From the NCBI GenBank assembly GCA_963695555.1, contig CAVOGR010000002.1, forward strand, positions 1 to 64,000: a stretch of DNA of 64,000 bases. Reading direction: 5' to 3'. Of the stretch, positions 1 through 64,000 are shown one piece after another (position 1 is the first letter of the stretch; the number at the start of each line of letters is the position of its first letter). This stretch comes from an uncultured Gemmatimonadales bacterium (GTDB lineage: Bacteria; Gemmatimonadota; Gemmatimonadetes; Gemmatimonadales; GWC2-71-9). The translations under genes were made by a program, and so were the position numbers. Under the pieces are notes generated by a model. That model made no database searches. It saw nothing but the letters and a program-made list of their open reading frames with translations, and was not told the DNA's origin.

Positions 1-461
1 TCCAGAGCGATGGCGTTGACGCCGTAGGGGTGATCGTAGATCACCGCGGTTGATTCGGTCACGACATCCACCCGCCAGATGAGGCCGCTGTACACGTCGC
101 CCACCAGCACGTGACCCCCGTCATGCTCGAGGAACACCCCATTCGCGCCGCCGGGGAAGTCGGGCGGGTTGTGGGTATAGCCGTTTTCGACGAACTGACC
201 GAACGGCCGGTGGGTGCCGTCGGCTTCGATCAGCCGGAGGCCGACCGCCTCGTCGGCCACGACCAGCCGCCCATCAGGCAGCGCCTTCCCGTCCTCCGCC
301 CGAAGCAGCGATCGATCCTGGGGCCAGTCGTGCGACGCGTCGTAGGCCCAGTGCGGGAAGCTCGGGCAGGCGGCCGAGGTGGAGGCTGTGTCTTCGGCGC
401 GCGGGGCGCAGGCGGCGAGGACGAGGAAGAGGATCGTGGCGGTGATTCTGGGGGAGATCAT
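1..461 (-). CDS. Lipoprotein, probable SMP-30/gluconolactonase-like beta-propeller (partial, runs off window start)
   Basis: Manual translation from ATG 461: MISPRITATILFLVLAAC (lipobox) ... RAEDGKALPDGRLVVAD ... GGANGVFLE ... YDHPYGVNAI; open to position 1. Confidence 0.65.
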   Translation of the reverse strand, partial: MISPRITATILFLVLAACAPRAEDTASTSAACPSFPHWAYDASHDWPQDRSLLRAEDGKALPDGRLVVADEAVGLRLIEADGTHRPFGQFVENGYTHNPPDFPGGANGVFLEHDGGHVLVGDVYSGLIWRVDVVTESTAVIYDHPYGVNAIAL

Positions 462-476
462 AGAAGAGGACTCCGA

Positions 477-2981
477 CTATTGGTTGTTGGCTGGTCGCAA
501 CTGAGCACCGACCGAGTCGGCTGCTTGGGATCGTCCTTGCCGGCGCAAGGACTCCGCGTAAGCCCCCAGAACCTCGGTCGTGAGTTCTACTTGCTCGGGA
601 AGTATCTGCAGGATCGCGAGCGACTGCCGGTACTTGGCGTCGGCATCGGCATACTTGCCTTGTTCGCGGTAGGTGTCGGCCAGATAGTATATCGTCGCCG
701 CCACTTCGTGCCGGTCAGGCTCCGGCCTGTTCATGAGGATGGACAGTTCGCGCTGGTACAGGGGCTCCGCCTTGGCATATTCGCCGAGCCGCCAGTACAC
801 GCTCGCCGCCATATGAGTGGCTGCCTCGACATTGGGATGGTCCGGTTCCAGGGTCGAGTCCCAAATGCCTAGCGCACGCGCGGCGAATGGCTCGGCCGCT
901 GCGTAGTCGCCCTGCTGGTAGTGGAGCTTGGCCAGATTGTAGTGACTCACTCCGAGGTCGGAGCTGGTGGACTCCAGAATCTCCTCCCGAATCGCCAGCG
1001 CGCGGCGCAGCCGCGGCTCCGCCTCGGCATAGTCACCCTGATCGAGATAGAGATCGCCCAGGTTACTGAGCGCAGTCGCCACGTCGTTGCTGTTCGGACC
1101 TACCTTCTTTTCCCAGATGGCCAACGCACGCTGGTAGAGCGTCTCGGCCTCCGCATACCTGCCGTGCTGCGAGAGGAACGCGCCGAAATTGTTGAGGCGG
1201 GTGGCGACGTCGGGATGACTCGGACCCAGTCGTCGCTCGCCGTTCTCGATCACCCGCCGGTAGGCCGTTTCCGCCTGGTCGTCCTTACCGAGGTCCTTGT
1301 AGATCACGGCCAGGTTGCTGAGCACCGTGGCCACCCTCGGGTGGTCCGGCCCCAGCTCCCGCTCCCGGATCGCGAGCGCACGCTCGAAGAAAGACTCGGC
1401 CTCGTCGTATTTCCCCAGTTGCCAGCTCAACGACGCAAGGTTGTTGAGGCTCTCGGAGACCTGAAGGTGGTCGGAGCCCAGTTCACGCTCGCGGATGACC
1501 AGGGCCTGGCGGTGAAGGGAATCCGCCTCGGGGTATTTGCCCTGGTTTCCATAGAGGGTGGCCAAGTCGCTCATGCTCTTGGCCACGTCGAGGTGATCGG
1601 GGCCGAACTCCGCCTGGCGGAGAGCCAGTGACTGTTGCAGCAGCTGGGCGCCTAGCTCGTACTGTCCCAGGCTCTCATACACGTTGCCGAGGCTGTTCAT
1701 GAGCCGGGCCTGGACCACCGGCTGCCCCTCGAACTCTGTGCGCACCCGCTCGGCGCCCCGGTCCAGGATCTCGCGGACGCTGATCTCCGCCCCTTCGGGC
1801 CCGTAAGGATCCGCACCTTCGAACAACCGTACCAAGAAGTCCGATACCTCGCTTGCCGCCTGGGCCTCGGCGACGGCGCGGCGCTCCGCGTTCCGGGCCC
1901 GGATCAATCCTCCCGTCGCCAGCACGGTACCCGCCACGAGTCCGATCGCGATCGCGGCGGCGGCTGTCACGCCGAGCCGGTGCCGCCGGGCAAACTTCCG
2001 AAGCCGGTACGACGCGCTGGGCGAGCCGGCCCAGATTGGCTCGCTGTTGAGATGACGCCGGATGTCGAGCGCCAATCCGTTCACGGTCTCGTAGCGCCGA
2101 GTGCGGTCCTTCTCCATGGCGCGCATGACGATCCAATCCAGGTCGCCCTTGAGCTGGGACCGGAGCGCACCCGGGTCGGTCTGCCGCAGCATGGCGATCC
2201 GCTCCCGGTCCATGCCCATGCTGACCAACCGGGCACTCGGCGTCACCGGATCGACTTCCCGGAGGGCCAAGGGCACCGCGTTTAGCGGCATCTCCGACGG
2301 GTCGAGCGGCAACTTCCCCACCAAGAGCTCGTACAGCATCACGCCGAGCGTGTAGATGTCCGATCGCGTGTCGACGTCCAAGCCCGACATCTCCGCCTGT
2401 TCCGGGCTCATGTAGGCCGGCGTCCCGATCACCTGCCCCTGCTCGGTATGGAGCGATTGCTCCGTCAGTCGATACCCGATCGCCTTGGCGATGCCGAAGT
2501 CGATCACCTTGGGCGCCGGGTGCCCGTTCACCGTCACCAGCACGTTGGAAGGCTTCAGGTCCCGGTGGATCACGCCCTTCTGGTGGGCATGTTGGATGGC
2601 TTCGCACAGCAAGATGAACAGCTCGAGTCGCTCGTCGGTCGGGAGTTTGTGCCGGTCACAGTACTCGGTTAACGGCAACCCGCGGACGTGCTCCATGACG
2701 AAATACGGCCGGCCACCACCGGTCGTGCCCGCATCGAGCACCTTGGCGATGCCCGGGTGATCCATCAGCGCCAGCGCCTGCCGTTCCGCGTCGAACCGGG
2801 CCAGGACCATCTTGCTGTCCATGCCCAGCTTGATCACCTTGACCGCCACCCGCCGCCTGACCGGCTCCACCTGCTCGGCCAGGTACACCTCGCCCATGCC
2901 CCCCGCGCCCAGCGGCTCGAGGATCTTGTAGGGCCCAATGTGTTGCGGCTCGGTTTCCGGATCAGGAGGCAATGTGGTCAC
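477..2981 (-). CDS. Ser/Thr protein kinase with C-terminal TPR repeats
   Basis: LGAGGMGEV, VAVK, HRDLKPSN, DFGIAK, GTPAYMSPE; TM segment; ~42-aa kinesin-light-chain-like TPRs (GPDHPRVATVLSNLA). Confidence 0.95.
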   Translation of the reverse strand: MTTLPPDPETEPQHIGPYKILEPLGAGGMGEVYLAEQVEPVRRRVAVKVIKLGMDSKMVLARFDAERQALALMDHPGIAKVLDAGTTGGGRPYFVMEHVRGLPLTEYCDRHKLPTDERLELFILLCEAIQHAHQKGVIHRDLKPSNVLVTVNGHPAPKVIDFGIAKAIGYRLTEQSLHTEQGQVIGTPAYMSPEQAEMSGLDVDTRSDIYTLGVMLYELLVGKLPLDPSEMPLNAVPLALREVDPVTPSARLVSMGMDRERIAMLRQTDPGALRSQLKGDLDWIVMRAMEKDRTRRYETVNGLALDIRRHLNSEPIWAGSPSASYRLRKFARRHRLGVTAAAAIAIGLVAGTVLATGGLIRARNAERRAVAEAQAASEVSDFLVRLFEGADPYGPEGAEISVREILDRGAERVRTEFEGQPVVQARLMNSLGNVYESLGQYELGAQLLQQSLALRQAEFGPDHLDVAKSMSDLATLYGNQGKYPEADSLHRQALVIRERELGSDHLQVSESLNNLASLSWQLGKYDEAESFFERALAIRERELGPDHPRVATVLSNLAVIYKDLGKDDQAETAYRRVIENGERRLGPSHPDVATRLNNFGAFLSQHGRYAEAETLYQRALAIWEKKVGPNSNDVATALSNLGDLYLDQGDYAEAEPRLRRALAIREEILESTSSDLGVSHYNLAKLHYQQGDYAAAEPFAARALGIWDSTLEPDHPNVEAATHMAASVYWRLGEYAKAEPLYQRELSILMNRPEPDRHEVAATIYYLADTYREQGKYADADAKYRQSLAILQILPEQVELTTEVLGAYAESLRRQGRSQAADSVGAQLRPANNQ

Positions 2982-3008
2982 CTTTCATACGCCCACATTA
3001 CCACAACT

Positions 3009-4253
3009 CTATCGGATGAACTCGGCAATGATCATGACGGTCCGGTTGCCGTAGAATCGGATTGCCTCTTCACGGTCGCGCCCAACAAGCGGCTGCTCGT
3101 CGCCGAGGCACGAGCTGTATCTGGTGGGAACGGAACGCAGGAGACTAACGAGATAATCACTCTTGACCGCAAAGTTGACATTCTGTGGGACATTCTGCGG
3201 GCTGGTCCCAGTCAGGGTCGCCACGACGATCCCAACCAGGTTTCCACTATCATCGAAGAGTGGACCACCGCTGTTACCAGGTTGGATGGGTGCGCTGATC
3301 TGAAGCAGGCGTGGATCGTCACCCATGCCGAACTTGCTGCTAACGACCCCATCGGTAATCCGCGCCTCGGTACCCAGCACGCTAACCAAAGGATGGCCAA
3401 TGGCGGTAATATGGATTCCCTGTCCGAAGTTTTCAGAAGTTCGGTAGGTGAGTGAAGACCGAACTAGGTTCCCAGCTTCCGGTGCCTGGAGAATCGCCAA
3501 ATCGTTGGAACGATCGAGCCGCAGGACACTGGCTGAAACCTCCCCCCGAGCATCAGGCAGGCGGATCGTGAGCCTGCTTGCCAATTGCTCCCCGCCATCG
3601 GGCAACGACTGAGTAATCACGTGGTAATTGGTTGATATGAGACCGGCAGGACATAGAATCACCCCAGTGCCGGAAGTAACCACGTTCTTAGCCACCGCCT
3701 TTGGCTGACGTTCCACGGCCATCCTTGGTTGGTCCGCGCCCCGCCCAACCCTGAATCCTTCGATAGCGAGGCGGGCTGCCTCACGGGTGTTATTACCTAT
3801 GCTTCCTTCTGTTCCAGTGGATCCTTCTGCGCTGTAAACGATTTCACCGGTCGACGAGTCAATAAGCCTGACCTCAACCACGGACTTCATTGCCGAGGTG
3901 GATGGAACGGCCCACTCACAAATCAGATAGCCTGATCCGGTGGGTACCCGGAGTATCTGATACCCCATGGCAATGAAGACTTGCACCAATTCGTCGTACA
4001 CGTGATGCTCGTCCTTGTCTTTGCCCTGAGGCACCAATTCGAGAAAAACCGCACGGTGACTGGCAGGATCCGTTCTCAGCGGGACGTGAGTCTTCGTCGC
4101 TGGTGCGCAGGCCAGAAAGAGCAGCGTGCACAACATCAATGCCGCGGTGCACTTTGCTGGGAATGCGAAACATTTGTCACGGTGCTTTCGGAGCATGGAT
4201 TGGTACCTCTGCGCGGGGATCATTTCCCCTCCGGGATCGAGAGGTGAAGTCAC
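3009..4253 (-). CDS. Trypsin-like (S1C/HtrA-type) serine protease, probable lipoprotein
   Basis: TNYHV, NDLAIL, QPGNSGGPL catalytic motifs; LFLAC lipobox; visibly more AT-rich than its neighbours; start uncertain. Confidence 0.85.
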   Translation of the reverse strand: MTSPLDPGGEMIPAQRYQSMLRKHRDKCFAFPAKCTAALMLCTLLFLACAPATKTHVPLRTDPASHRAVFLELVPQGKDKDEHHVYDELVQVFIAMGYQILRVPTGSGYLICEWAVPSTSAMKSVVEVRLIDSSTGEIVYSAEGSTGTEGSIGNNTREAARLAIEGFRVGRGADQPRMAVERQPKAVAKNVVTSGTGVILCPAGLISTNYHVITQSLPDGGEQLASRLTIRLPDARGEVSASVLRLDRSNDLAILQAPEAGNLVRSSLTYRTSENFGQGIHITAIGHPLVSVLGTEARITDGVVSSKFGMGDDPRLLQISAPIQPGNSGGPLFDDSGNLVGIVVATLTGTSPQNVPQNVNFAVKSDYLVSLLRSVPTRYSSCLGDEQPLVGRDREEAIRFYGNRTVMIIAEFIR

Positions 4254-4273
4254 ATCACCAATTTGCGAACTTC

Positions 4274-4400
4274 TCAGGAAGGCGGCGTCAGATCAGCGGT
4301 GAGCCGGCCCGAAGAAACGGGGAGCGAAGGGATCCTCTTTGAAGCCGTTTTACCACCGGAAAGAGGAAAAGATCATGAAGATTGTGCGAAGGAATCTTCA
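4274..4400 (-). promoter_or_regulatory. Conserved upstream element, copy 1 (diverged)
   Basis: Shares TCAGGAAGGCGGCGTCAGA.CAGCGG and TGAA-N17-TTCA with 7114-7309 and 25282-25481. Confidence 0.6.
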
Positions 4401-4757
4401 GGAATACTTGGGTGCAGGGACGGACCCGTCCACGGGTGAGTGCTGTCAGCTATCGGCTAACGGCTATATAGAGGGAGTACGGAGTGGGGAGTCGGGAGTC
4501 GGAATTGGCATTTGTTGTCATCCCAAGTGCCATGGCCCTCCTTACTGCTCACTGGGCGCTATAGGCTACTCGAGAAGATACGGCTGGACGTGGGAGTCGG
4601 AAGTAGGGAATCGGGAGTAGGGCGGTTCGGCGCTCTTGGCACCTTGGCATCGCGCGGCTGAAGCCGCTGACTTTAGTCACGTGCAGAACCGGGATCGACA
4701 GAGCGGCTCGGAGCCACCCAGCCGCCCAACCGCCGTCAGTCCTTCCCGTCTTCCGCC

Positions 4758-5277
4758 TCAGAACCTCAAGGAAACGCCAAGCCCGACCCCATCCCGCCCG
4801 GCGATGAGCCGCGGCCGGCCCTGACCAAGTGGGACTTCCGTCCATTGGTCGCTCTTGATGAGCGACCCGATGCCTATACCCAGGAGGGCCCCGGTGACCA
4901 GCGCCCACACCGATTTCCAAGGGGTCGTCGTCTGGGTTGCCATCGGATCTGGCCACCGACACTCCACGGATCAGGCCAACCAAGGCGCCAATCCCAGCGC
5001 CTTTCACCCAATGGCTTCGGCGACCCGTTCTGACATCGAGTTTCGCGATGGCCGACATCGGAATGCGGTGAACCTGAAGCGGTCCATTCGTCTCCGTTGC
5101 CAGGAACAGGCTATCGCCCGTGAGCTCCTGGATCACTCCAGTGTGTCCATCGAGCCCAAGCGTGGGGGCGGTAACCCGGACCTTGGCGCCGGGCTCGAAC
5201 CAGAGCACGTCCTGCGCGACGGCGCGCGCGGGGCCCATGAACGCGAAGACGGTAACTGCAAGGATGACGTGACGCAT
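4758..5277 (-). CDS. Secreted glycine-zipper protein, paralogue 1 (frameshift near 4900)
   Basis: N-terminal ORF (MRHVILAVT...) plus C-terminal ORF (...IKSDQWTEVPL...GVSLRF) together align with 5399-5938. Confidence 0.75.
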
Positions 5278-5398
5278 GATGAGCCTCCTGGAGGGACAAG
5301 GAGGGATCGATGAAGATGCTAACAGCTATCGGCTATCGGCCGAACACTCCTCACTCCTTACTCCTCACACCTTACTCCTCACTCCTCACTTCCCGCCT

Positions 5399-5938
5399 TC
5401 AGAACCTCAAAACAACACCAACTCCAACCCCATCCTTCTGCGCAACGAGCCGTGGCCGGATCTGATCGAGCGGCACCTCCGACCACCGGTCGCTCTTGAT
5501 GAGCGCGCCGACGCCCGCGCCGATGAGGCCGAAGCCCAGCCCGCCCATCATGGCCTTCTCTCCGGCGCTATAGGCGAACCATTGATCCGACGGGTCGTCG
5601 CCCGACGCTGCTCCGGTTACGACGCCGAACAAGAACCCAATGCCGGCTCCCGCGAGCCAGTGGCCTTTACGACCCGTGACAACATCGAGCTTGGTGATCG
5701 ACGACATGGGCACGTGGAGCATTTCGAGCCGGAGCCGCCCCTGCTGCATGACGTCCACGTGCGCCACCAGGGTATCGCCGGTCAGTTCCTGGACCCAACC
5801 GCCCCGCTCGTTCAAGCCGAGCGTGGGCACGGTCAGTCGGACCTTGGCGCCGGGCTTGAGCCAGAGCACGTCTTGCGCGGCTGCTCGAGCTGGTATGATC
5901 AACGTGAAGGCTGTAACCGCGAGTATGATGTTGCGCAT
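5399..5938 (-). CDS. Secreted glycine-zipper protein, paralogue 2
   Basis: Signal peptide, GAGIG..GLIGAGVGA glycine zipper, C-terminal GVGVGVVLRF; AGGAGG RBS. Confidence 0.8.
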   Translation of the reverse strand: MRNIILAVTAFTLIIPARAAAQDVLWLKPGAKVRLTVPTLGLNERGGWVQELTGDTLVAHVDVMQQGRLRLEMLHVPMSSITKLDVVTGRKGHWLAGAGIGFLFGVVTGAASGDDPSDQWFAYSAGEKAMMGGLGFGLIGAGVGALIKSDRWSEVPLDQIRPRLVAQKDGVGVGVVLRF

Positions 5939-6029
5939 GATGTGCCTCCTGGTGGTGCAAGGAGGGATCGAGTTAGTGCTACTAGCTATCGGCTATCAGC
6001 TACGGTCAACCATTCCTCACTCCTTTCGA

Positions 6030-6061
6030 ACGGTAGGAGTCCAGGGTCAAGTGGAAGTCAA
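6030..6061 (-). promoter_or_regulatory. SARP-type promoter box
   Basis: - strand: TTGACTT-ccac-TTGACCC-N8-TACCGT. Confidence 0.7.
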
Positions 6062-6198
6062 GGCGCTTGCAGGAAGAGATCGCTGAGGGGTAGGAGCCAT
6101 AAGCTATTGGTTTCTTGGCTGCTCGAGAGATTCCGACCGACTTAAGTAGGACTGTCCTCCTGACAGGGGTGACTCTCTCTGGCTTCAACCGGTGCTCC

Positions 6199-6684
6199 TC
6201 AACATAGATAACCATCTTGACTAAAACAGGCGACTGCAGCGCCAACAACAAGGGCGAGTAAGATGCCGACCTCCGCGCCGCCGGACATCCCTTCCTGGCG
6301 GACGAACACACGATGAACGTTTTCGAGGGGGAACGTGTAAGTCGTATCCGAAACGCCGCTCTGATCCTGTACCTTCACCGGGCCAAAGACCGTGTCCCTG
6401 ACGATCCAGCCCGGTGGGTCAAACATATATCTGCCGCCCTTTTCAGTGACGACTCCGAGGATGGGGACCGGGCGGCGTATCACGTCAGCAGGTTTGGCCT
6501 GCCCGATGTGGGAGCACCCGGTGGTCTGCACGAGGAACAGACACATGACTACTGCTGCCAAAACTCGCCTCGCGAGGTTAGGCACTAACGGTTCTGGGCG
6601 GTTCGGGAACATGCCGCATCTCCCTTGAGAAGAAATCGCGATGTTACCGCTGGTGGGGATGCCAACAACGGCCATTGCCTTCAT
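6199..6684 (-). CDS. Hypothetical lipoprotein/membrane protein
   Basis: ORF with QTTGC lipobox-like segment and C-terminal TM; ATGA overlap with upstream gene (alternative start 6612). Confidence 0.5.
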   Translation of the reverse strand: MKAMAVVGIPTSGNIAISSQGRCGMFPNRPEPLVPNLARRVLAAVVMCLFLVQTTGCSHIGQAKPADVIRRPVPILGVVTEKGGRYMFDPPGWIVRDTVFGPVKVQDQSGVSDTTYTFPLENVHRVFVRQEGMSGGAEVGILLALVVGAAVACFSQDGYLC

Positions 6685-7088
6685 GTCGGCTCTTCTTGCG
6701 CTCTACAATCGAGCCTTCCGATCGGGGACTTGTCAGTGAACTCGCGTTCTTCCAGACCGACAGGAGCGCTGAGGATACTCACGAGTTCCCAGCCACCTCC
6801 GACGTGTGTGGCCAGGATGACAACGAGGTCCTTGCATCCCTCTTTCCGATAGGTCACCGCATGTTCCCGGTCGGGAGAAAGAGCCAGTTTCAACGGGGTT
6901 CTCCCCATCAACTCACCGTTCACCAAGACCTCGGCGCTGTCCGGGATCGACTCGAACAGCAGCTCGGCTTGCTCGGCGACCGATACGACGGGTCCCAGAG
7001 TCATGGGTCCCATACCTATACATGCAGAGATGGCCAGACCCACACCTAGGACAGCAGTGGTCGAGGCCAGTGAAATGACCTGTCTCAT
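6681..7088 (-). CDS. PEGA-domain lipoprotein
   Basis: AISAC lipobox; ESIPDSAEVLVNGELMGRTP PEGA signature; GAGG RBS. Confidence 0.75.
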   Translation of the reverse strand: MRQVISLASTTAVLGVGLAISACIGMGPMTLGPVVSVAEQAELLFESIPDSAEVLVNGELMGRTPLKLALSPDREHAVTYRKEGCKDLVVILATHVGGGWELVSILSAPVGLEEREFTDKSPIGRLDCRAQEEPT

Positions 7089-7113
7089 GTTGCTTCCTCA
7101 CTTAAGTTTTCAA

Positions 7114-7309
7114 CTCAGGCGGGTTCGCAGGAGGAGCGGCGTCAGGAAGGCGTCAGACCAGCGGCGGGCTCGCCCGAGGCAGGGCGAAGAGGTCCTATTT
7201 GGCTCCTCATAACACCGGGATGGGCAAGCCATCGTGAAGTGCGGGGGAAAACTTCTTCACGATGAAACGAGCTAGGGTTCTCCCTAATTCCGACATAGCA
7301 ATTCAGGTT
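7114..7309 (-). promoter_or_regulatory. Conserved upstream element, copy 2
   Basis: Colinear with 25282-25481 over ~195 bp. Confidence 0.7.
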
Positions 7310-7378
7310 AGTGGGTACTGGTGTTATGGCGGCTGTTTCACTCCTCACTCCTCACTCCTTACTCCTCACTTCCCGCCT

Positions 7379-7924
7379 TCAGAACCTCAAAACAACGCCA
7401 ACTCCGACCCCATTCTGCTGCGCAACGAGCCGCGGCCGCACTCGATCGAGCGGCACCTCCGACCACTTGTCGCTCTTGATGAACGCGCCCACACCAGCGC
7501 CGATGAGGCCAAGGCCGATTCCGCCCAGCATCGCCTTCCCGCCGGCGTCAATCCTAGTCTCCATGAAGCCTCCTGGCGGATCGTCGCCGGACGCCACCCC
7601 GATGACGAAGCCGAGCAAGAATCCGAGTCCTGCGCCCTGGATTGCGTGACCGCGACCGCCCGTCCTGACGTCCAGTTTGGTGACCATCGGCATCGCCACG
7701 TGCACCGTGTCGGCCCGCAGGTGCCCGCCCCGCATCACGTCCGTCTCCAGCACCAGGGTGTCACCCCTCGTCTCCCGTACTCGGCCTACTTGCGCGTCCA
7801 AGCCGAGCGTGGGAGCGGTGACCCTGATCTTGGCGCCGGGTGTTACCCACTGCGCGCCTTGTGCGACGGCTCGAGCGGGGCCGATTAATGTGAACGCTGT
7901 AACTGCGAGTATGATGTTGCGCAT
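7379..7924 (-). CDS. Secreted glycine-zipper protein, paralogue 3
   Basis: MRNIILAVTAFTLI... GVGVGVVLRF; very similar to 5399-5938. Confidence 0.8.
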   Translation of the reverse strand: MRNIILAVTAFTLIGPARAVAQGAQWVTPGAKIRVTAPTLGLDAQVGRVRETRGDTLVLETDVMRGGHLRADTVHVAMPMVTKLDVRTGGRGHAIQGAGLGFLLGFVIGVASGDDPPGGFMETRIDAGGKAMLGGIGLGLIGAGVGAFIKSDKWSEVPLDRVRPRLVAQQNGVGVGVVLRF

Positions 7925-8025
7925 GACGCGCCTCCTGGTGGTGGAAGGGAGAGATCGGTGGAGGCTGTCAGCTATTGGCTAATGCAACGAGCCACCTTCC
8001 CCACCGAATCCTTTGCTCCACCTCA

Positions 8026-8069
8026 ACGGTAGGAGCCCCGCGTCAAGCGAGGGTCAAGTGGGGAGTCAC
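8026..8069 (-). promoter_or_regulatory. SARP-type promoter box
   Basis: - strand: (GTGACTC)-TTGACCC-tcgc-TTGACGC-N8-TACCGT. Confidence 0.7.
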
Positions 8070-8222
8070 GGGTCGGGAAGGCGGTAGGTCGGCGGTTCGA
8101 CGTCCCCCCTTACTCCTTACTCCTTACTCCTCACTCCTCACTCCTCATTCCCCGTCTTTCCGACTTTTCAACTTCCCGTTCCCCGTCTGGCCACCCACGC
8201 CCCCGCGTCCTATCTTCGCCAC

Positions 8223-8879
8223 ATGCTGGTCGGCCACTACGGCATCGGGTTCGCCGCCGCGGGCGTCGACCGTCGGATCGCGCTCTGGGCGGCCCTGTTG
8301 GCGGCACAGCTCCCGGATATTCTGTTCGGATGCTTCGTGCTCCTGGGCATCGAGCACCTGACAATCGTTCCCGGCATCACGGCGTCCAATCCACTCGACC
8401 CGACCCACTTTCCCTATACCCACAGCCTCGTGGCAGGCTTGGTCCTGGGCGGCCTGACCTGGGTCGCATGCCTGGGCCTCGGTGCCCGCCGCCAGAGCGC
8501 GACCATCCTCGCCGCGGTCGTCGTCACGCACTGGCTGCTCGACCTCCCGATGCATCGCGCCATCCTGCCGGTGTACGACGACACCTGGAAGGTGGGGCTC
8601 GGTCTCTGGAACACACCACTCGCCGCCTTCGCGCTCGAGGCCGCGGTCCTCGTCGCCGGACTCGGACTGTATCTCAGCTCCACAGCCACGAGACCGGCCC
8701 GGCGACAGGCGCTCCTGATCGGAGCCGCGATGGTGATCGTACACCTGGCGATCTATCTCGCGCCGCGGCTCTTCTTCTCCACTTCACGACGCACCGTGTT
8801 GCTGGGACTCGGGCTCTGGCTCGCGTTCCCCGCGGCGGCAGCGCTGCTGGGTCGGCGTTCGCTCCGGGCCCAGAGCTAG
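8223..8879 (+). CDS. Membrane-bound metal-dependent hydrolase (YdjM-like)
   Basis: GH, LPD, YTHSL, HWLLDLPMH motifs; multiple TM segments. Confidence 0.75.
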   Translation: MLVGHYGIGFAAAGVDRRIALWAALLAAQLPDILFGCFVLLGIEHLTIVPGITASNPLDPTHFPYTHSLVAGLVLGGLTWVACLGLGARRQSATILAAVVVTHWLLDLPMHRAILPVYDDTWKVGLGLWNTPLAAFALEAAVLVAGLGLYLSSTATRPARRQALLIGAAMVIVHLAIYLAPRLFFSTSRRTVLLGLGLWLAFPAAAALLGRRSLRAQS

Positions 8880-8940
8880 CAGTCACACGACGGCGCGCGC
8901 CCTTCAACAGCGACATGACGACAAACGAAGGAGCTAGGGT

Positions 8941-9558
8941 GTGATGACCAACTCTAAGCTTGCACTAGGCACGCTGGTCCGTACCGGCCGGCCCGAGCCG
9001 CCCCTGACCGTCGCCAACCTGGTCACCTGGGTGCGGATCGCCGGGAGCATCTTCTGCTTTGCGATGGCCGCCGTCCACGCCGACCCTGCGTGGAACCTGG
9101 CGGGTCTCGTAGTGTATTGGGCGCTGGACCTGGTCGATGGCTTCCTGGCGCGGGCGCTCCGGCAGGAAACCCGAATGGGCGCGCAAATGGACATCATCGC
9201 CGACCGGCTGTTGATCACCTTCTTCTACTTCAACCATCTGGCCAGTCATCCCCAGTTGCTGCTGCCGATCGGGCTGTTTTTGATCGAGTTCGTGGGCCTC
9301 GACTTGTACCTGTCGATCCAGTTCCTCCGCTGGCCGATCGTGTCGCCCAATTACTTCTTCCGCATCGACCGACGCGTCTGGATGCTCAACTGGTCGTCCG
9401 TGGCCAAGATGAGCAACACCGGGCTGGTGACCGTGCTCAACCTACTGCCTGGCACGGCGTCGGTGACCGTGGCGGTGTGTCTCGGCTTGATCGGAGTGAA
9501 GCTGTATTCCTGGGTTCGCGTGCACGGGTTGCCAGGGCCGGAACAGCAGTGGATCTGA
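8941..9558 (+). CDS. CDP-alcohol phosphatidyltransferase family protein
   Basis: ANLVTWVR; DLVDGFLAR...GAQMDIIADR signature. Confidence 0.85.
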   Translation: MMTNSKLALGTLVRTGRPEPPLTVANLVTWVRIAGSIFCFAMAAVHADPAWNLAGLVVYWALDLVDGFLARALRQETRMGAQMDIIADRLLITFFYFNHLASHPQLLLPIGLFLIEFVGLDLYLSIQFLRWPIVSPNYFFRIDRRVWMLNWSSVAKMSNTGLVTVLNLLPGTASVTVAVCLGLIGVKLYSWVRVHGLPGPEQQWI

Positions 9559-9565
9559 TCGCAGC

Positions 9566-10603
9566 CTACGCGGCGACCCGCGGGCGGCGGCCGTTCAGCA
9601 ACACCCGCCGAAGCGGCAAATTCTCGAGCACCGCGAGCGGGTGCAGCAGATACCGCTCCACTTCCACGTAACAGGCGAGAAAGCACCGCGTCGCGCACGC
9701 CGGGTCGGTGATCCACTCGGCTTCGCGCTGCATGAGGGTGCACAGATCGGGATAGTCCTGCAGATACACCTGCCGGTCCATCTTCCGCTGGCACGGCAGA
9801 TACACGCGCCCATCGGGCTCGACCCGCGGCGACACCAGCGGGAAGCACCGGTGCGGGATGAAGTCGCGGATGGCGCGGAGATAGGCCGCGGAACAGAACA
9901 CCGGCCGCCCCGCCGCCTTGGCCCGGACCAGCCGGTCGAGCAGTGCCACATATGATGGATTGCCAGGCAGGTCGGGATTGGGATCGTACCGGCCGTGCTC
10001 GGGCGAGAGGGTGAGCTCGGCACCCAGTTCTGCACAGAGCGCGAGGATGTCCTCGATGCCGGCGATGGTCTCCGGTGCCACAACCGCGTGCAGACTCAGC
10101 CGGAACCCATGCTCCCTGGACAACTCAGCCGCCTGCCGGATAGCGGGCAGGATACGGCCGGTGATCCTCGGCACACCGCTCATCACGTCATTGATTGGAC
10201 CATCGATCGAGTCGAGGCTGATCACCACGTGATCGACCAGATGCAGGTCGTCGACATGGTGGTGCAACAGGAGGCCGTTGGTGCTCAACAGCAACGGCCG
10301 GAAGTCGAGCTCCCGGGCCCGCCGGAGCACCGCCCCTACGCCGGGATACATCAGCGGCTCGCCCCCCGTGATGTTGAGCGCCGGATTGTGCGGCCGGATC
10401 TTGTCGAGCAGTGCCACCGCCTCCTCCGTCGGCAGGCTCGGCTCGGGTCCGGGTGGATAGCAGTAGCGGCAGCGGAGGTTACAGCCCTTGGTGAGATAGA
10501 AATTGGTCATCAAGGGCCGGAACTGCCGGGCCCCGGTCCGCACGCAGTACAGGTCGATCAGGAAGTTGAGCGCCAATTCCGAATATGTGCGGGCGCTACC
10601 CAT
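9566..10603 (-). CDS. Radical SAM protein with C-terminal Cys-rich (SPASM/twitch-like) region
   Basis: CNLRCRYC, ITGGEP, C-terminal C...PC...CATRCFLAC; ATG 10603 overlaps upstream stop. Confidence 0.85.
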   Translation of the reverse strand: MGSARTYSELALNFLIDLYCVRTGARQFRPLMTNFYLTKGCNLRCRYCYPPGPEPSLPTEEAVALLDKIRPHNPALNITGGEPLMYPGVGAVLRRARELDFRPLLLSTNGLLLHHHVDDLHLVDHVVISLDSIDGPINDVMSGVPRITGRILPAIRQAAELSREHGFRLSLHAVVAPETIAGIEDILALCAELGAELTLSPEHGRYDPNPDLPGNPSYVALLDRLVRAKAAGRPVFCSAAYLRAIRDFIPHRCFPLVSPRVEPDGRVYLPCQRKMDRQVYLQDYPDLCTLMQREAEWITDPACATRCFLACYVEVERYLLHPLAVLENLPLRRVLLNGRRPRVAA

Positions 10604-11381
10604 GCCTGCCTCCCTCCGCCGGCGACTGGTCGATGGACTCGTGCAGGGCGCGGAGCTGGCGAGCTCGCAGGGCCTCACCACCGTCACCTGGTACCGGCTC
10701 CCCCCGCGCCAGCCGACGGAGCGCCGCCAGTCGTTGCAATGCCGTGAGGTTGGTGAGCAGGGCAAGCAACCAGACGATCGGCGCAAGCGGGAGCGTCGCC
10801 ACCCGTGTGATGCCGAACCCCAGAGCCTCCGCGGTGACGGTGAGCCAGCCGACCAGCAGGGTGTGCCCGACGCTCAGCAGCAGCCCCGCGGCAATCAGCG
10901 TCACCCTGTCCTGCCGCCGGAGCACGCCGGTGCGAAAGGCGTATCCATGGGCCTTGCCGACCGCCATGACGTAGCTGGTCGCCATTGAGCCCACCAACGC
11001 GAGTACCGCGGCCAACGCCGTCGCATCATGTCCGCCGCGCGCGAAGAAGATCGTGAGGCCGACGTAGACCGCGGCGTCCGCGTAGCGGTCGAGGATCGAG
11101 TCGAGGATGCCGCCGAACACCGTCACGCGATTGGTCAGTGCGGCGACCTTACCGTCACTGAAATCGAGAATCCCGCCCGCCACGATGAGCGCGCACGCAG
11201 TGATCAGGTGCCCGAAGGCGATGAAGACGCCGCCGCACAGGGTCAGCGTGAACGCCGCCACGGTAATCGCATTCGGGTTCACCCGGGAAACGATCAACCG
11301 GCGGATGACCGGCGTCACCGAGCGGGTGAACCAGGCGTCCAGCCAATCGGGGATGAGTCCCGTCCGCGTCTCGGATCTCAT
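10596..11381 (-). CDS. CDP-alcohol phosphatidyltransferase (PgsA/PIP-synthase-like)
   Basis: PNAITV; DFSDGKVA...GGILDSILDRYAD. Confidence 0.9.
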   Translation of the reverse strand: MRSETRTGLIPDWLDAWFTRSVTPVIRRLIVSRVNPNAITVAAFTLTLCGGVFIAFGHLITACALIVAGGILDFSDGKVAALTNRVTVFGGILDSILDRYADAAVYVGLTIFFARGGHDATALAAVLALVGSMATSYVMAVGKAHGYAFRTGVLRRQDRVTLIAAGLLLSVGHTLLVGWLTVTAEALGFGITRVATLPLAPIVWLLALLTNLTALQRLAALRRLARGEPVPGDGGEALRARQLRALHESIDQSPAEGGRHG

Positions 11382-12266
11382 GCCGGTGCCTCCCGCTCGG
11401 GTACCAGCACCCGCAGCGCCCGCCGGTCGAACGACCAGAGCGCCGGGGTGGAGCCCGCGGCCTCGCCATCCGCGAAGATGTCGCGGGGCGACTCCGTTAC
11501 GACCCGTACCGTCTGCCCGCGCCGCATCACGACACCCTGACGATTAGTATGCGTGCCGCGAAACACCCGGGGGAACTCGCGCAGTAAGCGGCCGCGCGAC
11601 ACCTCGGCCACGATACACACATCGAGCGCTCCATCGTCCATCTCGGCTGCGGGAGCGATACGCATACCTCCCCCGTAACATGGTCCGTTGGCCACCGCCA
11701 CCAGCGTGATTGCGCCACTCCAAGTCCAGTCGTCGACCGTCACCTCCGCCTCGAACGGCCGAAACGCGGCCAACGCCCGCAACACGCAGACGACATATCC
11801 GGCCGTTCCGCCCAGATATCCGGCGCGATCCCGTGCCAGCCGGTTTACCAAGGCGTCGAAGCCGACGCAGGCGACCGAGGCGAACGGCGTGCCGTTCACG
11901 GACGGGAGATCGACCTGGCGCTCGCGCAAGTGCCGGCCGCGCAAGAATGCCTCGCCGTCCCATCGTCCGGCGTCCAGGTTACGCAGGAAGTCGTTGCCTC
12001 GACCCGCTGGGACGACCCCGCACGGCAACCGCGCTTCGGCCAGAGCATCGAGCACCCCGTGCACCGTCCCGTCACCGCCCACCAAGACCACGCCTTCCGT
12101 TCCCTTGGCCGGTGCAGCCAGGATCAGTTCACTGGCCTGCTCCGCGCTTGCGGTGACTACCCACTCGAGGTCGTGATCCCCGGAACCGCTCACGCGTAGA
12201 CGCGTCCAGTTGCCGGAGCGCCGCCCCGCCTCCGGCATGCGGATTAACCAGGCCGAGCAGCCGCAC
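11378..12266 (-). CDS. Diacylglycerol kinase family lipid kinase (YegS/DagK), frameshift near 12170-12210
   Basis: GTG 12266 after AGGAGG gives VRLLGLVNPHAGGG; other frame gives GGDGT, PAGRGNDF, GFDA, NGPCYGGGM, DGE. Confidence 0.85.
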
Positions 12267-15200
12267 CGTGTTCCTCCTCCCAGGCTCGGGCCTGCATGAC
12301 AAAATTCTCGAGCAGGCCATACATCTGTTCGTCGCGGCGTCCGTCGTAGTGAAGGTGCCGAATCGGGAACCCGCCCAGATCGTCGGACACGCGCCGGCTC
12401 AACGCCTCCACAATGCCGCCCACCATGCAGCCGAATGGCGATACGTGGATGACGCCGCCTACCCCGCGCCGGAAGAGATCGATGCTTCGACCGATCCCGA
12501 CGATGGTCTCCCCTTCGAACGTGTTCGGCACATAGGGTGCCGCCAACCGGAACAACTCCGCAACCGAGGGATACCCGGCATTGGCCAGCCGTCCGCGCAC
12601 GGCCCGGGTGAGCCGTGCCATCTCGAAGCGCTGCAGGGCGTCTATCCCACGGAGCGAGAGTTCCCGTTTCCACTGGCCTTCGTAGCGACAATGGAGCCGC
12701 GCCGTCCAGTTGGTGTACAACACCCACTCCGCGAGTGATGGGTACCAGACCTCCGCGCCGAGCGCTTCGAGTTGGTCCGCCACCGCGGCGTTGGCGGCCG
12801 CGTTGCAGCGCACGTAGTTCTCCCCCAGGAGTCCCACCCGAACCGGTGGGCGGTGATTGCGGAGCGGCAGCGCCTCGAGCCGATCGAACCCGCGCCGGAG
12901 CACGTGGGCAAGGCCCTCGCCCCGTTCGATCGCCATACCGAGCGCGGCCAGCCCTTCCTTATAGGGTGCATCTGCCTCCGCGCGATCGACCGCCCGCGCC
13001 CGGCATTCCCGCCACTTTCTGAATAGGAGGTCCGTTGCCACGATTCCACTCCACACGCGGCGTTGAAAGCCCGCGGGGACCATGCCGAACTTTTCATAGA
13101 ATTCGGGATCCTGGCTCGCGTTGAAGATCGGGACGTCGGAGTGTCCCTGATCGTCGAGCACCACCCGCTGCAGCCACGGGTACTGCCCCAATCGACATGG
13201 TCCGTCGCCGGCGATCATGAAGAACGCCGGTTCGGGATCACTGGGGCGCTGGTGCTCGAGCTGTCGCAGCATGTCGCCGAGGACGAAGCTGCAGGGGAGA
13301 CATTCTCCGCCGTCCAACGCGGCCCGGCCCAGCGCTACCGATTCCTCGTCCGGGAGCGGGAGCACCTCGGCGTCCACGCCGCACGAGCGGAACGCAGCGG
13401 CGAAGGCGATGGCGTGGTCCGACATGCGGGGGATGAAGAGTCGGCGGGTCGCGAGGTCCGTCCCCGTTACCGCGCCTGGTGCGGATGGAGAAGCCGGAGT
13501 GGGTGCCCGCCGTGACCCGAACGTCCACCGGAACGCTTCGACCCGGGTGTGGATGCCGTTGAACTCGCTGTGCTCGTCGACTTCGATCTCGAGCAGCGGC
13601 ACGTCCCCGAGCTCGCGGCGCAGCATGTGCACAATGAACGAGTCGGGGCCGCACCCGAAACTCGACACGCTGATGGCCGAGATGTCCCCGAGGCGGCGGA
13701 GTGCCTGCGCGGTCTGGAGGATCCGCTTTCCATAATACCAGTACATGTCGTGCAACTCGCCGCTCGCGAGCGCCTCATCCCGCACCATCTCCATCGGTAC
13801 CCCGGTGACCCCGACGTCCGCGAGCACCCGGGTAAGCCGCAGCTGGACCTGCGGGTCGCACACCGTGTACGGGCGGGCGAGGATCACCGCCGTGGGCGAT
13901 GAGCCCCGCCGAGCCAGCACCTCATCCCCACGTTGCAGCATCTCCCGGCGGAAGGTGTCTTGCGCCTCACGAGCCGCGGCGAACGCGGCGCGCGTGTGAC
14001 GAGGCGACCGACCCAGCGTGCGGCCGAAGGCCACCATATCGTGCTCGGCCAGCCGCGGAAGTGACAGCCGGAGCCGCGGGATCAGGTACTCCACACCCTC
14101 GGGAAGGAGCGCCCGCGTCGTGTAGGGCCAGCCCTGCACGGCCGGGCACACATGATCGAGCCGCTCCGCCACGGTGCCGTGCTCGAGGCTCGCGACCGAG
14201 GGAAGCAGAATGCGTCGTACCCCGGCCGTCACCAGCGCGTCCACATGACCATACGCGACCGTGAGCGGCAGACACGCGTCGTGCCGTGCCAGCACCATGC
14301 CCCGCTCCAGTGTCGCCCGAGTGGTAGGCGGGGACAGTACATACGGCACACCGAGGTGACCCAGGAACGCGGTCCAGAACGGGAGCTGCTCGAGGAAGAG
14401 CAACGCGCGCGGGATGCCTACGGCATCCGCATCCCCCGGCGAAGCTTCCGCCACCCACCGGGTGGCGGCCGCCTCCCGTTCGGCAAACAGATCCAGCCGC
14501 TGGGCGGACCGGCCACCGTTTCCCCTGTCTACCTCGCCTCGTCCGTCGTAACGGTCGCACAGCCCGCCCGCAAAGAACCGGCGGCGCGATGGTCCTTGGG
14601 TGACGTGGACGGTGCAGCGATTACTGCATTGTGGGCAATTGAAGCTCCGGGTGCGGATCCGGGAGAGATCGCGCGCTCGAAGCCCCTGGAAGCGCGATGG
14701 ACCGCACACCTGCTCCGCCGCCAGCAGCGCGACACCGATTGCACCGGCCGCGTCGTTGAACGGATGCACCGTGACGTCGTGTTCCAGCACCTTCCGAAGT
14801 GCCGCGACGACTGCACCATTCGCGGCCACACCGCCCTGAAACGCGATCCGCCGGCCCGGTCGGTGGCGTCCAACAACTCGCCCGAGGTAGTTGCGCACCA
14901 CCGCATAGGCCAGTCCGGCCGCGAGGTCCTCGCGCGCGCAGCCTTCCTGCAGCCGGCGCGCGATCTCCGACGCCATGAAGACCGTGCAACGCTCTCCCAA
15001 CTCGATCGGCGCCCGGGAGCGGAGCGCTTCGCGCTCGAATTCCCCGACGATGTCCAGCCCAAGCACGGCTGCCATCTCCTCGAGGAAGGAGCCCGTGCCC
15101 GCAGAGCACACCTTGTTCATCTCGAACCCCACCACCGCCCCATGATCCAGCCGGATGTACTTGGCGTCCTGCCCACCAATGTCGAAGACCGTGTCGGCGT

Positions 15201-16449
15201 CCGGCAGATACCGCACGCATCCAGCCGCATGCGCCGTGATCTCATTCACCGCGAAGTCGGCGCCGATCAGCTCGGCCACGAAGCGCCGGCCGGAGCCGGT
15301 GACGCCGACGGCCGCGGGAGAGACGACTCCATGGCGCTCCTCGAGCGCGCGCAGTACCGCCGCTACCGCCGCGAGGGGATCGCCGCGGGTGGGCACCGAC
15401 TGGGTGTGTCGCACCGCGCCGTCCGGCGCGAGCCACGCCAAATTGGTGCTGGTCGAACCGATATCGATCCCCAGGGTGCCGCCGCTCATCGGCTGGTGGT
15501 CCGGTGGTTCGGGCCTGGCGACAGCCGGGGGCGACGGGCGGCCATTCGGCGCGAGCGGAGGCAGCACCACCCGCGGGGGCACAGGCGGCGCGGACGTCCG
15601 CACCCGTAGAATTGCCTCAGCAAGTGGCACCGCGGATTGATCCGACATGGCTCGCCCCGCAATGACGGCCCCGACCGCGCCGACCAGCGCGTGCAGATGT
15701 GGCACGACGAGCTCACCCGGATCCAGGCCCAGGGTCTCGATCACGGCGCGCCGCACGCCCCCGTTGGCCGCGACCCCACCCACTAATGCCAGGGGCCGCG
15801 GCGGTGTCTGGGCGCCGATCACCTCTCGCGCCAGGCTCTGGGCGATGGCGAGACACAGGGCATAGGCCAGATCGTCCAGCGGGATGCCGTTCTGATGCTT
15901 GTGCACCAGATCGGTCTTGGCGAAGACGGCACACCGGCCGGCAATGGGAACGGAGCGCTGGGCTGTCGCGGCCAGCTGGGCAAACTGCTCGATCGACAGC
16001 CCGAAGCGGTGGGCTTCCTGTTCGAGGAAGGCGCCGGTACCGGCCGAGCATGCACCGTTTAGCGCGAAGTCCTCGAGTATCCGATCGTCGGTCTCGGTCG
16101 GGGGGCCGAAGCGTAGGAAGGCTGAATGCTCGCCGCCAAGCTCGAGTGCCGCACCTGCCTCGGGAACCAGGTGCACCACCCCGCGGGAGGTGGCGACGAT
16201 CGGATTGACCTGGGTGACGCCCAGGAATTCCGCGTACCTGTCCGCCCGGTTTCCGGTTACCGCGACCAGCATGCACCGCGCCTCGGGCAGCGCGCGGGCC
16301 AGCTCCTCGAGCACGCCTGCGAGGCACGGCTGGAGCCGGCCCCGGATCGGCCGGCATACCTGGGCGGCCACAATGCCATCGCGCAGGACGACCGCCTTGA
16401 TGGCGGTCGAACCGAGGTCGATCGCAGCGAACAGGTCGCTGGCCGTCAT
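12244..16449 (-). CDS. Fused acyl-CoA dehydratase activase (2x BcrAD_BadFG) + DUF2229 + 2-hydroxyacyl-CoA dehydratase; PlsA/Ger (plasmalogen synthase / glycerol ester reductase) architecture, 1401 aa
   Basis: IDLGST, CSAGTGAFLE, GRCAVF; GIDIGSTS, DIGGQDAK, CSAGTGSFLE, CTVF; CPQCSNRC; VGIPRAL; FGCGPDSF, EVDEH; ECLP, GPCRLGQY, PFGCM; ATGA coupling at 16449. Confidence 0.88.
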   Translation of the reverse strand: MTASDLFAAIDLGSTAIKAVVLRDGIVAAQVCRPIRGRLQPCLAGVLEELARALPEARCMLVAVTGNRADRYAEFLGVTQVNPIVATSRGVVHLVPEAGAALELGGEHSAFLRFGPPTETDDRILEDFALNGACSAGTGAFLEQEAHRFGLSIEQFAQLAATAQRSVPIAGRCAVFAKTDLVHKHQNGIPLDDLAYALCLAIAQSLAREVIGAQTPPRPLALVGGVAANGGVRRAVIETLGLDPGELVVPHLHALVGAVGAVIAGRAMSDQSAVPLAEAILRVRTSAPPVPPRVVLPPLAPNGRPSPPAVARPEPPDHQPMSGGTLGIDIGSTSTNLAWLAPDGAVRHTQSVPTRGDPLAAVAAVLRALEERHGVVSPAAVGVTGSGRRFVAELIGADFAVNEITAHAAGCVRYLPDADTVFDIGGQDAKYIRLDHGAVVGFEMNKVCSAGTGSFLEEMAAVLGLDIVGEFEREALRSRAPIELGERCTVFMASEIARRLQEGCAREDLAAGLAYAVVRNYLGRVVGRHRPGRRIAFQGGVAANGAVVAALRKVLEHDVTVHPFNDAAGAIGVALLAAEQVCGPSRFQGLRARDLSRIRTRSFNCPQCSNRCTVHVTQGPSRRRFFAGGLCDRYDGRGEVDRGNGGRSAQRLDLFAEREAAATRWVAEASPGDADAVGIPRALLFLEQLPFWTAFLGHLGVPYVLSPPTTRATLERGMVLARHDACLPLTVAYGHVDALVTAGVRRILLPSVASLEHGTVAERLDHVCPAVQGWPYTTRALLPEGVEYLIPRLRLSLPRLAEHDMVAFGRTLGRSPRHTRAAFAAAREAQDTFRREMLQRGDEVLARRGSSPTAVILARPYTVCDPQVQLRLTRVLADVGVTGVPMEMVRDEALASGELHDMYWYYGKRILQTAQALRRLGDISAISVSSFGCGPDSFIVHMLRRELGDVPLLEIEVDEHSEFNGIHTRVEAFRWTFGSRRAPTPASPSAPGAVTGTDLATRRLFIPRMSDHAIAFAAAFRSCGVDAEVLPLPDEESVALGRAALDGGECLPCSFVLGDMLRQLEHQRPSDPEPAFFMIAGDGPCRLGQYPWLQRVVLDDQGHSDVPIFNASQDPEFYEKFGMVPAGFQRRVWSGIVATDLLFRKWRECRARAVDRAEADAPYKEGLAALGMAIERGEGLAHVLRRGFDRLEALPLRNHRPPVRVGLLGENYVRCNAAANAAVADQLEALGAEVWYPSLAEWVLYTNWTARLHCRYEGQWKRELSLRGIDALQRFEMARLTRAVRGRLANAGYPSVAELFRLAAPYVPNTFEGETIVGIGRSIDLFRRGVGGVIHVSPFGCMVGGIVEALSRRVSDDLGGFPIRHLHYDGRRDEQMYGLLENFVMQARAWEEEHGAAARPG

Positions 16450-18296
16450 GATGCGCCCCCGACCGCATCGTTCCGCCGGCGCACCAGGTAGTCGCCGATC
16501 ACCAGTGCATCGAGGCCCGCCCGGAGAAAACATTGGATCGCGTCGTCCGGGGTGCACACGATGGGCTCGCCGGCCTGGTTGAACGACGTATTGAGCAGTA
16601 CCGGCAAGCCGGTCAGCGCCTTGAACTCCTGCAACAGGCGGTGAAATCGTGGCTCGTGCGCCTCGCGTACCACCTGCACGCGGGCTGACCCGTCGACGTG
16701 CACGACGCCCGCGATCCGCTGCCGCTCGGCAACGCGGGCGGGATAGGTCACCACCATGAAGGGCGCCGCGGTGTCGTCCGGGATATCGAAGAACGCGTGC
16801 GCGTCCTCGGCAAGCACGCTGGGCGCGAAGGGCCGGAACCCTTCCCGGTGCTTGACCAGCGCGTTGATGCGGTCCCGCACCTCGACCGATGCCGGTGTTG
16901 CGAGGATACTGCGGGCACCGAGCGCGCGCGGTCCGAATTCCATGCGGCCCTGATGCCACGCGACGATCGCGCCATCCGCCAGGAGCCGCGCGGCGTGGGC
17001 CTCGATCTGTTCCATGCGCTGCCAATCGATTCCTGGCGTTTTGCTCAATGCGTCTTCGATGGCGCGGTCCGTGTACCGGGGACCCCAGGTGGTATGCAGG
17101 ATCGCTTCGGAAGTCGGATTGCCATCATACGTGTGGTGGGCATAGAGCGCCGCTCCGAGCGCCGCACCGTCGTCCGATGCCGCTGGCTGGACGAACAACT
17201 GGCTGAACAGGTTGGAACGGACGATGGCACCATTCAGACATGCGTTGAGCCCCACACCGCCGGCGATACACAGGCGTTCGAGCGAAAACCTCCCGCGCAA
17301 ATATCTGAGCGAGTGCAACACAGCCCGTTCCAATGCCTGCTGCAGCGCCGCGGCCACGTCGGCACTTTGTCGGCCGTACGCTCCTGGCGTCTCGGCCGGA
17401 CCGAATTGGAGCTCGAGCCAGTGGTACAGATCGGGCCGGCACATGGATCGCGTCGACCACACGCCATCCGCGTCCAGATGGACCAACTCGCGAAACACCG
17501 CGGCGAACCGGTCGGCGTTCCCATACGCCGCGAGGCCCATGGTCTTGTACTCGTCCCCATAGGTGCGGAACCCGAGATACGCAGTGATCAGCTGGTAGAG
17601 GGTGCCCAGGGAGCTCGGCAGTGGTATCCTGCCCTGCGGCGTGACCTGGCCACCGGTACCCACGGCCCACATCGCGCTTTCTTCTTCGCCGTAGCCATCC
17701 AGCGTCAGGCACAAGGCTTCGTCGAAGCCCGAGCTGTAGAACGCCCCGGCCGCATGCGCCAGATGATGCGGTACGCTCAGGAACTGATCCGGGGCGATCG
17801 GGCGGTCGGCAATCTGCTCCAACCGTGCCCGCACCACCGCCGGTGCGAGCCGACTCGCAAATGCATCCAAGTACTCCTGCTCGAGCAAGCGACCCAGGTC
17901 GGGCTCGAGTCCGCTCGCCACCCGCTCGAACCGTGCGCGCACCGCTTCGGGTGTGAAGCTGCAATAATGCGCCACGAGGTTCACGTCGGCCCAGGTGCAA
18001 CCTGCTTCCTCCAGACAGTATTGAATGGCGCGGCGTGGCAGGAGGGTGCGGCCGGCGAGGTTGAATCCGTGCTTCTGACGCGTGAACCGCTCCTCGGCGG
18101 CGCACGCCACGAGGCGGCCGTCCACCAGAATTGCCGCCGCCGCATCGTGGCCGATGAGTCCGAGCGGGAAGAACTGGAGGGGGACGGTACCGTTCCAGTT
18201 ACTGAACGGAGCGTCCGGAGACACCTGGCCGGCATACGGGTGGGGGGTGCCGGAGTGGCTGGCATTCTCGAACCCGCTGATCCCGAGGACGATCAT
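16446..18296 (-). CDS. O-carbamoyltransferase (NodU/CmcH/TobZ family)
   Basis: HDAAAA, EERFTR.KH, HHLAHA, GGVGLN, EFGPRALGARS, RPFAP, HVDGSARVQ, NTSFN. Confidence 0.95.
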   Translation of the reverse strand: MIVLGISGFENASHSGTPHPYAGQVSPDAPFSNWNGTVPLQFFPLGLIGHDAAAAILVDGRLVACAAEERFTRQKHGFNLAGRTLLPRRAIQYCLEEAGCTWADVNLVAHYCSFTPEAVRARFERVASGLEPDLGRLLEQEYLDAFASRLAPAVVRARLEQIADRPIAPDQFLSVPHHLAHAAGAFYSSGFDEALCLTLDGYGEEESAMWAVGTGGQVTPQGRIPLPSSLGTLYQLITAYLGFRTYGDEYKTMGLAAYGNADRFAAVFRELVHLDADGVWSTRSMCRPDLYHWLELQFGPAETPGAYGRQSADVAAALQQALERAVLHSLRYLRGRFSLERLCIAGGVGLNACLNGAIVRSNLFSQLFVQPAASDDGAALGAALYAHHTYDGNPTSEAILHTTWGPRYTDRAIEDALSKTPGIDWQRMEQIEAHAARLLADGAIVAWHQGRMEFGPRALGARSILATPASVEVRDRINALVKHREGFRPFAPSVLAEDAHAFFDIPDDTAAPFMVVTYPARVAERQRIAGVVHVDGSARVQVVREAHEPRFHRLLQEFKALTGLPVLLNTSFNQAGEPIVCTPDDAIQCFLRAGLDALVIGDYLVRRRNDAVGGAS

Positions 18297-18305
18297 GGCT
18301 GACGC

Positions 18306-19235
18306 TCACCCGTCGCCCACGGTCTCGAGAGTCCGGCCGGACACGAAGTAGTAGGCCGGGCGCAGCAGGCATTCGAGTGCGACCAGTCGGGTGCGGCGCG
18401 AGAGCGCCGCGAGTCGCTTCTTCAGGTCCGGATGTGTGGTCCACCGCGCCGGGTCTTCCGACACCCCGAACCAGTGCTCGAACGTGAGCCCGTGGGCGTC
18501 GAACATGTGGAACAGGTCATCCAGCGTTACTGGCTGCTCGTACGCCGGAAACATCTGGTCGGCCAGCCAGGCTGGGTGCTCCAACAACCAGCGGATGCCG
18601 TCCGTTCCCGAGCCCCGGGGCGTGTAGAATCCTGCGCCTACCGCGTAGCGGTCTCCCAAGTCCTCCAGGAAGGCCCGGGCCAGTGCGGCGCGATCTTCAT
18701 CCCCCCGAGCCGGGTCGCCGAGCAAGTCCAGGAACTTGCGGTTGAGCAGGTGTGCTGCCCGTCCGTGGCGGCCGTACATCCAGAGCACCAACCGCCCTCC
18801 GGGTCTGAGTCGCGCGACGAGGTTTGCCACGGCAGTGGACACCTCGGGCACGTGATGCAGCACGCCAAGCGCCAGCACCACGTCGAACGTGCCGAGGCTT
18901 TCGAGCGACCCGGTGGCGTCCGCCCGTTCGAAGAGCAGATTTGCCATTCCCGCCGCGCCGGCAAGATCCCGTGCCTGGTCGAGCGCGGTGGACGAGACGT
19001 CCACGCCGACGAACTCCACCGCGGGCAGCCGCCGGGCTAGGGCAATCACGGTGTGTCCGGTGCCGCAGCCTACGTCCAGCAGCCGCGCAACAGGTCCAGC
19101 CGGACGTCCGAGCCACTCGCCGAGATACCGGAGCAGGGCCAGTCCTTCCGGACTCGTGTGATCGGTGCCGGGAAACGGCCAGCGATCGTAGTGCCGCGAG
19201 ACCGCGGTCGCCGCGTGATCACGCGCGTTGCTCAT
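18306..19235 (-). CDS. Class I SAM-dependent methyltransferase
   Basis: LLDVGCGTG, FDVVLALGVLHH, LRPGG. Confidence 0.9.
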   Translation of the reverse strand: MSNARDHAATAVSRHYDRWPFPGTDHTSPEGLALLRYLGEWLGRPAGPVARLLDVGCGTGHTVIALARRLPAVEFVGVDVSSTALDQARDLAGAAGMANLLFERADATGSLESLGTFDVVLALGVLHHVPEVSTAVANLVARLRPGGRLVLWMYGRHGRAAHLLNRKFLDLLGDPARGDEDRAALARAFLEDLGDRYAVGAGFYTPRGSGTDGIRWLLEHPAWLADQMFPAYEQPVTLDDLFHMFDAHGLTFEHWFGVSEDPARWTTHPDLKKRLAALSRRTRLVALECLLRPAYYFVSGRTLETVGDG

Positions 19236-20743
19236 ACGAAGAACCCCGTCCGATGCGAGAATCGGTCCGCCACCAGGAAGTACCGATGTAGCCGTTGCGC
19301 TACCGCCGGGTCTACATCCCCCTCCCGGAATTCGCTGCTGATCACATTCACCAAGAACGACGCGTCGATATCGCGCTGGTTGAAGAAATTCGGCAGCACC
19401 CGGTCTGCGAGGGCCACCCGTTTCGGGCTGAAGAAGAATTCGCGGACGCCCTCCCGTTTGATCTCATCGAGCCGCTCGCGGCTGAATCCGTAGGGTCCCT
19501 CCCGGCTCCGCACGTAGTCCTCTTCGAGCCCCAGCTGGAATGCCTTCATGTCGCAGGTCTGTTCGGCGAGGCGGTAGAGCGGCGTGCCCGGGAAGTAGAC
19601 CACGACGAAAAACATTGCCAGCACCAGGTCGCTCTCATTGGCAAATCGGATGGTCTCGAGCGCCTCCTGTTCGGTTTCGGTCGGGAACCCGAGCATGAAG
19701 TACCCCTTGGAGACGATCCCCTTCGCCGTGCTCCGGGCGATCGCCTGACGGATACGATCGAGCTGCATGTTCTTCTGGATCAACTTCTGAATGCGCGGTG
19801 AGCCGCTCTCAATTGCGTACGAGATGTACCGGACGCCGGCCTCCCACATCGCGTCGACCATCTCATCGTCCACCCGATCGCCGCGCAGGCCGTTGGGAAA
19901 CGAGATGACCAGCTTCAGTCCTTCGCGAACGACGCGGTCGAAGAACGTCATCGCGCGCTCACGATCGAGGTTGAAGATGTCATCGATGATTTGGAAGTTG
20001 GTGATGCCCCACTCGTCGTGGAGCCGCTTCATTTCGGCGAACACTCGCTCGGCGGAGTGCGCCCGCATTCGTTTACCAAACACCTGGTGGCAGTAGAGAC
20101 ATCGGTAGGGACAGCCTCGGGAGCTGAACAGGTTTGCGTGCGTCACGTTGCGGCGGAACGAGAAATCCACGTGCCCTCGGTTGATGCCGAGAAAATCGAC
20201 GAGCCGATGGTCCGGCATAGGCAACGCGTCGAGATTCTCGATCAGCGGCCGGGGCACGAACCGGATGCCGCCGTCATGGCGCACGGCGAGGCCCGGAATG
20301 CCGTCGAGTGATTTCCCGTCGAGCAGCCGGCCGACCAGCTCTACTGCCGTCTGCTCTCCTTCCCCCACGGCCGCGGCATCGAACGCCTCGTCGGCGAGCA
20401 CCTCCTCTGGATTGTCCGACGCGTGTGGTCCGCCGGCCACGACGATGGGCACGCGGTACTCCTGCTTGGCCAGTCGTGCAATCTCGTGCAGCGGGCCACG
20501 ACCCATGGTGAGACTTCGGAGGCCGAGCACATCGGGGGGCCACGCCGCAAGCAGCGCTCTCAGCCGCGCGAGGCCGTCTGTCTTGTGCTCGTAGGATTCA
20601 ATCCTGAGATCTATGCGCTCCCCGAACGCCTGCGTGAGCACCGTACCGATGTAGACCAGGCCGATCGGATATTCCAGCATATCCACTGTGGTGTCGAGCG
20701 TCACATGGCTGACGTCGAGCAGCAGGACCCGGAGCGGCTTCAT
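19232..20743 (-). CDS. Cobalamin-binding radical SAM protein (class B methylase-like)
   Basis: ATG 20743 MKPLRVLLL; PIGLVYI, GGPHAS, GEGE, SRGCPYRCLYC, DDIFN, IESGS, MLGFPTET. Confidence 0.9.
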   Translation of the reverse strand: MKPLRVLLLDVSHVTLDTTVDMLEYPIGLVYIGTVLTQAFGERIDLRIESYEHKTDGLARLRALLAAWPPDVLGLRSLTMGRGPLHEIARLAKQEYRVPIVVAGGPHASDNPEEVLADEAFDAAAVGEGEQTAVELVGRLLDGKSLDGIPGLAVRHDGGIRFVPRPLIENLDALPMPDHRLVDFLGINRGHVDFSFRRNVTHANLFSSRGCPYRCLYCHQVFGKRMRAHSAERVFAEMKRLHDEWGITNFQIIDDIFNLDRERAMTFFDRVVREGLKLVISFPNGLRGDRVDDEMVDAMWEAGVRYISYAIESGSPRIQKLIQKNMQLDRIRQAIARSTAKGIVSKGYFMLGFPTETEQEALETIRFANESDLVLAMFFVVVYFPGTPLYRLAEQTCDMKAFQLGLEEDYVRSREGPYGFSRERLDEIKREGVREFFFSPKRVALADRVLPNFFNQRDIDASFLVNVISSEFREGDVDPAVAQRLHRYFLVADRFSHRTGFFV

Positions 20744-21781
20744 GAGACACCCCCGTCGTGGACCGTGAGCCAGCGAGGGCCGCGGGCGTGGGATAACGTT
20801 GGACCGACAAACAGCACCGTCCCATCGGGCTCGTGTTCGCCGCGGCTCGAGCCCGGCAAGTCGAAACAGCTGCTCGATCAGATGGTTGCGCGCATTGGCG
20901 CGATACCGGGCGGCCAGGGTTGTCGCTCCGTCGAGCGCGGCCTGGCGCCGAACCCAGGCAAGAAAGAATCCGGCTATCCCGCGGGACAGAACCCGGCACG
21001 ACAGCAAGAAGACCGCAAGCTCCCAGCGATCTTTGTGACGACGGCAGGCGGCCACCCCGATCCGTCCGTAGTCGGTGAAACGGTCCGTAAGCTCCGCGAT
21101 GAACAGGCGCCAGCGGTCATCCGTGAGCCAGCCCTCGATGGCGTCGGGCTCCCACACAATGCCGGTTGAGTTCAACTGATGGGTGCGCTGGAGCAACTCC
21201 AACACACGCGCCAGGTCGCCAGGCACTGCATACCGCAGGGTCAACTCGGTGTTACACCATGCCAGGAAGTCGCTTTGAGACATTCCGGATGTTTGCGCTG
21301 CACGCTCGCGCTGTTCCATTCCTCGATAGGTAGCGCGGCGGGAGCGCGATTCGGGCGACAGCGCCGTGGGTGAGAATTCCGGTAGGGTCGGGAGTGCCTG
21401 GCAGGCGTCGGCCGAATAGGTACGGACGGCGGGGAGTATGTGCCGGACTTGTTCACGCTCGAACGCCTCGTCATCGATGAACCCAACGGCATCGAGGGCG
21501 ACATCGAGCTGTGCGGCGATCGTACGCACGCTCCGGACCTTGCTCTCCCAACCGATCTGCGGATGGAGGAAGTAGCGCGCCAGCCCCTTCTGCTGGAGGA
21601 GCCGCTGTGCTTGGTCTGGGTCGTTCCGGCTGGCGACCGATTGCAGGACGCCGCGGCGGTCCAATTCCTCGACCACCCCCCGCACGCCGCGTCGGAGCCG
21701 GCAGGCGTCGGACTCGAGCAGCGTCCCGCTCCACAGCGTGTGGTCGAGGTCCCAGATGAGGCACTTCACGACGTCAGGCAT
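20740..21781 (-). CDS. FkbH-like glyceryl-ACP transferase/phosphatase (HAD-IIIC), frameshift near 20842
   Basis: VKCLIWDLDHTLW, SVASRN, FIDD..FER, RTHQLN, LSCRV; shifted frame ends ...PRWLTVHDGGVS* at TGA 20740. Confidence 0.88.
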
Positions 21782-23105
21782 GGGCCGCCTCGGCGTCACC
21801 ACTGCCCTTACCCCAGTTGCGCCGCTGCGCCAGGTTGAGCTTCAGGGAGAGGATTCCCATCGCCCAACCCAGCCGGTAGGCCGTCTGCACCGCGCCCTTT
21901 ACCACGTTGCCCAGCGAATAGAACTGTTCCTGACACCAGCGGGTCCCCGCCGGCGAGTTCGTCCGCGCTCATCCCTTTCGGGGACGAAGCAGACGTTCGG
22001 GCTGATGTACTTGGACCAGTCCCACTCGGTGATTCGGCCCTCGGCCCGCAATCGGCTGTGGATCGGCGTACCGGGATACGGCACCAGGACGCTGAAGTTC
22101 ACCAGGTTGGCCCCGCCTTCTCGCACCACGCCGAGCGCGCGCTCGAAGACGTCGGGACCATCGTCGTCGAGTCCGAAGACGAAGGCGGCGACGACTGCGA
22201 TCCCCCTGCGTTGGATGGCACGGATCGCCGCGGCATAGCGCTCCTCCGCGCTCTGGCGCGGCACCTTGGTCATGTGGGCCCGTCGGGTCAGCGAATCGAG
22301 GCCGACAAAAAGCCCTATGCAGCCGCTCTCGGCCGCCAGGTCGAGTGCCTGCTCGTCTTCGGCGATGTGCCAGGTCGCTTCCGCGATCCACTGCCGGCCA
22401 ACCGGACGGAGCGCCCGGAACAGCGCGAGGGACCACGCCCGGTCGGCGTAGAGGTTGTCGTCGGCGAACAGCACCGGTTCACCGGGCATGCGCCTGATCT
22501 CATTGGCAACCCGCTCCACACGTCGCAGCCGCGTGCGCATTCCGACGTAGGCGTAGAGCGAGCAGAATTCGCACCCGAACGGACAGCCCTTGCTGCCCTG
22601 CACCACCCACGGGATGCCGGTAGTCCTCGGCCCGCAAGAGCTCGCGCCGCGGCTCCGGGGAGGCGTCGAGATCAACCAGTCGGTCGGCACGGTAGCACCG
22701 GCTCATTGCTCCTCGGCGGAAGTCGTCCACCAGCGTAGGCCAGGTGGCCTCCGCCTCGCCGATCACGATGGCGTCGGCGTGGGCTTGTGCTTCATCGGGG
22801 TTGAGCGAGGTGTGGATCCCGCCGAGCACCACCGGCACTCCATCGGATCGGTACCGCTGCGCCAGCTCGTAGGCGTACGGCGCGGTCGGCGCTTGGACTG
22901 CAATCCCCACGAGATCGGGGCCCCAGTCGCTCGGGATTTCCTCGACCGATTCGTCCACCACGCGCACCTCGATGTCGCGGGGCGTCAGCGCGGCGACCGT
23001 CAGCAGCCCGAGGCCCGGGTATCCGATTCCCTGCCGCAGCCGGCGGCGCTCCTCGACCGCGAGGGAGCGGGCGGTCGTGACGGGGTCGATCAGGAGGAGG
23101 CGCAT
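21774..23105 (-). CDS. Cobalamin-binding radical SAM protein (frameshifts near 22619 and 21950-21980)
   Basis: MRLLLIDP, LGLLTVAALTP, GGIH, GEAE; SKGCPFGCEFC, DDNL, PYPGTP; last frame ends at TGA 21774 overlapping the FkbH ATG. Confidence 0.85.
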
Positions 23106-23375
23106 ACGCCGACCTCGCTTCGCGGCAACGAACATTGCGATGTCCCGAACCGTGGCGAAGTTGCCGATTACCAGCTCGTCGTCCTCCACATGGATCCCGA
23201 AGTGCTGCTCCAGGAACGCGACTACCGAGATCACGCTGCCCGAATCGACGATTCCGCCTTCGAGCAGCAAATCGTCGTCGCGCAGGCTGTCCGGAGGATC
23301 GCCCGGCAAAAAGTTCTCGAGGATGTAGGCCCGTATCTCATGGGCGATCAGCTGCACGCCTGGGTAGACTCGCAT
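23106..23375 (-). CDS. Acyl carrier protein
   Basis: IRAYILENF...LLEGGIVDS..VVAFLEQHFGI.V.D.EL...NFATV; read in frame with the downstream rSAM, probably because of an indel. Confidence 0.85.
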
Positions 23376-24363
23376 TCATACCGCCGCGATTGGATGTTCG
23401 AGCCAACGGTCGGGGGCAAAGAATCCCTGCTCTGCAAACGCGCCAACGGCGTCCACCACGCCCTCAACCAGCGTTCGGCTCCCCTCAAAGCCAAGGAGGG
23501 AGCGCGATTTTGCGGTATTGCAGCCCCAGTAATCGAATTGGCGCGCGCCATGTGCCACGACATCGAATGAGCGCGCCCGCGCAAGCGCCCGGTCTGCAAC
23601 CGCCGGGTCCACTCTTGCAGTACCGGCCAGCAATTCCACGGCCTGGACGACGGCCCGGCTCGAACTCTTCCCACGAGCAGAACGCCGGGTCGGCGACGAG
23701 AAAGAGCTCACCGCTCGGCCCATCCACGTCCAGGGCGCGGAGGCATGCGCGCGCCAAGTCGAGCACGTGCACGAAGCTCAGCTGGACGATCGGCGTCTTC
23801 CATGGACGCTCGCCGGACCGGAGCAGAGTGCGCAGGTGATCGGCGCCGCGCTGGTCCGCGCGGCCATACACGAAGGATGGGCGGAGGATGGTGATGGGGA
23901 GCCGACCGGTATAGCCCAAAGCCACCCGCTCGGCAGCGAGCTTGCTTTCCCCGTACACTGTTTGCGGCCTGCAAGGATCAGTCTCGACGAGGAGGCTCCC
24001 GTTATGCTTTGGTCCCATGGCCGCGAGCGAACTCACCAGCACAACTCGCCGCAGTCCGACACCCGACGCGAGACAGCCATCGAGCAACGCGGCGGTCCCT
24101 CCAACATTGGCGTCTCTCAGCTGCGACGCACGGCGAGCACCGAGAAGTGCGGCAAGATGGATCACGTAATCGGCCTCGGCCACTGCCGCGCGGTAGGTAT
24201 CGGGTTGAGTGACGTCGCCGCGCACCCAGGTGAGCCCGTCGGTTGGCAATCCGGTCGTCTCCCGCCTCGTGAGAGCCAAGACGTGGTGCCCTTCGGCGAG
24301 CAGGGCTTCGACGACTCTTCGCCCAACAAACCCCGAGGCACCGGTAACAAAGACGCTGGTCAT
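23376..24363 (-). CDS. NAD-dependent epimerase/dehydratase (extended SDR), frameshift near 23660
   Basis: VTGASGFVG, HLAA, SSLAA, YGESK, RP..VYG; C-terminus continues in ORF 23376-23723. Confidence 0.85.
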
Positions 24364-25112
24364 GGCTCCGCCCCTTCCGAATGGGTGCCGTTTCCAGCCG
24401 TTACTCGCCGGGCCCGTGCTACTTCAAGGGCTGACGGTCGAGCGCAACGCCAGACGGTGAACCGTACCGGACCCGCGCCGGGCGGGTACGCGATTGCGAG
24501 CCACGTTCCGCCGTGCGATTCGGCCACCACATACCAGGGCCCCTCACCCACTCGCCGATCTCGCACGCGTACCAACCACCCGTCGCCGTAGAGACCCGCG
24601 ATCACGGTGCGTCTGGGATGCACGGCAAGGCCGGTGCCCATCGCCTTGAGCACGGCCTCTTTGACGGTCCATGTCACGGTCGGCACCTGCGCGTCGGCCA
24701 CGCCGGCGGCGGCAACAAACGCGAGCTCACGCGCACAAGCCACTTCGTGTGCGAACGCTTCACCCCACCGGTGTGCCGGCTCGAGATCCGCCCCGAGCGG
24801 CACCCGTCCGACCGCGCCGAGCCCACACCCTCCGGCGTGCGCGATCGAGCAATGCACGGCAGAGCCCACGATCTTGGGTCGGCCCGCCGAGTCACGGATT
24901 ACTTCGATTTCGGAGAACTCGCGTGGTCCGCCAGCTCGCCGGTAGGCCTGCTTGAGCGCGAGCCGGCCTGCAAACCAATGCCCCTGGCGCCTCACCGGCA
25001 GGCGGTCGTATTCGAGGTGTTCCCTGTCGGTGAGCCACTCGGATAGGAGCATCTCAGTCATGCAGGGCCGAGCCCGAATGAGCACAGCTTCAATAGACAA
25101 ATCGCCAAGCAT
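24360..25112 (-). CDS. 4'-phosphopantetheinyl transferase (Sfp-type)
   Basis: AGRLALKQA, GRP, SIAH, GADLE, WTVKEAVLKAMGTGL. Confidence 0.9.
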   Translation of the reverse strand: MLGDLSIEAVLIRARPCMTEMLLSEWLTDREHLEYDRLPVRRQGHWFAGRLALKQAYRRAGGPREFSEIEVIRDSAGRPKIVGSAVHCSIAHAGGCGLGAVGRVPLGADLEPAHRWGEAFAHEVACARELAFVAAAGVADAQVPTVTWTVKEAVLKAMGTGLAVHPRRTVIAGLYGDGWLVRVRDRRVGEGPWYVVAESHGGTWLAIAYPPGAGPVRFTVWRCARPSALEVARARRVTAGNGTHSEGAEP

Positions 25113-25211
25113 GCTGGAGTGGTCTCTCTGACTGAGGTCAGTTGGGCCTATCCGCAACAAGGGATCTCCTCGCAACGGGCGGGCTCTTCGATGCCCCGTG
25201 CTCTGACCTCG

Positions 25212-25243
25212 ACAGTGACGGTCCGGTATCAAGTACCAGTCAA
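25212..25243 (-). promoter_or_regulatory. SARP-type promoter box upstream of lipid cluster
   Basis: - strand: TTGACTG-gtac-TTGATAC-N8-CACTGT. Confidence 0.6.
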
Positions 25244-25281
25244 GCCAGCGCCAAGGCCGCTCAAACGAGGCCTTCTATCGG

Positions 25282-25481
25282 CTCAGGCGGGTTCGCGGAT
25301 GGAGGGGCGTCAGGAAGGCGGCGTCAGACCAGCGGCGGGCTCGCCCGAGACAGGGGCGAAGAAGTCACTATTGCGCCCTCTTACCACTGGGGAGAGGAAG
25401 CCATTGTGAATTGTAGGGGAAAACTTCTTCAGAAATGAATGGATTAGGGTTCTCCCTAATCCCGACGAAGGAATTCAGGTT
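25282..25481 (-). promoter_or_regulatory. Conserved upstream element, copy 3
   Basis: GATTAGGG-ttct-CCCTAATC dyad, TGAA-N17-TTCA, GGCGTCAG x2; colinear with copy 2. Confidence 0.7.
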
Positions 25482-25572
25482 CTTGCATGGGAGGCGTTGG
25501 CGGGTCGGGAAGGCGGGAAGGCGGTCGGTCGGAAAGTCGGAAAGTCGGTCGGAGGGTCGACCTCCTTACTCC

Positions 25573-26496
25573 TTAGATCTCGCTTCCCGTCTTCCCGTCT
25601 TTCCGCCTTCCCGCTTCAATCACCGTCCCCGCATGAATCTCAACCGTATCCCGCGGCTCCATCGCGTATCCGCCCGCCGTCATCGTCGCGACCGGGACGC
25701 CCGCTGTGCCCAAGACATCCAGCACTAGCCGGTCGCGGCGGCGGAGACCATCGAGCGTCAGCCCTAGTCCGCCCAGCTGGTCGAGTTCATACGGGTCGGC
25801 GCCGGCCAGGTAATACGCCAGGTCGGGCCCGTGGCGGGCGACGATCTCAGGCAGGTGCTCTTCGAGAAGGTCCAAGTATTCCTGGTCCTGGATCCGGTCG
25901 GGCAGCCCCAGGTCCAAGTCGCTGGGCGGCTTCAGGGCCGGGTAGTTGTTCTGCTGATGCATCGAGAAGGTGAAGACCGTGGGATCATCGGCAAAGATCG
26001 CCGCGGTGCCGTTTCCGTGGTGGACGTCGAGGTCGATCACCATGGCCCGCTCGATTGCCTGGTCGCGCTGCAACACTCGGATGGCGATGGCGACATCATT
26101 GATCAGGCAGAACCCTTCGCCATGATCGGCATAGGCATGATGGAACCCGCCACCCAGGTGCGCCGCCACCCTATGCTCCAGCGCTTTCCTTCCCGTCAAC
26201 GTCGACCCGCCGGCGCAGAGCCACATGGCCTCCCTGAGCTCCGCCGAGTATGGCACCTCGAGCAGCATCTCCTCGGCGTCCGACAGCCAACCTGCCTTGA
26301 TCTTCTGGAGCCACTCTGGCGTGTGCACCAACGCCACGTCGGCGTCGGCCGCGGGCTCGGGGGTGAGGATGTCGGCTTCCTCAATAGTGCCGTCCTCGAT
26401 CAGCCGCTCGCGGACCAGCCGGAACTTGGCGGTGACGAATACGTGGGCGCCGATGTTGACTTCGTAGAGCGGATGGTGGACAACGGGGAGGGACAT
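25573..26496 (-). CDS. Histone deacetylase family protein
   Basis: GGGFHHA, GFCLINDVA, DLDVHHGNGT, AGADP, GGY. Confidence 0.92.
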   Translation of the reverse strand: MSLPVVHHPLYEVNIGAHVFVTAKFRLVRERLIEDGTIEEADILTPEPAADADVALVHTPEWLQKIKAGWLSDAEEMLLEVPYSAELREAMWLCAGGSTLTGRKALEHRVAAHLGGGFHHAYADHGEGFCLINDVAIAIRVLQRDQAIERAMVIDLDVHHGNGTAAIFADDPTVFTFSMHQQNNYPALKPPSDLDLGLPDRIQDQEYLDLLEEHLPEIVARHGPDLAYYLAGADPYELDQLGGLGLTLDGLRRRDRLVLDVLGTAGVPVATMTAGGYAMEPRDTVEIHAGTVIEAGRRKDGKTGSEI

Positions 26497-26500
26497 AGGC

Positions 26501-26547
26501 TGGCTATTGGCTATTGGCTATTGGCTATTGGCTATTGGCTATTGGCT
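26501..26547. repeat. (TGGCTAT)n heptamer array, inverted partner at 27011-27031
   Basis: Six full copies plus a partial; AATAGC(T/C) x3 at the far side of the adjacent gene. Confidence 0.9.
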
Positions 26548-26659
26548 TCGCAGGGGTAACGGATTGAATCCGTATGTAAAGGATTATGCCTGCGTTGGAT
26601 TCGCCCAGCCGCCAGAGGTGATCATTGCTAGCCTTCCGATCCCCTCAACTGCAATCACA

Positions 26660-27019
26660 ATGGGCGCATTCCACAAGCTCAGGGTGTGGCGTGAGGCCCA
26701 TGGCCTCGCCCTCCTGACTTACAGAACCACCGCTGTCTATCCCAAGGCCGAAATGTACGGCCTTACCTCCCAGATGAGACGAGCTGCCGTCTCTGTCATG
26801 AGCAACATCGCAGAAGGATGCGGCAGAAATGGCGATCGGGAACTAGCCCGGTTCCTGAGTATCGCACTCGGCTCACTTACCGAACTAGAGTCCCTGACAC
26901 TGCTCTCGCAGAGCCTGGACATGTGCGACAAGGCCGCCTGCACGGAAATGATCAACGTAATTCGGCCACTCAGTAAGATGCTTGCAAGGCTGCGAGGATC
27001 TCTTCAGACCAATAGCTAA
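26660..27019 (+). CDS. Four-helix-bundle protein (23S rRNA IVS protein / Avd-like family)
   Basis: L.VW..A..L....Y..T..YP..EMYGLTSQMRRAAVSVMSNIAEGCGR...FLSIA.GS..E. Confidence 0.92.
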   Translation: MGAFHKLRVWREAHGLALLTYRTTAVYPKAEMYGLTSQMRRAAVSVMSNIAEGCGRNGDRELARFLSIALGSLTELESLTLLSQSLDMCDKAACTEMINVIRPLSKMLARLRGSLQTNS

Positions 27020-27032
27020 TAGCCAATAGCTC

Positions 27033-28034
27033 TTAACCCTTCACCCCAGCTTCCTTGCGCACCCCCAACGCCATGGCGAGGGGAATCACCGCAATCAGCA
27101 TCGGCCAGTAGATTGAAGTCGGAATATCGAACTCCCGCACGAACGCCCAATCGACAAAGCCTATGAGCGACGGCACCAGCCCGATCGCGAGTCCGATCAG
27201 GACTATGCTCATGCCCGATCGCGCGAGCTCCGCGCGCGGAGTGGTGACCCAGGTGTGCGCCACGGCCACGAGGGCCAGGATCAAGTAGGTGAGCAACAAC
27301 AGATAGCCCGGGCCGCCGTAGGTGTGGTAGAGCGCCGGGTGGGTGACCAGCTCCAGCACCAGGAGCGGCAGGAACAGGACCCACAAGCCGTAGATAATCC
27401 GCGTGGTCATCGTGCTCGCGCCGGGGCGCTTCGTGATCGGATATGTAAGGAAATAGCGGAGCAGGAATGCGGCCCATAGAATCAGCGCGGCGAAGGAGAT
27501 GTGACCCACCACCCCGTTCAGCCGGCCCAGGCTGGGCCCCATGCCGAGCATGCCGATGCCCGCGGCCATGCCAATCGCGGCGAGTTTCTCGGCATGAACG
27601 GTCCCGACCGTGAACAGCGCCCACACGCCCGACCAGAGAAACGCGAGCCCCACCAGTGCCGCACCCAGCCGGAGCATGATGACGCTTCTGGGCGTCGGGC
27701 CGTAGGTCACGTGGAGCGTTACCAGTTCCCCACCCCGGTCTACCACGAACCGCTGCGCCTGCCCCACCCGCGGTGCGAGTGCCCGCGGCCAGCGCGACTG
27801 CATGCCCAGCCCCTCGACCGGGATGCTCTCGACCGTGACCACCCGGTCGCCGGGGCGGAATCCGGCCGAGTCGGCAAGCCCACCCGGAATGACGCCCTGC
27901 ACCACGTAGTCGGGGCCGTAGAACGCGTCGCTGTATCCCTGACTCCGATTCACGATGAAGCCGGCGAGGGCCCACAGGGTGATGAGGACGGCAGTGAGTA
28001 GGACGGTGGGACGGTGTGATAGTAGGGAGGGCAT
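27033..28034 (-). CDS. PDZ-domain multi-pass membrane protein
   Basis: VIPGGLADSAGFRPGDRVVTV PDZ-like segment followed by ~7 TM helices. Confidence 0.7.
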   Translation of the reverse strand: MPSLLSHRPTVLLTAVLITLWALAGFIVNRSQGYSDAFYGPDYVVQGVIPGGLADSAGFRPGDRVVTVESIPVEGLGMQSRWPRALAPRVGQAQRFVVDRGGELVTLHVTYGPTPRSVIMLRLGAALVGLAFLWSGVWALFTVGTVHAEKLAAIGMAAGIGMLGMGPSLGRLNGVVGHISFAALILWAAFLLRYFLTYPITKRPGASTMTTRIIYGLWVLFLPLLVLELVTHPALYHTYGGPGYLLLLTYLILALVAVAHTWVTTPRAELARSGMSIVLIGLAIGLVPSLIGFVDWAFVREFDIPTSIYWPMLIAVIPLAMALGVRKEAGVKG

Positions 28035-28119
28035 GGTGCTGAAAAGCTATCAGTCGATGAGGCGTTGAGAAAGTAGTGAGTAGGGAGTGGGGAGTGGGAT
28101 TGTCGGACATTGCATCCGA

Positions 28120-28193
28120 TGTCATCCCGAGCAGAGCGAGGGATCTTCTCAATCAACGAGATCCCTCGGGTGCTTCGCACCCTCGGGATGACA
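28120..28193. repeat. REP-like palindromic element copy A
   Basis: TGTCATCCCGAG...GAGGGATCT / GAGATCCCTCGGG..CTTCGCACCCTCGGGATGACA. Confidence 0.85.
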
Positions 28194-28212
28194 GTCCCGT
28201 GGCTATCCTGTC

Positions 28213-28332
28213 CTCCTTACTCCTCACTCCTTACTCCTTACTCCTTACTCCTTACTCCTCACTCCTCACTCTTTGCTCCTCGCTATCTACTCCTCGCCTC
28301 CTACTCCCTACTCCCTACTCCCTACTCCCCTA
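28213..28332. repeat. (CTCC[TC][TC]A)n heptamer array
   Basis: Tandem ctcctta/ctcctca/ctcccta; representative of arrays in most intergenic regions. Confidence 0.9.
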
Positions 28333-29028
28333 CATCCCTACCACCCACCAATCCAAAGCCACCCCCACCACCCAGTGGATGACCGCGACGTACCAGATGG
28401 AGCCGACCCGGAGATCGATCGCGCCGAACACGAGGCCGGCGGGAATGGCCGACAGGGTCTCTTCCATGGGCCGGCCGAAGTGGGCCAGGACCGAGAGGGC
28501 TGTTTGGATCGCATTGGCCGTGGCGCCACCCACATGCTTCCGGAGGCCGAACAGGATGACCCCGCGGAACAGCACCTCCCACCCGAAGAAGTACGGCGCC
28601 TGCCGGAGGGCGTGCGGGATGAACCGGGCCGGCTCCGCCGTCAGCGTGGGGTCGAGCGGGTAGACCGCACGAAGCTCGGGCGACGGGGCGCTGATCCAGC
28701 CGGCCAGGACCGCGAGCGGGATGCCGACCGCGAGCCATACCAAACCCAGCCGCCAGCGGCCGAGTCCTAACCCCAAGTCTTTGAAACTCGAGCGGGTGAG
28801 CCAGCGCGCTGCCAACACGGGGATCAGACCGAGCAAGACGCCGGAGACGATGAAGTGCGCAGTTGGTTGGAGCGGCGGTCTCGAGAGGGAGGTCCAGCCG
28901 CGCTCGGGCGAGAACACGCCCACCACGTCGGCCCGCGCCAGATAATAGAAGACGAACAACACCAATGTCGCGACCAAGAGCAGCCAGAAGGGCTCCTGGC
29001 GACCCGAGAGCTGAGGCATGGGTTTCAT
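28330..29028 (-). CDS. CPBP (CAAX/Abi) intramembrane metalloprotease
   Basis: WEVLFRG, AH, H.VV motifs; ATG 29028 with ATGA overlap. Confidence 0.85.
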   Translation of the reverse strand: MKPMPQLSGRQEPFWLLLVATLVLFVFYYLARADVVGVFSPERGWTSLSRPPLQPTAHFIVSGVLLGLIPVLAARWLTRSSFKDLGLGLGRWRLGLVWLAVGIPLAVLAGWISAPSPELRAVYPLDPTLTAEPARFIPHALRQAPYFFGWEVLFRGVILFGLRKHVGGATANAIQTALSVLAHFGRPMEETLSAIPAGLVFGAIDLRVGSIWYVAVIHWVVGVALDWWVVGM

Positions 29029-30017
29029 GCGGCCAACTCCTGTTCTCGAATCGCGCCGAGCCAGGCGAGCGTCTGGGCGATGCCGGCCCGGAGCGGGCGC
29101 GGAGCGTAGCCCAGTTCCCTCGTGGTCGGTGTGATGTCGACGCCCTGGTCCTCGAGATAGACCCGCACCCAGTCGGCGGTGATCACGACCTGCCCGCCAA
29201 GCCGGCCCCAGAACTCGGACAGATGCCCAACGCCGATCGCGGCCCTGGGCGGCACCGCCACCATGCGGTGCCTGACCCCACTCAACTCGGCCACCAACTC
29301 GAACAAGTCGCGGATCGAGGCGTTCTCGCCACCCAACACGTAGTGGGCACCGGATCGTCCCCAATGAGCGGCGAGGATCATCCCGCGGGCCACGTCTTCC
29401 ACGTGGGCGTAGTTGCCCGGCACGTCGCCGTCGGCCACGCGTAGCCGGAACCGGCCCGCCAGGTAGAGCGCGATCATCTTGGTCGCGCCGTTCGCGTCGG
29501 TGAGCGGGCCCGGGCCGTAGACCCGAGTGGGATGGACGATCACGGCGTCGCCGCCGCTCGCTATATAGGACAGCACCAGCCGCTCGCCCATGAGCTTGGT
29601 GTGTTCGTACTCGGTGGGCTTCCGGATTCCATCCGGGAGCCAGGTCCGTCTGAGCTCCGGCAACGTGAGCACAGTCGACACGTGAACGATCCGGTCGGCC
29701 CCTGCCCGGCTCGCGAGCTCGAGCAGCAACTCGGTCCCCGTCACGTTTACGTCCCAGAACTCCCGTGGATTCCTGCTCCAGGCGCGGGCACAGCCGGCCA
29801 GGTGGAACACGGTCCCGACGCCGTCCATCGCGCGTACCATGGCGTCGCGGTCGATGATGTCGCCCCGCACCGCCTCGACCAGCGAGCCGTGCTCGCGGAT
29901 CAACGCGTCGGGGTGGCGGCAGATGATCCGAACCCGCTCGCCCGCATCTACCAATTGGCGCACCAGCTGCCGGCCGATGAAGCCGGAGGCGCCGGTCACC
30001 AGCGTCTTGGCTCTCAT
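29025..30017 (-). CDS. NAD-dependent epimerase/dehydratase (HpnA/DFR-like SDR)
   Basis: VTGASGFIG, YEHTK, P.RVYGPG, HVEDVA.G; ATG 30017. Confidence 0.88.
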   Translation of the reverse strand: MRAKTLVTGASGFIGRQLVRQLVDAGERVRIICRHPDALIREHGSLVEAVRGDIIDRDAMVRAMDGVGTVFHLAGCARAWSRNPREFWDVNVTGTELLLELASRAGADRIVHVSTVLTLPELRRTWLPDGIRKPTEYEHTKLMGERLVLSYIASGGDAVIVHPTRVYGPGPLTDANGATKMIALYLAGRFRLRVADGDVPGNYAHVEDVARGMILAAHWGRSGAHYVLGGENASIRDLFELVAELSGVRHRMVAVPPRAAIGVGHLSEFWGRLGGQVVITADWVRVYLEDQGVDITPTTRELGYAPRPLRAGIAQTLAWLGAIREQELAA

Positions 30018-30949
30018 GATCCACCTCCGGTGCTGAGCTCCGCCTCGGGATCGAGCCGCGGGAAGACCGGTAGCGGCAAGCGCTCGACTGATGCCCCACT
30101 GAACACACCCCTCAAGAGCGGCACCGCCACGACCTGCAACGCCGTGGCCCACACCAACCCGCCCAGAGCATCGATGGCGTAGTGGTTCTGGGTGTACACC
30201 GTGGCGAAGCAGACGCCCACGGTCTCGGCGATGATGAGCCAGGCCCACCGGCGCGGCAGCCAGCGCCACGCCAGGTAGGCGATGGTGACCGAGCCCGCGA
30301 CATGCGAACTCGGGAACGCGGTACCGAGCGAGTCGCCCGAGTTGTGCGCGGCCTGGACCAGCTGATACCAGAAGCCCTCGGTCAGGCCGCCCTGGTAATG
30401 CGGTAAGAGCGCCGCCGGACCGTCCACCGGGAACCACAGGTAGAGCGCGTAGCAGCCGAGGTAGGTCACGGCCAACCGGAAGGTCATGTCGCGCATGGCC
30501 GTATGCTGCCCCATGAGCCCCACCGCTATCACGGGGATGAAGATCAAGGGGTAGTAGGCGTAGTAGATGAAGTGCATGACCTCGCTCAGCCACACGTCGG
30601 GCATCCGGGGCATCCAGGTCAGGTTGAAGTGCTGGCCGAATACCCGGAGGTCCCACGCGGTCACGGTCTGATCATGGACCCCCACATGGTAGAGCTCGCG
30701 CAAGTAGCCGAGCTCGGTCCAGAAGGCGAGGATGAAGAGCAATGGGTAGATCTCCCTCAGGATCGCCACGGGACGTGCCAGGTCGCGCGGCGCTCTATTC
30801 AGGAAGAGCGGCAGCGCCGCGGCCGCGACGTGCGCGGCGAAGATCGCCGGCGCGTAACCGGCCTTCGCCACCACGGTCAGCCAGACCGCGGCGAGGAACA
30901 CGTTGTAGCCCGATACGACCGCATCGACGGGACGGGTTTGGTGTGTCAT
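30014..30949 (-). CDS. PAP2-family / inositol phosphorylceramide synthase (Aur1)-like membrane protein
   Basis: FPVDGP, AFPSSHVA, HYAID motifs; multiple TM. Confidence 0.8.
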   Translation of the reverse strand: MTHQTRPVDAVVSGYNVFLAAVWLTVVAKAGYAPAIFAAHVAAAALPLFLNRAPRDLARPVAILREIYPLLFILAFWTELGYLRELYHVGVHDQTVTAWDLRVFGQHFNLTWMPRMPDVWLSEVMHFIYYAYYPLIFIPVIAVGLMGQHTAMRDMTFRLAVTYLGCYALYLWFPVDGPAALLPHYQGGLTEGFWYQLVQAAHNSGDSLGTAFPSSHVAGSVTIAYLAWRWLPRRWAWLIIAETVGVCFATVYTQNHYAIDALGGLVWATALQVVAVPLLRGVFSGASVERLPLPVFPRLDPEAELSTGGGS

Positions 30950-31926
30950 AGCCACCGTTCCTCCTCATACCAGCGGGCGGTTTCTTCGGTGCCCCGCACG
31001 ACCGGATAGGCTGGTACAAAGCCCAGCTCCCGCTCGGCGGGCGACACGTCGCACACCCAGCGCTGCTGGGTCAGCTCACGCACCCGCTCGCGATTGAGAA
31101 TCGCCGCGGCGTGCCGGACCTTGGCACAGCCCTCAGCCGCAACTGCAATGAGGCGAGCCACACCGACCGGCACACTCACCAGCCGGGGCTCGCGATGAAG
31201 AGCCTGCCCTATCGCAGCCGCGACCGAACGCCAGGTGACCAGCTCGGGATGCGCCAAGCAGTAGGTGCGGCCCACCGCACCTGGCGTGTCCGCGGCCTCG
31301 AGAAGCCCCTGGACCGCGTCGCGCACATAGAGCATCGAGACCTCACGGTCCCAGCCACCGACGGTCAGGGCCACGCCATGCTTGATCATCCGGAACAGCG
31401 TGAGCACTCCCTTCTCACGTGGGCCGTACACCGACGTGAAGCGCAGAATCGTCGCGGGCACGCGGTCCTGATAGGCGTGCACCAGCACCTCGGCCAGCAG
31501 CTTGGAATGGCCGTAGTGAGACAGCGGCATCGGTACCGTGTCGGGCGACAAGAGTTCGCCGTTTCGGCAGGGGCCGGCCGCGGCCAGGGACGAGAGGAAC
31601 ACGACCCTGGGTGCCCCGCCGTTGTGTGCCGCGGCGGCCTTCAGGACCCGCGCCGTGCCCTCGGTGTTGATCAGGTAGTACTCGTGCGGCGTCCGGGCCT
31701 CGGTGAGTGCGGCCAGGTGGAACACCACGTCGGCACCATCACAGGCTTCGCGGAGCGCTGCGACATCCCCGAGTCCGATATCTCGATACTCGATCGGCAA
31801 GTCCCGGAGCCAGCGGTTGGGCGCGCCGGGCCGCTCGATGCAGACGACGTCGTCGCCGCGGGCGACCAGCGCCTCGATCAGGTGGCTCCCGATGAAGCCT
31901 CCGCCTCCAGTAACGATTGCACGCAT
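30946..31926 (-). CDS. NAD-dependent epimerase/dehydratase (extended SDR)
   Basis: VTGGGGFIGSHL, SSLAAAGP, YGHSK, VYGPR. Confidence 0.9.
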   Translation of the reverse strand: MRAIVTGGGGFIGSHLIEALVARGDDVVCIERPGAPNRWLRDLPIEYRDIGLGDVAALREACDGADVVFHLAALTEARTPHEYYLINTEGTARVLKAAAAHNGGAPRVVFLSSLAAAGPCRNGELLSPDTVPMPLSHYGHSKLLAEVLVHAYQDRVPATILRFTSVYGPREKGVLTLFRMIKHGVALTVGGWDREVSMLYVRDAVQGLLEAADTPGAVGRTYCLAHPELVTWRSVAAAIGQALHREPRLVSVPVGVARLIAVAAEGCAKVRHAAAILNRERVRELTQQRWVCDVSPAERELGFVPAYPVVRGTEETARWYEEERWL

Positions 31927-31953
31927 AACGCCTCCTCGTTGCTTCCTGTCCCA

Positions 31954-31985
31954 GAGTTACCCACCGGGAGTCAAGCGGGGCTCAA
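31954..31985 (-). promoter_or_regulatory. SARP-type promoter box (overlaps 3' end of hydrolase gene)
   Basis: - strand: TTGAGCC-ccgc-TTGACTC-N8-TAACTC. Confidence 0.55.
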
Positions 31986-32883
31986 GTGCCTTGCCATGGG
32001 CCAGCGACCAGTCGCGCATGTGCTCGATGGCCTCGACCACCGCGCCGGGACGCTCCTCGTGGATGTGATGGCCGGCGCCACCGACCGTGTCGACTTGAAA
32101 GGCGTGAAGCGTGCGGTGGAAGAGCGCGATCTCGCCGGCGGAGACCCCGCCTTCGTGCGGTGCCGTTCCCCTGAGCAGGAAGACGGGAGCCGGGATATCA
32201 GCCAGATGATCCCGGAGGCGCTCCGGCTCGCGGGCCTTCCCCATCTGGATGTAGGCCAGGAGGGTTCCGTCCAGGTCGGCCGCGGTGCCGGCGGTGTAGC
32301 CGGCGACCACCTCGTCGGTCACCCAGCTCGGATCGCCCGACGTTTCGATGAAGCCCTTCCGCATTTCCTTTCGGACGCGCTTGACGCCGCCGGCCCACTT
32401 GATGAACGACACGAACCGAAGCGCCTTCTTGAAACCGGGTGTGGCGGCTTCCTCGGCGGGGCCGCCCTCGATTGAGAGCAGCGCTCCCACCGCGCTGGGC
32501 CGGCGATACGCCAGGCGCAGTGCGATCGATGCGCCGAGCGAGTGGGCAACGACCAACGCGTCGGAGATACCGAGCGTGTCGAGCACTGCGGCGACGCGAT
32601 CGGCCTGGGCGGTGAGGGAGTAGTCGGCCTTCTCGGGGCGCGACGAGTGACCGAAGCCGAGCGGCTCGATGACGATCGCCTGATACTCGTCCGATGGAAG
32701 GAGCGCGATCACTTTGCGAAAGGCGTAGGCCGAGCCGGCCAGCCCCGGTATGAACACGACCGGCCGACCATGGCCCACCACCATGACATGGAGCGACTCG
32801 GCCCGGGCGACGGTGACGTACCTACTCAGGGCGGAGTCGGGCGACGCCGAGGCACTGAGAGCGAGCATGAGGGCGAGCCACAT
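31957..32883 (-). CDS. Secreted alpha/beta hydrolase
   Basis: Signal peptide; GFGHSSRP, AHSLGAS nucleophile elbow, GAGHHIHEERP. Confidence 0.88.
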   Translation of the reverse strand: MWLALMLALSASASPDSALSRYVTVARAESLHVMVVGHGRPVVFIPGLAGSAYAFRKVIALLPSDEYQAIVIEPLGFGHSSRPEKADYSLTAQADRVAAVLDTLGISDALVVAHSLGASIALRLAYRRPSAVGALLSIEGGPAEEAATPGFKKALRFVSFIKWAGGVKRVRKEMRKGFIETSGDPSWVTDEVVAGYTAGTAADLDGTLLAYIQMGKAREPERLRDHLADIPAPVFLLRGTAPHEGGVSAGEIALFHRTLHAFQVDTVGGAGHHIHEERPGAVVEAIEHMRDWSLAHGKALEPRLTPGG

Positions 32884-32912
32884 GACGTGATCCTCCGTGA
32901 GGGTCCACCGCC

Positions 32913-32944
32913 ACGTTCGCCGCGCGGGGTCAAGTCACGATCAA
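32913..32944 (-). promoter_or_regulatory. SARP-type promoter box
   Basis: - strand: TTGATCG-tgac-TTGACCC-N8-GAACGT. Confidence 0.6.
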
Positions 32945-33007
32945 GCCGCGCGAGGCTCGGTGTCCCCGCGCGGCTTGGTTACGCCGTCTCCGAGTGTGGT
33001 CACTTCA

Positions 33008-34219
33008 CTACGGCGTGCATTGCACCTCCATGTCGTACCCGGTGGACGACCCCGGCCCGACCTTGAGCACCACCTTCATTCTGCCGCGGAATGGGCCCGA
33101 CGGCGGCACCTCGATCTGCAGCACCACGCTCGACACCGAGGACAGGTGGTCGTTCAGGCGGGCATGGTCGTTCTGGTTGATCACGGCCGTGTACGTCTCT
33201 GCCAGCGGCGTCGGTGGGCTGGTGCTGGGATCCACCGGCGTCAGGTCGAGCTGCCCGTGGGCGCGGAACATGGTCAGGTAGTTCCCGCCTTGGGTCACGA
33301 TGGTCCGTTGGGTAAGTTCGATCGGACCGGTCACATACAGGTACTGGAACGCGTCACCCGAGCAGAACGGCTTCGGAATCACCTGATCGAACTGGATGGT
33401 GTATTCCTGGGTCGTGACGCCGGGCGTCGGCGTGCTTTGGCCGGTCACGAATAGGACGGTGGCCTGCCCATCGGTCAGGATCGGCACGGGATCGGTGGTA
33501 CTCGGCGGGCCACCGACCAGCGCCTTCAGCTCGTCCGGCAATCCGTTGTAAATCATGGCCGGAATCTCACGCCACGGCGCCGGGTTGATGGGCGGCGTCA
33601 ACGTGAGCGGCCCACCCGGATCGAGCAGGCCCGACCGCAGAAAGTCGATGACCACCAGCTGCTCGGCCAACTCCCAGTGGATGACCTGGTGCTCGTGTGT
33701 GCCGGGAATCAGCAGTTCGAAGTGCGCGTTCGCGACCGTGATGCTCCCCATGTCGAACAACCGAACGTGGAATCGCAGTGGATCATAGGCACCGCACTCG
33801 AGCTGTACCGCGCTGCCTTCCCACCCATGCGGCTCGGCGTAGGCGCCCTGCATCGTGCCGCCCAAGGCATCGGTCCAAGTGCAGTTGAATGGGAACGCGT
33901 CCGGAAGACCGAACATGGTCCGGTTCCCGTCGAGTCCCATCAGGGCCGAACGCAGTTGCTGTGGATTCGCCTGGCCGCTGAAGATCAGGTTCACCGGGTC
34001 GTCCGGCGTCGCGAGGTTCGAGCTGGTGAACGGCCAGAAGGTGAGCGACTCTCCGCCCACGTCGACCGTCACCAGCGGCGCAGGCGCCTGCGCATCGTTG
34101 GTTTTCGCCGAGAGTTCGGACACGGGGCCGACCGGATCCGACCCATCGTTGCAGCCAACGATGAGGACCAGGGAAAGTGCGGCTGCGACAATGCCCCCAG
34201 TCATGCGGCATGACAACAT
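33008..34219 (-). CDS. Hypothetical lipoprotein
   Basis: LIVGC lipobox; GGAGG RBS; 403 aa. Confidence 0.75.
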   Translation of the reverse strand: MLSCRMTGGIVAAALSLVLIVGCNDGSDPVGPVSELSAKTNDAQAPAPLVTVDVGGESLTFWPFTSSNLATPDDPVNLIFSGQANPQQLRSALMGLDGNRTMFGLPDAFPFNCTWTDALGGTMQGAYAEPHGWEGSAVQLECGAYDPLRFHVRLFDMGSITVANAHFELLIPGTHEHQVIHWELAEQLVVIDFLRSGLLDPGGPLTLTPPINPAPWREIPAMIYNGLPDELKALVGGPPSTTDPVPILTDGQATVLFVTGQSTPTPGVTTQEYTIQFDQVIPKPFCSGDAFQYLYVTGPIELTQRTIVTQGGNYLTMFRAHGQLDLTPVDPSTSPPTPLAETYTAVINQNDHARLNDHLSSVSSVVLQIEVPPSGPFRGRMKVVLKVGPGSSTGYDMEVQCTP

Positions 34220-34277
34220 GATGACCTCCTGGTGAGGGAAGAGCCTCGATCTCTCTCTAGGAGGCCGAGGCTCTGGG

Positions 34278-34309
34278 ATGCTAGGACCAGGGGGTCAAGC
34301 GGGGGTCAA
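34278..34309 (-). promoter_or_regulatory. SARP-type promoter box
   Basis: - strand: TTGACCC-ccgc-TTGACCC-N8-TAGCAT. Confidence 0.75.
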
Positions 34310-34382
34310 GCGGGGGGCTATTGGCTATTGGCTGAATAAGGGAGTAGGGAGTGGGGAGTAGGGAGTAGGATTTTGTGCTCGA

Positions 34383-34585
34383 TATCATCCCGAGCGTAGC
34401 GAGGGATTTCCTCAGCCGTTCTTCTCGCCCTCCGGCCGCGAGTCCGCGGCTTAAGCCGCGGCTCCGCTACTGTCGCTAAAGCGACGTACTGCTTTCTTCC
34501 TCCCAACTTTCCGTCTTTCCGCCTTGTCGCCTTCCCGGCATGCGTTAAAGAGATCCCTCGGGCGCTTCGCACCCTCGGGATGACA
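34383..34585. repeat. REP-like palindromic element copy B (long spacer with nested CCGCGGCTTAAGCCGCGG palindrome)
   Basis: Same arms as copy A. Confidence 0.8.
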
Positions 34586-34635
34586 CTCCGGGGTAACCCG
34601 GCCCTCCTTACTCCTTACTCCTTACTCCTTACTCC

Positions 34636-36564
34636 CTACTCCTTACTCCTCACTCCCTTCACAGCATCCATCACCCGCTCCCGCCCTCCCGCCGTAATCA
34701 TGTCGCGAGCCACCACCTCACGCATGATCCGGGCGACGAACACGTAGCCGCGCGATTCGAAGCTGAGCCAGCGCTGCCACTCGAGCTGATCGAGTGCCGC
34801 GTTTACCTGCTCCTCGGGGAAGCCGGTGGCGGTGGCCAGCATTTCGGGCGACGGGCGCTCGTCGAGGATAGCGGCTGCGGCCAAGACCTGCTGCGCGTCC
34901 GCACTCAGGCGATTGAAGCCGATTCGGATCGCGGCGACGATGGTGTCGGGCAGGCCGCCGGGTGCGGTCTCGGACAGAGTGTGAAGCGGCGCGGGCCAGG
35001 CACCGGCCTGGGAATCGAGATCGAACCCGGAGGCGATGGCGTGGAGCAGCTCGACCGCGAGGAGCGGGTAGCCCGCGGAGTCGGCCACTAGGCGGCGCGC
35101 GAGGCGCGCGGTTTCCTGCTCGGCGTAACTCGGGATGGCCCAGTGTGCCAGTTGCGCGAGTGCTTTCTCCGAAAGCGCGCCGAGGGTGAGGCACACGCCC
35201 GGCACGTCGCGCCCGAGTCGGGAGCGGAGGTCGTCCAGCTCGTCACGGCCCTCACGGGTATTCGCGGTCAGGATGAGAAGCAGCGGCGTCGCGGCCAGGT
35301 CACGCAGCAAGGCAAGTACGGCGGAGAAGCTATCGTGATCCAGCCAGTGGGCGTTGTCGATCATGACCACGACCGGTTGTTCCACGAGCGCCGCCTGGAA
35401 CACTTCGCCAATGGCCTGCCCGACCGGCTCGGGCGCGATGCCCTTCACCGCCTGGGCGTACTGGTCCTGCCACTCAGCGAGGTGCTGGGTGAAGCTCGCC
35501 AACGCGGCCGGCGGCGAGCCCGCGACACCCGCGATGTCGAGCAACCCGCCGCGCGCCAGACCGTACACACCGCTCCACTCGCGCGACCGATCGGCCTCGA
35601 CCGCCCGCAGTGCCACCACGGCGGCACCATCCAGCCGCGCTCGATCGAGCAGCTCGTCGGCCAGCCTGGTCTTCCCGGTGCCCGAGTCCCCCAGAATCAC
35701 CACGGCATGTGCCTCGCCGCGTGCGGCACATGCGTCCCAAGCCCCGACGATCGATCCCAACTCCTGTTCCCGTCCCACGAGCGGCGCGCGGCGGCTCTCA
35801 GCCAGATTCTTCGCCGCGTCGGACCGCGTGGCCGACGATGCGAGACCCAGCGACCGATCCTGCCGAATCCGTTCGGCGAGCTGAGCGGTGGCCTGTTCGG
35901 GCTTGGACTCGAGTTCCTGCACCAGCCGGTTGGCCAACGCGTCGTAGCGCTCCAACGCGGTTGCCCGATTGCCCGACAGCGAGAGACAGCGCATCACCGC
36001 CCGAAGCGCCGTCTCCGACCACGGGTCGAGCACAGTGGCCCGCTCGGCGCGCTGAGTCGCGTCGCTCACGTGACCGCCAGCCAAGAGTTCGTCGGTGTAC
36101 TCCGCCAAGACCTCGACGCCGCGGCGGCGCCAGGTGCCACGTTCCGCCGTGAGCCAGTCTTCGAATTCGGACGCGTCGTCAATTCCGAATCCTTCGAGGA
36201 AATTCCCGCCGACCATGTCGCCCGCACGCACAGTGTCACCCGCTGCTGCAGCTTGCTCGAATTGATCGACATCGAGCTCGACCGCATCGTCCGCCAACTC
36301 GACCGTATCACTCTCGGTCGTGATGTTCTTCTCGCCGATGATCTGACGCAGCGCGCGCAGCGCTTCGTTCAATGAGTGGCGTGCGGCCTTCTCGTCCTTA
36401 TCGGCCCAGAGCAGACCGATCAGGTGCTGGCGGCTCCGCCGGCGATGCGGCGAACGGGCCAGGTAGATGAGCAACGCCAGGTTCTTCCGCCACAGGAGCT
36501 CGGCGGGGGCCGGCTGGCCGTCGACCCGCACCTCGACCGGGCCCAGCGTCCGGCAGGTGATCAT
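34636..36564 (-). CDS. SARP-family transcriptional activator (OmpR-type DBD + BTAD + AAA ATPase)
   Basis: RTLGPVEV, ALLIYLA, L..LLW, LDPWSE.A.RAVMR, A..RY; LVGRE.EL, GDSGTGKT; ATGA coupled to the kinase. Confidence 0.9.
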   Translation of the reverse strand: MITCRTLGPVEVRVDGQPAPAELLWRKNLALLIYLARSPHRRRSRQHLIGLLWADKDEKAARHSLNEALRALRQIIGEKNITTESDTVELADDAVELDVDQFEQAAAAGDTVRAGDMVGGNFLEGFGIDDASEFEDWLTAERGTWRRRGVEVLAEYTDELLAGGHVSDATQRAERATVLDPWSETALRAVMRCLSLSGNRATALERYDALANRLVQELESKPEQATAQLAERIRQDRSLGLASSATRSDAAKNLAESRRAPLVGREQELGSIVGAWDACAARGEAHAVVILGDSGTGKTRLADELLDRARLDGAAVVALRAVEADRSREWSGVYGLARGGLLDIAGVAGSPPAALASFTQHLAEWQDQYAQAVKGIAPEPVGQAIGEVFQAALVEQPVVVMIDNAHWLDHDSFSAVLALLRDLAATPLLLILTANTREGRDELDDLRSRLGRDVPGVCLTLGALSEKALAQLAHWAIPSYAEQETARLARRLVADSAGYPLLAVELLHAIASGFDLDSQAGAWPAPLHTLSETAPGGLPDTIVAAIRIGFNRLSADAQQVLAAAAILDERPSPEMLATATGFPEEQVNAALDQLEWQRWLSFESRGYVFVARIMREVVARDMITAGGRERVMDAVKGVRSKE

Positions 36565-39371
36565 GTGGGACACTCCCGAGCAAGCTCCGCCGCATGGTCG
36601 CGGAGCGGCGCCACCTGGGGCTCCGGGTTGGTCCAGATCTCGAGTAGGCGCCGCACCATTTGGCAGGCCCGCTCCCCGTTTCCCAGTTGACGCAGCACCC
36701 GGCTCCGGTCGAGCCGCGCGTAGGTGCCGACCGCCCAGTCGATTTCGGCCGCTTGCGCCTCACCCGCGAGCCATCCGGCGAAGTCCGAGTTTTCGTACCA
36801 GAGCCACTCCTTTTCCGCCTCCTCGAGTCGACCGACCTGTTCGTACCAGAGGGCACGATGGCGATGGAGCACGGCGCGGGCGAACGGATCGGCCATTCGG
36901 TCGGCGGAATCGGAGGCGAACAGTGGTTGCGACAATTCCAGAGCACCCGCGTGATCTCCCGTCAACGCGTGACGCATGGCTTCCAGGAAGGTGACCAGTC
37001 GCAGTGATGCCGCGTTCCGACCAGCATGCTGTCCGGCTCGGGCGTGCCAGGCGCCGAGCCTCGCCGCATCGTTCCTGGTGTATGCGTCGATTCCCAGTGC
37101 CCATGCCGCCCGGACGCCGCGATGCCCATCCAAGGCCAGCGCTTCCAGTACTTGGCGACCTTTGACCGCCTCCACTTCAGGTAGGGTGCCGGCGCCGAGC
37201 GCCAGCAGCAGCACGCGCCACTCATGAGCTTGGAGGCGGGCCTCGTCGGTGGGCGACAGGCTGAGCGCGGAATCGAGATGCGCGAGGCCGGCGCCAGGAC
37301 GTCCCAGGGCGATCGACGCCAGCCCCTGGCCGGTATGACCACTGGCGTGTTGAAGCGGCGGGGCACCGGGAACATCGGCCAACCACTTCCCGAGCTGGAG
37401 TTGGGCGTTCGGGATATCGAACGACAGTCCCATGCGCACGACCCGTGATACATCGGCAACGAAACTCGTTTCAGAATTTGCCAGGAGCGTTGGCTCCAGG
37501 GCCGCTGCCGAGTCGGGAGCAAAGCGGTAGAGATAGGCGAGCCCCAGCTGTCGCCCGACGTCGAGCTCTCCGCCCGGCTGCGTGCCGATCGAGTCACGTT
37601 GCGCCACGACCCGCGCGGCTTCGTCCCGGCGGCCGAGGCGGATGTACGCCCATGCAACCTGATTGAGCACCGGCCCGAAGCGCGGATTCAATGCTCGCGC
37701 CGCTTCCATCGTGTTGAGGGCGTGTTCCAGCTGCAATCCCGAGAGCGGGCCGCGATGAAACAGCTCGTTCCCGTACACGAACTTGGCGTAGAAGTCGTGC
37801 GGATAGAGCGAGTCGGCCCGGGCGTAGATTGCCCTCCGTCGCGCCAGATCGGGCTCCAACTGGGCCGTGATCAGGAGCGTGTCCAGGGGGCCAAAGTCGG
37901 CTTTGTGCGCCGTGTACACCTGGGCCAAGTCGATGTCGGTTGGGATCCGCTGCCACCGCCGCGTGTCGGCCAGGCGCCAGGCGGCCTGGGCGAAGGTCGA
38001 ATCGATGGCCAGCGCTGCCTCGAAGTGATTCCCTGCCACCGCCCACGCATCGCGTCCGAAGGCAATCTGCCCATTGAGGAATTGGCTGATGGCCCGGAAG
38101 TCCTTGGTCGCAAGGCTCGGGATCTCACGATACAACGACACCCAGAGAGGAAAGACCCGCCGCACCAGGTCCAATCCAATCGAGTCCGGGAGCACAGCCC
38201 ACGCGGTTTCCTTGGCGCGGTGCGGCGGCAGCATGGTGCGATTGCCGTCGACATCGAGGACGTACATCTCGACCACCAGCTCGTCGCCCTGGCGGATGAG
38301 TTGCCCTTCGGTTCGGTTGCGTGCCCGGGTCGAGTCACGCTGGGCCAACTCGATTTGCGGCAGGCCCCGGAGCTTGAAGTGGAGCGCCTCAGCGAACTCC
38401 AGCCCAAGGTTCGGGTCGACGCCTCCAGCAACGGCCAGCGGTGGAATCGCGAGATCCGGCAACGCGGCGGCCGGAGCGCCACCACAGCGCGGCCACCATT
38501 GGAATAGCCGGCAGAGTGGCGCCGGAGGAACCAACAGGAGCAACGCGGCGACCGCGATCAGGGCCAGCACTCCGGCGGGCCGAAGGATCGAGCGGTGCCG
38601 GATCCGGTCGAGCGCCTTCCGGAATTCAATCGCGTCGGCCCAGCGGCTATCGGGTGACCGCGCGAGCGCGCGTTTGAGCAACGTGGCGACGCGGAGCGGA
38701 ACGCCTCGCCAATCGGCATCGGCCGCGGGGACGTCTCGATTCCATCGCCGGCCGGAGCAGGCCTCGTAGAGCACCATGCCCAGCGAGTAGAGATCGCTCC
38801 GGGGCGACACCTCGCCGGTCGATTGTTCCGGCGCCATGTAGGCCGGGGTGCCCACAAAATGACCCGCTTTGGTCAGCGTGGTATCGCTCGACGTGCGGGC
38901 GATGCCGAAATCGCCGAGCAAGGCGCGGTCCTTCATCAGGAAGATGTTGGCGGGCTTGACGTCGCGGTGCACCGTGCCGAGTTGATGGACCGCCTCGAGC
39001 GCACTCAGGAGCTGGACACCGAGCGACGCGACATCGGGAACCGACAACGGACCGCGCTCGAGCCTCGCGGCGAGCGACTCGCCCTCGATCAGGTCCATCA
39101 CGTAATAGTGGAGACCCGCCACTACGCCGGCTTGATGGATGGCGATGATATTGGGGTGGCTCAGGGTGGCGAGGAGCCGGGCCTCGCGGAGAAACCGTTC
39201 CGCGGCCACGGCGGTCGCCATCTCCGGCCGCAGGACCTTGATGGCCACCCGGCGGTCGAGGGTGGGATCATGGGCGACAAATACGATCCCCATTCCCCCG
39301 GATGCGAGTTCGCTTTCGACCTCGTAGTGGGGTCGGAGCGCCACGCGCACCCGTTCCAGCAGCAGGCTCAT
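36561..39371 (-). CDS. Ser/Thr protein kinase with TM and TPR-like C-terminal region
   Basis: ASGGMGIV, VAIK, HRDVKPANI, DFGIAR, GTPAYMAPE. Confidence 0.93.
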   Translation of the reverse strand: MSLLLERVRVALRPHYEVESELASGGMGIVFVAHDPTLDRRVAIKVLRPEMATAVAAERFLREARLLATLSHPNIIAIHQAGVVAGLHYYVMDLIEGESLAARLERGPLSVPDVASLGVQLLSALEAVHQLGTVHRDVKPANIFLMKDRALLGDFGIARTSSDTTLTKAGHFVGTPAYMAPEQSTGEVSPRSDLYSLGMVLYEACSGRRWNRDVPAADADWRGVPLRVATLLKRALARSPDSRWADAIEFRKALDRIRHRSILRPAGVLALIAVAALLLLVPPAPLCRLFQWWPRCGGAPAAALPDLAIPPLAVAGGVDPNLGLEFAEALHFKLRGLPQIELAQRDSTRARNRTEGQLIRQGDELVVEMYVLDVDGNRTMLPPHRAKETAWAVLPDSIGLDLVRRVFPLWVSLYREIPSLATKDFRAISQFLNGQIAFGRDAWAVAGNHFEAALAIDSTFAQAAWRLADTRRWQRIPTDIDLAQVYTAHKADFGPLDTLLITAQLEPDLARRRAIYARADSLYPHDFYAKFVYGNELFHRGPLSGLQLEHALNTMEAARALNPRFGPVLNQVAWAYIRLGRRDEAARVVAQRDSIGTQPGGELDVGRQLGLAYLYRFAPDSAAALEPTLLANSETSFVADVSRVVRMGLSFDIPNAQLQLGKWLADVPGAPPLQHASGHTGQGLASIALGRPGAGLAHLDSALSLSPTDEARLQAHEWRVLLLALGAGTLPEVEAVKGRQVLEALALDGHRGVRAAWALGIDAYTRNDAARLGAWHARAGQHAGRNAASLRLVTFLEAMRHALTGDHAGALELSQPLFASDSADRMADPFARAVLHRHRALWYEQVGRLEEAEKEWLWYENSDFAGWLAGEAQAAEIDWAVGTYARLDRSRVLRQLGNGERACQMVRRLLEIWTNPEPQVAPLRDHAAELARECPT

Positions 39372-39388
39372 TTTTGCGCCTCGCTGGA

Positions 39389-39428
39389 ATGGTGCGGCTT
39401 CCCGGGAAGAAGGTCAAGCGGGAATCAG
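39389..39428 (-). promoter_or_regulatory. sigma70-like promoter of kinase-SARP operon with degenerate repeat
   Basis: - strand CTGATTC-ccgc-TTGACC-N17-CACCAT. Confidence 0.45.
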
Positions 39429-39483
39429 CGGTTCGGCGGTTCGGCGGTTCGGCGGTTCGGCGGTTCGGCGGTTCGGCGGTTCG
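39428..39483. repeat. (GCGGTTCG)7 octamer array
   Basis: Seven perfect tandem copies. Confidence 0.95.
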
Positions 39484-39517
39484 AAGGTCGCTCACTGCAA
39501 CGTCACGCGCCACATGC

Positions 39518-39636
39518 TGTCATCCCGAGCGCAGCGAGGGATCTCCTCGGCTGCTACACGAACGCGGCCTTGGTCCGCGACTCTCCGGGCATGCGTTCAT
39601 GAGATCCCTCGGGCGCTTCGCACCCTCGGGATGACA
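39518..39636. repeat. REP-like palindromic element copy C
   Basis: Same arms as copy A. Confidence 0.85.
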
Positions 39637-39706
39637 ATCCGGAGGTTATCAGCCTCCTCACTCCTCCACTCACCACTCCTTACTCCTTACTCCTCACTCC
39701 TATCCC

Positions 39707-39738
39707 TTGACCCCCCCTTGACCCCCGCCGGCCACCGT
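39707..39738 (+). promoter_or_regulatory. SARP-type promoter box
   Basis: + strand: TTGACCC-cccc-TTGACCC-N8-CACCGT. Confidence 0.7.
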
Positions 39739-39768
39739 TCCCTTGGAACCTGAACCGGGGGAACCACC

Positions 39769-40137
39769 ATGCGTGCCAAACAAATCCTGTCCCTGATCGT
39801 GATGGCCTCGTATCTGGCCGGCTGCACCACCTGGCGGGTTCAGCCCGTCACGCCGAAGCAGCTGGTAGAGACCAAGCGGCCCGCCAAGGTGCGGGTGCTC
39901 ACCACCCAGGATCAGCAGCTGGTGTTCCATCAGCCATTCGTCCGCGACGATTCCCTCATGGGATACGTCGAGGGCGAGGCGACCCGAATCCCGCTCGACC
40001 AGATCGTGCGGGTGGAAAAGCGGCAAACCGACGGGACCAAGACCGCCCTGGTCGGCCTGTGGATTGCGGCACTTGTTGTGGGGGGTGTGATCGTGGTCCA
40101 CAACTCCGACTATATGGGCGGCAGTGCTACCTGGTGA
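39769..40137 (+). CDS. Small lipoprotein with C-terminal TM
   Basis: YLAGC lipobox; IPLDQIVRVE; TM helix. Confidence 0.75.
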   Translation: MRAKQILSLIVMASYLAGCTTWRVQPVTPKQLVETKRPAKVRVLTTQDQQLVFHQPFVRDDSLMGYVEGEATRIPLDQIVRVEKRQTDGTKTALVGLWIAALVVGGVIVVHNSDYMGGSATW

Positions 40138-40383
40138 AACCAGGGTCAATAGGCACTCGCGTACGGAGGCCGGAGGGATTGTTCCATAACGCGTGGAACC
40201 GGCAGTTGCTCAATCTGCCCGCAGCTCCGGAGGCCCGGCCGGGCAACTGGCCGTCAGTGATATCGCAGGCGGCATGAGCTGGGGAGTGAGGAGTAAATAG
40301 TAAGGAGTAAGGAGTAAGTAAGGAAAGCCAGAAATGACTCCCGACTCCCTACTCCCCACTCCCTACTCCCTACTCCTCACTCC

Positions 40384-41176
40384 TCACTCCGTCGGCGCCA
40401 CCTCGTCCACATACGACCGATCCACGTAGCCCTCGGTCCGGCCATCGACGATGACGCGGTACCATCCGTCCGCCAGCGAGTCGACCAGCACCCGCTCGCC
40501 GGGGCGGAGGGTACGTACGGTAGCCGCAATACCGCTCCGTCCTTCACGCAGGTTGACCCAGGTCCTGGCATACCGTTCGAGTGGCGTGCCCGCGGGAAGT
40601 GCCGCGGCAGGTGGGGTGACCGAGGGGAGGCTGTCTCGCGCGGCAGCGGCGGGGAACGGCTCTGGCGTGGACGCGACGGCTGGTACGGCGTCACGCCGAA
40701 CCGGTGGCGGGGTTTCGGGAGTGGTGTCGATCGCTTGAACCCGGGGTTGGGTTACCGACCGCGATGGAGTGCTTGGTGCCGTATCGACCCGCCGGGCCGG
40801 CGGCGGCGCGGGCGGCTCGCGCGCGGGAGCCGTCTCGGGTGTCACAACCGCTTGCGTCTCTTGGGCCGGTGCCTGGGTCGCGCTCGCCGAATCGTCGGGG
40901 GTGGGACCGGGCTCGAGCCCCTCGCCACTGGCAGCCGCCGTTACTGGCGCAGTCGCGGCGCTCGAGCGGTCGCGACCCGGTAGGTGCAGTACGATCAGCG
41001 CGCCCACCGCAATCAGGGCGACCACGACCATCAGCACCCGCACCGGCGTGCCCAGCTCCGGGCCCGGAAATGGCCTGCCGACGAATGCCGGGCGTGAAGA
41101 TGAGCCCGCATGCAGGGCATCGGGACGCGGAGCTCTCGGCTCGCTGGCCACAGGACGGACAGTCGAGAAAGGCCAT
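40384..41176 (-). CDS. Zn-ribbon + TM + SH3b protein (frameshift near 41050-41080)
   Basis: MAFLDCPSCG...CPACG in one frame, TM and WVNLREGR...GWYRV..GYV in another; paralogue of 42140-42754. Confidence 0.75.
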
Positions 41177-41328
41177 GATGAGTCTGAATATCGATTCGCC
41201 GGTTGGCCTGGGGCAACGGGTGGGTTGCGGGAGGAGTTCAGACTACTGGTGAGGGCTATTGGCTATTGGCTGGCCCGCGCAGAGACTAATAGCGAATAGC
41301 CAATGACAAATAGCCTCTTCCCCTCCCT

Positions 41329-42018
41329 TCATGCCTTTCCCCCTCGTCCCAACCACCCTCTCACCTTGTGCTTTACCCCCTCGAACGGAATCCGATCGAT
41401 CGGGTCGGCGTCCTTCTCTTTGATCTTGATGTCGGCCACGAACGAATCGCCGTGGAACCAGATGTTGATCACCGGCGCCACGCTGCGTTTGGCTCGGCTC
41501 CGGCTGTGCTTGACCGAGCTCATCACACCATGAACTTCGTGTTCGATCTTGACGTCGAGCGGCACGGTGATCTTGATCTCGGCAATATAGGCTGAAATCT
41601 CGAGGTCCACGTCTTCAGTCAGGAATTTCGCCTCCCGGAAGTCCAGCTGCAGGCTCCCGAAGATTGCGAGGCATTTAATGGTCGGCGGAACGGTCCACGG
41701 CCCGGCCCGCTGCGCCGACCCGAACACGGCAGTGATCCGGAGCGGCTCGTCCGAGACGGCCAGGGCATCGGCCGATGTGTAGTCGGGATACGCCTCGAGT
41801 TCGTACTGCTCCCCGCGTGCCAGGACAGGCATGGGTTCGACGGGCGTGAGCCCCATCAAGTCGGCCACGATGGCCTCGATCATGGCGGCATTGGTGGCCT
41901 CTTGCACCAATCCAAACCGCGCCTCGAACGCCTCCACCGACAAGTCACCACGGGCCTGCGCCTGACACAAGAGCTCGATGGCCTGAGTGCGGGCGAGGGC
42001 GTGGGCGTTTGAGTGCAT
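41329..42018 (-). CDS. DUF1707 (SHOCT-like) + LiaF/DUF2154-like protein
   Basis: AIELL..A..RGDLS.E.FE.R; AVFGSAQRAGPW.VP, FGSLQLDFREA. Confidence 0.75.
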   Translation of the reverse strand: MHSNAHALARTQAIELLCQAQARGDLSVEAFEARFGLVQEATNAAMIEAIVADLMGLTPVEPMPVLARGEQYELEAYPDYTSADALAVSDEPLRITAVFGSAQRAGPWTVPPTIKCLAIFGSLQLDFREAKFLTEDVDLEISAYIAEIKITVPLDVKIEHEVHGVMSSVKHSRSRAKRSVAPVINIWFHGDSFVADIKIKEKDADPIDRIPFEGVKHKVRGWLGRGGKA

Positions 42019-42139
42019 AGGGAATCTGGAAGTTATGAGAAGCTATTGGCTATTGGCTATTGGACCTGTGCAAATCGAGCTAATAGCTAATAGCTAATAG
42101 CCAATAGCAATCAGTCCTTAGCCATCCCGCCTGGCAACC

Positions 42140-42754
42140 TCACGGCGCCCTCACCACCAGATTCGACCGGTGCGCATAGCCGACCGGTTCCCCGCCGATC
42201 GAGACGCGGTACCAGCCTTGGTCGAGCGAATCGACCAGCACGGCATCACCGGGCTCGAGCACCCGAACGGTGGGGGCGTCCCGACCGCGGTCCCGGCGCA
42301 CGTTGACCCAGGTACTGGCGTAGCGCCGCGACTGTTGGCCGGTGGGAGTGGCGGCGAGCGGCGGTAGAACCGGGGCCGGGGCCGCTACCGCCGGCGTGGT
42401 GTCGGCCACCGGACCCTGTGGCTGACTGTCTTGCCCGATCTGCCCGACGGCTGCCGTATCAGGGAGGGCGGTCTCGACCGGCTGCTGACGCTCGGTCGCA
42501 GGCGGCGGCGCGATCGCCACCCCCGACTCCACACCCGCGCTCGACGAGCCGCGCCAGCTCTGGAACGCCACCACCGCGGCGGCCAGGGCCACCAGGGCCA
42601 GGGCCACAACCAGCGCCGGCCGCACCATCCTGGCCCGGGGCGGCGGGATACTCAGCTTGAGCTGCTGCGGCGGGAACTGGTAACCGCAATGCGGGCATTG
42701 CGTCGCGATGCTCAGCATCGTCTTGCCGCATTCCGGGCAATCCATGTAGGCCAT
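42140..42754 (-). CDS. Zn-ribbon + TM + SH3b protein
   Basis: CPECG...CPHCG; TM; TWVNVRRDRG...GWYRV...GYAH. Confidence 0.8.
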   Translation of the reverse strand: MAYMDCPECGKTMLSIATQCPHCGYQFPPQQLKLSIPPPRARMVRPALVVALALVALAAAVVAFQSWRGSSSAGVESGVAIAPPPATERQQPVETALPDTAAVGQIGQDSQPQGPVADTTPAVAAPAPVLPPLAATPTGQQSRRYASTWVNVRRDRGRDAPTVRVLEPGDAVLVDSLDQGWYRVSIGGEPVGYAHRSNLVVRAP

Positions 42755-42949
42755 GATAGGTCGGAATATCGATTCGGCGGACGGCTCGGGGCAACAGGTG
42801 AGTTGCAGGGAAGGGATCGCTGAAGGGCTGCCTGCTATTAGCTATTGGCTACTTGAGGGAGTAGGGAGCAGGGAGTAGGGAGTCGGATTGCTCCTCACTC
42901 CTTACTCCTTACCCCCTACTGCCGAACTTCCCGCCTTCCCGTCTCTTTG

Positions 42950-44995
42950 TCAGGGCACCAACCGACATCCCTCCACTTTCTCGCCCTGCGCCCCGCAGAT
43001 CACCCCGCGCAGGAAGTCGAACTGGACCTGATAGTACTCCATCAGGTTCTCGAGACCCTTGATCCCGTGGCCTTGGCCCTCAAATTCGACGTAGGTGACC
43101 GGCTTATCCAATTCCACGGCCTTGTCGTTGAATTGGCGGCTCTCGCTCACCCCCACGCGGTTGTCGTTCGAGCCGTGGGTCAGGAGGAGCGGTGCCTGAA
43201 GTAAGTCGACGTGGGCGAGTGGCGAGCGATCGAGCAGTTTGTCACGCTCAGTCTTGGGGTCGCCCGCCTCGAGGATAATCCAGTCGGGAATATTGGTGGC
43301 GTCGTAGAACGTCACGATGCTCGAGAATCCGGCGTGACTCAGGCCAAAACCGAATGGGTACGACTCGCCCCGACCGTTGGTTTCCGGCGGGAAGGTGAGT
43401 GCCCGCATAGTGGCGTAGCCGCCGTGCGACCCGCCGGCGACCCCGATCTGATTCGGCGCTAGGCCCAACTTCCGCTCCAGAAACCGTGCGCCATAGAAGA
43501 GATCGATGATCTCGTCGCCGCCCAGGTCGCGGTCGTTGAGCGCCATGAACTCCTTGCCGAACCCCGAGTTGCCGCGCACCGCAGGCGACAGCCAGCTGAT
43601 CCCCGCCTCGCAGTAAATGTTCTGGCGGGTCGAGTAACTATTCCCTCCCCCGTAGAACGATGTGATCACCGCCAGACGCTCGGCTGGATTGGAGCGCGGT
43701 TGCTTCGGTGTCATGAGGTAGGAGTGCAGCTGGCGCGGGGCCCCGGTCTTGGGATCGATATCGAACGTGGGATACTCGATCCGCTCGACGTTGCACTGCT
43801 CGATCGCACGGGCGATGGGCTCCGGGAGCCGAATCTTGGGCTCGAGAGTCCAGACGGGTTTGCCCTTCTCGATCGCGATCCACATCTCCTCGGCGCGAAA
43901 CGGTGATGCCGCCGAGGCCAGCGAGATGATGAAGTGGTTCTTGTCATCGAAGCCGATGACGCCGATGTTGGCGTTGAACGTCTTCTGGCCCAGGACCTTG
44001 CCCGTCTCCGGATCGATCACCTGCATCACATTCTCGTGTGGCCGGTCGAGCGTCTGCAGGATGAGTTTCCGTCCATCGATGTCCAACAGCGTATGCCAGG
44101 CCTGTTCCTCGACCGTTGAGACCTGCCGTGACGATTGTTGGGCGAGATCATAGACATAGAGATTGGCGTAACCGGTTTCATCGGACACGTAGTAGAACCG
44201 GTCATTGTCGAGCCACCCCTTCTCGTAGGAACCCAGCGCATAGCGCTCGATTCCGTCAGGCAGCAGCATCTCGAGCTTGGGTTCCGAGGCCGTGAGGTCC
44301 AGATAGGCCAGGTTGCCCTGCTTTCGGTGGCCATTCCGGTTGAGCTTGAGGACCACGCCGCTTCCGTCAGGCCGGAAGTTGACACTGGTCCACACCATGC
44401 GGTACTCGGCGCCTTCTTCGCACAGTACCTCGCGATTGAGACCGCTGGCAGGATCGAGCAGGGTCAGGCAATTGCGATATGGCTCGGTCGTGCCGTAGCG
44501 CGCGATGTAACCGATGGTCTTCTTGCCCTTCGAGAAGCCCCAGCCGTAGATGTAGGGCACCCAGGTCAGCCGCTCGAGCGATCCGTCCGCGAGCGACATC
44601 CGGTAGAGGTTGATCACCTCGTCGTTCTTCTCGTCGCCCAGCAGGATCATGTTGCCGCGAAGTGAGTCGTAGCGGGTGCCCCAGAAATTCCGGGTGGACC
44701 AATCGATGTCGTGAAGCCGCCGACCCGCCTCCGGATTCACTTGGCCCGACCCGCGCCCCACCGTGAGCGGCTGGACCATGAGGAAGTTGCCCTCGGGGGT
44801 GGTGTGGAAGTAGAACAGCCGGCCGGCCTCGAAATCCGCGTCCCAGCCACTGTAAGGAAAACCTTGGAAATACGGCTCGAGGTTGATGGTCCGGCCCAAA
44901 AGACTCACAGTGTACTTGGCCGCGTCCTGGGCCGGGAGTTGCGTGGGCGAGAGAATCCAGCCGACGAAGGCAATGAGGATCAGTCGTTTCAACAT
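42950..44995 (-). CDS. S9 prolyl oligopeptidase family peptidase (secreted)
   Basis: RGNSGFG, GGSHGG, HGSNDNRV, GQGH; signal peptide. Confidence 0.9.
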   Translation of the reverse strand: MLKRLILIAFVGWILSPTQLPAQDAAKYTVSLLGRTINLEPYFQGFPYSGWDADFEAGRLFYFHTTPEGNFLMVQPLTVGRGSGQVNPEAGRRLHDIDWSTRNFWGTRYDSLRGNMILLGDEKNDEVINLYRMSLADGSLERLTWVPYIYGWGFSKGKKTIGYIARYGTTEPYRNCLTLLDPASGLNREVLCEEGAEYRMVWTSVNFRPDGSGVVLKLNRNGHRKQGNLAYLDLTASEPKLEMLLPDGIERYALGSYEKGWLDNDRFYYVSDETGYANLYVYDLAQQSSRQVSTVEEQAWHTLLDIDGRKLILQTLDRPHENVMQVIDPETGKVLGQKTFNANIGVIGFDDKNHFIISLASAASPFRAEEMWIAIEKGKPVWTLEPKIRLPEPIARAIEQCNVERIEYPTFDIDPKTGAPRQLHSYLMTPKQPRSNPAERLAVITSFYGGGNSYSTRQNIYCEAGISWLSPAVRGNSGFGKEFMALNDRDLGGDEIIDLFYGARFLERKLGLAPNQIGVAGGSHGGYATMRALTFPPETNGRGESYPFGFGLSHAGFSSIVTFYDATNIPDWIILEAGDPKTERDKLLDRSPLAHVDLLQAPLLLTHGSNDNRVGVSESRQFNDKAVELDKPVTYVEFEGQGHGIKGLENLMEYYQVQFDFLRGVICGAQGEKVEGCRLVP

Positions 44996-45211
44996 GGCGA
45001 GCACCTGGTTTTGGTGGCCCAAGACAGCGAGTATGGGAAACGCGAGCTCGACATCGAGCGCCGAGTCGACCTATTGTCTCCCATCGAGCATGAGAGTGTG
45101 ATGAAGGATCTCTGAAGCCTTATCTTGCCCCCCGCGCCCACAGAGTCTATCGATTAGGTGCGTCGGTGGAGGACAAGTACCAATGGAGACCCGAGGCATG
45201 CTGAGGCGTTC

Positions 45212-46486
45212 ATGACCCAATCCTCGACATCGGTGGCGATTGTGGGTGGCGGGCTGGCGGGGCTCTGTGCCGCACGCCGGCTCACGGACATGGGGGTGAC
45301 GTGCTCCATCATCGAGGCGAGCGACAGGGTTGGAGGCAGGGTGGCCACCGATACAGTCGACGGATTCCTGCTCGACCGGGGCTTCCAGGTGTTCCTGACC
45401 TCCTATCCAGAGGCCCGCCAGGTCCTGGATTACGAAGGACTCGAGCTGCACGAATTTCTCTCCGGCAGCCTGGTCCGTTGGAGCAGCCGGATGTACCCCG
45501 TGGCCGATCCCTGGCGGCAGCCGCTCGAAGGGATGAAATCGCTGTTCACACCCGTCATGCGGCTCGGCGACGCGACGAAGCTCGCCCGGCTTCGCCAGGA
45601 CGCGCTCGAGCGGAGCCGGGCAGGCGCCGCGGCCGAGCCGGACGAATCGACGCTGCGCTACCTCAGGCGCCTTGGCCTCTCGACGGAAGTGATCGAACGG
45701 TTCTTCCGGCCCTTCTTTAGCGGGGTATTCCTCGATCCGGAACTGGCGACATCGCGGTCGCTGTTCGACTTCGTGTTTGCCATGTTTGCGACCGGCCACG
45801 CGACGCTCCCCGCGGCTGGAATGGGTGCTATCCCAGAGCAACTTCATGCCGGCCTCCCGCCCGACACGGTTCGCACCGGCTCGCGGGTGCGCAGTGTGCG
45901 CCCGGGCATCGTGGAGTTGGCGTCGGGCGAGGAGATCCGAGCTGCGTCGATCATCCTCGCGACCGATGCCGCGCAGGCGGCGGCGCTCTCGCCCATTCGC
46001 CCGAGGGTGGCCTGGCACGGGTGTACCACGAGCTACTTTGCTGCCGACAAGGCCCCGCTCACCGACCCGATCTTAGTGCTGAACGGCGACGGCCCCGCGA
46101 GCGGGCCAGTAAACCATCTCGCCGTGCCGAGCAACGTCGCCGCGTCTTATGCACCGGCGGGAGCCGCGTTGATCTCGGCGACCATTCTGGGTGTGCCGGC
46201 TGCAGAGGACTTGAGTCTCGAAGAACAGGTGCGGCAGCAGCTGACCGGATGGTTCGGGCCTGCGGTCCGTTCCTGGCGGCATCTTCGAACCGACCGGATT
46301 GCACATGCGCTTCCCACGTACAGTCTGAGCCGGGCGCCCAACAATGGCGCCGCCGAACGGCTGGATGAGACCGTGTTTGCCTGCGGCGACTATCTAGAGA
46401 ATCCCTCGATCAACGGCGCCATGCTCTCAGGCCGCCGCGCCGCCGACCGGGTGCTCGCGACGCTCGGCGTGGCAGTCACGGATTAG
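45212..46486 (+). CDS. FAD-dependent oxidoreductase (amine oxidase family)
   Basis: IVGGGLAGL, EASDRVGGRV, LDRGFQV, CGDY...SINGAMLSG. Confidence 0.9.
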   Translation: MTQSSTSVAIVGGGLAGLCAARRLTDMGVTCSIIEASDRVGGRVATDTVDGFLLDRGFQVFLTSYPEARQVLDYEGLELHEFLSGSLVRWSSRMYPVADPWRQPLEGMKSLFTPVMRLGDATKLARLRQDALERSRAGAAAEPDESTLRYLRRLGLSTEVIERFFRPFFSGVFLDPELATSRSLFDFVFAMFATGHATLPAAGMGAIPEQLHAGLPPDTVRTGSRVRSVRPGIVELASGEEIRAASIILATDAAQAAALSPIRPRVAWHGCTTSYFAADKAPLTDPILVLNGDGPASGPVNHLAVPSNVAASYAPAGAALISATILGVPAAEDLSLEEQVRQQLTGWFGPAVRSWRHLRTDRIAHALPTYSLSRAPNNGAAERLDETVFACGDYLENPSINGAMLSGRRAADRVLATLGVAVTD

Positions 46487-46494
46487 CACTTTCC

Positions 46495-47376
46495 ATGGGC
46501 TCGTCGCCCGTTGCCGTTTCACGCGGCGGAAGGAATGTCGACTTGAATGACCATCGGATCTATCGTGTGACGTCCATCGGGCGGCCGCTCGACCCGAGCT
46601 ATCGCACCAACCTGGCCGTGTTGGTGCTGATGCCCGTGGCCGCTCTTGTTGCCGCCCTGGCGGCGGCGATCCGCGGGGATGGATTCGGAGCAATCGCGGC
46701 ACAGGCCCTGGTGGGTCCTGCTGCGGCATTCGGCGCCTGGGCATTGGCGCGTGAGCTGGCGCCGGACGACAACCCCGCCGCCTTCGTCAGCATGGCGCTG
46801 GCCTTTGCGGCGTCGCTCACCGTCGCCTCGCCGAGCCTGCTGCTCCTGTTCACCACGCTGGGTATGGTGCGGATCGTGAACCGGACGGTGGGGCCGCCCG
46901 CCCGCCTGACCGATTCCCTGGTAGTGCTCGGCCTGATCCTGGCGACGGCCTGGATCATCCGGAGTCCCGTGCTGCCGGTGGTCGGGGCGGTCGCGTTTGC
47001 GCTCGACGCATCGCTCGAAGACGGAACGCGTCGCCAGCTCGCATTCGCCATGCTGGCCTTGGTCGGTGCGGCAGTGGCGCTTGGTGTGGTGGACACCGCG
47101 ACTGAAAGCCACACGCTTCCCGTCGCGACCGGTGTCCTGATTGGGATCGTGAGCGTGGGGTTCGGCATCGCCATCGCGCGGACCCGCCGGGTGAGTTCCG
47201 TGGCCGACATGACCGGCCAGCCGTTGTCGGTGAATCGTGTCCGGGCCGGAATGTTCATCGCACTACTCGTCGCGGTCCAGGCGGTGTTGCTGGGAACGGA
47301 AGGCCTCGAGCTATCGGCCCTCGTCTGGGCCACGCTGGCAGGGGTGGCGATTGGGGGAGTAGGGAGTAGGGAGTAG
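46495..47376 (+). CDS. Hypothetical multi-pass membrane protein
   Basis: Hydrophobic ORF with WALARELAPD; stop supplied by heptamer array. Confidence 0.7.
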   Translation: MGSSPVAVSRGGRNVDLNDHRIYRVTSIGRPLDPSYRTNLAVLVLMPVAALVAALAAAIRGDGFGAIAAQALVGPAAAFGAWALARELAPDDNPAAFVSMALAFAASLTVASPSLLLLFTTLGMVRIVNRTVGPPARLTDSLVVLGLILATAWIIRSPVLPVVGAVAFALDASLEDGTRRQLAFAMLALVGAAVALGVVDTATESHTLPVATGVLIGIVSVGFGIAIARTRRVSSVADMTGQPLSVNRVRAGMFIALLVAVQAVLLGTEGLELSALVWATLAGVAIGGVGSRE

Positions 47377-47459
47377 GGAGTTGAGGGAGAGGACTAAGCG
47401 TAGGCACTGGGAGATTGGTGAGCTCCCTCTCCGACTCCCTTCTCCCTTCTCCCTACTCC

Positions 47460-47903
47460 CTATTTCAAACCCACCACCGTCACGCCAGGGTTCCCGCGGC
47501 CCAGGTCCCGGTCGCTCTCGAGCTTGGGAAACTGCTTGACGATGGCGCTGCTCTTGGTGAAGTGCTCGCCTGCCACGTAACTCCGGACCAAGCCCTTCCG
47601 CTCGAGCTCGGGCAAGACGCGACGTACCGCATCGCGGAGGCTCCCGCCCTTCCCGCTCGAACCGTAGCCGTGAATCACCTTGAGCACCTTCACGCCTTGC
47701 CGGCGCGCGGTCTCGATGCGCCGCTGGAGCTTGGCGAGTGCCTCGGCGACGGTGGGGTGGCCGGTCTCGAGATTCACGGTTTGCAGCCACTTTCCGCGTT
47801 TGGCAGCACCGCTAAACGGGACCGAGGAGCCGCAGAACGGGCAGGTGCTCGTGTCGTCTTCGAGCGGGTTGCCGCAAGTAGGACAGAGAGGGCTGGAGGT
47901 CAT
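47460..47903 (-). CDS. Smr-domain protein with N-terminal Zn ribbon
   Basis: CPTCG..CPFCG; VLKVIHGYGSSGKGG; NPGVTVV. Confidence 0.85.
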   Translation of the reverse strand: MTSSPLCPTCGNPLEDDTSTCPFCGSSVPFSGAAKRGKWLQTVNLETGHPTVAEALAKLQRRIETARRQGVKVLKVIHGYGSSGKGGSLRDAVRRVLPELERKGLVRSYVAGEHFTKSSAIVKQFPKLESDRDLGRGNPGVTVVGLK

Positions 47904-47989
47904 GGGCGAATACACATCAATGACAGAAAGTGAGGAGTGAGGAGGCGCACCAATCGCTTCTCATAGCCCAATTCCACCTTCCCCGTTCC

Positions 47990-48109
47990 GTCATCCCGAG
48001 CGAAGCGAGGGATCTCTTCAACGGTTTCCCGGTCGCAGTCTAGGCCTAAGCGATCTTCCGGATATGCGTCAATGAGATCCCTCGGGCGCTGCGCACCCTC
48101 GGGATGACA
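47990..48109. repeat. REP-like palindromic element copy D
   Basis: Same arms as copy A. Confidence 0.85.
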
Positions 48110-48167
48110 GCTCCGAGCTTACCGACTACTCCTTACCCCTTACCCCTTACCCCTTACTCCTCACTCT

Positions 48168-49268
48168 CTACTGAAACTGCAGATTCCGCTCGAAGTCGCC
48201 GGGGCTGGTCGCGGCGGCCATCGCGGTCTTCTGGGAGATGTGGTCTTTCTTGAACAGCTCCATCAGGTGCTGATCGAAGGTCTGCATCCCGTACTGTTCG
48301 CGACCCTCCTCGAGATAGTCCTTGATCTCGGAGGTCTTTTCCTGGTTGGCGATACAGTCGGCGATGGTGGGCGTGTTCCGGAGGATCTCGACCGCCACGA
48401 CCCGGCCCTGGCCGTCCTTCCGCGGCAGCAGGCGCTGGGAGATCACCGCCTTCAGCGTCTCCGCCAGCCTGAGTCGGGTAGGCTTCTGCTCGGCGGCGTC
48501 GAACACGCTCACCAGCCGGGTGATGGTCTTGATCGCATCGGTGGTGTGCACCGTGCTGAAGACCAGATGTCCCGTCTCCGCCGCCTTGAGCGCCACATCG
48601 ATGGTGGCCCGGTCGCGCATCTCGCCGACCATAATGATGTCGGGATCCTGCCGAAGGGCCGCCCGTAGTGCATCCGCAAAGGTGCTGGTATCGGTACCGA
48701 GCTCGCGCTGAATGATGATGCTCTTCTGGTCCTTGTGGAGAAACTCGATCGGATCCTCGATGGTGACGACCTTGCCAGCTCGATTCTGATTGACGTAGCC
48801 CACCATCGCGGCCAGGGTCGATGACTTGCCGCTTCCCGTCACACCGGTCAGCAATACCAGACCGCGATCTTCCATCGAGATCTTCTCGAGCACCGGCGGG
48901 AGGCCGAGCTGCTCGAAGTCCGGCACCCCGACGGGGATGTTGCGCAATACGACAGCCAACGAACCCCGCTGGCTGCAGATATTCACTCTGAATCGGCCGC
49001 AATCTTGGAGCGAGTACGAGCAATCGAGGTCTTTGAGATCGTGGAGTACGCCATCGATGGAATCCGGTGTCGCCTTCTTCGCCGCCAGGAGGATGTGCCT
49101 GGAAATGGCCTCGGTGTCTTGCGGGGTCAAGCCTTCGGTCCCGGTGACGGGAACCATCTGCCCCCGAACGCGGAGCCGATACGGCCCGCCCGCCCCAACG
49201 TGGACATCCGAGGCATTCACCTCGATGGCCTTCTTGAGGATGGCGTCAAAGGTCCCGATAGTCGTCAT
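48168..49268 (-). CDS. pilT: Type IV pilus retraction ATPase PilT/PilU family
   Basis: ASDVH, GRFRVN, GVTGSGKSST, TIEDPIE, ALRQDPD, GEMRD, GHLVFSTVHT, GMQTFDQ. Confidence 0.92.
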   Translation of the reverse strand: MTTIGTFDAILKKAIEVNASDVHVGAGGPYRLRVRGQMVPVTGTEGLTPQDTEAISRHILLAAKKATPDSIDGVLHDLKDLDCSYSLQDCGRFRVNICSQRGSLAVVLRNIPVGVPDFEQLGLPPVLEKISMEDRGLVLLTGVTGSGKSSTLAAMVGYVNQNRAGKVVTIEDPIEFLHKDQKSIIIQRELGTDTSTFADALRAALRQDPDIIMVGEMRDRATIDVALKAAETGHLVFSTVHTTDAIKTITRLVSVFDAAEQKPTRLRLAETLKAVISQRLLPRKDGQGRVVAVEILRNTPTIADCIANQEKTSEIKDYLEEGREQYGMQTFDQHLMELFKKDHISQKTAMAAATSPGDFERNLQFQ

Positions 49269-49374
49269 TGGTGTTCCAGGTCAGGAATGTGCGGCGTTCA
49301 GACTAGGGAATACCCTAGCAACCAGGCGACCTTCGGCTCGGTAACTCGAATCGACAGGCGCGTATCCAACGCAA

Positions 49375-49398
49375 AGGGCGGGCCGTTTGGCCCGCCCT
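49375..49398 (-). terminator. Rho-independent terminator after rpsU
   Basis: AGGGCGGGCC-gttt-GGCCCGCCCT hairpin followed by T-run on - strand. Confidence 0.65.
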
Positions 49399-49412
49399 AA
49401 CGAGTCGGATAC

Positions 49413-49613
49413 TCAGGCGATGCGCGGCCTGGGCTTCTTCCGCTTCCGCCGCTGGGCGGCCGCGGCCTTCAACCGTCGGGCCGTGCTCGGTTTGACGTGG
49501 TGCCGTCGCTGGCGGACTTCCTTCAGGATCCCGGACCGCTGGACCTTGCGTCGAAAGGCCTTGATGGCCTGTTCGATGCCGCCGTTTTCGGAGAGGGTGA
49601 CCTCTATCATCAT
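49413..49613 (-). CDS. rpsU: 30S ribosomal protein S21
   Basis: IEQAIKAFRRKVQRSGILKEVRQRRHHVKPS. Confidence 0.9.
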   Translation of the reverse strand: MMIEVTLSENGGIEQAIKAFRRKVQRSGILKEVRQRRHHVKPSTARRLKAAAAQRRKRKKPRPRIA

Positions 49614-49890
49614 GCGCCTCGGATTGCGGTTTGCTTGAGGTGCCGACAGACAGAGAGGGCCGGCGCGAACGCCAGCCCTCTCGAGGTGTCGTCGGTGCTC
49701 CGCGCCTTTGAACGGCGCAGGAGTCGCTGAAGAAAGGTAACCGGGTGGTCGGGGGCCGACAACCGAGGGCCGCCCCTCTCACTCCTTACTCCTTACTGCT
49801 CACGACCTTACTTCCCTTCTTCCCGCCTTCCCGCCTTCCCCCTACTCCCTACTCCCTACTCCCTACTCCCTCCTCCCTCCTCCCTGCTCC

Positions 49891-51786
49891 CTACCCCCCC
49901 AACACCACCAACGCCTCGCCCAGCGCCACCGGCCACCGCGGCGTGTACGACTCGCCCTGCACGGTCTTGTCGAAGCCGCGCTCGGACTTGGCCACGGTCG
50001 CGATGGCAAAGACCCAGAGATCGGGTGTCGGCACACAATCGAGCTGGAGCTCACGAGCCAGCGAAATTTCCGGCGCGAAGAACGCATCGGGCGGGAACGC
50101 GCTCGGATCCCAACGATAGCTCACGGAGAGACGTCCGGCATGATCGAACCGGAGCCGCTTCTCGATCAGCCCGGGGGCGGCCTCGGTTGTCGGTCGGAGC
50201 ACGATGTTGATGCCCTGGTCCTTGTGCTCGACACTCGCACGAAACACGGCTCGGGCCCAACTGACTACCGGCTCGTACCGACCCCGCTCATAGGCTTCGA
50301 GCGAGAGACCGGCCGGCAATACCCGGTCCACGAACAGCGCCCGAGTGTCCGTGTCGACGGGCGCCAACTCGGCCGGCTCGATACTCGCCGCGCCGTCCGA
50401 CGGCGCGACGGGAGCGGCGAGCTGGAGATAGGCCTCGCGACGCCGGGTCAGCACATCGGCATAGTTGATGCCGGTCTCGAACAGGGTGTATTCCTCCACA
50501 ACGCCGCCTCGGTCCGGGCTCACGACGGCGCTGAACCTGGCCGAATGGACCAGGATCTCCTCATGTCCGTCGGCGTCGAAGTCGGCCATGTCATGGGCCA
50601 GCGGATCGTCGGCACGTAATTCGGCTTCGGCCAGCGCAAGGTTGTGCCATACCGCGGCACGGAGATGCGGCAAGTAGAGCCCGCCAAAGACGCCATGCCA
50701 GTAGGCATCGTTGCATTGCGCGCGGCCGATGGCACGGCGCGCGTCGGGCGGATCACCCCGCCAGCGACACAGTGCCGACAACGCCATCATCTTCTTGTGC
50801 ATCCGATTGGCTTCGGCATACTTGGCCAGGAAGTTCCGCCAGTGCGCTCCCCGAACGAGGGCGCCGTCGGCACCCTCCAGACGTTCCTTGCCAAGATCGT
50901 GCTCCAGCCGGGCCAGTCGAACGGCCGCGGTGGGCGGCAGGGCCCAGCCTTCCATCTCACGGTATGACGCGGTCGGCAGGTAGGCGATCCCGGCGCTCGG
51001 CACCTCCTTCAACGCCTGCGCGAAGGTGGTCAGTTGTACCTCGCCGCGCGCAGCCATCCCACCCATCACGTCCAGGAACTGATCGAGCCACCCCCGCTCG
51101 TACACCCATTCCCTGGTGCCGGGCCAGCCACCGAACTTCTCGCCATCGTCGGCCAGGACGGCCAGCCGGTGACCAGCGTCCCGGAGTTCACGCAGGTATC
51201 CCGCTGTTTCTTCCGGTGGACGAAACGGCACCAGATACCGCAGCCGCTCGTCAATCGGGAACAGGGTGACGCGCTTGCCGTCGCTCTCGGTGGTCCAGGG
51301 CGTGTGAATCTGATGGCGCTCGAACCCGCTCACCAGAAAATGGTGATCGTCCACCAACACGAACCGCACCCCGGCCTCGGCGAGGTCGGCCGGCAGGTCC
51401 GGCTCCCATACGCGCTCGGTGAGCCAGAGCCCGGTGGCCGTGACGCCGAACCGCCGCTCGATGGCCTCTCGCATCCACTGAATCTGCTCGATCCGGTCCG
51501 CTCGTGGTAACGCCGCCAGGATGGGCTCGTAGAACCCGGCGAGCAGCAGTTCCACCCGCCCATCCGAAACCAGTCTGCCGACCAGATCGAGGAATCCGTC
51601 GCTGTGTTGCTCGAGCCATTCGAGCAACGGCCCCGAGATGTGGAGGGTGACGGGGAGGAAGTCGCGTTCCGAGACCCGCTGGAGAAATGGGAGGTACGCC
51701 TGATCGACATGATCCCGAAACACGTGATCGAAATTGCCGGTGGGCTGATGGAGGTGGACGCCGAAGGCGAAGCGAATGGGATCCAC
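49891..51786 (-). CDS. GH57 4-alpha-glucanotransferase/alpha-amylase (DUF1925/1926)
   Basis: HLHQP.GN, WLTERVWEP, DDGEKFGGWP, AQCNDAYWHG; GTG 51786. Confidence 0.88.
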   Translation of the reverse strand: MDPIRFAFGVHLHQPTGNFDHVFRDHVDQAYLPFLQRVSERDFLPVTLHISGPLLEWLEQHSDGFLDLVGRLVSDGRVELLLAGFYEPILAALPRADRIEQIQWMREAIERRFGVTATGLWLTERVWEPDLPADLAEAGVRFVLVDDHHFLVSGFERHQIHTPWTTESDGKRVTLFPIDERLRYLVPFRPPEETAGYLRELRDAGHRLAVLADDGEKFGGWPGTREWVYERGWLDQFLDVMGGMAARGEVQLTTFAQALKEVPSAGIAYLPTASYREMEGWALPPTAAVRLARLEHDLGKERLEGADGALVRGAHWRNFLAKYAEANRMHKKMMALSALCRWRGDPPDARRAIGRAQCNDAYWHGVFGGLYLPHLRAAVWHNLALAEAELRADDPLAHDMADFDADGHEEILVHSARFSAVVSPDRGGVVEEYTLFETGINYADVLTRRREAYLQLAAPVAPSDGAASIEPAELAPVDTDTRALFVDRVLPAGLSLEAYERGRYEPVVSWARAVFRASVEHKDQGINIVLRPTTEAAPGLIEKRLRFDHAGRLSVSYRWDPSAFPPDAFFAPEISLARELQLDCVPTPDLWVFAIATVAKSERGFDKTVQGESYTPRWPVALGEALVVLGG

Positions 51787-51791
51787 GCCGG

Positions 51792-53813
51792 CTATTCCTG
51801 GCTGAAGCCGAGCCGGTGGGCGAACGGCCCAGCGACACGCCTCGCATCGGCGGTCAGCTTGCTCCACGCCCGGGCGAATCGGGTCTGCGCGTCGAATGGA
51901 ATCTTGACCCGGCAGAGTTCGAGCAGATCGAGCAGGCCGGTGGCCCGCTCGATATCGTCCGCCACGGTGGCTTCCCGGATACGCTCCGCAGCCGCCACCA
52001 GCGCGTGACGCACCACCCCCTCGAATCTGGCATCGCCGCGCGCCACCACCGCCTGCTCCTCCGCCATGAGCCACCGTTCTGCCAAGGCCGCACGACGGGC
52101 GCTGGCCACCACTGCGCGATGGTGCTCGGTCAGGTCCGACATCGTCAGGTGGAACCGCGCTCTGTCCGCGGCCTCCACGGTGGCGGAGATCTCCGCGGCG
52201 CTGGCCGCGCCGAGCGAGACGGTGTACTCAGCCCGCCGTCCGGTTGGGCAGTGGACCACGGACACCGTGGCGCCATTGATGTCCGTCCGATACGCCGGGA
52301 CGCCACAGTGCCGCGGATCGCTGCCGGCATCATTGGCCGCCCAGCAACCGGCCGCCACCCGGACCGCGGCAGGCACCGTGGGCTTCACTTGTGCCAGATA
52401 GATATCGCGCGCCGTGCCCAGCGCCGCATCGTTGCTTGGCGCGTTTGCCAACTGCAAGAGGAACTCCTGTTCCAATCGCTCAACGTGGGGCGGGCCGGCC
52501 AGCTCGATGCCGTGCGCCGCGTAGCGCAGTACCTGGCGCGGCTCGATCCTGCCGATGTCATCGAAGAACCAACCGCACGACGTGAACATCCGGAGCGCGT
52601 CCTGCTCCATCTCCAGCAGCTCGAGTGCCCGCACGCACCGCTCGTCGCTGGGCTCCTTGAGCACACCGGCGATGAACTCGTGCCGATCGACCCGGTCGCT
52701 CACCACTTGGCCAAATGCATCGCGCACCGTCCAGGGCTCAGCGAACAATCCGGCCGCTTCGCGCTCGTAGACCTGGTGGAGTTCGCCCGCCAGCCAGTCC
52801 ACCGCTTGCCTGAGCGGAGCCCGCCAGCGCTGTTGCGAGCTATCGGTCGGCACCATCTTGCAGCCGCAGTCCGACCGCCAGCGCTCGATCCCGTGCGAAC
52901 AGCTCCACGAGCTGGGCGACACCAACTGGACGTCCTCGGTGGGTGGATGGCGCGCGAGGAACGAGGCGAAGTTCTCGATCTGCACGTTCGGGCGTCGGCC
53001 GAGCCGCTCGAGCACAGCCGCCAGTGCCATCTCCCCGAAGGCATGATGGTGGCCGTAGGTCTCGCCGTCGGTCGCAACACTCACCAGGTCCGGCCCAAGC
53101 GGATCCGGGCCGGGCACCATACGCTCGGCCCAGGCCTCGGCGTTGTGCAGCAGCGACCCGAAGCCGATCTCGTGCGAGATCGAGCCGAAGTACACGAAGA
53201 CTGCCAGCTCGCGTCCACCGGACGTGCGATACCGGCCCGGCAATCCCCCCGCCGGCGGCTGGACGACCTGATGGGGACCGAGCACGGTGAACCGGATCCC
53301 CTCGGCCGCGAGGACATCCAGCGTCTCGTGATCCACCGCCGTCTCTGGCAGCCACATTCCCGTCGGCTCCCGACCGAAGCGGCGGCGGAAATTCTCCATG
53401 CCCCAGCGTACCTCAGTGACCTTGTCGCGCCGCGAGCTGAGCGGCAAGATGGTGTGATGGTACGGCATGGCGATGGCATTGCCGTGCCCGCCCAGCCGCT
53501 CGGCGCTCCGTCGATCGGCACCGAGTATCGCGTGGTACGTGTCGTGCGCTTCCCGCTCCAGCCACTCCATGAGTGTCGGACCCACATTGAAACTGATCCA
53601 GTCGAGCGTGTTCACGATTCGGGCGATGCGTCCGTCGCCTCCGGCAACGCGAGCCGCCACCACCGCCCGGTAGCACTCTCGTTCGATGCGCTGATTCCAG
53701 TCGTGAAACGGCGCCGCCGACGGTTCCGACTCCACCTCGTCCAGCCAGGGATCTTCCCGCGGCGGCTGGTAGAAGTGACCGTGGATGACGACCGAGCGAG
53801 GATGAGCGCTCAT
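51792..53813 (-). CDS. GH57 DUF3536-domain glycoside hydrolase
   Basis: HGHFYQPPRE, WLPETA, TDGETYGHH, MFTSCGWFFD. Confidence 0.88.
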   Translation of the reverse strand: MSAHPRSVVIHGHFYQPPREDPWLDEVESEPSAAPFHDWNQRIERECYRAVVAARVAGGDGRIARIVNTLDWISFNVGPTLMEWLEREAHDTYHAILGADRRSAERLGGHGNAIAMPYHHTILPLSSRRDKVTEVRWGMENFRRRFGREPTGMWLPETAVDHETLDVLAAEGIRFTVLGPHQVVQPPAGGLPGRYRTSGGRELAVFVYFGSISHEIGFGSLLHNAEAWAERMVPGPDPLGPDLVSVATDGETYGHHHAFGEMALAAVLERLGRRPNVQIENFASFLARHPPTEDVQLVSPSSWSCSHGIERWRSDCGCKMVPTDSSQQRWRAPLRQAVDWLAGELHQVYEREAAGLFAEPWTVRDAFGQVVSDRVDRHEFIAGVLKEPSDERCVRALELLEMEQDALRMFTSCGWFFDDIGRIEPRQVLRYAAHGIELAGPPHVERLEQEFLLQLANAPSNDAALGTARDIYLAQVKPTVPAAVRVAAGCWAANDAGSDPRHCGVPAYRTDINGATVSVVHCPTGRRAEYTVSLGAASAAEISATVEAADRARFHLTMSDLTEHHRAVVASARRAALAERWLMAEEQAVVARGDARFEGVVRHALVAAAERIREATVADDIERATGLLDLLELCRVKIPFDAQTRFARAWSKLTADARRVAGPFAHRLGFSQE

Positions 53814-53833
53814 GAAGTGCGGGTGGGAGTCGG

Positions 53834-55549
53834 CTAGCCGGCGCGCGCCGGTCGCGCTATGAGGGCCCGCTCGACCGCGGGCAGGATATCCGGAAAGAGA
53901 TGGTCGCGCTGGGACAGCGTCGCGGCGGACTGCCGCGCCGCCTCGCATACCGAGGCCGGTGCGTCGGGGGCCAACGCTTGGATGAGACGGGTCGCGTCGT
54001 CGACGTGGAGATTGAATCGATCCGCCCCATAGTTCGCCACCGCGCCGGTCGAGATGATAAACGGCCAGTCGGACGACTGTGCCAGCACCAGCTGGCGGGC
54101 GGCCTGCGCCACGATGGGCCGGAGCGCCTCCGAGGCGAGCGCGCGAGGGACCGCGTCCCAGAAGGCGTCTTCCAGCGGCCAGAGACGCTGCCACATCCAG
54201 CGCGTACCGTCGTTCAGCCACATACTGTTGTCGCCATTGGCACCCCACGACCCCGCCGCGAGCCGGATGACATTGGTCGGCGGATGCTCGGCCAAGTGGC
54301 CGGACGCCGTGACGGGCCGGACCTCCGCGCGGCCGGCCAGGCGGCTGAACAGGGCGGCCACGAAATCGACTCCCTCGTACCACCAGTGACCGAAGAGCTC
54401 GGTATCGAACGGTGCCACGACGACGGCATCGTCCGCACCAGCTTGCGCGGCAGCGATGCCGGAGAGCAGCTGGGCAAAGTGGTCGGCGTGACTTCCCACG
54501 CGCTCGATGGCGCGAACCGGATCGTACGGACGCTTGTCGCCGAGGTCGACGTTGGGGCCGCTCACCCGCCAGAACTTGAGCCCGCCGGGCCAGCGGATCT
54601 TGTGGAAATCGAGATACCACTCGTCACCCGGATAGCCTTGTTGGCGACTCCACACCTGGAGCGACGAGCGAGGATCGCGCACCAGGCAGATGGCGGACGG
54701 CCCCCGTTTGGTCGAGGCCGCACGGTACGCCCGATAGGGCGACCGTTCGACTTCCGAGACTCGCGCGCTCGGGATGTCATGCCGCTCGGCATCGAACCGC
54801 TCGACGCCGAGCGGCACATCGGCATACGTGCCGAGGGCGTCGCCGGCATGGGCCAGGTGGGCGTCGGTAAAGAAATAGCGGAAGCCGGCCCATTCGAGGT
54901 GGGCTTCGATGCCGGCCCTGGTGCCGGGGTGCGGCGCCTCGGGCAGCGGGGCCCATCGGCCGCGCGGCCGGTAGCCACATTCCGGGAGCCAGCACCCGGC
55001 CGGGTCGCGACCGAACAGCCGGCGGTGCTCCGCATACCCCAGACCCAGCTGGAGCCGGATGCTTTCGTCGCGGGCAAGCAGCGGGAGGAACCCGTGCGTG
55101 GCGGCGGAGCTGACGATTTCGATCATACCCCGGCGCTCCAGATCGCCGAACGCGCCGACGAGGTCGCCGTTCACGTCATGGAACAGATCGCGCAGCCGCT
55201 CGAATCGAGAACGCCAGTAGCCCACCAGGGGTTGGAGATGCGCATCGCCCGTCGTGGCAAGCGAGGCAGGCGCCTCGTCACAGGCCGCGAGCCGCTGGGT
55301 AAAGAATTCCTCCAGTTCCTCCACGAACAGGGGGCTGGTAAGCTGGTTCGCCAGCACCGGGGTGATGCCGATCGTGAGCGGCACCGCCGTGCCCTGCGCA
55401 TCGAGCGCGCGCAGATTTTCCAGGAGCGGCAGGTAGGTATCGACTGCGGCCTCGGTCAGCCAATCACTGCCGTGGGGCCACCGACCGTGGTTCAGCACAT
55501 ACGGCAGGTGGCTGTGGAGCATGAGGATGAAATTCATATTGTCCGTCAC
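53834..55549 (-). CDS. GH57 1,4-alpha-glucan branching enzyme (DUF1957)
   Basis: LHSHLPY, WLPECGY, PFDTELFGHWWYEG, AQSSDWPF; GTGA overlap with glgA (alternative ATG 55537). Confidence 0.88.
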   Translation of the reverse strand: MTDNMNFILMLHSHLPYVLNHGRWPHGSDWLTEAAVDTYLPLLENLRALDAQGTAVPLTIGITPVLANQLTSPLFVEELEEFFTQRLAACDEAPASLATTGDAHLQPLVGYWRSRFERLRDLFHDVNGDLVGAFGDLERRGMIEIVSSAATHGFLPLLARDESIRLQLGLGYAEHRRLFGRDPAGCWLPECGYRPRGRWAPLPEAPHPGTRAGIEAHLEWAGFRYFFTDAHLAHAGDALGTYADVPLGVERFDAERHDIPSARVSEVERSPYRAYRAASTKRGPSAICLVRDPRSSLQVWSRQQGYPGDEWYLDFHKIRWPGGLKFWRVSGPNVDLGDKRPYDPVRAIERVGSHADHFAQLLSGIAAAQAGADDAVVVAPFDTELFGHWWYEGVDFVAALFSRLAGRAEVRPVTASGHLAEHPPTNVIRLAAGSWGANGDNSMWLNDGTRWMWQRLWPLEDAFWDAVPRALASEALRPIVAQAARQLVLAQSSDWPFIISTGAVANYGADRFNLHVDDATRLIQALAPDAPASVCEAARQSAATLSQRDHLFPDILPAVERALIARPARAG

Positions 55550-57105
55550 CCTTCTACGCTGCGTAATGCCAGGGCCCGTTGATACACCTCGGCGTAGGCC
55601 GCGGCGGGCCGATCCCATCCGAATTCCTGGCGCATGGCCCTCCGCATGTGATCGCCCCACGCCGCCTGATCCGCGTAGTGCGCCACCGCACGCCCGGCCG
55701 CGACATCCAGGTCTTGTGGCAGGTAGTCGTCGAACAGGAACCCGGTGACGCCATCCTCGATGGTGTCGGCCAGGCCACCCACGCGTCGTGCGACGGGGAT
55801 GGCACCGTAGTGCTGCGCTCGCATTTGCGTGAGCCCGCAGGGTTCGTACAGCGAGGGCATGAGCAGCATGTCGGCGCCGGCAATGAGTCGGTGCTCCATC
55901 GGCTCGTTGAAGTCCGTTTCGACCGCCACCCGCTCGGGCATGGCCTGGGCGAGTTGCCGGAGCGCGGTCTCGTAGCGTGCTTCGCCCTCTCCCAAAAACA
56001 CGAACTGCGCGTCGAGCGACGCGAGGGCGCTGCCTTCCAGGATCAAATCCAGTCCCTTCTGGGTGACCAGCCGGGCGGTCATGCCGAAGATCGGCGTCCG
56101 CGGACTGACCGGGAGGTTGAGCTCTCGCTGGAGCGCCGCCTTGCACTCGACCTTACCGGACAGGTCGTGTTCCGAATAGCGGGCCGCGATTTCGGGATCG
56201 TGCTCCGGGTCCCAGGCGCTGGTGTCGATCCCATTGATGATGCCGACCAACCGGGTCTTGAGGCCGATGAACGTGTCGTGCAGGCCGAATCCGCCGGAGG
56301 CTGTCCTCAGCTCGTGCGCGTGGGTCGGGCTCACCGTCACGGCCATCTCCGAGAATGCCAGGCCGCCCTTGAGCCAGTTGACCTTGCCGTACCATTCCAG
56401 CTGCTGCCAGTTGTAGAGCGACTCAGGGAGCCCAACCAGCGCCAGCGACTCGAACGGGAAGTGCCCCTGGAAGCCGGCGTTGTGCACCGACAACACGCAT
56501 GCCACGCCATTGTAGAAGGCATCGCCGGCGTAGCCGGTGCGGAGATAGACCGGTGCGAGCGCCGTGTGCCAGTCGTGCGCGTGGATCACCAGCGGCGCCT
56601 TGCCAAACTCCGGCAGGCATTCGATCACCGCCCGCGCGAAGAAGGCGAACCGCTGGGGGTTGTCGGGATAGTCCCCATCGGCCCCGCCGTAGATGCCGGG
56701 CCGGTCGAAGTAGTCGGGGTGGTCGATGAAATAGACGTGCGGAGCGCCACGCTTGTGCGGCAGCCGCCAGAGCCGGCCAACCTCGCGGCGGGGGCCGATT
56801 TGGATCGCAAACGGATCGCCGACCGGCACCAGCCGGCCGGCCGCTCCGCGCGCCGAATGATGGAGCGGTAAGACCACCGAACACGGAATGCCGTGGCTGG
56901 CCTGATAGGTTGCAAGGCCGCGGACCGCCTCGGCCAAGCCGCCGGTCCGAGCAAATGGCCAGTACTCCGCCACCACGTGCACCACGCCCGGCGGGCGGGG
57001 CGGTTTTTTGCGGGCGGTGGTTTTCTGGGCGATTGTCTTCTGGGCGGTGGTCTTCCGGGCGGTGGTCTTCCGGGCGCGGCGTGGGTTAGCCGGTTGGCGG
57101 GTCAT
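55546..57105 (-). CDS. glgA: Glycogen synthase
   Basis: RTGGL (K>R variant of KTGGL), HAHDWHT, HN..FQG, QKG, PSLYEPCGLTQ. Confidence 0.93.
   Translation of the reverse strand: MTRQPANPRRARKTTARKTTAQKTIAQKTTARKKPPRPPGVVHVVAEYWPFARTGGLAEAVRGLATYQASHGIPCSVVLPLHHSARGAAGRLVPVGDPFAIQIGPRREVGRLWRLPHKRGAPHVYFIDHPDYFDRPGIYGGADGDYPDNPQRFAFFARAVIECLPEFGKAPLVIHAHDWHTALAPVYLRTGYAGDAFYNGVACVLSVHNAGFQGHFPFESLALVGLPESLYNWQQLEWYGKVNWLKGGLAFSEMAVTVSPTHAHELRTASGGFGLHDTFIGLKTRLVGIINGIDTSAWDPEHDPEIAARYSEHDLSGKVECKAALQRELNLPVSPRTPIFGMTARLVTQKGLDLILEGSALASLDAQFVFLGEGEARYETALRQLAQAMPERVAVETDFNEPMEHRLIAGADMLLMPSLYEPCGLTQMRAQHYGAIPVARRVGGLADTIEDGVTGFLFDDYLPQDLDVAAGRAVAHYADQAAWGDHMRRAMRQEFGWDRPAAAYAEVYQRALALRSVEG
57012..57076. 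repeat. 15-bp tandem repeat encoding (R/Q)KTTA in GlgA N-terminus
   Basis: Four copies of gggcggtggt(c/t)ttc(c/t)-like unit. Confidence 0.8.
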
Positions 57106-59239
57106 CGGTCGGCCATCCCTTCTCGAGCGCAGGCGCGTAGTAATCGCCTGCGTACTGTTCGAGCATGCGGCGCGCGGTAAAGTGTCGGGTGGAGGTCCAC
57201 ATGGCCTGTTTCATCCGGGCAATCCACTGGCGTGGGATGCCCCGGTCACCGCGCTCATAGAAGAGCGGCACGACTTGCTCCTCTAATAATGTATACAGCT
57301 GCTCGGCAGCGGCCGCATCCTGGTCCTCGTTGTCGGGAGCCGCGGTGATGGTCCAGCCGTTGAGTCCGGTCTGTCCCTCGGCCCACCAGCCGTCATCGGT
57401 GCTGAGCTGGGGCACGCCGTTCAAGGCCGCCTTCATGCCACTCGTGCCAGAGGCTTCGTACGGAACGCGAGGGGTGTTGAGCCACAGGTCGACGCCCTGA
57501 ACCAACCGGTGTGCCATGTGCAGCTCGTAATCCTCGAGGAAAGCGATCCGCCCCTCGAAGCGGCGGTCGCGAGTCGCCGCGGACACCAGTTGGAGCATGC
57601 CCTTGCCGACCTCGTCGGCGGGATGGGCCTTGCCGGCGAAGATCAACTGGACCGGCCGCTGCGGATTCAACAGCAACCGGCGGAGGCGCTCCGGGTCGCG
57701 AAACAGGAGGCCGGCCCGCTTGTAGCCCGCGAATCGACGCGCGAACCCGATGGTCATGGCGCCGCCGTGCAGCAGCGTGCCCGCGCCGATCAAATGGGCC
57801 GCATCCTGCCAGCGATCGCGCCAACGGATCCGGGCCTCGTCGCGGATGAAATCCATGAGCGACGCCTTGAGTACCGAATGCACTTCCCACAATTCTTTGT
57901 CATCGAGCGATAGGATCTGATCGAGGCGATCCGGATCCTCGGCCGTTTCCCAATCGGGGCCCAGGTGTCGGTCGAGCAGTTCCTTGATCCGATGTGACAT
58001 CCAGGTATTGAGGTGGACGCCGTTGGTCACGTACTTGATCGGGACTTTCGCCTCGGCCCGGCCGGGCCACAGCATCTCCCACATGCGGCGGGACACGGCC
58101 CCGTGAACCCGGGACACGCCCACCACCCGGCCCGACAGCCGGATGGCCACGGCCGTCATGTGAAAGCGTTGATGGTCGAGGCCGGGATGGTGACCCAGCT
58201 GATCGAGCGTCGCCTGATCGACTCCGAAACTCTCCAGGTACCCACCCATCACCTGATGGAACAGCTCGCTGGAGAAGATGTCGTGGCCCGCCGGAACCGG
58301 GGTGTGGGTGGTGAAAAGGCTCCGGCCTCGAACTTCGCGGATGGCATCCGGCAGCGCAGATCCGGCCTGCACCAGCTCCCTCACACGTTCGAGCAACATG
58401 AAGGCCGCGTGTCCCTCATTGGCGTGCCAGGCGCTGGGGTCGATTCCGAGCGCACGCAACACCCGCACGCCACCAATGCCGAGGATGGCTTCCTGCCGGA
58501 GCCTGAGTTCGGGACCTCCAGCGTAGAGGTTGTGCGACAGGGGTCGGTCTTCGGGGTCGTTGCCGTCGACGTCGGTATCGAGCAGGTAGAGCGGCACCCG
58601 CCCCACCTGCATCTTCCAGGCGCCGAGGTGGACCGTGCGGCCTGATATCAGGAGGCTCGCGAGCTGGGGTTGACCGTCGGCGTTCAGTACTCGGGTAAGT
58701 GGCGTCACCGTAGGATCGAACTGCTCTGGCACGTCTTCCTGCCAGCCGTCCAGCCGAATGCGCTGGTCGAAATACCCACGGGTGTACAGGAGACCGATAC
58801 CCACGAGCGGCACGCCGAGGTCCGAGGCGGCCTTGCAGTGGTCGCCGGCCAAGACACCGAGGCCGCCCGAGTAGATGGCCACCGAATTGTGGAGCGCGAA
58901 TTCGGCGCAGAAATACGCGATCGGCTTCCCGGCTAAGTCTGGGTACTGCTCGGAAAACCACCCGCCGTCGGATTCGGTCGAGGCGGTGAAGTCCTGCATG
59001 GTCGAATCGAACAGTTGCAGAAAATCCGGGTTGCGGGCGCAGGTCTCGAGGCGCCTGGGTTCCACCCGCTGCAACAGCGCGATCGGATTGTGCCGGGTGT
59101 CGTGCCAGAGCGGCCCATCGATGGCCCGGAACAGCATCCGGGCATCCCGGTTCCAGCTCCAGAACAGGTTGGCGGCAAGCGCGGCCAGCCCGGCGAGGCG
59201 CTCGGGGAGCGGCTGAAACGGGCCCGGATTATCGGTCAT
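57086..59239 (-). CDS. glgP: Alpha-glucan (glycogen) phosphorylase
   Basis: YSGGLGVLAGD, NEGH, FTTHTPVPAGHD, FARRF..YKR, EASGTSGMK. Confidence 0.95.
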   Translation of the reverse strand: MTDNPGPFQPLPERLAGLAALAANLFWSWNRDARMLFRAIDGPLWHDTRHNPIALLQRVEPRRLETCARNPDFLQLFDSTMQDFTASTESDGGWFSEQYPDLAGKPIAYFCAEFALHNSVAIYSGGLGVLAGDHCKAASDLGVPLVGIGLLYTRGYFDQRIRLDGWQEDVPEQFDPTVTPLTRVLNADGQPQLASLLISGRTVHLGAWKMQVGRVPLYLLDTDVDGNDPEDRPLSHNLYAGGPELRLRQEAILGIGGVRVLRALGIDPSAWHANEGHAAFMLLERVRELVQAGSALPDAIREVRGRSLFTTHTPVPAGHDIFSSELFHQVMGGYLESFGVDQATLDQLGHHPGLDHQRFHMTAVAIRLSGRVVGVSRVHGAVSRRMWEMLWPGRAEAKVPIKYVTNGVHLNTWMSHRIKELLDRHLGPDWETAEDPDRLDQILSLDDKELWEVHSVLKASLMDFIRDEARIRWRDRWQDAAHLIGAGTLLHGGAMTIGFARRFAGYKRAGLLFRDPERLRRLLLNPQRPVQLIFAGKAHPADEVGKGMLQLVSAATRDRRFEGRIAFLEDYELHMAHRLVQGVDLWLNTPRVPYEASGTSGMKAALNGVPQLSTDDGWWAEGQTGLNGWTITAAPDNEDQDAAAAEQLYTLLEEQVVPLFYERGDRGIPRQWIARMKQAMWTSTRHFTARRMLEQYAGDYYAPALEKGWPTDDPPTG

Positions 59240-59378
59240 CGGGTCTGGGCAATGGAGTCATGCGGCCTATAAGAAAACACTGAGCGGACTGGTTGACTAG
59301 CCTGGCCAGATGCCCGGAGGACGGACGGGAGTCATCGAGGCCTCTGGAGTGCCCGATCTCGCCCTGCCGCAATGCACT

Positions 59379-59404
59379 GAGGCCCGGCGTCTCCGCCGGG
59401 CCTC
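59379..59404. terminator. GC hairpin downstream of fasciclin gene
   Basis: GAGGCCCGGCG-tctc-CGCCGGGCCTC. Confidence 0.5.
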
Positions 59405-59435
59405 GCACAGTGCCCTCGAACCGACTTCTCCAGGG

Positions 59436-59996
59436 CTACGGGAGAAGCACGGTATCGATGATGTGGATGACGCCGTTCTGTGCTGCGATATCGGTCGTCA
59501 CGATTTGGGCATCGTTGATGAATGCTCCCAAGGCCGTCACGGAAATCGCCGCAAAGCTCTTGTTCAGCATCCGGATCTGACTGGACGACACGACGCTGGC
59601 CGCGAAGCGGCGGCCTGGCGCCACGTGGTACAACAGGATGTCGGTCAGGGCGTCCGTCGGCAGCGAGCCGATGCTGGTGGCATCGAGCCCGAGCTTGGCG
59701 AACGCCGCATCCGTGGGCGCGAACACGGTGAACTGTCGATTGACATCCAGCGTCTCCACCAAGTCGGCCGCGACGAGCGCCGCGATCAGCGTCGAGAACT
59801 CGCCACTCTGCTGATTCACCGCCAGGGCGATGTCGACGATGCTCTCGCCCTGTGGCCCAACGCCGTTGGGACTGCCACCGCGCGCGGTCTGGGTCTCAGG
59901 AGCGGCCACTTCGGTGGGCGATTCCATGTCCGAGCATGCCGTGGCCACCAGGGCCACGGACAGGACCATCGAGAGGTGCAACGCCTTCCGGATCAT
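59436..59996 (-). CDS. Fasciclin (FAS1) domain lipoprotein
   Basis: ATAC lipobox; FSTL, FTVFAPTDAAF, ILLYHV, NGVIHIIDTVLLP. Confidence 0.95.
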   Translation of the reverse strand: MIRKALHLSMVLSVALVATACSDMESPTEVAAPETQTARGGSPNGVGPQGESIVDIALAVNQQSGEFSTLIAALVAADLVETLDVNRQFTVFAPTDAAFAKLGLDATSIGSLPTDALTDILLYHVAPGRRFAASVVSSSQIRMLNKSFAAISVTALGAFINDAQIVTTDIAAQNGVIHIIDTVLLP

Positions 59997-60041
59997 CTTG
60001 GGTGCCTCCTATAAGTGTTCGAAGCGAGTTGTACAGCCCAC

Positions 60042-60098
60042 ACGTTACCACCCAGTTTGTGGTTTGTCAATAGTTTGTCTAACTATAAAGTTGGACAA
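60042..60098 (-). promoter_or_regulatory. sigma70 promoter with adjacent operator-like dyad
   Basis: TTGACA-N17-TAACGT (extended TG); TAGACA 11 bp upstream; TTGTCTAAC-N6-GTTGGACAA dyad at 60075-60098. Confidence 0.7.
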
Positions 60099-60287
60099 TA
60101 GCTAGACCGACAACTGAGCGGCGGTAGGATCCAACGCCAGCCTGGCACCTAAGTGCTTGTATGATATGTGATTATGGGACTGCCGGTGGGCAGGCCTGGG
60201 CGTCGGGCCGACCGGGAGCACCGGGCGACTCGCCGACAACCATCCCGGCCTTCGCACCTGCCGAGCGGCTGCTCTAGCTGTCTGGCC

Positions 60288-62835
60288 CTACTCCTCCCGC
60301 TCTGCCGCCAAGACCTCCGGTGTCAGCGGCTGTTGGCCGGCCCGGAGCGCCTCGATCCAGGCCTCGCGCCTGGCCTTCCGGTCGGCCTCGGACGTCGCCG
60401 CCACGAAGGCCTCGAGGTCCTGAATGGCGCCCTCAGTGTTGCCGGTGAGGGCGCGCACGATGCCACGGCTGTCCTTGATGTTCGCGTTGTCGGGTGCCAA
60501 CGCCACCGCCCGGTCACAGGCGGACACTACCTCCGCCGCCGAGTTCCAGAGCCCACCCCAATAACAGAGCGTGTTCCAGGCCGGCGCGGTGATCACGAGC
60601 TTCGCACTCCGGCGCTGAGCGGCTGTGTACCGGGACACCGCGTCCGCCACACTGCCCGAGCGCACCAGCTCCTGGCCTTCGCGAACCAGCGACAGGGCCT
60701 CGGTGTATTCAGCACCAGGCCAGAGCTGGATCAATTGCGCCTCCTCCAGATTGGTCAGGTACTGGAGCACGGCCTCCGCCGTGACCGTGCCGTAGTAACT
60801 CTCCCCCGCCTCCCGCGCTTCGGCCGCCACGAAGCGGGCAATGTCGAGTCCACTTCGCCTGCCGTCGACCGCGTTCATGGCCTCGAAGCGCATGAGCGAG
60901 CGGATGCCAGGCACGAAAGTGACGCGCCCTCGTTGGCGGAGAAACTCCGCCGGCCCCGCGACGAGCGCTGGCGTGAGCTCGGCCAGCCGCTCCTCGGCCG
61001 CCGAGCGATTGGCCGGCGGCACCTGTCGCTTGCCTGTCAGCTGCCGATACACCAACCCGACTTCACGGAGGGCCTGCGCCTCGCGCCGGTCGAGCTCCTG
61101 GAGGAACGGGTCGGTGAAGCGCGCCGCGCTTGGATCGACCTGCTCGAGCGAGGCGAGTGCCAGCCGCTCCCGCTGGGTCGCGTACCATACCTGATCCACG
61201 GCCTGCCGGTATGCCGCGTCTCTGTCGGATGCGCCCGCAATCCACGACAGTGCGAGCCGAACGTTTCGGCCCAAGCGCTCGAACCCGCGGCCGGCGGTGG
61301 CCGCGCCCAGCGCCGGCACCGATCCGCTGTCAGCGGAGGCCATGATGTAGGCCATGAGTCCCACCGCGGCCGCGCTCCGGCCGAGTTGGGTGCGATCGAT
61401 GTTCCAGAGATCGTCGTCGCTCGAGTGGATGTAGCGGTCGGGCATGTTGGTGAAGGTGACGCCCGGCACACCGATCGGCGCCTCGATGAACGTCATGTGA
61501 TCGGTGCTGGTGTGGTTGAAGATCATCTCGGCGTTGTAGCGGTGCCGCGTGCCGAGGTGGGCCAGGTGGGCTTGGATAGAGCGGGATACCGCCCTCGGCT
61601 GCGCCAGCTCGACGTGTTGGCCGCCACCATGTACTCGATCACCGACTCGACCACGTCGTTGAAGAAGTGGAACCGCGTCGCCGGCAGCCGCGTGACGTTC
61701 TGCTTCCGCATCACGTCCTGGGCCTGGTTGGCGCCCACCATGTCCTGATTGACGTTCACCCACATAGTGCGGTGGGCGTCGGGATGGTCGGCGAAGTACT
61801 GCCGCTGGCTCGAGATTTCGGTGACCCACCAGAACCGGATGGTCCGCCGCGGGCGCGGCAGCACGCCGCTGGCGATGAGCCGGTTCAGCGCCCGGGCCAC
61901 CTCGAGCACGCTCGCCGAGCCGCTCGCGTCGTCGTTGGCCGAGGTGCCTTCCTCCTGGAGGTGTCCGGTGAGCACGATGTCCTGGCCGAGGGTGGGCTCG
62001 GTCCCGCGGATGAAGGCTTCGACCATCACCTGCCACGGCTCGCTGCCCTGTGTGGACGTCGAAGCCGCGTCGACCACCGCCCGTACCGTGATCGGCTCTG
62101 TGCGCCTGGGCGAGTCGGTTCGCTGAGTAGCGACCCCCTGACGCGAGCGAGAGGCCAAACGCGAAGGTCGGCTCGTGTCCGTCCGATCCTCGGCTGGGGA
62201 TGCTGATCCACCGCAGCTGGTCGGGGCGGGCGAACCCGGCTCCGCTGATGCCGACGTCGGATGCGAACGGGCTCGGATACCAGATGATGCCGAGCGCCCC
62301 GCGGTTCCACACCGCCTCGCGCATCGCCCCGTTCAGCGACCCGTAGGTCAGCACGATCTTCCCGGCGACGTCCTTGCCCTGGTAGTCCGCCGCATCGCCT
62401 GCGCCGAGGTCGATCAATTCGGCGGTGACGTCGGTCGGTCGGCTGTAGTCGGCCAGGTGCAGCACCGATTGGAGTGTCGAGGCGAGCCGTTCAGGCTCCG
62501 GCTCGACGATCCAAAGATCGGCGAACTTGGCGTTCCAGGGGATGGTGGTGCTGGCCTGCTTGATCAGCTGAACATCGCTCAGGCCGAATTCAGTTGCCTT
62601 CTCGGCCACGTACTCAGCAACGCTCCAGAGCCCATCCGACCCGCCACGCGGGCGATGGAATTGGGTCATGAACCGGATGTGCTCCGTAGGCGGCGTCACC
62701 CGAGATCTCTTGGCTGATGAGTTGGGTCTGAGCGGGATCGAGCAGCGAAAGATCCTGGGCCTGGGCTTCGCCTGTCATCAGACATCCGAGGATCCCCAAC
62801 CCGACCCACACCTGGAAGCTCCGGGGGTGTATCAT
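60288..62835 (-). CDS. M28 family peptidase with PA domain and C-terminal TPR (frameshifts near 62690, 62100-62140, 61600)
   Basis: Signal peptide; DYQGKDVAGKIVL; GHLQE, ANDDASG, NQDMVG, STDH, YIHSSDD; spread over three ORFs. Confidence 0.8.
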
Positions 62836-63034
62836 GGTGCCGCACTCCGATTGAGGCTGACTATGGGATGGTCACGAGACCAAGGTAGCATATCAGGGAG
62901 TAGGGAGTAGGGAGTAGGAGTTGGCCTAAAGACGCTTCCTGCCCCCTACTCCCCACTCCCTACTCCCGAAATCACCGCAGCTTGCCAGACTCCCGAGGCG
63001 TCCGGGCCCCTGCAGGATCTTGCAAGGCACCTCT

Positions 63035-63082
63035 TAAGTCCTTGCCAGCATAAGCGTTCGTTCCTCCGGCACCCGTATTGCT
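63035..63082 (+). promoter_or_regulatory. Probable sigma54 promoter with IHF-like site
   Basis: cGGCACccgtaTTGCt (GG-N10-GC at 63068-63081); TAAgtccTTG at 63035. Confidence 0.5.
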
Positions 63083-63160
63083 GATTTCCACTCTTTGTCC
63101 CCGCTTGCGATTCCCGATAGAGGGCTCGCGCTCGTGGGTGCCACCACCGGAGGCTGGGCA

Positions 63161-63508
63161 ATGTCGAAACGGTTCATGCTGCTGAGAATCCTTCCCGGAG
63201 TGCTGCTCCTGGCTCTGGGGGCGACCCCGCTCATGGGGCAAGGGAAGTCGGGGAAGGGATTCGAGGTCTCGGACGATCGTGCGGTCACGGTGACGCGGGA
63301 AGTGCTCGTCAAGGACGGGTACAACGTGGTACGGGTCGAGCGGGTGGGTGAGACGCAGGTCGTCTACTACCGCCGCGGCAACATGGGCAAGGGCAAGGGC
63401 AAAGGCCCGCTCCAGAAGCTGGTCATCCGCCGCGTAGCCAACCGCATCGTGTTCGAGGACACGGCGCCGGACATCCTGGTGAACATCGAGCTCAAGTTGA
63501 GGCTCTGA
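63161..63508 (+). CDS. Hypothetical secreted protein
   Basis: GGAGG RBS, signal peptide, YYRRGNMGKGKGKGP. Confidence 0.75.
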   Translation: MSKRFMLLRILPGVLLLALGATPLMGQGKSGKGFEVSDDRAVTVTREVLVKDGYNVVRVERVGETQVVYYRRGNMGKGKGKGPLQKLVIRRVANRIVFEDTAPDILVNIELKLRL

Positions 63509-63530
63509 CCTGACTATTCAGGAGGAACTC

Positions 63531-63662
63531 GTGATGGTCTCCGGACAAGTCAACAAGAGCAGCACCAAGCGCGGCCGTGTTATGCTGATTCTCCTGGCGG
63601 CCCTGCTGACCGCCGTGACGCTCTACGGCTATTACTTGGGGAGGAGCATCGTGGGGTCCTAG
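63531..63662 (+). CDS. Small (43 aa) single-TM protein
   Basis: AGGAGG RBS; MMVSGQVNKSSTKRGRVMLILLAALLTAVTLYGYYLGRSIVGS*; not in ORF track. Confidence 0.6.
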   Translation: MMVSGQVNKSSTKRGRVMLILLAALLTAVTLYGYYLGRSIVGS

Positions 63663-63682
63663 GTGATGGTCCGTCTCACAAA

Positions 63683-63720
63683 GAAAGCCCCAGGCCCTGG
63701 ATCCGGGACCTGGGGCTTTC
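63683..63720. terminator. Bidirectional hairpin between convergent small genes
   Basis: GAAAGCCCCAGG...CCTGGGGCTTTC. Confidence 0.7.
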
Positions 63721-63742
63721 GCATGAGTGAGACGCGGCGCCT

Positions 63743-63850
63743 CTACCCTTCCTCGCGCACGTCCTTATTCATGACGAGAATCAATCCGCCTGCGAACACG
63801 ATCGCAAACACCACGATACCCACGACCCCGACGAGTACCTCGATCTTCAT
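63743..63850 (-). CDS. Small (35 aa) single-TM protein
   Basis: GGAGG RBS; MKIEVLVGVVGIVVFAIVFAGGLILVMNKDVREEG*. Confidence 0.6.
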   Translation of the reverse strand: MKIEVLVGVVGIVVFAIVFAGGLILVMNKDVREEG

Positions 63851-64000
63851 CTCGGCCTCCTGGTGGCCGCGGCCAACGCAAGGATAGATGGCACCCAGAG
63901 ACCCACGAAGATGCCGGCGTCCTTTTCCACGAAGAACCACAGAACCACAGAGAACACAAATGAGATGAAGGCCGCAATGAGGAACAGGGTCAGTGGCCAG

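Follow-up and report, generated by a model that had tools for sequence, protein, structure and literature searches.

Reviews describe SARPs as 'exclusively' actinobacterial regulators with secondary-metabolite targets. In Mycobacterium tuberculosis the kinase PknH and the SARP EmbR act on envelope genes, namely embCAB. In the AfsR/afs box/AfsK system of Streptomyces coelicolor (8HVR, 8K60), as described in PMC10936776, the afs box extends from -40 to -19, AfsR contacts T-38 and T-27, and the -10 element ends at -7, from which numbering it follows that 15 nt lie between T-27 and the -10. The same source gives TTCAGC as the -35 and CACTGT as the -10 of afsS, and describes phosphorylation of AfsR as hardly affecting activation; the residues of AfsR that contact DNA are W74, T88, R92, R94 and K95. 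Two further systems are alike in part, i.e. the PHO boxes of PhoP (PMC6988585), where an OmpR-type winged helix recognizes direct repeats with an 11-bp period, and DnrS of Thermus thermophilus (GAF + BTAD), a BTAD activator outside the actinobacteria for which PMC5748679 reports genetic support.

The locus compared here with these systems lies in a window (the whole stretch of DNA analysed, 64,000 nt from an uncultured Gemmatimonadales bacterium) and is formed by a regulator gene, a kinase gene whose stop overlaps the start of the regulator gene, and a site of ordinary appearance ahead of both:

34636..36564, minus strand: AfsR-like activator, 642 aa; winged helix, BTAD and AAA_16 ATPase, Walker A at 292
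36561..39371, minus strand: Ser/Thr kinase, 936 aa; one hydrophobic segment near 260-290, TPR-like tail with weak TPR hits
39389..39417, minus strand: ordinary promoter-like site, TTGACC-N17-CACCAT, ahead of the kinase-regulator operon

The 17-nt spacing of this last site is the housekeeping peak of the genome (TTGAC-N17-TAnnnT, 38 cases at 17). The activator has the organization of a SARP, an N-terminal OmpR-type winged helix followed by a BTAD domain (58.3 bits, Pfam cut-off 22.1), with Trans_reg_C scoring 22.9 bits in one search (under the cut-off of 26.2) and 27 bits in another (over it). The nucleotide-binding domain (AAA_16, 69.6 bits) places it with the large SARP/STAND proteins; GxxGxGK(T/S) and hDD are present in most orthologues, and the window regulator has DN. 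Pfam yielded no hit for a C-terminal TPR sensor, the protein ending at 642, nor for an FHA domain, and no NCBIfam family was assigned. The predicted model matches AfsR (8k60/8hvr) and EmbR (2fez) over about 250 columns; AfsR and EmbR make up the top six Foldseek hits (E 6e-10 to 4e-8, TM 0.71-0.76), and EmbR 2FEZ is the best PDB profile match among natural proteins (E 4e-11; TM 0.76). Among the orthologues W53 is invariant and R73 nearly so, and the positions of AfsR T88 and R92 are apparently taken by E67 and A71 (A/V/I), in a register inferred through the EmbR alignment. The adjoining kinase has intact catalytic motifs (VAIK, HRDVKPAN, DFG, APE), as would be expected of a kinase-regulator pair of the AfsK-AfsR or PknH-EmbR kind; a kinase gene lies upstream of the orthologue in 48 of 80 loci and has the same tail in 38 of the 80.

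The likeness to AfsR encompasses the wHTH-BTAD-nucleotide-binding layout and the predicted fold. In both systems two repeats of 11 bp stand in one and the same register to a weak -10, and a Ser/Thr kinase gene is close by. The differences are that the window regulator lacks the TPR tail (642 vs 993 aa; about 25% identity), that E and A apparently stand in for the base contacts T88 and R92, and that the box has G at -36 where the afs box has a pyrimidine; moreover, the host is a member of the Gemmatimonadota, the kinase is translationally coupled in many loci and the predicted targets are envelope and lipid genes. EmbR/PknH (2FEZ) provides the likeness of a SARP adjoining a membrane Ser/Thr kinase, but EmbR has an FHA domain where the window regulator has an ATPase domain. 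In the case of PhoP the word differs, the regulator linked to the box here has no receiver domain and the OmpR orthologues fail to track the box; DnrS, as presented in PMC5748679, differs in domain layout and targets. The relatives of the window regulator fall outside the host range given in the reviews, being from Gemmatimonadales/Gemmatimonadota, and one target cluster is biosynthetic-like. A search of the literature for Gemmatimonadota BTAD proteins and Ser/Thr kinases yielded no targets.

The doubled CTTGAC box and its geometry

Seven sites of the window share the consensus CTTGAC-N5-CTTGAC-N10-nAnnnT (the C-box):

6030..6062, minus strand: C-box promoter, -10 TACCGT, of secreted protein 5399-5938; duplicate of the 8026 module
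8026..8058, minus strand: C-box promoter, -10 TACCGT, of secreted protein 7379-7924
25212..25244, minus strand: C-box promoter, -10 CACTGT, at the head of the large cluster; box kept in genome G282
31954..31986, minus strand: C-box, -10 TAACTC, the weakest, ahead of the epimerase operon
32913..32945, minus strand: C-box promoter, -10 GAACGT, of an alpha/beta hydrolase; conserved in G002, G004, L085 and L099
34278..34310, minus strand: C-box promoter, -10 TAGCAT, of a 403-aa lipoprotein directly behind the regulator, from a family of 7 boxed targets
39706..39738, plus strand: C-box promoter, -10 CACCGT, of a 122-aa lipoprotein divergent from the kinase, from a family of 9 boxed targets

Every 32-mer of the seven promoters proposed in the initial annotation was recovered with its coordinates, strand and hexamer, and the window contains no other TTGA-N7-TTGA pair; C precedes both halves at each site. 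Against a simulated background (200 order-3 Markov simulations; mean 0.58, maximum 3) seven is a clear excess, and genome-wide there are 17 CTTGA pairs at period 11 vs 0-5 at other periods (5 to 30, multiples of 3 left out). An independent check of the -10 is provided by the ten CTTGA pairs outside the window, six of which have nAnnnT at the same register (background 0.030). The proposed orientation holds as well, a same-strand ATG lying 27-150 nt beyond the hexamer at each of the seven sites, and so does the SARP geometry: direct repeats with an 11-bp period cover the -35 region in a fixed -10 register, and the distance from the second TT to the hexamer is 15 nt at all seven, i.e. the register of the afs box. 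The hexamer CACTGT at 25212 is identical to the -10 of afsS, and this site has a degenerate third repeat 11 nt further upstream.

Two elements of the initial description had to be revised. The repeat was called a new sequence, but TTGAC has T-38, T-37 and A-35 in common with the upstream afsS repeat TTCAGC, and the C-box is therefore a variant of the afs repeat. Nor is the regulon local: the strong sites are clustered in the window (7 of 13 genome-wide), but the other six are on contigs C5, C6 and C7, and dispersed sites also occur in relatives. Since the sites at 6030 and 8026 arose by duplication of a promoter together with its gene (65% identity between the genes, promoters alignable), at most six window sites are independent. 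The site at 31954 is the weakest, because its hexamer lacks the final T and it extends over the final codons and the stop of the hydrolase gene; the orthologous epimerase genes in L082, L085 and L099 are each preceded by an intergenic box.

RNA runs were considered as a source of evidence on transcription and start sites. Eight runs share 5-49% of the words of 30000-39900, and four runs compared over 24000-41000 gave contigs only, the best with a flat depth of about 9, equal over genes and spacers, and with many other letters, so that neither transcription nor start sites can be read from them; they were set aside, for habitat too.

Co-occurrence of the box with the activator across genomes

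In family f1 (72 genomes) at least two boxes are present in 43 of the 46 genomes with an orthologue of the activator vs 5 of the 26 without, counts that overstate independence as the genomes are related and in which G075 and G149 (weak matches, 42% and 39%) are tallied as 'without orthologue'; G155, which carries a frameshifted orthologue, is tallied likewise. For f1 and f3 together the numbers are 51 of 56 vs 7 of 32. Family f2 has no orthologue among 72 genomes and any match in only 8 of the 72, its tallies including G096 (flagged unpublished) as one row that lacks both box and orthologue and on which alone no claim depends. Outside the order, the orthologue is found in five of five box-rich vs one of five box-less genomes.

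The orthologues form one branch in the tree (100/99), and their loci contain 73 repeats, spread over 46 of 80 loci (1.21 Mb). At 62 of these repeats nAnnnT is in register, compared to at most 4 in any of 13 other registers, and no other period tested gave more than 6 pairs. The position of the box relative to the regulator gene varies, and 34 of the 80 loci are without a strict repeat. Exceptions occur in both directions. Five genomes carry the orthologue together with one box or none, and in G205, which has orthologue and kinase, there is no strict box genome-wide and no relaxed box within 20 kb. The orthologue was not found in G003, G028, G048 and G119 despite 2-8 boxes (assemblies of 120-420 contigs), nor in G173, its boxes notwithstanding.

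The initial annotation had put forward the regulator at 34636-36564 'or a paralogue' as the reader. Co-occurrence, linkage and fold speak for the former, whereas the alternative is not borne out for the long paralogue, whose clade the C-boxes do not track. This comparison of genomes makes the AfsR-like activator 34636-36564 the regulator that likely reads the C-box.

The first base of the repeat and competing readings of the box

The genes of a longer paralogue clade are preceded by (G/T)TTGA boxes with a geometry identical to that of the C-box. Boxes in the orthologue loci are CC in 66 of 66 cases, while 30 paralogue loci have 12 GG, 3 TG and 2 TT boxes and none with C; a relaxed box is located 37-53 nt upstream in 20 of these 30. 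In the genome of the window a paralogue lies at C7:578055 and a G-box at C7:577992. In the recognition helix, all 82 C-type rows have E and 81 of them have R (E67 and R70 in the window regulator), and neither residue occurs in the 23 G-type rows. A sister activator likely recognizes a box that departs from the C-box in a single base. With a broader profile, further paralogue genes adjoining G-boxes are recovered; with one query, G-box and long paralogue show no association genome by genome (27/43 vs 22/29), which makes the G-box reader less certain. We found no paper on such a paralogue code.

A reading in which one or several BTAD paralogues share a degenerate (C/G/T)TTGA box, i.e. one family-wide promoter class with no clean one-to-one code, would accommodate the four SARP-like genes of the genome, the boxes where the orthologue was not found and the failure of G-boxes to track the long paralogue by genome. 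The 61 mixed C/G boxes in f1 fit it too, but they amount to one third of the 183 expected; f3 has 58 CC, 4 GG and only 2 mixed boxes, the two locus sets are split into 66 of 66 CC vs 0 of 17 with C, and the C-box count is no higher with the long paralogue (2.7 vs 4.7 per genome). We consider this reading improbable.

Still less probable is recognition of the box by a response regulator of the OmpR/PhoB type. Binding to direct repeats of 11 bp is known for this group as well (according to PMC6988585, the Streptomyces PHO box GTTCACC has 11-nt repeat units and PhoP overlaps AfsR sites), the genome encodes four OmpR-type regulators and lipid genes are plausible phosphate-stress targets. Nevertheless, orthologues of three of these regulators (73-83%) are present in 4 or 5 of the 5 C-box-less genomes, just one of five box-rich genomes has an orthologue of the fourth, the PhoB-pst locus has none of the 13 sites, and the boxes crowd around the SARP gene. 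The repeats might also represent a doubled sigma-70 -35 box or an alternative sigma word used activator-free, or a place where the regulator represses, as TTGAC is the -35 core and the genome uses TTGAC-N17-TAnnnT. We give this the least credence of the three: the TTGAC copies are separated from the hexamer by 20 and 9 nt, neither value being near 16-18, the presence of the box depends on one patchily distributed gene, and afsS, in the published description, has the same 20-nt spacer and requires AfsR.

Predicted target genes and proposed mechanism

The genes downstream of the window sites are:

5399..5938, minus strand: secreted protein, 179 aa, target
7379..7924, minus strand: secreted protein, 181 aa, target; paralogue of 5399-5938
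9566..25061, minus strand: large cluster, several genes fused or split by frameshifts
28330..31926, minus strand: small lipid operon; NAD epimerase/reductase, PAP2_3 enzyme, second epimerase, Rce1-like protease
31957..32883, minus strand: alpha/beta hydrolase, signal-like N-terminus
33008..34219, minus strand: predicted lipoprotein, 403 aa, without Pfam or NCBIfam family
39769..40137, plus strand: predicted lipoprotein, 122 aa, target; a paralogue on contig C7 is boxed too

That both lipid-type operons and the secreted proteins belong to the regulon, as first proposed, agrees with their boxes, conservation in other genera included. The large cluster comprises genes for a PPTase, an epimerase, an ACP, a B12 radical SAM protein, FkbH, a second B12 radical SAM protein, a methyltransferase, a carbamoyltransferase, an acyl-CoA dehydratase activase, a lipid kinase, a CDP-alcohol transferase and a radical SAM protein; its gene content rather resembles a cluster for the biosynthesis of a modified lipid. 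G282, from another genus, has it in the same order, with the genes separate and the box at the same place; it is absent from the syntenic G002 region, and among 300 phylum genomes only G282 has a close carbamoyltransferase (75%; 55 other genomes have a match, at 38-46%). The small lipid operon adjoins the regulator in L076, L082, L085, L099 and L128. NCBIfam gave nothing over cut-off for its epimerases or PAP2, and for an Spt-like gene on contig C4 the best-scoring models are those of serine palmitoyltransferase, with scores below cut-off. By a crude call, gene starts and signal peptides coming from rough custom scripts, 50 of 95 first genes have a signal or lipobox vs 942 of 3068 genes in the genome. 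The gene families suggest a role in 'envelope remodelling'.

Taken together, it is highly probable that the C-box is a conserved Gemmatimonadales promoter element, likely bound by the 34636-36564 activator, which would switch on dispersed genes for lipoproteins, secreted proteins and lipid enzymes, and that the long paralogue likely uses (G/T)TTGA repeats. By analogy with AfsR, two wHTH-BTAD modules would occupy adjacent repeats across the -35 region and hold sigma region 4, in this way compensating for the weak -10 and the 20-nt spacer of the promoter, and transcription would start about 7 nt beyond the hexamer. More tentatively, kinase and regulator may be made from the ordinary promoter, the ATPase domain may keep the activator quiet, and sensing, for which AfsR may have its own TPR tail, may here fall to the membrane kinase. 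The long paralogue clade would act with the same geometry on (G/T)TTGA repeats, chiefly at the promoter of its own gene, the first repeat base keeping the two regulons apart.

A wider picture, which we favour only slightly, is that Gemmatimonadota, with several to >10 SARP-type paralogues per genome, have parallel regulons on one promoter geometry, split by the first repeat base: a kinase-coupled SARP-ATPase with a Glu/Arg helix would read CTTGA for envelope lipoproteins, a sphingolipid-type operon and a mobile lipid cluster, and a SARP-ATPase-TPR clade with Thr/Gln + Ser would read (G/T)TTGA and autoactivate. The mechanism itself is already known, being that of AfsR. What is added is a sequence-defined SARP-type regulon, with hundreds of predicted sites, in an abundant and mostly uncultured phylum, and a candidate switch for an uncharacterised ACP/FkbH/B12-radical-SAM cluster. 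The contrast between the two clades, two helix residues vs one base, offers a sharp test of specificity among winged-helix paralogues, and if the helix-to-base code is true, targets would be readable directly from the genomes of uncultured bacteria.

The C-box and its promoter register

The initial annotation described seven promoters in the window that carry a doubled CTTGAC with an 11-bp period at a fixed distance from an nAnnnT hexamer (C-boxes, named by start coordinate), and all seven were recovered at their positions, with no further TTGA-N7-TTGA pair in the window.

6030, 8026, 25212, 31954, 32913, 34278 (-) and 39707 (+): C-boxes
5399 and 7379: secreted proteins
9566-25061: large cluster, behind C-box 25212
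28330-31926: small lipid operon
33008 and 39769: lipoproteins
34636-36564 (-): AfsR-like regulator
36561-39371: kinase

C begins both halves of all seven pairs. Simulated windows gave 0.58 pairs on average and at most 3 (200 runs). Sites 6030 and 8026 represent one duplication; site 31954 runs into a gene end and its hexamer lacks the last T. The secreted 179-aa family has a third paralogue (4549-5338), which is frameshifted; it has kept the leader, without a C-box. Across the genome (3.57 Mb), the count of CTTGA pairs is highest at period 11 (n=17), other non-codon periods having 0-5. A scan with a weight matrix built from the seven window sites yielded 13 strong sites (repeat score > 20), so that the regulon, described as local, is clustered in the window (seven sites) but has six more, on contigs C5, C6 and C7.

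The nAnnnT hexamer stands at one register in 12 of the genome's 13 intergenic CTTGA pairs and in none of the 13 at eight other registers; outside the window it is in register at 6 of 10 pairs, against a background of 0.030. Because the genome's housekeeping promoters read TTGAC-N17-TAnnnT (38 cases at 17 nt), the hexamer is a credible -10, from which the two TTGAC copies lie 20 and 9 nt away versus the housekeeping 17. PMC10936776 gives an afs box of afsS spanning -40 to -19, with contacted thymines at -38 and -27, a -35 element TTCAGC (-38 to -33) and a -10 element CACTGT ending at -7. By that account, T-27 and the -10 are 15 nt apart, a distance that recurs at all seven window sites. In afs numbering the C-box is C-39 T-38 T-37 G-36 A-35 C-34; T-38, T-37 and A-35 recur in the afsS repeat given there, with a difference at -36, so what had been taken for a new repeat sequence is a variant and not an unrelated word.

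The window also contains intergenic 7-base tandem repeats (GCCAATA/GCCGATA and GGAGTGA types; e.g. 26511-26546, 28230-28265, 39700, 40383, 41263 and 42050), some of them in leaders; RNA-run contigs of other organisms pile up on these repeats.

An AfsR-like regulator as candidate reader

The 642-aa regulator consists of a winged helix, BTAD and AAA_16; a domain search for TPR found none. A structure model of residues 1-247 (20 orthologues) reached pLDDT 94.5, and its six matches at E < 0.001 were all AfsR and EmbR. In domains and geometry the regulator resembles AfsR acting on afsS, but it has no TPR tail and its host is not actinobacterial. PMC10972967 and PMC7040171 describe SARPs as confined to actinobacteria, a BGC survey that uses the two Pfam domains as their definition places most in Streptomyces (PMC10663231), and Thermus DnrS is presented as a BTAD activator outside actinobacteria, without biochemical data (PMC5748679). 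A search for literature on SARP or BTAD in Gemmatimonad, with most subscription journals outside its range, found nothing relevant. The records of related loci name Gemmatimonadales or Gemmatimonadota, except for one Acidimicrobiia contig and one labelled just 'bacterium'.

Coupled to the regulator is a 936-aa Ser/Thr kinase whose motifs are intact and which has a single hydrophobic segment and a TPR-like tail; an ordinary TTGACC-N17-CACCAT site precedes the kinase-regulator operon. Two BTAD proteins (C7:138569 and C7:272924), one with a hydrophobic segment, join a SARP module to a tail that by eye resembles that of the kinase.

Occurrence by family-level group within Gemmatimonadales (genomes with feature/genomes)
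Feature: f1; f3; f2
C-box with -10, 40 relatives: 20/24; 8/8; 0/8
C-box with -10, 160 genomes of the order: 55/72; 14/16; 8/72
Regulator N-terminal module (match at E 1e-35): 48/72; 10/16; 0/72
GTTGA box: 62/72; 4/16; 14/72
Long paralogue: 43/72; 0/16; 0/72

The reversed pattern occurred once in total among the 40 relatives; across 300 genomes of the phylum the box is sporadic in other orders. Within f1, at least two boxes were present in 43 of the 46 genomes carrying the orthologue versus 5 of the 26 lacking it (two weak matches entered as absent), and in 51/56 versus 7/32 for f1 and f3 together, these being counts over related genomes and not independent trials. Among the seven boxed genomes scored as lacking the orthologue, G155 has a frameshifted copy, in G149 a 39% relative adjoins the boxes, and the orthologue was not found in G028, G048, G119 and G173 (G071 was left out). 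With genomes outside the order chosen first by box count, the orthologue was present in 5/5 box-rich versus 1/5 box-less genomes; the one exception, G205, has orthologue and kinase, and a search found no box there. OmpR-type regulators were rejected as readers: of the four, three occur with 73-83% conservation in 4/5 or 5/5 box-less genomes, and the fourth is present in 1/5 box-rich ones.

Linkage is evidence separate from this co-occurrence. The 80 orthologue loci (1.21 Mb) contain 73 CTTGA pairs at period 11, in 46 loci, against at most 6 at other periods; the hexamer, which was outside the search pattern, stands in the window's register at 62 of the 73, and at 4 or fewer in any other. It is very probable, from these comparisons and by analogy with AfsR, that the regulator reads the C-box and activates there. 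The box, register, orientation, linkage, co-occurrence and domains are observed; following AfsR, two regulator copies would bind the repeats as a side-by-side dimer and capture sigma region 4, whereby a weak promoter would be activated. More tentatively, the kinase-regulator operon may be constitutive, the ATPase domain may gate the activator, and the signal may arrive via the kinase, whose link to the regulator we consider evenly balanced.

Genes behind the boxes

For 95 of 96 boxes, the first gene behind the box could be assigned, and these genes group into recurring families.

Families of boxed first genes (n of 95)
Cytoplasmic, two families: 13 and 8
Lipoproteins like 39769: 9
Second lipoprotein family: 8
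Lipoproteins like 33008: 7
Secreted proteins like 5399: 6, in line with the proposed inclusion of secreted proteins
Lipid-type enzymes: also present

By crude calls, 50/95 boxed first genes have a signal or lipobox versus 942/3068 genes of the genome, and 29 of 95 versus 167 of 3068 a lipobox alone. The commonest family, 160-215-aa cytoplasmic proteins, often stands divergent from the regulator with a box of its own (loci L081, L083, L092, L096, L104, L105, L110, L120, L122, L141 and L143).

A hydrolase-epimerase-PAP2-epimerase-Rce1 module adjoins the regulator in L076, L082, L085, L099 and L128, and is boxed in the first four. Its first epimerase (40% identity) and PAP2 enzyme (34%) are related to genes of an operon on contig C4.

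C4:21205-25390 (L260): serine-palmitoyltransferase-like gene, 374-aa gene (no NCBIfam family matched), epimerase, PAP2 enzyme

Given this relationship, the module suggests a role in sphingolipid modification, a reading that leans on the Spt-bCerS-CerR pathway. The C4 operon itself looks like bacterial ceramide synthesis, on which our literature search found no paper for Gemmatimonadota.

Window 9566-25061 and G282 C26:77320-93126: large cluster, 12 genes, ACP/FkbH/B12-radical-SAM/carbamoyltransferase

The large cluster is absent from the matching region of G002 and has a close match in 1/300 phylum genomes. In that genome, G282, of another genus, it nevertheless recurs in the same order (52-81% identity), with a C-box at the same place but of different sequence. 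On this comparison it is a true member of the regulon, as had been proposed for the lipid cluster, and probably mobile. The same comparison shows that two fusions in the window (ACP/B12 and FkbH/B12) and its split radical SAM gene are frameshifts, probably assembly errors. The cluster's content of ACP, PPTase, FkbH, two B12 radical SAMs, a methyltransferase, a carbamoyltransferase, a lipid kinase and a CDP-alcohol transferase suggests a modified lipid as product. Elsewhere in the window (49891-59239), translations alone point to a glycogen or alpha-glucan cluster with phosphorylase, synthase and glycoside-hydrolase-like genes.

A second box and the paralogue clade

A genome scan of all pentamer pairs returned three GTTGA boxes with the register of the C-box, one of them 30 nt ahead of a 1113-aa SARP-ATPase paralogue on C7. 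Strict boxes are CC in 66/66 cases at the 80 orthologue loci; at 30 paralogue loci they are 12 GG, 3 TG and 2 TT, none with C, and a relaxed box lies 37-53 nt upstream of the paralogue match in 20/30 genes. In f1, 61 boxes are mixed C/G, versus 183 expected from independent halves. In the recognition helix, C-type rows have E (82/82) and R (81/82), while in the 23 G-type rows the E position is taken by T (17), Q (5) or V, and none has R; these positions align to AfsR T88 and S91, with the register taken through an EmbR alignment. A tree of 47 rows splits the clades (support 100/99 for C and 90/66 for G, the latter 99/95 once its longest row is removed). As G-box numbers did not follow the paralogue when single genomes were compared (27/43 vs 22/29), the long paralogue clade is their likely reader and others may read them too. 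A full one-base code, in which the first repeat base would separate the two paralogue regulons, we favour by a little.

A third repeat class, CTTCA-N6-CTTCA, comprises 19 pairs, of which 14 are intergenic; in 6, nAnnnT stands one base farther from the repeat. Two pairs adjoin the OmpR-type regulator C12:66820 and universal-stress-like genes.

Window 45072-45117 (-): CTTCA-N6-CTTCA pair
C12:62522, C12:65438, C7:71214, C11:14382 (-) and C5:240967 (+): CTTCA-N6-CTTCA pairs elsewhere in the genome

The C-box promoter set is real, and it probably works like AfsR on afsS, as a variant of that system.

Follow-up and report, generated by a model that had tools for sequence, protein, structure and literature searches.

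Does the run of genes at this locus, in which an FkbH/acyl carrier protein set stands beside enzymes of ether-phospholipid type, form a single unit, and what would such a unit make? Analysis of the window, a stretch of 64,000 nucleotides from an uncultured Gemmatimonadales bacterium (genome G000), shows that the cluster is one conserved, translationally coupled unit of 12 genes, and its product is probably a new kind of membrane lipid.

Organization of the gene cluster

The ORF list and Pfam and NCBIfam profile scores, read against curated cut-offs, revealed 12 tightly packed genes in one orientation at 9566–25232 on the minus strand, and all 12 of the co-oriented, mostly overlapping gene families of the original prediction were thus recovered. 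The gene order is as follows.

24360–25232, minus: Sfp-type 4'-phosphopantetheinyl transferase (PPTase; ACPS 56.3 bits, cut-off 25; start uncertain)
23376–24363, minus: extended SDR of the NAD-dependent epimerase/dehydratase family (Pfam Epimerase 128 bits)
23106–23375, minus: acyl carrier protein (ACP), ~90 aa, with a DSG serine motif (NF052616 64.8 bits, cut-off 130)
21774–23105, minus: B12-binding radical SAM enzyme 1 (B12-rSAM1; Pfam B12-binding and Radical_SAM; CPFGCEFC motif)
20746–21802, minus: FkbH-type HAD-IIIC phosphatase/glyceryl transferase (TIGR01686 214.6 bits, cut-off 146.65; end approximate)
19232–20743, minus: B12-binding radical SAM enzyme 2 (B12-rSAM2; B12-binding 50 bits, Radical_SAM 84 bits; CPYRCLYC motif)
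18306–19235, minus: class I SAM-dependent methyltransferase (Methyltransf_12/25/11, 65–76 bits)
16446–18296, minus: NodU/CmcH/TobZ-type carbamoyltransferase (Carbam_trans_N 185 bits, Carbam_trans_C 235 bits)
12244–16449, minus: PlsA/Ger-type fusion protein, ~1400 aa (two BcrAD_BadFG domains, DUF2229 and a second dehydratase/reductase-like domain)
11378–12265, minus: YegS/Rv2252/BmrU-family lipid kinase (TIGR00147 120.2 bits, cut-off 118.65; start approximate)
10596–11381, minus: integral-membrane CDP-alcohol phosphatidyltransferase, PIP-synthase type (PF01066 48 bits, cut-off 22)
9566–10603, minus: radical SAM enzyme 3 (rSAM3) with a C-terminal Cys-rich region (Radical_SAM 68 bits; CNLRCRYC motif)

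Start/stop overlaps, taken from ORF coordinates, are of 4 nt between PPTase and SDR (24360/24363), B12-rSAM2 and methyltransferase (19232/19235), carbamoyltransferase and PlsA-like protein (16446/16449, the start of the latter being deduced from the related genome G259) and lipid kinase and CDP-alcohol transferase (11378/11381), and of 8 nt between CDP-alcohol transferase and rSAM3 (10596/10603), while the SDR and ACP genes abut (23376/23375). No ketosynthase or NRPS domain was detected within the cluster by Pfam, as had been predicted, nor any acyltransferase or cytidylyltransferase domain, and a domain search of the conserved unit yielded neither a phosphatase nor a FabH-like partner; since acyltransferase, cytidylyltransferase and phosphatase are missing from it, the unit does not encode a self-contained lipid pathway.

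Enzymes of the carrier protein and tailoring set

Family catalytic motifs are kept in the cluster enzymes, except that the CDP-alcohol transferase lacks its signature Arg, and the three CxxxCxxC motifs, one per radical SAM enzyme, are intact. The PPTase is 55% identical to that of G259. Regarding the SDR, whose gene is intact in G259, the GASGFVG and YGESK motifs (GxxGxxG/YxxxK) are present and the scores for HpnA (99.6 bits), the thioester-reductase domain (70 bits) and OleD (67 bits) all lie below the cut-offs. The NF052616 score of the ACP comes from the ACP-like N-terminus of ORF 22500–23375; in G259 the ACP is a separate 95-aa ORF (PP-binding 21.2 bits, cut-off 20.8). The FkbH motifs DLDHT (DxDxT) and SCRV are conserved without exception in an alignment of 10 homologs. 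Curated cut-offs are reached or exceeded by FkbH, the YegS-type kinase, both carbamoyltransferase domains, the BcrAD_BadFG pair with DUF2229, CDP-OH_P_transf and the B12-binding/Radical_SAM pairs of both cobalamin enzymes.

The genes of both cobalamin radical SAM enzymes interleave with those of the ACP and FkbH. B12-rSAM1 is 77–84% identical to a 442-aa ORF of G259 and has AprD4 as its nearest solved structure (69 bits); B12-rSAM2, which is 83% identical to the G259 copy and has AprD4 (63 bits) and TokK (55 bits) as solved relatives, is probably a C-methyltransferase. The methyltransferase and the carbamoyltransferase are 67% and 75% identical to their G259 copies, the latter scoring 173 bits, under the cut-off, with NodU. 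rSAM3 is weakly similar to the HpnH/PTO1314 families (TIGR03961 70–85 bits, HpnH 34–45 bits, all under the cut-offs), and its G259 copy matches DUF3463 with 24 bits. A hopanoid role of the cluster was considered and is argued against by the lack of a squalene-hopene cyclase in the carriers. Named equivalog models score far below their cut-offs for the SDR, the three radical SAM enzymes, the methyltransferase and the CDP-alcohol transferase, and the reactions assigned to these enzymes are therefore guesses.

A candidate pathway to a membrane lipid

The presence of a glycerate-unit enzyme set and ether-phospholipid enzymes in one conserved operon suggests that the product is probably a membrane lipid, a reading supported by the PlsA/Ger-type build, the YegS-family kinase, the membrane CDP-alcohol transferase and the RND/MMPL pump found with the cluster in three genomes. 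The best reading, which we regard as about evenly poised, is an anaerobic (oxygen-sensitive) pathway to a tailored ether phospholipid, with a glycerate-derived C3 unit built on the ACP.

Judging from family knowledge, the PPTase would activate the dedicated ACP, on which FkbH would load D-glycerate as a thioester after taking 1,3-bisphosphoglycerate and stripping its phosphate. The two cobalamin radical SAM enzymes may then modify the tethered C3 unit by C-methylation, or, for B12-rSAM1, by an AprD4-like diol dehydration; its hydroxyls would be decorated by the methyltransferase and the carbamoyltransferase, and the SDR may reduce a keto or thioester function, helping to release an alcohol. 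The lipid kinase and the PIP-synthase-like CDP-alcohol transferase would bring the C3 unit into a phospholipid, either as the backbone, with the former carboxyl carbon becoming sn-3, in which case the kinase would be needed because no glycerol phosphate is used, or as a phosphorylated head-group acceptor for CDP-diacylglycerol. The PlsA/Ger-type enzyme could convert an ester-bound chain to a vinyl or alkyl ether with ATP-driven low-potential electrons, rSAM3 may make a further change, and the RND/MMPL-type pump, where present, would carry the lipid outwards; housekeeping genes would supply the acyltransferases and the CDP-activation.

The original prediction inferred a dedicated pathway to a methylated, carbamoylated ether phospholipid and knew of no characterised one with this combination of genes. 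The first of these views is partly supported, by the co-conservation and by the lipid-type enzymes and pump, with ether linkage, methylation and carbamoylation as putative features of the product, whereas two convergent genes listed with the cluster are not conserved with it; the second agrees with the literature searched, in which no description of the combination was found, and no paper linking FkbH with PlsA, FkbH with a phosphatidyltransferase, or an ether lipid with radical SAM. According to the available text of a preprint (10.64898/2026.06.23.733905), the unrelated elb ether-lipid clusters are likewise accompanied by genes for a DAG kinase and a CDP-alcohol transferase.

The PlsA/Ger-type protein

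The PlsA-like protein carries the sole DUF2229 of the genome, and its two activase ATPase domains, DUF2229 and second dehydratase/reductase-like domain make up a full Act1-Act2-Red1-Red2 build, matching that described for PlsA (available part of PMC12838417) and the BBD core described for Ger (available part of PMC13159169). Homologs of ~1400 aa align with its C-terminal 738 aa over 94–99%. PF06050 gave no match in the protein with E allowed up to 5. Six invariant Cys, together with the fold predicted for the C-terminal half (model pLDDT 86.7; top matches 3o3m, 8s02 and 6eno), match 2-hydroxyisocaproyl-CoA dehydratase, benzoyl-CoA reductase BzdNO and the double-cubane protein.

D-glyceryl-S-ACP is an (R)-2-hydroxyacyl thioester. 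Because this is the substrate class of dehydratases structurally related to the PlsA-like protein, the protein might be a 2-hydroxyacyl-thioester dehydratase acting on ACP-bound D-glycerate and not a lipid ester reductase, with a small acyl or alcohol product. It would then form 3-oxopropanoyl- or 3-hydroxyacryloyl-ACP, to be elaborated by the SDR, radical SAM enzymes, methyltransferase and carbamoyltransferase, and the kinase and CDP-alcohol transferase may or may not attach the unit to a lipid. The best fold matches, the dehydratase and BzdNO, are indeed thioester enzymes, and the gene of the PlsA-like protein comes immediately after the ACP-tailoring genes, with an overlap; the protein also belongs to a subclade of its own, at least 42% identical within and at most 37% identical to the remaining family members compared. 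However, a true PlsA would be expected to resemble thioester enzymes in fold as well, the next genes encode a lipid kinase and a membrane CDP-alcohol transferase, with an RND/MMPL pump in three genomes, and, in the available parts of the two sources (PMC13159169, PMC12838417), the fusion of two activases with DUF2229 is so far known from no proteins other than PlsA and Ger, whose substrates are lipid esters. We consider such a dehydratase unlikely and favour the tailored ether phospholipid.

Lipid kinase, CDP-alcohol transferase and pump

The lipid-type enzymes also bear on whether the product might instead be a soluble metabolite, such as a natural product or a polyol-phosphate-type compatible solute. 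In that case a polyol would be the substrate of the kinase, and the CDP-alcohol transferase would link one soluble alcohol to another, much as happens when di-myo-inositol-phosphate is made. The transferase does match the DIPP-synthase model (59–66 bits), but its best models are the archaetidyl- and phosphatidyl-inositol-phosphate synthases (AIPS/PIPS, 91–100 bits, under the cut-offs), and it has at least three hydrophobic segments. Integral-membrane proteins are predicted for the CDP-alcohol transferase and the pump alone, every tailoring enzyme coming out as soluble, the cluster is without an acyltransferase, and pairs of FkbH and ACP have elsewhere been described in natural-product pathways (available text of PMC7489565). 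Yet a ketosynthase, NRPS or FabH-like partner is missing, the kinase, with DAGK_cat and YegS_C domains and a GGDGT motif, scores above the cut-off of the lipid-kinase subfamily, and the PlsA/Ger-type enzyme and MMPL-type pump indicate lipids, so that a soluble product seems distinctly improbable. The family-signature Arg of the transferase is replaced, the motif reading DGKVA[A/V] in four of four orthologs, whereas the other PIPS-like gene of the genome has DGAVAR.

Integrity of the reading frames

As assembled, the G000 cluster contains at least seven frame-disturbing extra bases, whereas in G259 each of the 12 genes has an intact ORF of its own. The PPTase start is disturbed by an extra base near 25118, where one base is omitted in a relatives' contig; the SDR is split between two frames near 23662, the ACP runs on in frame into B12-rSAM1, and the latter is spread over three frames with breaks near 22616 and 21952/21986. 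In comparison run X4 against the relatives, bases are omitted at 23662 for the SDR, at 23113 for the ACP and at 22616, 21986 and 21952 for B12-rSAM1, and an extra C in B12-rSAM1 is visible in the alignment. FkbH is fused to B12-rSAM2 by read-through, its last ~37 residues lying in another frame (base omitted at 20842 in runs X4 and X2), and the lipid kinase start is disturbed near 12203 (base omitted at 12203/12205 in X4/X2).

Such breaks and fusions could mark a decaying pseudogene array, but every one of them is a one-base insertion in the assembly, the shifted pieces are 57–84% identical to G259 and free of stops in the correct frames, and exactly these extra bases are absent from contigs of relatives 90–99% alike. 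In a pair of short, near-identical contigs (X1 record 8, X3 record 24), one base is likewise missing from each across a break region, and long overlapping ORFs elsewhere in the window (49891–56152) suggest similar errors in housekeeping genes. Decay is thus very unlikely, and because the contigs of close relatives lack single bases at exactly those sites, the frame breaks are probably assembly errors.

Conservation and genomic setting

The original prediction presupposed that the genes would be co-conserved elsewhere, and the cluster indeed recurs among other sediment bacteria, in the same order in four other Gemmatimonadota genomes and in four metagenome contigs. All 12 genes of G259 are collinear with G000, G517 has 13 collinear genes including the RND pump, G580 is collinear over the region retrieved and G448 up to the contig end. 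The metagenome contigs, counted where the carbamoyltransferase was at least 53% identical, are collinear in four of four cases (11 genes in L034, partial sets in L035, L036 and L037) and range from 37 to 73% GC. An RND/MMPL-HAE3 transporter gene, with copies 67% identical, is joined to the cluster in three genomes, preceding the PPTase gene in two of them and following rSAM3 in the third; the G000 cluster has no RND partner. That an FkbH/ACP tailoring operon and an unrelated ether-phospholipid operon merely adjoin, as the want of any joint report of their enzyme families in the literature searched might suggest, is most improbable, since the carbamoyltransferase–PlsA junction that joins the halves is kept in all seven loci reaching it (G000, G259, G517, G580, L034, L035 and L036, the last at 37% GC), its 4-nt overlap is retained in L035 and L036, and the RND genes at either end bracket the whole set.

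Two further genes converge on the cluster, and lie with it in a strain-specific segment.

8941–9558, plus: second CDP-alcohol phosphatidyltransferase, PgsA/Cls-like (PF01066 52 bits; canonical signature)
8223–8879, plus: YdjM-like membrane protein (PF04307 27.3 bits, cut-off 29)
428–25600, no strand: strain-specific segment of ~25 kb holding the cluster (boundaries approximate, from flank spacing in G002 and G003)

The second CDP-alcohol transferase and the membrane hydrolase of the original prediction are present and convergent, but they stand outside the conserved unit, the region 8223–9558 having no match in L028 or L034–L037. The segment itself is missing at the corresponding site of two genomes of the same genus, where window positions 9–427 and 25607–26531 lie 1.5 kb apart (G002, C1:38377 and 39934) and 126 bases apart (G003, C166:5347 and 5221).

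Gene Content and Organization of the Cluster

Because the region is GC-rich (GC content of 0.60-0.70) and open frames are plentiful on both strands, genes were called by family matches, using a Pfam profile search over 34 ORFs and an NCBIfam search over 18 ORFs. These searches placed 12 minus-strand genes between window positions 25232 and 9566, with two plus-strand genes converging on the end of the cluster:

Gene 1, minus strand, PPTase
Gene 2, minus strand, extended SDR
Gene 3, minus strand, ACP
Gene 4, minus strand, B12-binding radical SAM enzyme (rSAM1)
Gene 5, minus strand, FkbH
Gene 6, minus strand, B12-binding radical SAM enzyme (rSAM2)
Gene 7, minus strand, class I methyltransferase
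Gene 8, minus strand, NodU/CmcH-type carbamoyltransferase
Gene 9, minus strand, protein of ~1400 aa with two BcrAD_BadFG activase domains and DUF2229 (PlsA-like protein)
Gene 10, minus strand, YegS/Rv2252/BmrU lipid kinase
Gene 11, minus strand, CDP-alcohol phosphatidyltransferase
Gene 12, minus strand, third radical SAM enzyme (rSAM3)
8223-8879 and 8941-9558, plus strand, YdjM-like protein and PgsA/Cls-like CDP-alcohol transferase, converging on the cluster end

Overlaps of 4 or 8 bases were present at several gene junctions of the cluster. The curated NCBIfam cut-offs were passed by FkbH and the lipid kinase, the remaining named equivalog models being matched far below cut-off, and no ketosynthase, NRPS, acyltransferase or cytidylyltransferase domains were detected in the cluster by Pfam. 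As the family matches, junction overlaps and convergent genes are all present, the original prediction was correct in its description of the gene content, co-orientation, overlaps, convergent pair and lack of a ketosynthase or NRPS (Pfam, NCBIfam and ORF coordinates). The most economical reading of these genes, to which we give an even chance, is that they encode one anaerobic pathway leading to a tailored ether phospholipid.

FkbH, Its Carrier Protein and the Radical SAM Enzymes

FkbH matched TIGR01686 with 214.6 bits (cut-off 146.65) over profile positions 2-319 of 323. The WDLDxT and SCRV motifs were invariant in all ten aligned FkbH sequences (five orthologs and five homologs of 35-42% identity), and the FkbH of G000, the genome containing the window, carries both the HAD DxDxT phosphatase motif and the SCRV Cys, a conserved residue of the C-terminal domain which we take to be the carrier of the glyceryl group. 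The ACP gene is located two genes upstream of FkbH, and the PPTase gene is the first of the operon. Enzymes of the FkbH family convert 1,3-bisphosphoglycerate to glyceryl-S-ACP (PMC7489565, in excerpt); by analogy, the FkbH of the cluster with its own ACP and PPTase should form D-glyceryl-S-ACP from 1,3-bisphosphoglycerate.

Regarding the known uses of glyceryl-ACP, two dehydrogenases of the 3-hydroxyacyl-CoA and acyl-CoA types adjoin FkbH and ACP in the methoxymalonyl-ACP pathway (FkbG-K type), and a FabH-like condensing enzyme is found beside FkbH and ACP in the tetronate glycerate-utilisation operon (excerpted text of PMC7489565). The partners defining both of these uses are missing from the cluster, as Pfam detected no such dehydrogenase-type partners, FabH-like enzyme or PKS among its 12 (13) genes. 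The cluster resembles the polyketide glycerate modules, namely the five-gene set for methoxymalonyl-ACP and the 'glycerate-utilisation operon' of tetronates, for both of which the excerpts give glyceryl-S-ACP as the expected product, in having an FkbH above the family cut-off, its own ACP and an O-methyltransferase-type gene nearby, but differs from them in having two B12-binding radical SAM enzymes, an extended SDR, a carbamoyltransferase and phospholipid enzymes. Assignment of the ACP as the 'OlsHI' ornithine-lipid ACP was rejected, the model score being below cut-off and the excerpted text of PMC12493201 being silent on an ACP.

Both rSAM1 and rSAM2 matched PF02310 (46-50 bits; cut-off 32.1) and PF04055, have confirmed CxxxCxxC motifs and show the layout of cobalamin-dependent (class B) radical SAM enzymes, with an N-terminal B12-binding domain and a radical SAM core. 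The nearest solved relative of both enzymes is the diol dehydratase AprD4 (69 bits for rSAM1 and 63 bits for rSAM2), and rSAM2 also matched the methylase TokK at 55 bits, all of these likenesses being remote and far below family cut-offs. As in AprD4/AprD3, a radical SAM diol dehydratase and its reductase, an SDR is encoded beside the B12-binding radical SAM enzymes; unlike this pair and the TokK/HpnR/PhpK-type methylases, the cluster enzymes would act on a lipid or on a C3 acid bound to ACP, while the aminoglycoside or carbapenem used by the AprD4/TokK-type comparators is not expected here, and the recognisable B12-binding domain in both cluster enzymes is a further difference from that set. 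The genes encoding ACP, rSAM1, FkbH and rSAM2 are interleaved and overlapping, which suggests that rSAM1 and rSAM2 work on the ACP-tethered unit.

The third enzyme, rSAM3, has a C-terminal Cys-rich region and a weak full-length likeness to the PTO1314 and HpnH families. Weak HpnA, HpnH, HpnJ, HpnR and HpnN-like matches prompted consideration of a hopanoid side-chain (hpn) cluster. Squalene-hopene cyclase (PF13243) gave no match in four of the five genomes carrying the cluster and a weak one in the fifth, G448 (27.7 bits; cut-off 26.1), and a true HpnH (TIGR03470 above cut-off) was detected in none of the five, the completeness of which is 73-94%. With the cyclase nearly absent and no true HpnH in the carriers, a hopanoid role was rejected, including for rSAM3.

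The PlsA/Ger-Type Protein

The PlsA-like protein is the sole DUF2229 protein of the G000 genome, with PF01869 in two stretches followed by PF09989 (DUF2229; 153-155 bits). The AlphaFold model of its C-terminal 738 residues (pLDDT 86.7, pTM 0.87) had as best Foldseek matches 3o3m_B (E 9.4e-6, TM(target) 0.52), 8s02_B and 6eno, the matched folds being (R)-2-hydroxyisocaproyl-CoA dehydratase subunits, the benzoyl-CoA reductase BzdNO and a double-cubane cluster protein, with E-values from 1e-5 to 1e-4 and TM scores of 0.44-0.55, scaled to a single target subunit. Six Cys are invariant across 20 sequences, and alignments with equally long homologs cover 94-99% of this C-terminal region. According to the model, the protein has two Fe-S-Cys reductase/dehydratase domains (Red1 and Red2) of the dehydratase/benzoyl-CoA-reductase fold.

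Two activase domains with DUF2229 constitute the 'BBD' core of Ger (PMC13159169, in excerpt), and Act1-Act2-Red1-Red2 is the build of the single-gene PlsA (PMC12838417, figure legend); the modelled build of the cluster protein matches both. PF06050, which represents small HGD-D segments after DUF2229, was not detected in the protein of G259, another Gemmatimonadota genome with an intact copy of the cluster, at E up to 5; precomputed Pfam assigns this family to some orthologs, and forms with the BBD core only are described in a preprint (in excerpt).

PlsA/PlsR is the plasmalogen synthase of Clostridium perfringens, the single-gene PlsA occurs in lactic acid bacteria, and Ger is found in Thermotoga maritima and Desulfatibacillum alkenivorans. 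The cluster protein resembles these in that a single chain of ~1400 aa combines two BcrAD_BadFG domains with DUF2229 and a second reductase/dehydratase-like domain, but differs in forming its own subclade with 24-37% identity to the general family, and the G259 copy gave no PF06050 match; at least 48 clusters were listed for the C-terminal region at 42% identity or more, followed by a drop to 37% or less. PlsA/PlsR is a two-gene operon and the source excerpts describe no FkbH, ACP, B12-binding radical SAM or carbamoyltransferase neighbours for Ger, whereas the gene here is part of a 12-gene operon with all of these. The characterised PlsA/Ger-type enzymes are active anaerobically, and Ger homologs are listed for the 'superphylum FCB' (both PMC13159169, in excerpt), so that the gene described here may already be counted in that survey.

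The main rival to an ether-forming role is a dehydratase role, with glyceryl-ACP itself as the substrate of the PlsA-like enzyme. Glyceryl-ACP is an (R)-2-hydroxyacyl thioester, and (R)-2-hydroxyisocaproyl-CoA dehydratase subunits are among the matched folds; with the build of PlsA and the BBD core of Ger on the other side, we regard this rival as unlikely.

Lipid Kinase, CDP-Alcohol Transferase and Transporter

The lipid kinase passed the TIGR00147 (YegS/Rv2252/BmrU) cut-off by a narrow margin (120.2 bits vs. 118.65), and the GGDGT nucleotide motif is present in the kinases of G000 and G259. The CDP-alcohol transferase is a predicted multi-pass membrane protein which matched PF01066 with 48-51 bits (cut-off 22); its best models were (archaetidyl/phosphatidyl)inositol-phosphate synthases, with 91-113 bits over nearly the whole length, and the PIPS/AIPS equivalog cut-offs of 170-350 were not reached. 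The signature of CDP-alcohol phosphotransferases, D(x)2DG(x)2AR(x)8G(x)3D(x)3D, was compared in four orthologs:

Window 10596-11381, minus strand, CDP-alcohol transferase of G000
L028 16235-17053, ortholog in the G259 locus
L034 16302-17060, ortholog on a metagenome contig
L066 17712-18509, ortholog in a further locus

The four Asp and the two Gly of the signature are retained, but all four orthologs have Ala or Val at the Arg position (DGKVA[A/V]), which may indicate another donor or acceptor. The other PIPS-like gene of G000 (contig C4, 41786-42493), which adjoins an inositol-1-phosphate synthase gene (~43241 on C4) and is 26% identical to the cluster transferase, keeps the Arg (DGAVAR). The cluster transferase is thus like the PIP and archaetidylinositol-phosphate synthases in its best models, its multi-pass character and the four signature Asp, and unlike them in its sub-cut-off scores and the replaced Arg.

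An RND/MMPL-HAE3 transporter gene is joined to the cluster in three genomes, evidence in favor of a product that is hydrophobic and exported; the G000 genome is without this cluster-type RND/MMPL transporter. A soluble product, at odds with such an export and with the phospholipid enzymes, is improbable. The RND gene of the G448 cluster is immediately preceded by an ORF of 584 aa (L067 8362-10116), whose radical SAM match is weak at 20 bits and does not reach the cut-off.

Frameshifts in the G000 Assembly

Compared with the intact G259 copy, the G000 genes have frame shifts in the PPTase (~25118), the SDR (~23660), at the ACP/rSAM1 junction (~23113), in rSAM1 (~22616 and ~21952-21986), at the end of FkbH (~20842) and at the start of the kinase (~12203); one extra C is directly visible in the G000/G259 alignment, and the shifted pieces have 57-84% identity to G259 and no stops. 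Logan contigs of four public sequencing runs (X1-X4) were compared over 9500-25300; no matching run contained more than 0.20 of the sampled words, and the runs were used for indel sites and cover. The X4 contigs, which covered all 30 bins with 90-99% likeness, lack one base at each of the sites 12203, 20842, 21952, 21986, 22616, 23113, 23662 and 25118, and the X2 contigs agree at 20842 and 12205. Two short and near-identical records (X1 record 8 and X3 record 24) are each one base short across a break region, not placed at the same coordinate. Since contigs of relatives omit them, all disturbances are single extra bases in the G000 assembly, and comparison of the sequences indicates that they are probably assembly errors. 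X4 and X2 being other strains, a real and recent inactivation, leaving a dead cluster in the G000 strain, keeps a low probability. Elsewhere in the window, the minus-strand ORFs 49891-52227, 51792-54623 and 53834-56152 (GH57/glycogen metabolism) overlap by hundreds of bases, as would be expected if single-base assembly errors also hit housekeeping genes.

Conservation and Distribution of the Cluster

FkbH had no match in the four same-genus genomes. Among 60 relatives there were only two, both weak at 29% identity. In a sample of 401 genomes of the phylum, 69 genomes had FkbH-domain matches at E up to 1e-20, the only close one being that of G259 (71% identity; next best 40-42%), and of six FkbH neighborhoods examined, other cluster genes were present only in that of G259. 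FkbH alone is therefore no marker of the cluster, as the neighborhoods of the short homologs of 35-42% identity (L029-L033), rejected as markers, contain no further cluster gene. G259 has all 12 genes in collinear order, each an intact ORF of its own, and an MMPL-type gene comes after them.

Orthologs of rSAM1 with at least 69% identity were detected in five genomes of a 401-genome family sample, G000, G259, G580, G448 and G517, and paralogs (37-42% identity) in six family genomes, G517 having both. Three loci of this paralog group, L069 (G517:C9), L070 (G513:C9) and L071 (G451:C31), are without other cluster genes and were set aside. Thirteen genes are collinear in G517, the RND/MMPL gene preceding that of the PPTase; G448 has RND, PPTase, SDR, ACP, rSAM1 and the start of FkbH before the contig ends, and G580 has the genes from PPTase through PlsA within the 12 kb examined.

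The carbamoyltransferase was rejected as a synteny anchor in species genomes, none of five relatives at 36-43% identity being syntenic. Scanning metagenomes with an alignment of two carbamoyltransferase sequences yielded 19 loci; the four with at least 53% identity were all syntenic and the 15 with 38% or less were not. Of the syntenic contigs, L034 (70% GC) has 11 genes from SDR to rSAM3, L035 (73%) and L036 (37%) have methyltransferase, carbamoyltransferase and PlsA, and L037 (60%) extends from SDR to carbamoyltransferase, a GC range showing that the cluster is present in very different organisms. At least 108 clusters of 90% identity were listed for rSAM1 at 54-100% identity, followed by a drop to 44% or less; source names of the close ones include Gemmatimonadales, Gemmatimonadota, Eisenbacteria, Zixibacteria and Planctomycetota, and one named Zixibacteria MAG is common to the rSAM1 and PlsA-like lists.

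Conserved synteny in other genomes, proposed as a check in the original prediction, was thus found in G259, G517, G448, G580 and L034-L037, in which the cluster genes are collinear as far as the loci reach; against this, chance juxtaposition of two operons is highly improbable. The genes beyond the cluster vary from locus to locus (CorA, DPP-IV and a GntR regulator), which places the boundaries at the PPTase (or RND) gene and the rSAM3 (or RND) gene. The two convergent plus-strand genes had been counted with the cluster, but have no counterpart in L028 or L034-L037.

Proposed Pathway and Comparison With Known Ether-Lipid Clusters

In the preferred reading, a tailored ether phospholipid, a glycerate-derived C3 unit would be built and decorated on the ACP and then enter a phospholipid. 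In a backbone variant the thioester would be reduced, the former carboxyl carbon of D-glycerate becoming sn-3 of glycerol, in keeping with the stereochemical correspondence of these two carbons; such a route without glycerol phosphate would explain why a lipid kinase is needed. In a head-group variant the C3 alcohol, released and phosphorylated, would be the acceptor for CDP-diacylglycerol, by analogy with PGP and PIP synthases. The lack of acyltransferase and cytidylyltransferase genes in the cluster argues against a fully self-contained route in either variant.

A more specific proposal, unlikely when all its steps are taken jointly, is that part of a membrane lipid is made on a carrier protein directly from 1,3-bisphosphoglycerate and not from glycerol phosphate, which would be a third route to a lipid backbone or head group. 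The cobalamin radical SAM enzymes would C-methylate the tethered C3 unit to butanetriol- or pentanetriol-like units; the unit would be O-methylated, carbamoylated, reduced off the carrier and phosphorylated to yield an ether phospholipid, and the HpnH-like rSAM3 may add to the vinyl-ether double bond. If true, a carrier-built pathway in widespread anoxic-sediment lineages (Gemmatimonadota, Zixibacteria and Eisenbacteria) could be a source of orphan sedimentary ether lipids.

Every enzyme family of the cluster is already known, as are dedicated ether-lipid clusters. Known ether-lipid genes include the plsA/plsR pair, ger as a single gene, mss, tes and the elb clusters; to our knowledge, few bacterial ether-lipid genes are known, mostly single genes or the elb cluster. 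Environmental and palaeoclimate studies use bacterial ether lipids as markers, and these lipids are also relevant to the bacterial-archaeal 'lipid divide'. Regarding elb (elbB-elbE), the clusters of myxobacteria, Acidobacteria and sponge symbionts, genes for a DAG kinase and a CDP-alcohol phosphatidyltransferase are frequent neighbors (preprint 10.64898/2026.06.23.733905, in excerpt). As far as the excerpts describe elb, the present cluster is similar in being dedicated to ether lipids by prediction and in having a carrier-protein-bound acyl group with a reductase and kinase/CDP-alcohol transferase genes; it differs in that it has no ElbD-type adenylation-ACP-reductase-acyltransferase protein, and no AMP-binding or acyltransferase domain by Pfam, in that the putative ether-forming enzyme is of the oxygen-sensitive PlsA/Ger type, and in that the carrier would be loaded by FkbH and not by an adenylation domain.

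The union of FkbH/ACP, two cobalamin radical SAM enzymes, carbamoyltransferase, PlsA/Ger and head-group enzymes was not found in the full-text literature searched, which included few subscription journals, in agreement with the original prediction, to which no characterised pathway with this combination was known. The cluster would represent a type of bacterial ether-lipid gene cluster. It is a conserved, transferable operon in which a PlsA/Ger-type enzyme is tied to eleven other genes, with a carrier-protein-based glycerate module not known to have been linked to lipids before, and places a distinct PlsA/Ger subclade of uncultured sediment bacteria in a physiological context for the first time. 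This makes it a concrete candidate for a new lipid class, and a candidate origin of unusual backbones or head groups under anoxia.

Genomic Setting

The MAG G000, placed in the Gemmatimonadota by source names, comprises 3.57 Mb on 14 contigs and has a completeness of 87%. DNA matching window positions 9-427 and 25607 onward is 1.5 kb apart in G002 and 126 bases apart in G003, both of the same genus, and, starting at position 27007, G002 and the window are collinear (89% identity). With its flanks nearly adjacent there, the cluster lies in a segment of ~25 kb (~428-25600) that is absent at this site in G002 and G003 and also contains the convergent plus-strand genes and the following features:

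477-2984, Ser/Thr kinase-TPR protein
3009-4253, trypsin-like peptidase
4549-5277, 5399-5992 and 7379-7978, minus strand, three paralogous ORFs without Pfam match

The GC content of the cluster (0.668) is close to that of the genome (0.651), and carriers make up five of 401 family genomes. Together, the gap in G002 and G003, the GC content, the patchy spread and the orthologs in other phyla fit a history of horizontal transfer, as judged from sequence comparison. Just outside the island, a minus-strand block (29025-32934) encodes an HpnA-like SDR (197 bits, below cut-off), a PAP2 phosphatase, a second epimerase-type SDR and an alpha/beta hydrolase; being common to G002 at 89% identity, it belongs to the genus core and not to the cluster.

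The three paralogous ORFs belong to repeat families with 68-87% nucleotide identity, and each adjoins a heptamer array. Intergenic tandem arrays of this 7-base unit, CTCCTTA/CTCCTCA on the plus strand or TAAGGAG/TGAGGAG, Shine-Dalgarno-like, on the minus strand, are located at 5335-5399, 7329-7379, 8094-8158, 28199-28331 and 34604-34656, with an inverted copy at 34338-34367. They are mostly just 5' of minus-strand genes and match dozens of sites in all four same-genus genomes.

Follow-up and report, generated by a model that had tools for sequence, protein, structure and literature searches.

The P0001 gene and its neighbourhood

The 64,000-nt stretch of DNA analysed here (the window) encodes a Ger/PlsAR-like protein of 1401 aa, P0001. 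Its gene translates without an internal stop, as a single chain of just the length given in the first-pass annotation of this DNA, and shows no frame break relative to the related loci L032, L034, L037 and G235 (Table 1). The longest possible ORF would start from a TTG at position 17025 and encode 1593 aa; the 1401-aa reading is preferred because its ATG overlaps the stop codon of the upstream carbamoyltransferase ORF and because the nearest homolog (92% identity) has 1400 aa. Full-length homologs of ~1400 aa number in the hundreds and are 35–92% identical to P0001. A profile search found only one DUF2229 gene in the source genome; the control genomes, those of T. maritima and L. lactis, also had PF09989 matches.

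P0001 is encoded in an operon with the gene order 4'-phosphopantetheinyl transferase (PPTase), SDR, acyl carrier protein (ACP), B12-binding radical SAM protein (rSAM-1), FkbH, a second B12-binding radical SAM protein (rSAM-2), methyltransferase, carbamoyltransferase, Ger-like protein, lipid kinase, CDP-alcohol transferase and a further radical SAM protein (rSAM-3). The carbamoyltransferase gene adjoins the Ger-like gene in L032, L034, L037 and G235 (59–75% identity), and the same four loci retain rSAM-3 (61–64% identity) and the CDP-alcohol transferase. The lipid kinase, whose ATG (position 12238) lies 5 nt past the Ger stop, is kept in L032, L033, L034 and G235 and has no match in L037. The NCBIfam models for archaetidylinositol-phosphate and PIP synthases score 90–100 bits with the CDP-alcohol transferase, below their cut-offs. 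All the listed homologs of rSAM-2 are stand-alone proteins of ~503 aa, and a Protein Atlas search with this protein returned generic B12-rSAM clusters only. No acyltransferase or CDP-diglyceride synthase was found in the window's operon; the L037 locus carries a PlsC-like acyltransferase.

The lipid kinase and CDP-alcohol transferase had been described as lying directly downstream of P0001. Pfam and NCBIfam confirm both, on the same strand as P0001. Their link to P0001 is conserved in relatives at 57–77% identity and is therefore not a local accident. The proposed lipid-operon setting holds for this pair, but the operon is much larger than described, and because the gene belongs to this larger unit the substrate may be some specialised lipid instead of the bulk phospholipids.

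Table 1. Coordinates of P0001, its domains and neighbouring features in the window
Feature	Position	Strand	Basis
Segment of ~25 kb absent from both sampled congeners	428..25600		Alignment to G023 and G153
PPTase (start codon uncertain)	24360..25232	-	PF01648; 52% identical, same place in G235
SDR/thioester-reductase-like protein, frame broken near 23662	23379..24363	-	PF01370, PF07993; TIGR01746 70 bits, below cut-off
ACP, fused into rSAM-1 by an extra base at 23111/23113	23112..23375	-	NF052616-like, 64.8 bits, below cut-off
B12-binding radical SAM protein 1 (rSAM-1), frame broken near 21952, 21986 and 22616	21795..23105	-	Pfam; intact 437 aa in L032 and G235
FkbH-domain protein (HAD-IIIC), frame broken near 20842	20755..21802	-	TIGR01686 214.6 bits (cut-off 146.65)
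B12-binding radical SAM protein 2 (rSAM-2), 503 aa	19232..20743	-	Residues 1–503 align in one frame to L032
Class I SAM methyltransferase, 309 aa	18306..19235	-	Pfam; conserved in related loci
NodU/CmcH-type carbamoyltransferase, 616 aa	16446..18296	-	PF02543, PF16861
Ger/PlsAR-like gene, P0001, 1401 aa	12244..16449	-	ORF translation; ~1400-aa full-length homologs
Activase domain 1 (residues ~8–265; Cys134, Cys173)	15655..16428	-	E 2e-25 to HadI (4eht)
Activase domain 2 (residues ~326–577; Cys448, Cys488)	14719..15474	-	E 3e-34 to HadI (4eht)
Linker, four-Cys motif C605xxC608xN610xC612...C631	14557..14637	-	Invariant in 29/29 and 59/59 sequences
Catalytic module 1, DUF2229 onward (residues ~668–980; Cys726, Cys768, Cys933)	13510..14448	-	PF09989 and fold
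Catalytic module 2, PlsR-like (residues ~1000–1395; Cys1050, Cys1085, Cys1341)	12265..13452	-	Fold matches
YegS/DAGK-family lipid kinase, 286 aa	11378..12238	-	PF00781, PF19279; TIGR00147 120 bits (cut-off 118.65)
CDP-alcohol phosphatidyltransferase, closest to PIP/AIP-synthase type	10596..11381	-	PF01066
Radical SAM protein 3 (rSAM-3), 345 aa, without B12 domain	9566..10603	-	PF04055; ATG at 10603, GGAGG upstream

Domain architecture and predicted chemistry of P0001

Pfam detects BcrAD_BadFG (PF01869, E 7e-58) in two stretches of P0001, of which residues 326–577 give the best match, and NCBIfam TIGR00241 scores 262 bits against a cut-off of 125. Searched singly, the two domains also match HgdC (1hux), with E-values of 1e-18 for domain 1 and 6e-32 for domain 2. 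P0001 thus contains tandem PF01869 activase domains with two cluster-binding Cys in each: Cys134/Cys173 and Cys448/Cys488 align with Cys of the activators HadI and HgdC, and all four are invariant in a 29-sequence alignment. The linker that follows reads C605-P-Q-C608-S-N610-R-C612, plus C631; across a set of 135 sequences, conservation of the motif and of C631 is 97% or higher.

In the catalytic part, DUF2229 (PF09989) spans residues 677–889 (E 1.5e-45; profile positions 2–218 of 218). With the threshold relaxed to E ≤ 10, the 518 C-terminal residues still gave no Pfam match, PF06050 included; this latter domain is on record for some P0001 homologs only. AlphaFold models of residues 585–1401 (pLDDT 86.6) and 990–1401 (pLDDT 90.1) both match the folds of HadBC, BzdNO, MbdON and DCCP at Z-scores of 11–14.6. 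Module 1 is matched by HadC (3o3m_D, Z 14.6, rmsd 4.0, 266 residues aligned), DCCP (14.2) and BzdO (13.6), and module 2 by 7yyl_C (Z 13.7, 295 residues aligned), 8s02_B (13.7), 3o3m_B (13.5) and 9g87_B (13.0), with the next match at 9.7. In alignments to other genomes of the phylum, the counterpart of module 2 is a separate, adjacent PlsR-like gene. PDB sequence-profile searches with the catalytic part returned chance-level rows only, DCCP appearing at E 0.6–1.1 on a short C-terminal motif, so that the Cys of the catalytic modules are not alignable residue by residue to the HadBC/DCCP ligands. Of the domains listed in the first-pass annotation, the two ATP-dependent activases, the CxxCxNxC linker and DUF2229 are therefore all present, and the 'dehydratase-like' character of the remainder is borne out by fold but not by Pfam.

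P0001 shares activase sequence homology (E 1e-21 to 1e-34) with the 2-hydroxyacyl-CoA dehydratase systems (HadI/HadBC, 4eht and 3o3m; HgdC, 1hux), the benzoyl-CoA reductases (BzdNO, 8s02; MbdONPQ, 9gai) and DCCP/DCCP-R (6eno, 7yyl), and HadBC, BzdNO, MbdON and DCCP have the fold of both catalytic modules and the same ATP-driven electron-injection logic. However, these dehydratases and reductases are separate subunits that act on CoA thioesters or small molecules whereas P0001 is a fused chain, its catalytic parts are at most 16% identical to theirs with no sequence-level match, and seven invariant Cys in the linker and module 1 set it apart. It is thus highly improbable that P0001 belongs to a fermentative 2-hydroxyacyl-CoA dehydratase system or is an aromatic-ring reductase, even though its activase domains match HadI, HgdC and MbdQ/P and its catalytic folds match HadBC, BzdNO and MbdON. 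Besides the missing sequence match, Pfam detected no CoA-transferase or CoA-ligase among the scanned neighbours, and a fused chain of ~1400 aa that includes DUF2229 is what has been reported for Ger and for the fused form of PlsA (PMC13159169; PMC12838417). We also considered, and discarded, the layout of a fermentative dehydratase (separate activator and HgdAB/HadBC, PF06050, a CoA-transferase nearby); P0001 is a fused chain and Pfam detects no PF06050 in it. An earlier preference for a lipid over amino-acid fermentation agrees with these results: nothing indicates fermentation, and the lipid kinase/CDP-alcohol transferase link is retained in relatives.

According to the published descriptions (Sahonero-Canavesi et al., 2022; PMC13159169), the Ger proteins of T. 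maritima (Tmari_0479) and D. alkenivorans (SHJ90043) are, like P0001, single chains of ~1400 aa that carry PF09989 and two PF01869 domains; they end in a PlsR-like part, for which module 2 is the putative counterpart in P0001. PlsA/PlsR of C. perfringens (CPE1194/1195) and the fused PlsA of E. faecalis, L. cremoris and B. longum are described as having the four modules Act1, Act2, Red1 and Red2, as found in P0001 (PMC12838417). This supports the architecture claimed for P0001, namely the arrangement of Ger and fused PlsA in which BB-D is followed by a PlsR-like portion. PlsA is reported to be an oxygen-sensitive BCR/HAD-type FeS enzyme that acts on the sn-1 ester, and its fused form to yield plasmalogen (PMC12838417), whereas Ger of T. 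maritima and D. alkenivorans gave 1-alkyl glycerol ethers in E. coli under anaerobic conditions only (PMC13159169). P0001 has the 'BB' layout, which correlates with alkyl-ether producers; the same source states that an alkyl or alkenyl product (Ger or PlsA) is not assignable from primary structure at present (PMC13274423). The PlsA/Ger-like label thus stands as regards the shared family architecture, but the choice between the two names is not one that the sequence settles.

A genome-contig profile search gave more than 599 matches, of which the best 80, nearly all from MAGs, were used; P0001 was 30–42% identical over ~1390 aa to 79 MAG homologs among these, and the sole isolate among them was Desulfocarbo indianensis. 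The published screen for such enzymes used thresholds of E ≤ 1e-50 and coverage ≥ 30%. A search with L058, a homolog labelled 'uncultured Thermotogaceae', retrieved proteins of Spirochaete and Bacteroidales type, with no named Thermotoga among them. Judging by the shared Pfam architecture and the identity to MAG homologs, with the characterised Ger and PlsA compared by description, P0001 likely belongs with Ger/PlsA. When 45 full-length sequences of the P0001 clade (see below) are taken together with 90 non-clade ones, fifteen Cys reach a conservation of 97% or more. Since all 15 are common to these 90 wider PlsA/Ger-type homologs, the chemistry of P0001 is likely to be of the PlsA/Ger type, that is, an ATP-driven, FeS-mediated reduction of an ester to an ether.

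From the domain assignments, which are observed, we infer the following chemistry. The two fused activase domains would form an internal pseudo-dimer holding a [4Fe-4S] cluster on Cys134/173 and Cys448/488. ATP hydrolysis would push a low-potential electron, possibly via the invariant four-Cys linker site, to the two HadB/C-like catalytic modules with their three invariant Cys apiece, where a glycerol-bound acyl ester carbonyl would be reduced and dehydrated to a 1-alkenyl ether, or to an alkyl ether after further reduction. The source genome has three COX1 matches over the cut-off and no Tes homolog over its cut-off; because the host has haem-copper oxidases, an oxygen-sensitive P0001 would work only at low oxygen.

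The P0001 clade and its operon linkage

Phylogenetic analysis placed P0001 in a clade of 49 of 159 rows with FastTree (local support 100, stem 0.77) and of 13 of 40 rows with IQ-TREE under LG+C20 (SH-aLRT 100, stem ~1.1). The stem separating this clade from all other sampled homologs is the longest internal branch of the tree, which is compatible with a change of substrate. Clade and non-clade sequences differ at only 8 discriminating positions, none of them a Cys. Split PlsA+PlsR-like forms from other genomes of the phylum are 34–39% identical to P0001 and fall outside the clade.

In all five loci with context (the window, L032, L034, L037 and G235), the clade gene is found in one colinear operon, except that L037 is without the kinase and L034 is cut upstream; the fragment L033 is consistent with the same arrangement. 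Among the matches listed, the 79 non-clade loci have at most one operon homolog each (E ≤ 1e-8); a single weak match is present in three of them (L068, L074 and L099). For 21 of 46 clade proteins, the longest-contig size equals that of an rSAM-2 homolog (at least 55% identity). P0001 itself lies inside the 100-supported clade and between the carbamoyltransferase and the lipid kinase/CDP-alcohol transferase. Ger homologs in Gemmatimonadetes and Zixibacteria are already in print (PMC13159169, supplement), and the consulted part of that paper mentions no operon context for Ger. Compared by description, Ger and P0001 differ in that P0001 is without detected PF06050 stretches and belongs to a deep clade with a twelve-gene operon. 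A search of the literature outside subscription journals (FkbH with radical SAM, carbamoyltransferase, lipid) found no description of this clade together with its operon. What appears to be new, at the sequence level, is a deep Ger-like clade tied to a conserved twelve-gene operon.

We consider P0001 to be, more likely than not, a single-chain enzyme of the PlsA/Ger branch of the benzoyl-CoA-reductase/2-hydroxyacyl-CoA-dehydratase superfamily that represents a separate deep clade and acts, as part of an accessory operon, on a dedicated glycerolipid or its precursor. As the clade is found inside one conserved operon, the substrate would most likely be a lipid, or precursor, that the operon itself builds or decorates, not bulk phospholipid. 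The simpler view, that P0001 is a housekeeping Ger/PlsA acting on bulk membrane phospholipids while its neighbours make something unrelated and are merely co-located, seems unlikely to us. It agrees with the catalytic Cys set, which is that of the wider family with few signature positions changed, and with reports that characterised Ger and PlsA act by themselves on the lipids of their E. coli host (PMC13159169; PMC12838417), but it does not fit the strict colinearity and the packed or overlapping genes in all five clade loci, the non-clade loci with at most one operon neighbour, the long separate stem of the clade, or the movement of the gene with the operon as an accessory unit.

Slightly less likely again is a thioester substrate, with FkbH loading a glyceryl (2-hydroxyacyl) unit on the ACP and the HAD-like modules removing or reducing it via a ketyl radical, which would make P0001 a 2-hydroxyacyl-ACP dehydratase. 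The operon does encode a PPTase, an ACP and an FkbH domain that scores over the cut-off, HadBC is as good a fold match for the catalytic modules as any superfamily member, and the long stem would fit a substrate shift. However, by sequence the catalytic part resembles only PlsA/Ger-type proteins and does not retrieve the dehydratases in the PDB; the lipid kinase, the CDP-alcohol transferase and the PlsC-like acyltransferase of L037 indicate lipids; and the few discriminating positions include no Cys.

As a tentative and rather speculative extension, the operon could encode a hitherto undescribed pathway for a tailored ether (phospho)lipid, with the divergent Ger-like clade specialised in making the ether bond on a non-canonical lipid or carrier-bound intermediate and the whole forming a mobile accessory module. 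FkbH would load a glycerate-derived unit on the dedicated ACP, the two B12-radical SAM enzymes would modify it and the thioester-reductase-like SDR would release it; methylation and carbamoylation would follow, and the kinase and CDP-alcohol transferase would join the unit to the lipid. The set would move among Gemmatimonadota, Zixibacteria and related FCB-group lineages.

Screens usually treat Ger/PlsA homologs as markers in isolation and, to our knowledge, producers and pathways are still incompletely listed for the ether lipids of bacteria, among them the brGDGT climate proxies. Here, a distinct Ger-like clade is hard-wired to a larger operon whose other products include carrier-protein, B12-radical-SAM, carbamoyl and head-group enzymes, and this linkage would point to a class of modified ether lipid, as yet unknown, among FCB-group bacteria living in sediments. 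ElbD is a single multidomain protein, loaded via an AMP-ligase domain and aerobic, with ACP, thioester-reductase-type SDR and PlsC-like acyltransferase domains; an ACP and an SDR of this type are also encoded in the P0001 operon, and a PlsC-like acyltransferase at the L037 locus. In place of ElbD, the P0001 operon has FkbH, B12-radical SAM enzymes and the Ger-like enzyme. The myxobacterial elb pathway is an ether-lipid pathway (PMC13159169; preprint 10.64898/2026.06.23.733905); by description, it can be likened to the P0001 operon in that each would be dedicated to ether lipids.

Frameshifts and the accessory island

Judged against L032 and contigs of other samples, six 1-nt insertions within 2.9 kb break the SDR, the ACP/rSAM-1 junction, rSAM-1 and FkbH; the frame change in FkbH is seen relative to L032, and related contigs are without one base at 20842. 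The other operon genes showed no break of frame. These insertions are either assembly errors or decay and, if they are real, the pathway is broken in this organism. It is possible, although we incline against it, that the operon is a decaying relic, inactivated by frameshifts while the Ger-like gene has stayed open; such a state is compatible with the other readings, which concern the intact system. None of the six frame-changing insertions lies at a long homopolymer, the remaining operon genes are free of breaks, and the adjacent 12 kb aligns to G023 as a single colinear block, all of which would suit a relic. Against this, every one of the six changes adds a base, a related contig differs over 148 nt in nothing but the extra base, and the assembly (14 contigs for 3.6 Mb) may derive from long reads; local mis-polishing would look alike.

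Both sampled congeners, G023 and G153, match the window at 9–427 and 25599–26531 with 1.5 kb and 0.1 kb, respectively, between these blocks, and G023 is then colinear with the window from 27007 to 39371. An ortholog of P0001 was found in one of 400 other sampled genomes of the phylum. There are no tRNA genes in the 64,000-nt window, no direct repeat was found between the two island borders, and Pfam scans of the large island ORFs, several of which have no match at all, revealed no mobile-element families. The operon is accessory, rare within the phylum and located on the 25-kb island. The suggestion that 'this lineage' is a candidate ether-lipid producer does not hold, with the 25-kb segment absent from both congeners and the ortholog so rare. 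In sequencing runs, word shares reached at most 0.14, in metagenomes from sediment, estuary, marine and soil samples.

Domain organization and family of the Ger-like protein

The Ger/PlsAR-like protein of the window (P0001) is encoded by 1401 uninterrupted codons. The longest possible ORF at this locus starts with a TTG at 17025 and would specify 1593 aa; we favour the ATG at 16449 because it overlaps the stop codon of the upstream carbamoyltransferase ORF, because the nearest homolog (92% identity) has 1400 aa and because alignments with homologs start at residues 1–10. Pfam recognizes BcrAD_BadFG in two stretches (E 7e-58) as well as DUF2229 (residues 677–889, E 1.5e-45), and the protein reaches 262 bits with the NCBIfam model TIGR00241, for which the cut-off is 125. 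When taken singly, the first and second activase domains (Act1 and Act2) match HadI (4eht) with E values of 2e-25 and 3e-34 and HgdC (1hux) with E values of 1e-18 and 6e-32, and Cys134/173 and Cys448/488 line up with cysteines of both proteins. In two alignments, of 29 and 59 homologs, every sequence has the linker motif C605-P-Q-C608-S-N610-R-C612 as well as C631. Thus, the two activase domains, the CxxCxNxC linker and the DUF2229 domain that the first-pass annotation had placed in a single 1401-aa chain were all borne out.

The 'dehydratase-like domains' of that annotation are supported by fold matches of both catalytic modules (Red1 and Red2) and not by Pfam, which finds no match in the last 518 aa even at E ≤ 10; PF06050 is recorded for some homologs only. 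For a predicted model of residues 585–1401 (pLDDT 86.6, pTM 0.88), all 19 Foldseek matches at E ≤ 0.001 were chains of DCCP, HadBC, BzdNO and MbdON, which VIA-align places on model residues ∼24/84–396 (Z 14.6–11.1). A separate model of residues 990–1401 (pLDDT 90.1) had 20 such matches, exclusively from the same superfamily, and the top four rows of a Foldseek-independent search with it were 7yyl_C (Z 13.7, 295 aligned), 8s02_B (13.7), 3o3m_B (13.5) and 9g87_B (13.0), the next row being at 9.7. The domain and fold evidence therefore gives the order Act1-Act2-linker-Red1-Red2, the same as in the fused PlsA drawn in PMC12838417.

Among 8000 candidates scored, 708 full-length homologs of ∼1400 aa were found at E ≤ 0.001 (92% to ∼35% identity), under names including Gemmatimonas sp. 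SG8_28, Gemmatimonadota, Zixibacteria, Deltaproteobacteria, Thermodesulfobacteriota and Syntrophorhabdus. The names borne by the nearest homologs and by locus L037 are the basis for the putative placement of the host in Gemmatimonadota. Ger of Thermotoga maritima and D. alkenivorans, in which BB-D and a C-terminal part are laid out as in P0001, directs formation of 1-alkyl glycerol ethers in Escherichia coli, under anaerobic conditions only (PMC13159169). Plasmalogens are made by PlsA/PlsR of C. perfringens and by the fused PlsA of E. faecalis, L. cremoris and B. longum (PMC12838417), and alkyl-ether producers correlate with the presence of two activase domains (PMC13274423). Assignment of P0001 to the PlsA/Ger family is reasonable on the basis of architecture and wider-family homology, rather than of comparison with characterized sequences. 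It is already anticipated in print for this phylum: Ger homologs are reported for Gemmatimonadetes and Zixibacteria in the supplementary text of PMC13159169.

A separate clade with its own operon

What is new here is an operon-bound clade of Ger-like proteins, accessory and island-borne, whose operon is damaged in this assembly. Unrooted trees were built from the first ∼1000 residues. In the FastTree analysis of 159 rows, P0001, its homologs P0002–P0047 and the proteins of loci L032, L033, L034 and L037 formed a clade of 49 rows (support 100, stem 0.77). All 109 other rows fell outside, including the split forms seen elsewhere in the phylum and sequences from Thermodesulfobacteriota, Bacteroidota, Planctomycetota, Armatimonadota, Clostridia and an 'uncultured Thermotogaceae' bin. 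A further row, L094, had a long branch next to the clade, where support was low (84). With IQ-TREE (LG+C20+F+G4; 40 chosen rows, the other 119 left out), the 13 clade rows made up one side of a branch of length 1.1 (SH-aLRT 100). Fifteen cysteines (134, 173, 199, 448, 488, 605, 608, 612, 631, 726, 768, 933, 1050, 1085 and 1341) are conserved to at least 97% across full-length sequences, 45 from the clade and 90 from outside it, and only eight positions, none of them a cysteine, cleanly separate the two groups. Judged by these sequences, the catalytic equipment is unchanged between the clade and the wider family.

The gene for P0001 is tightly packed with its neighbours, all on the same strand (see table). 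The lipid kinase and CDP-alcohol transferase previously noted beside it are indeed there, and the earlier observation as a whole was right.

Features of the window (∼, approximate positions)
Feature	Position	Strand	Remarks
Ser/Thr protein kinase with TPR regions	477–2981	-	inside island
YdjM-like membrane protein and PgsA/ClsA-like CDP-alcohol phosphatidyltransferase	8223–9558	+	inside island, converging on operon end
Radical SAM protein (rSAM-3)	9566–10603	-	downstream of Ger-like gene
CDP-alcohol phosphatidyltransferase	10596–11381	-	downstream; nearest PIP/AIP synthases, under their cut-offs
YegS/DAGK-family lipid kinase	11378–12238	-	downstream; TIGR00147 just over cut-off
Ger-like protein P0001	12244–16449	-	1401 aa
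NodU-type carbamoyltransferase	16446–18296	-	upstream
SAM methyltransferase	18306–19235	-	upstream
B12-radical SAM protein (rSAM-2)	19232–20743	-	upstream
FkbH-domain protein		-	upstream; TIGR01686 214.6 bits, cut-off 146.65
Second B12-radical SAM protein (rSAM-1)		-	upstream
ACP		-	upstream
SDR		-	upstream; thioester-reductase-like matches
PPTase	24360–25232	-	upstream
BTAD/AAA regulator	34636–36573		after kinase 36561–39371
Ser/Thr protein kinase with TPR regions	36561–39371	-	in part conserved with G023
Glycogen/alpha-glucan gene run	49891–59239	-	three GH57-family proteins, starch-synthase-type glycosyltransferase, glucan phosphorylase
Tandem heptamer repeats	∼5346–5390, 7338–7370, 8108–8152, 25565–25600, 28213–28271
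Tandem heptamer repeats (continued)	∼34604–34657, 39675–39701, 40283–40390, 48127–48166, 49781–49803

Operon content and order are kept around the clade members with DNA context: L032 (Ger-like protein 68% identical to P0001 and the same as that of Gemmatimonas sp. SG8_28), L034 (57%, locus cut upstream), the Gemmatimonadota MAG locus L037 (58%, no match to the lipid kinase) and G235, a genome of the same family and another genus (77%), which has all twelve operon genes, each in one frame. The 3-kb fragment L033 holds Ger, the kinase and the beginning of the transferase. L037 has additional upstream genes for a PlsC-like acyltransferase and a metallo-beta-lactamase-fold protein, and both L037 and L034 have a fourth radical SAM gene downstream. 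For deeper clade members we used equal-sized longest contigs as a proxy: 21 of 46 clade proteins share this size with an rSAM-2 homolog at least 55% identical, including a 3.6-Mb Zixibacteria contig, on which the two genes need not be neighbours. In none of 79 non-clade loci among the matches listed (flanks up to 10 kb, many contigs shorter) did two or more operon genes have a homolog at E ≤ 1e-8; three loci held one weak homolog each, namely a CDP-alcohol transferase (L068, 35%), a kinase (L074, 25%) and a radical SAM protein (L099, 25%). The last, a distant B12-rSAM-like gene (L099:9064–10007), lies directly upstream of the Ger homolog of a Thermoguttaceae MAG and may represent an independent pairing. 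The genome containing L037 has two rSAM-2 copies (71% and 70% identical to that of the window) on contigs C27 and C53, which may reflect a second operon copy or a mixed bin.

Frameshifts and the 25-kb island

Judged against the intact L032 proteins, the frame changes near 23662 in the SDR gene, near 22616, 21986 and 21952 in rSAM-1 and near 20842 in FkbH, and ACP reads into rSAM-1 near 23111. The fused 'FkbH-B12-rSAM' and 'ACP-B12' proteins are artefacts of these changes; all rSAM-2 homologs listed are stand-alone proteins of ∼503 aa. Contigs of four public runs, aligned at ≥ 85% likeness, have one base fewer at 20842, 21952, 21986, 22616, 23111/23113 and 23662, and one that spans 20815–20963 is identical apart from the missing base. 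There are no long homopolymers at the six sites and no frame breaks in the genes for Ger, carbamoyltransferase, methyltransferase, rSAM-2, kinase, transferase and rSAM-3. On comparison with public contigs rather than the assembly's own reads, six single-base insertions without any deletion within 2.9 kb would fit a local fault in assembly or polishing better than decay.

The genome has a single DUF2229 gene. No close P0001 ortholog was found in a sample of 200 other genomes of the phylum; 25 of them have a long PlsA-like match (34–39% identity), mostly in split form, with the ∼400-aa PlsR-like part encoded by a gene of its own behind the ∼1000-aa gene, and the two same-genus genomes (G023 and G153) have small activase-like matches only. 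A stricter first look at 400 other genomes gave at least one match at E ≤ 1e-200, in G235. At the DNA level, both same-genus genomes match the window at 9–427 and 25599–26531, with only ∼1.5 kb (G023) or 0.1 kb (G153) in between, and G023 is colinear onward with 27007–39371 (89% identity). Therefore, ∼25 kb (428–25600) was either inserted here or lost there. Besides the operon, this island carries genes for a Ser/Thr kinase with TPR regions, for a trypsin-like peptidase, for a YdjM-like protein and for a second CDP-alcohol transferase, together with small ORFs; no tRNA gene, border repeat or, in its large ORFs, Pfam mobile-element family was found. The YdjM-like and second transferase genes were not found beside the operon in L032, L034, L037 or G235, and the operon flanks in G235 are unrelated to the island genes.

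Proposed mechanism and other features

Module order, conserved cysteines, folds and the operon with its distribution are the observed basis for a mechanism, which otherwise follows the HgdC/HadI 'archerase' model and the established mechanism of the superfamily. The two activase domains would share a [4Fe-4S] cluster and, upon ATP hydrolysis, deliver an electron to the catalytic modules, where a Cys3-ligated cluster would bind and reduce the ester carbonyl; dehydration would then yield a 1-alkenyl ether, and further reduction an alkyl ether. The role of the four-Cys linker may be that of an additional FeS relay, or it may form a zinc ribbon; since the linker and Red1 contain seven invariant cysteines and the DCCP alignment runs from the linker onward, a larger cluster is possible. 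We think that the enzyme acts on a dedicated lipid belonging to the operon's pathway, because a lipid kinase or CDP-alcohol transferase always accompanies the clade, as do carrier-protein, radical-SAM and tailoring functions. Three matches to haem-copper oxidases exceed the cut-off in the genome of the window, and none to Tes does. The organism thus respires oxygen, and we infer that the Ger-like enzyme would be active at low oxygen only.

Tandem heptamer repeats of the CTCCTTA/CTCCTCA type lie between called ORFs. Read from the opposite strand as AGGAGTA, they resemble a Shine-Dalgarno sequence, and dozens more copies are found in G023.
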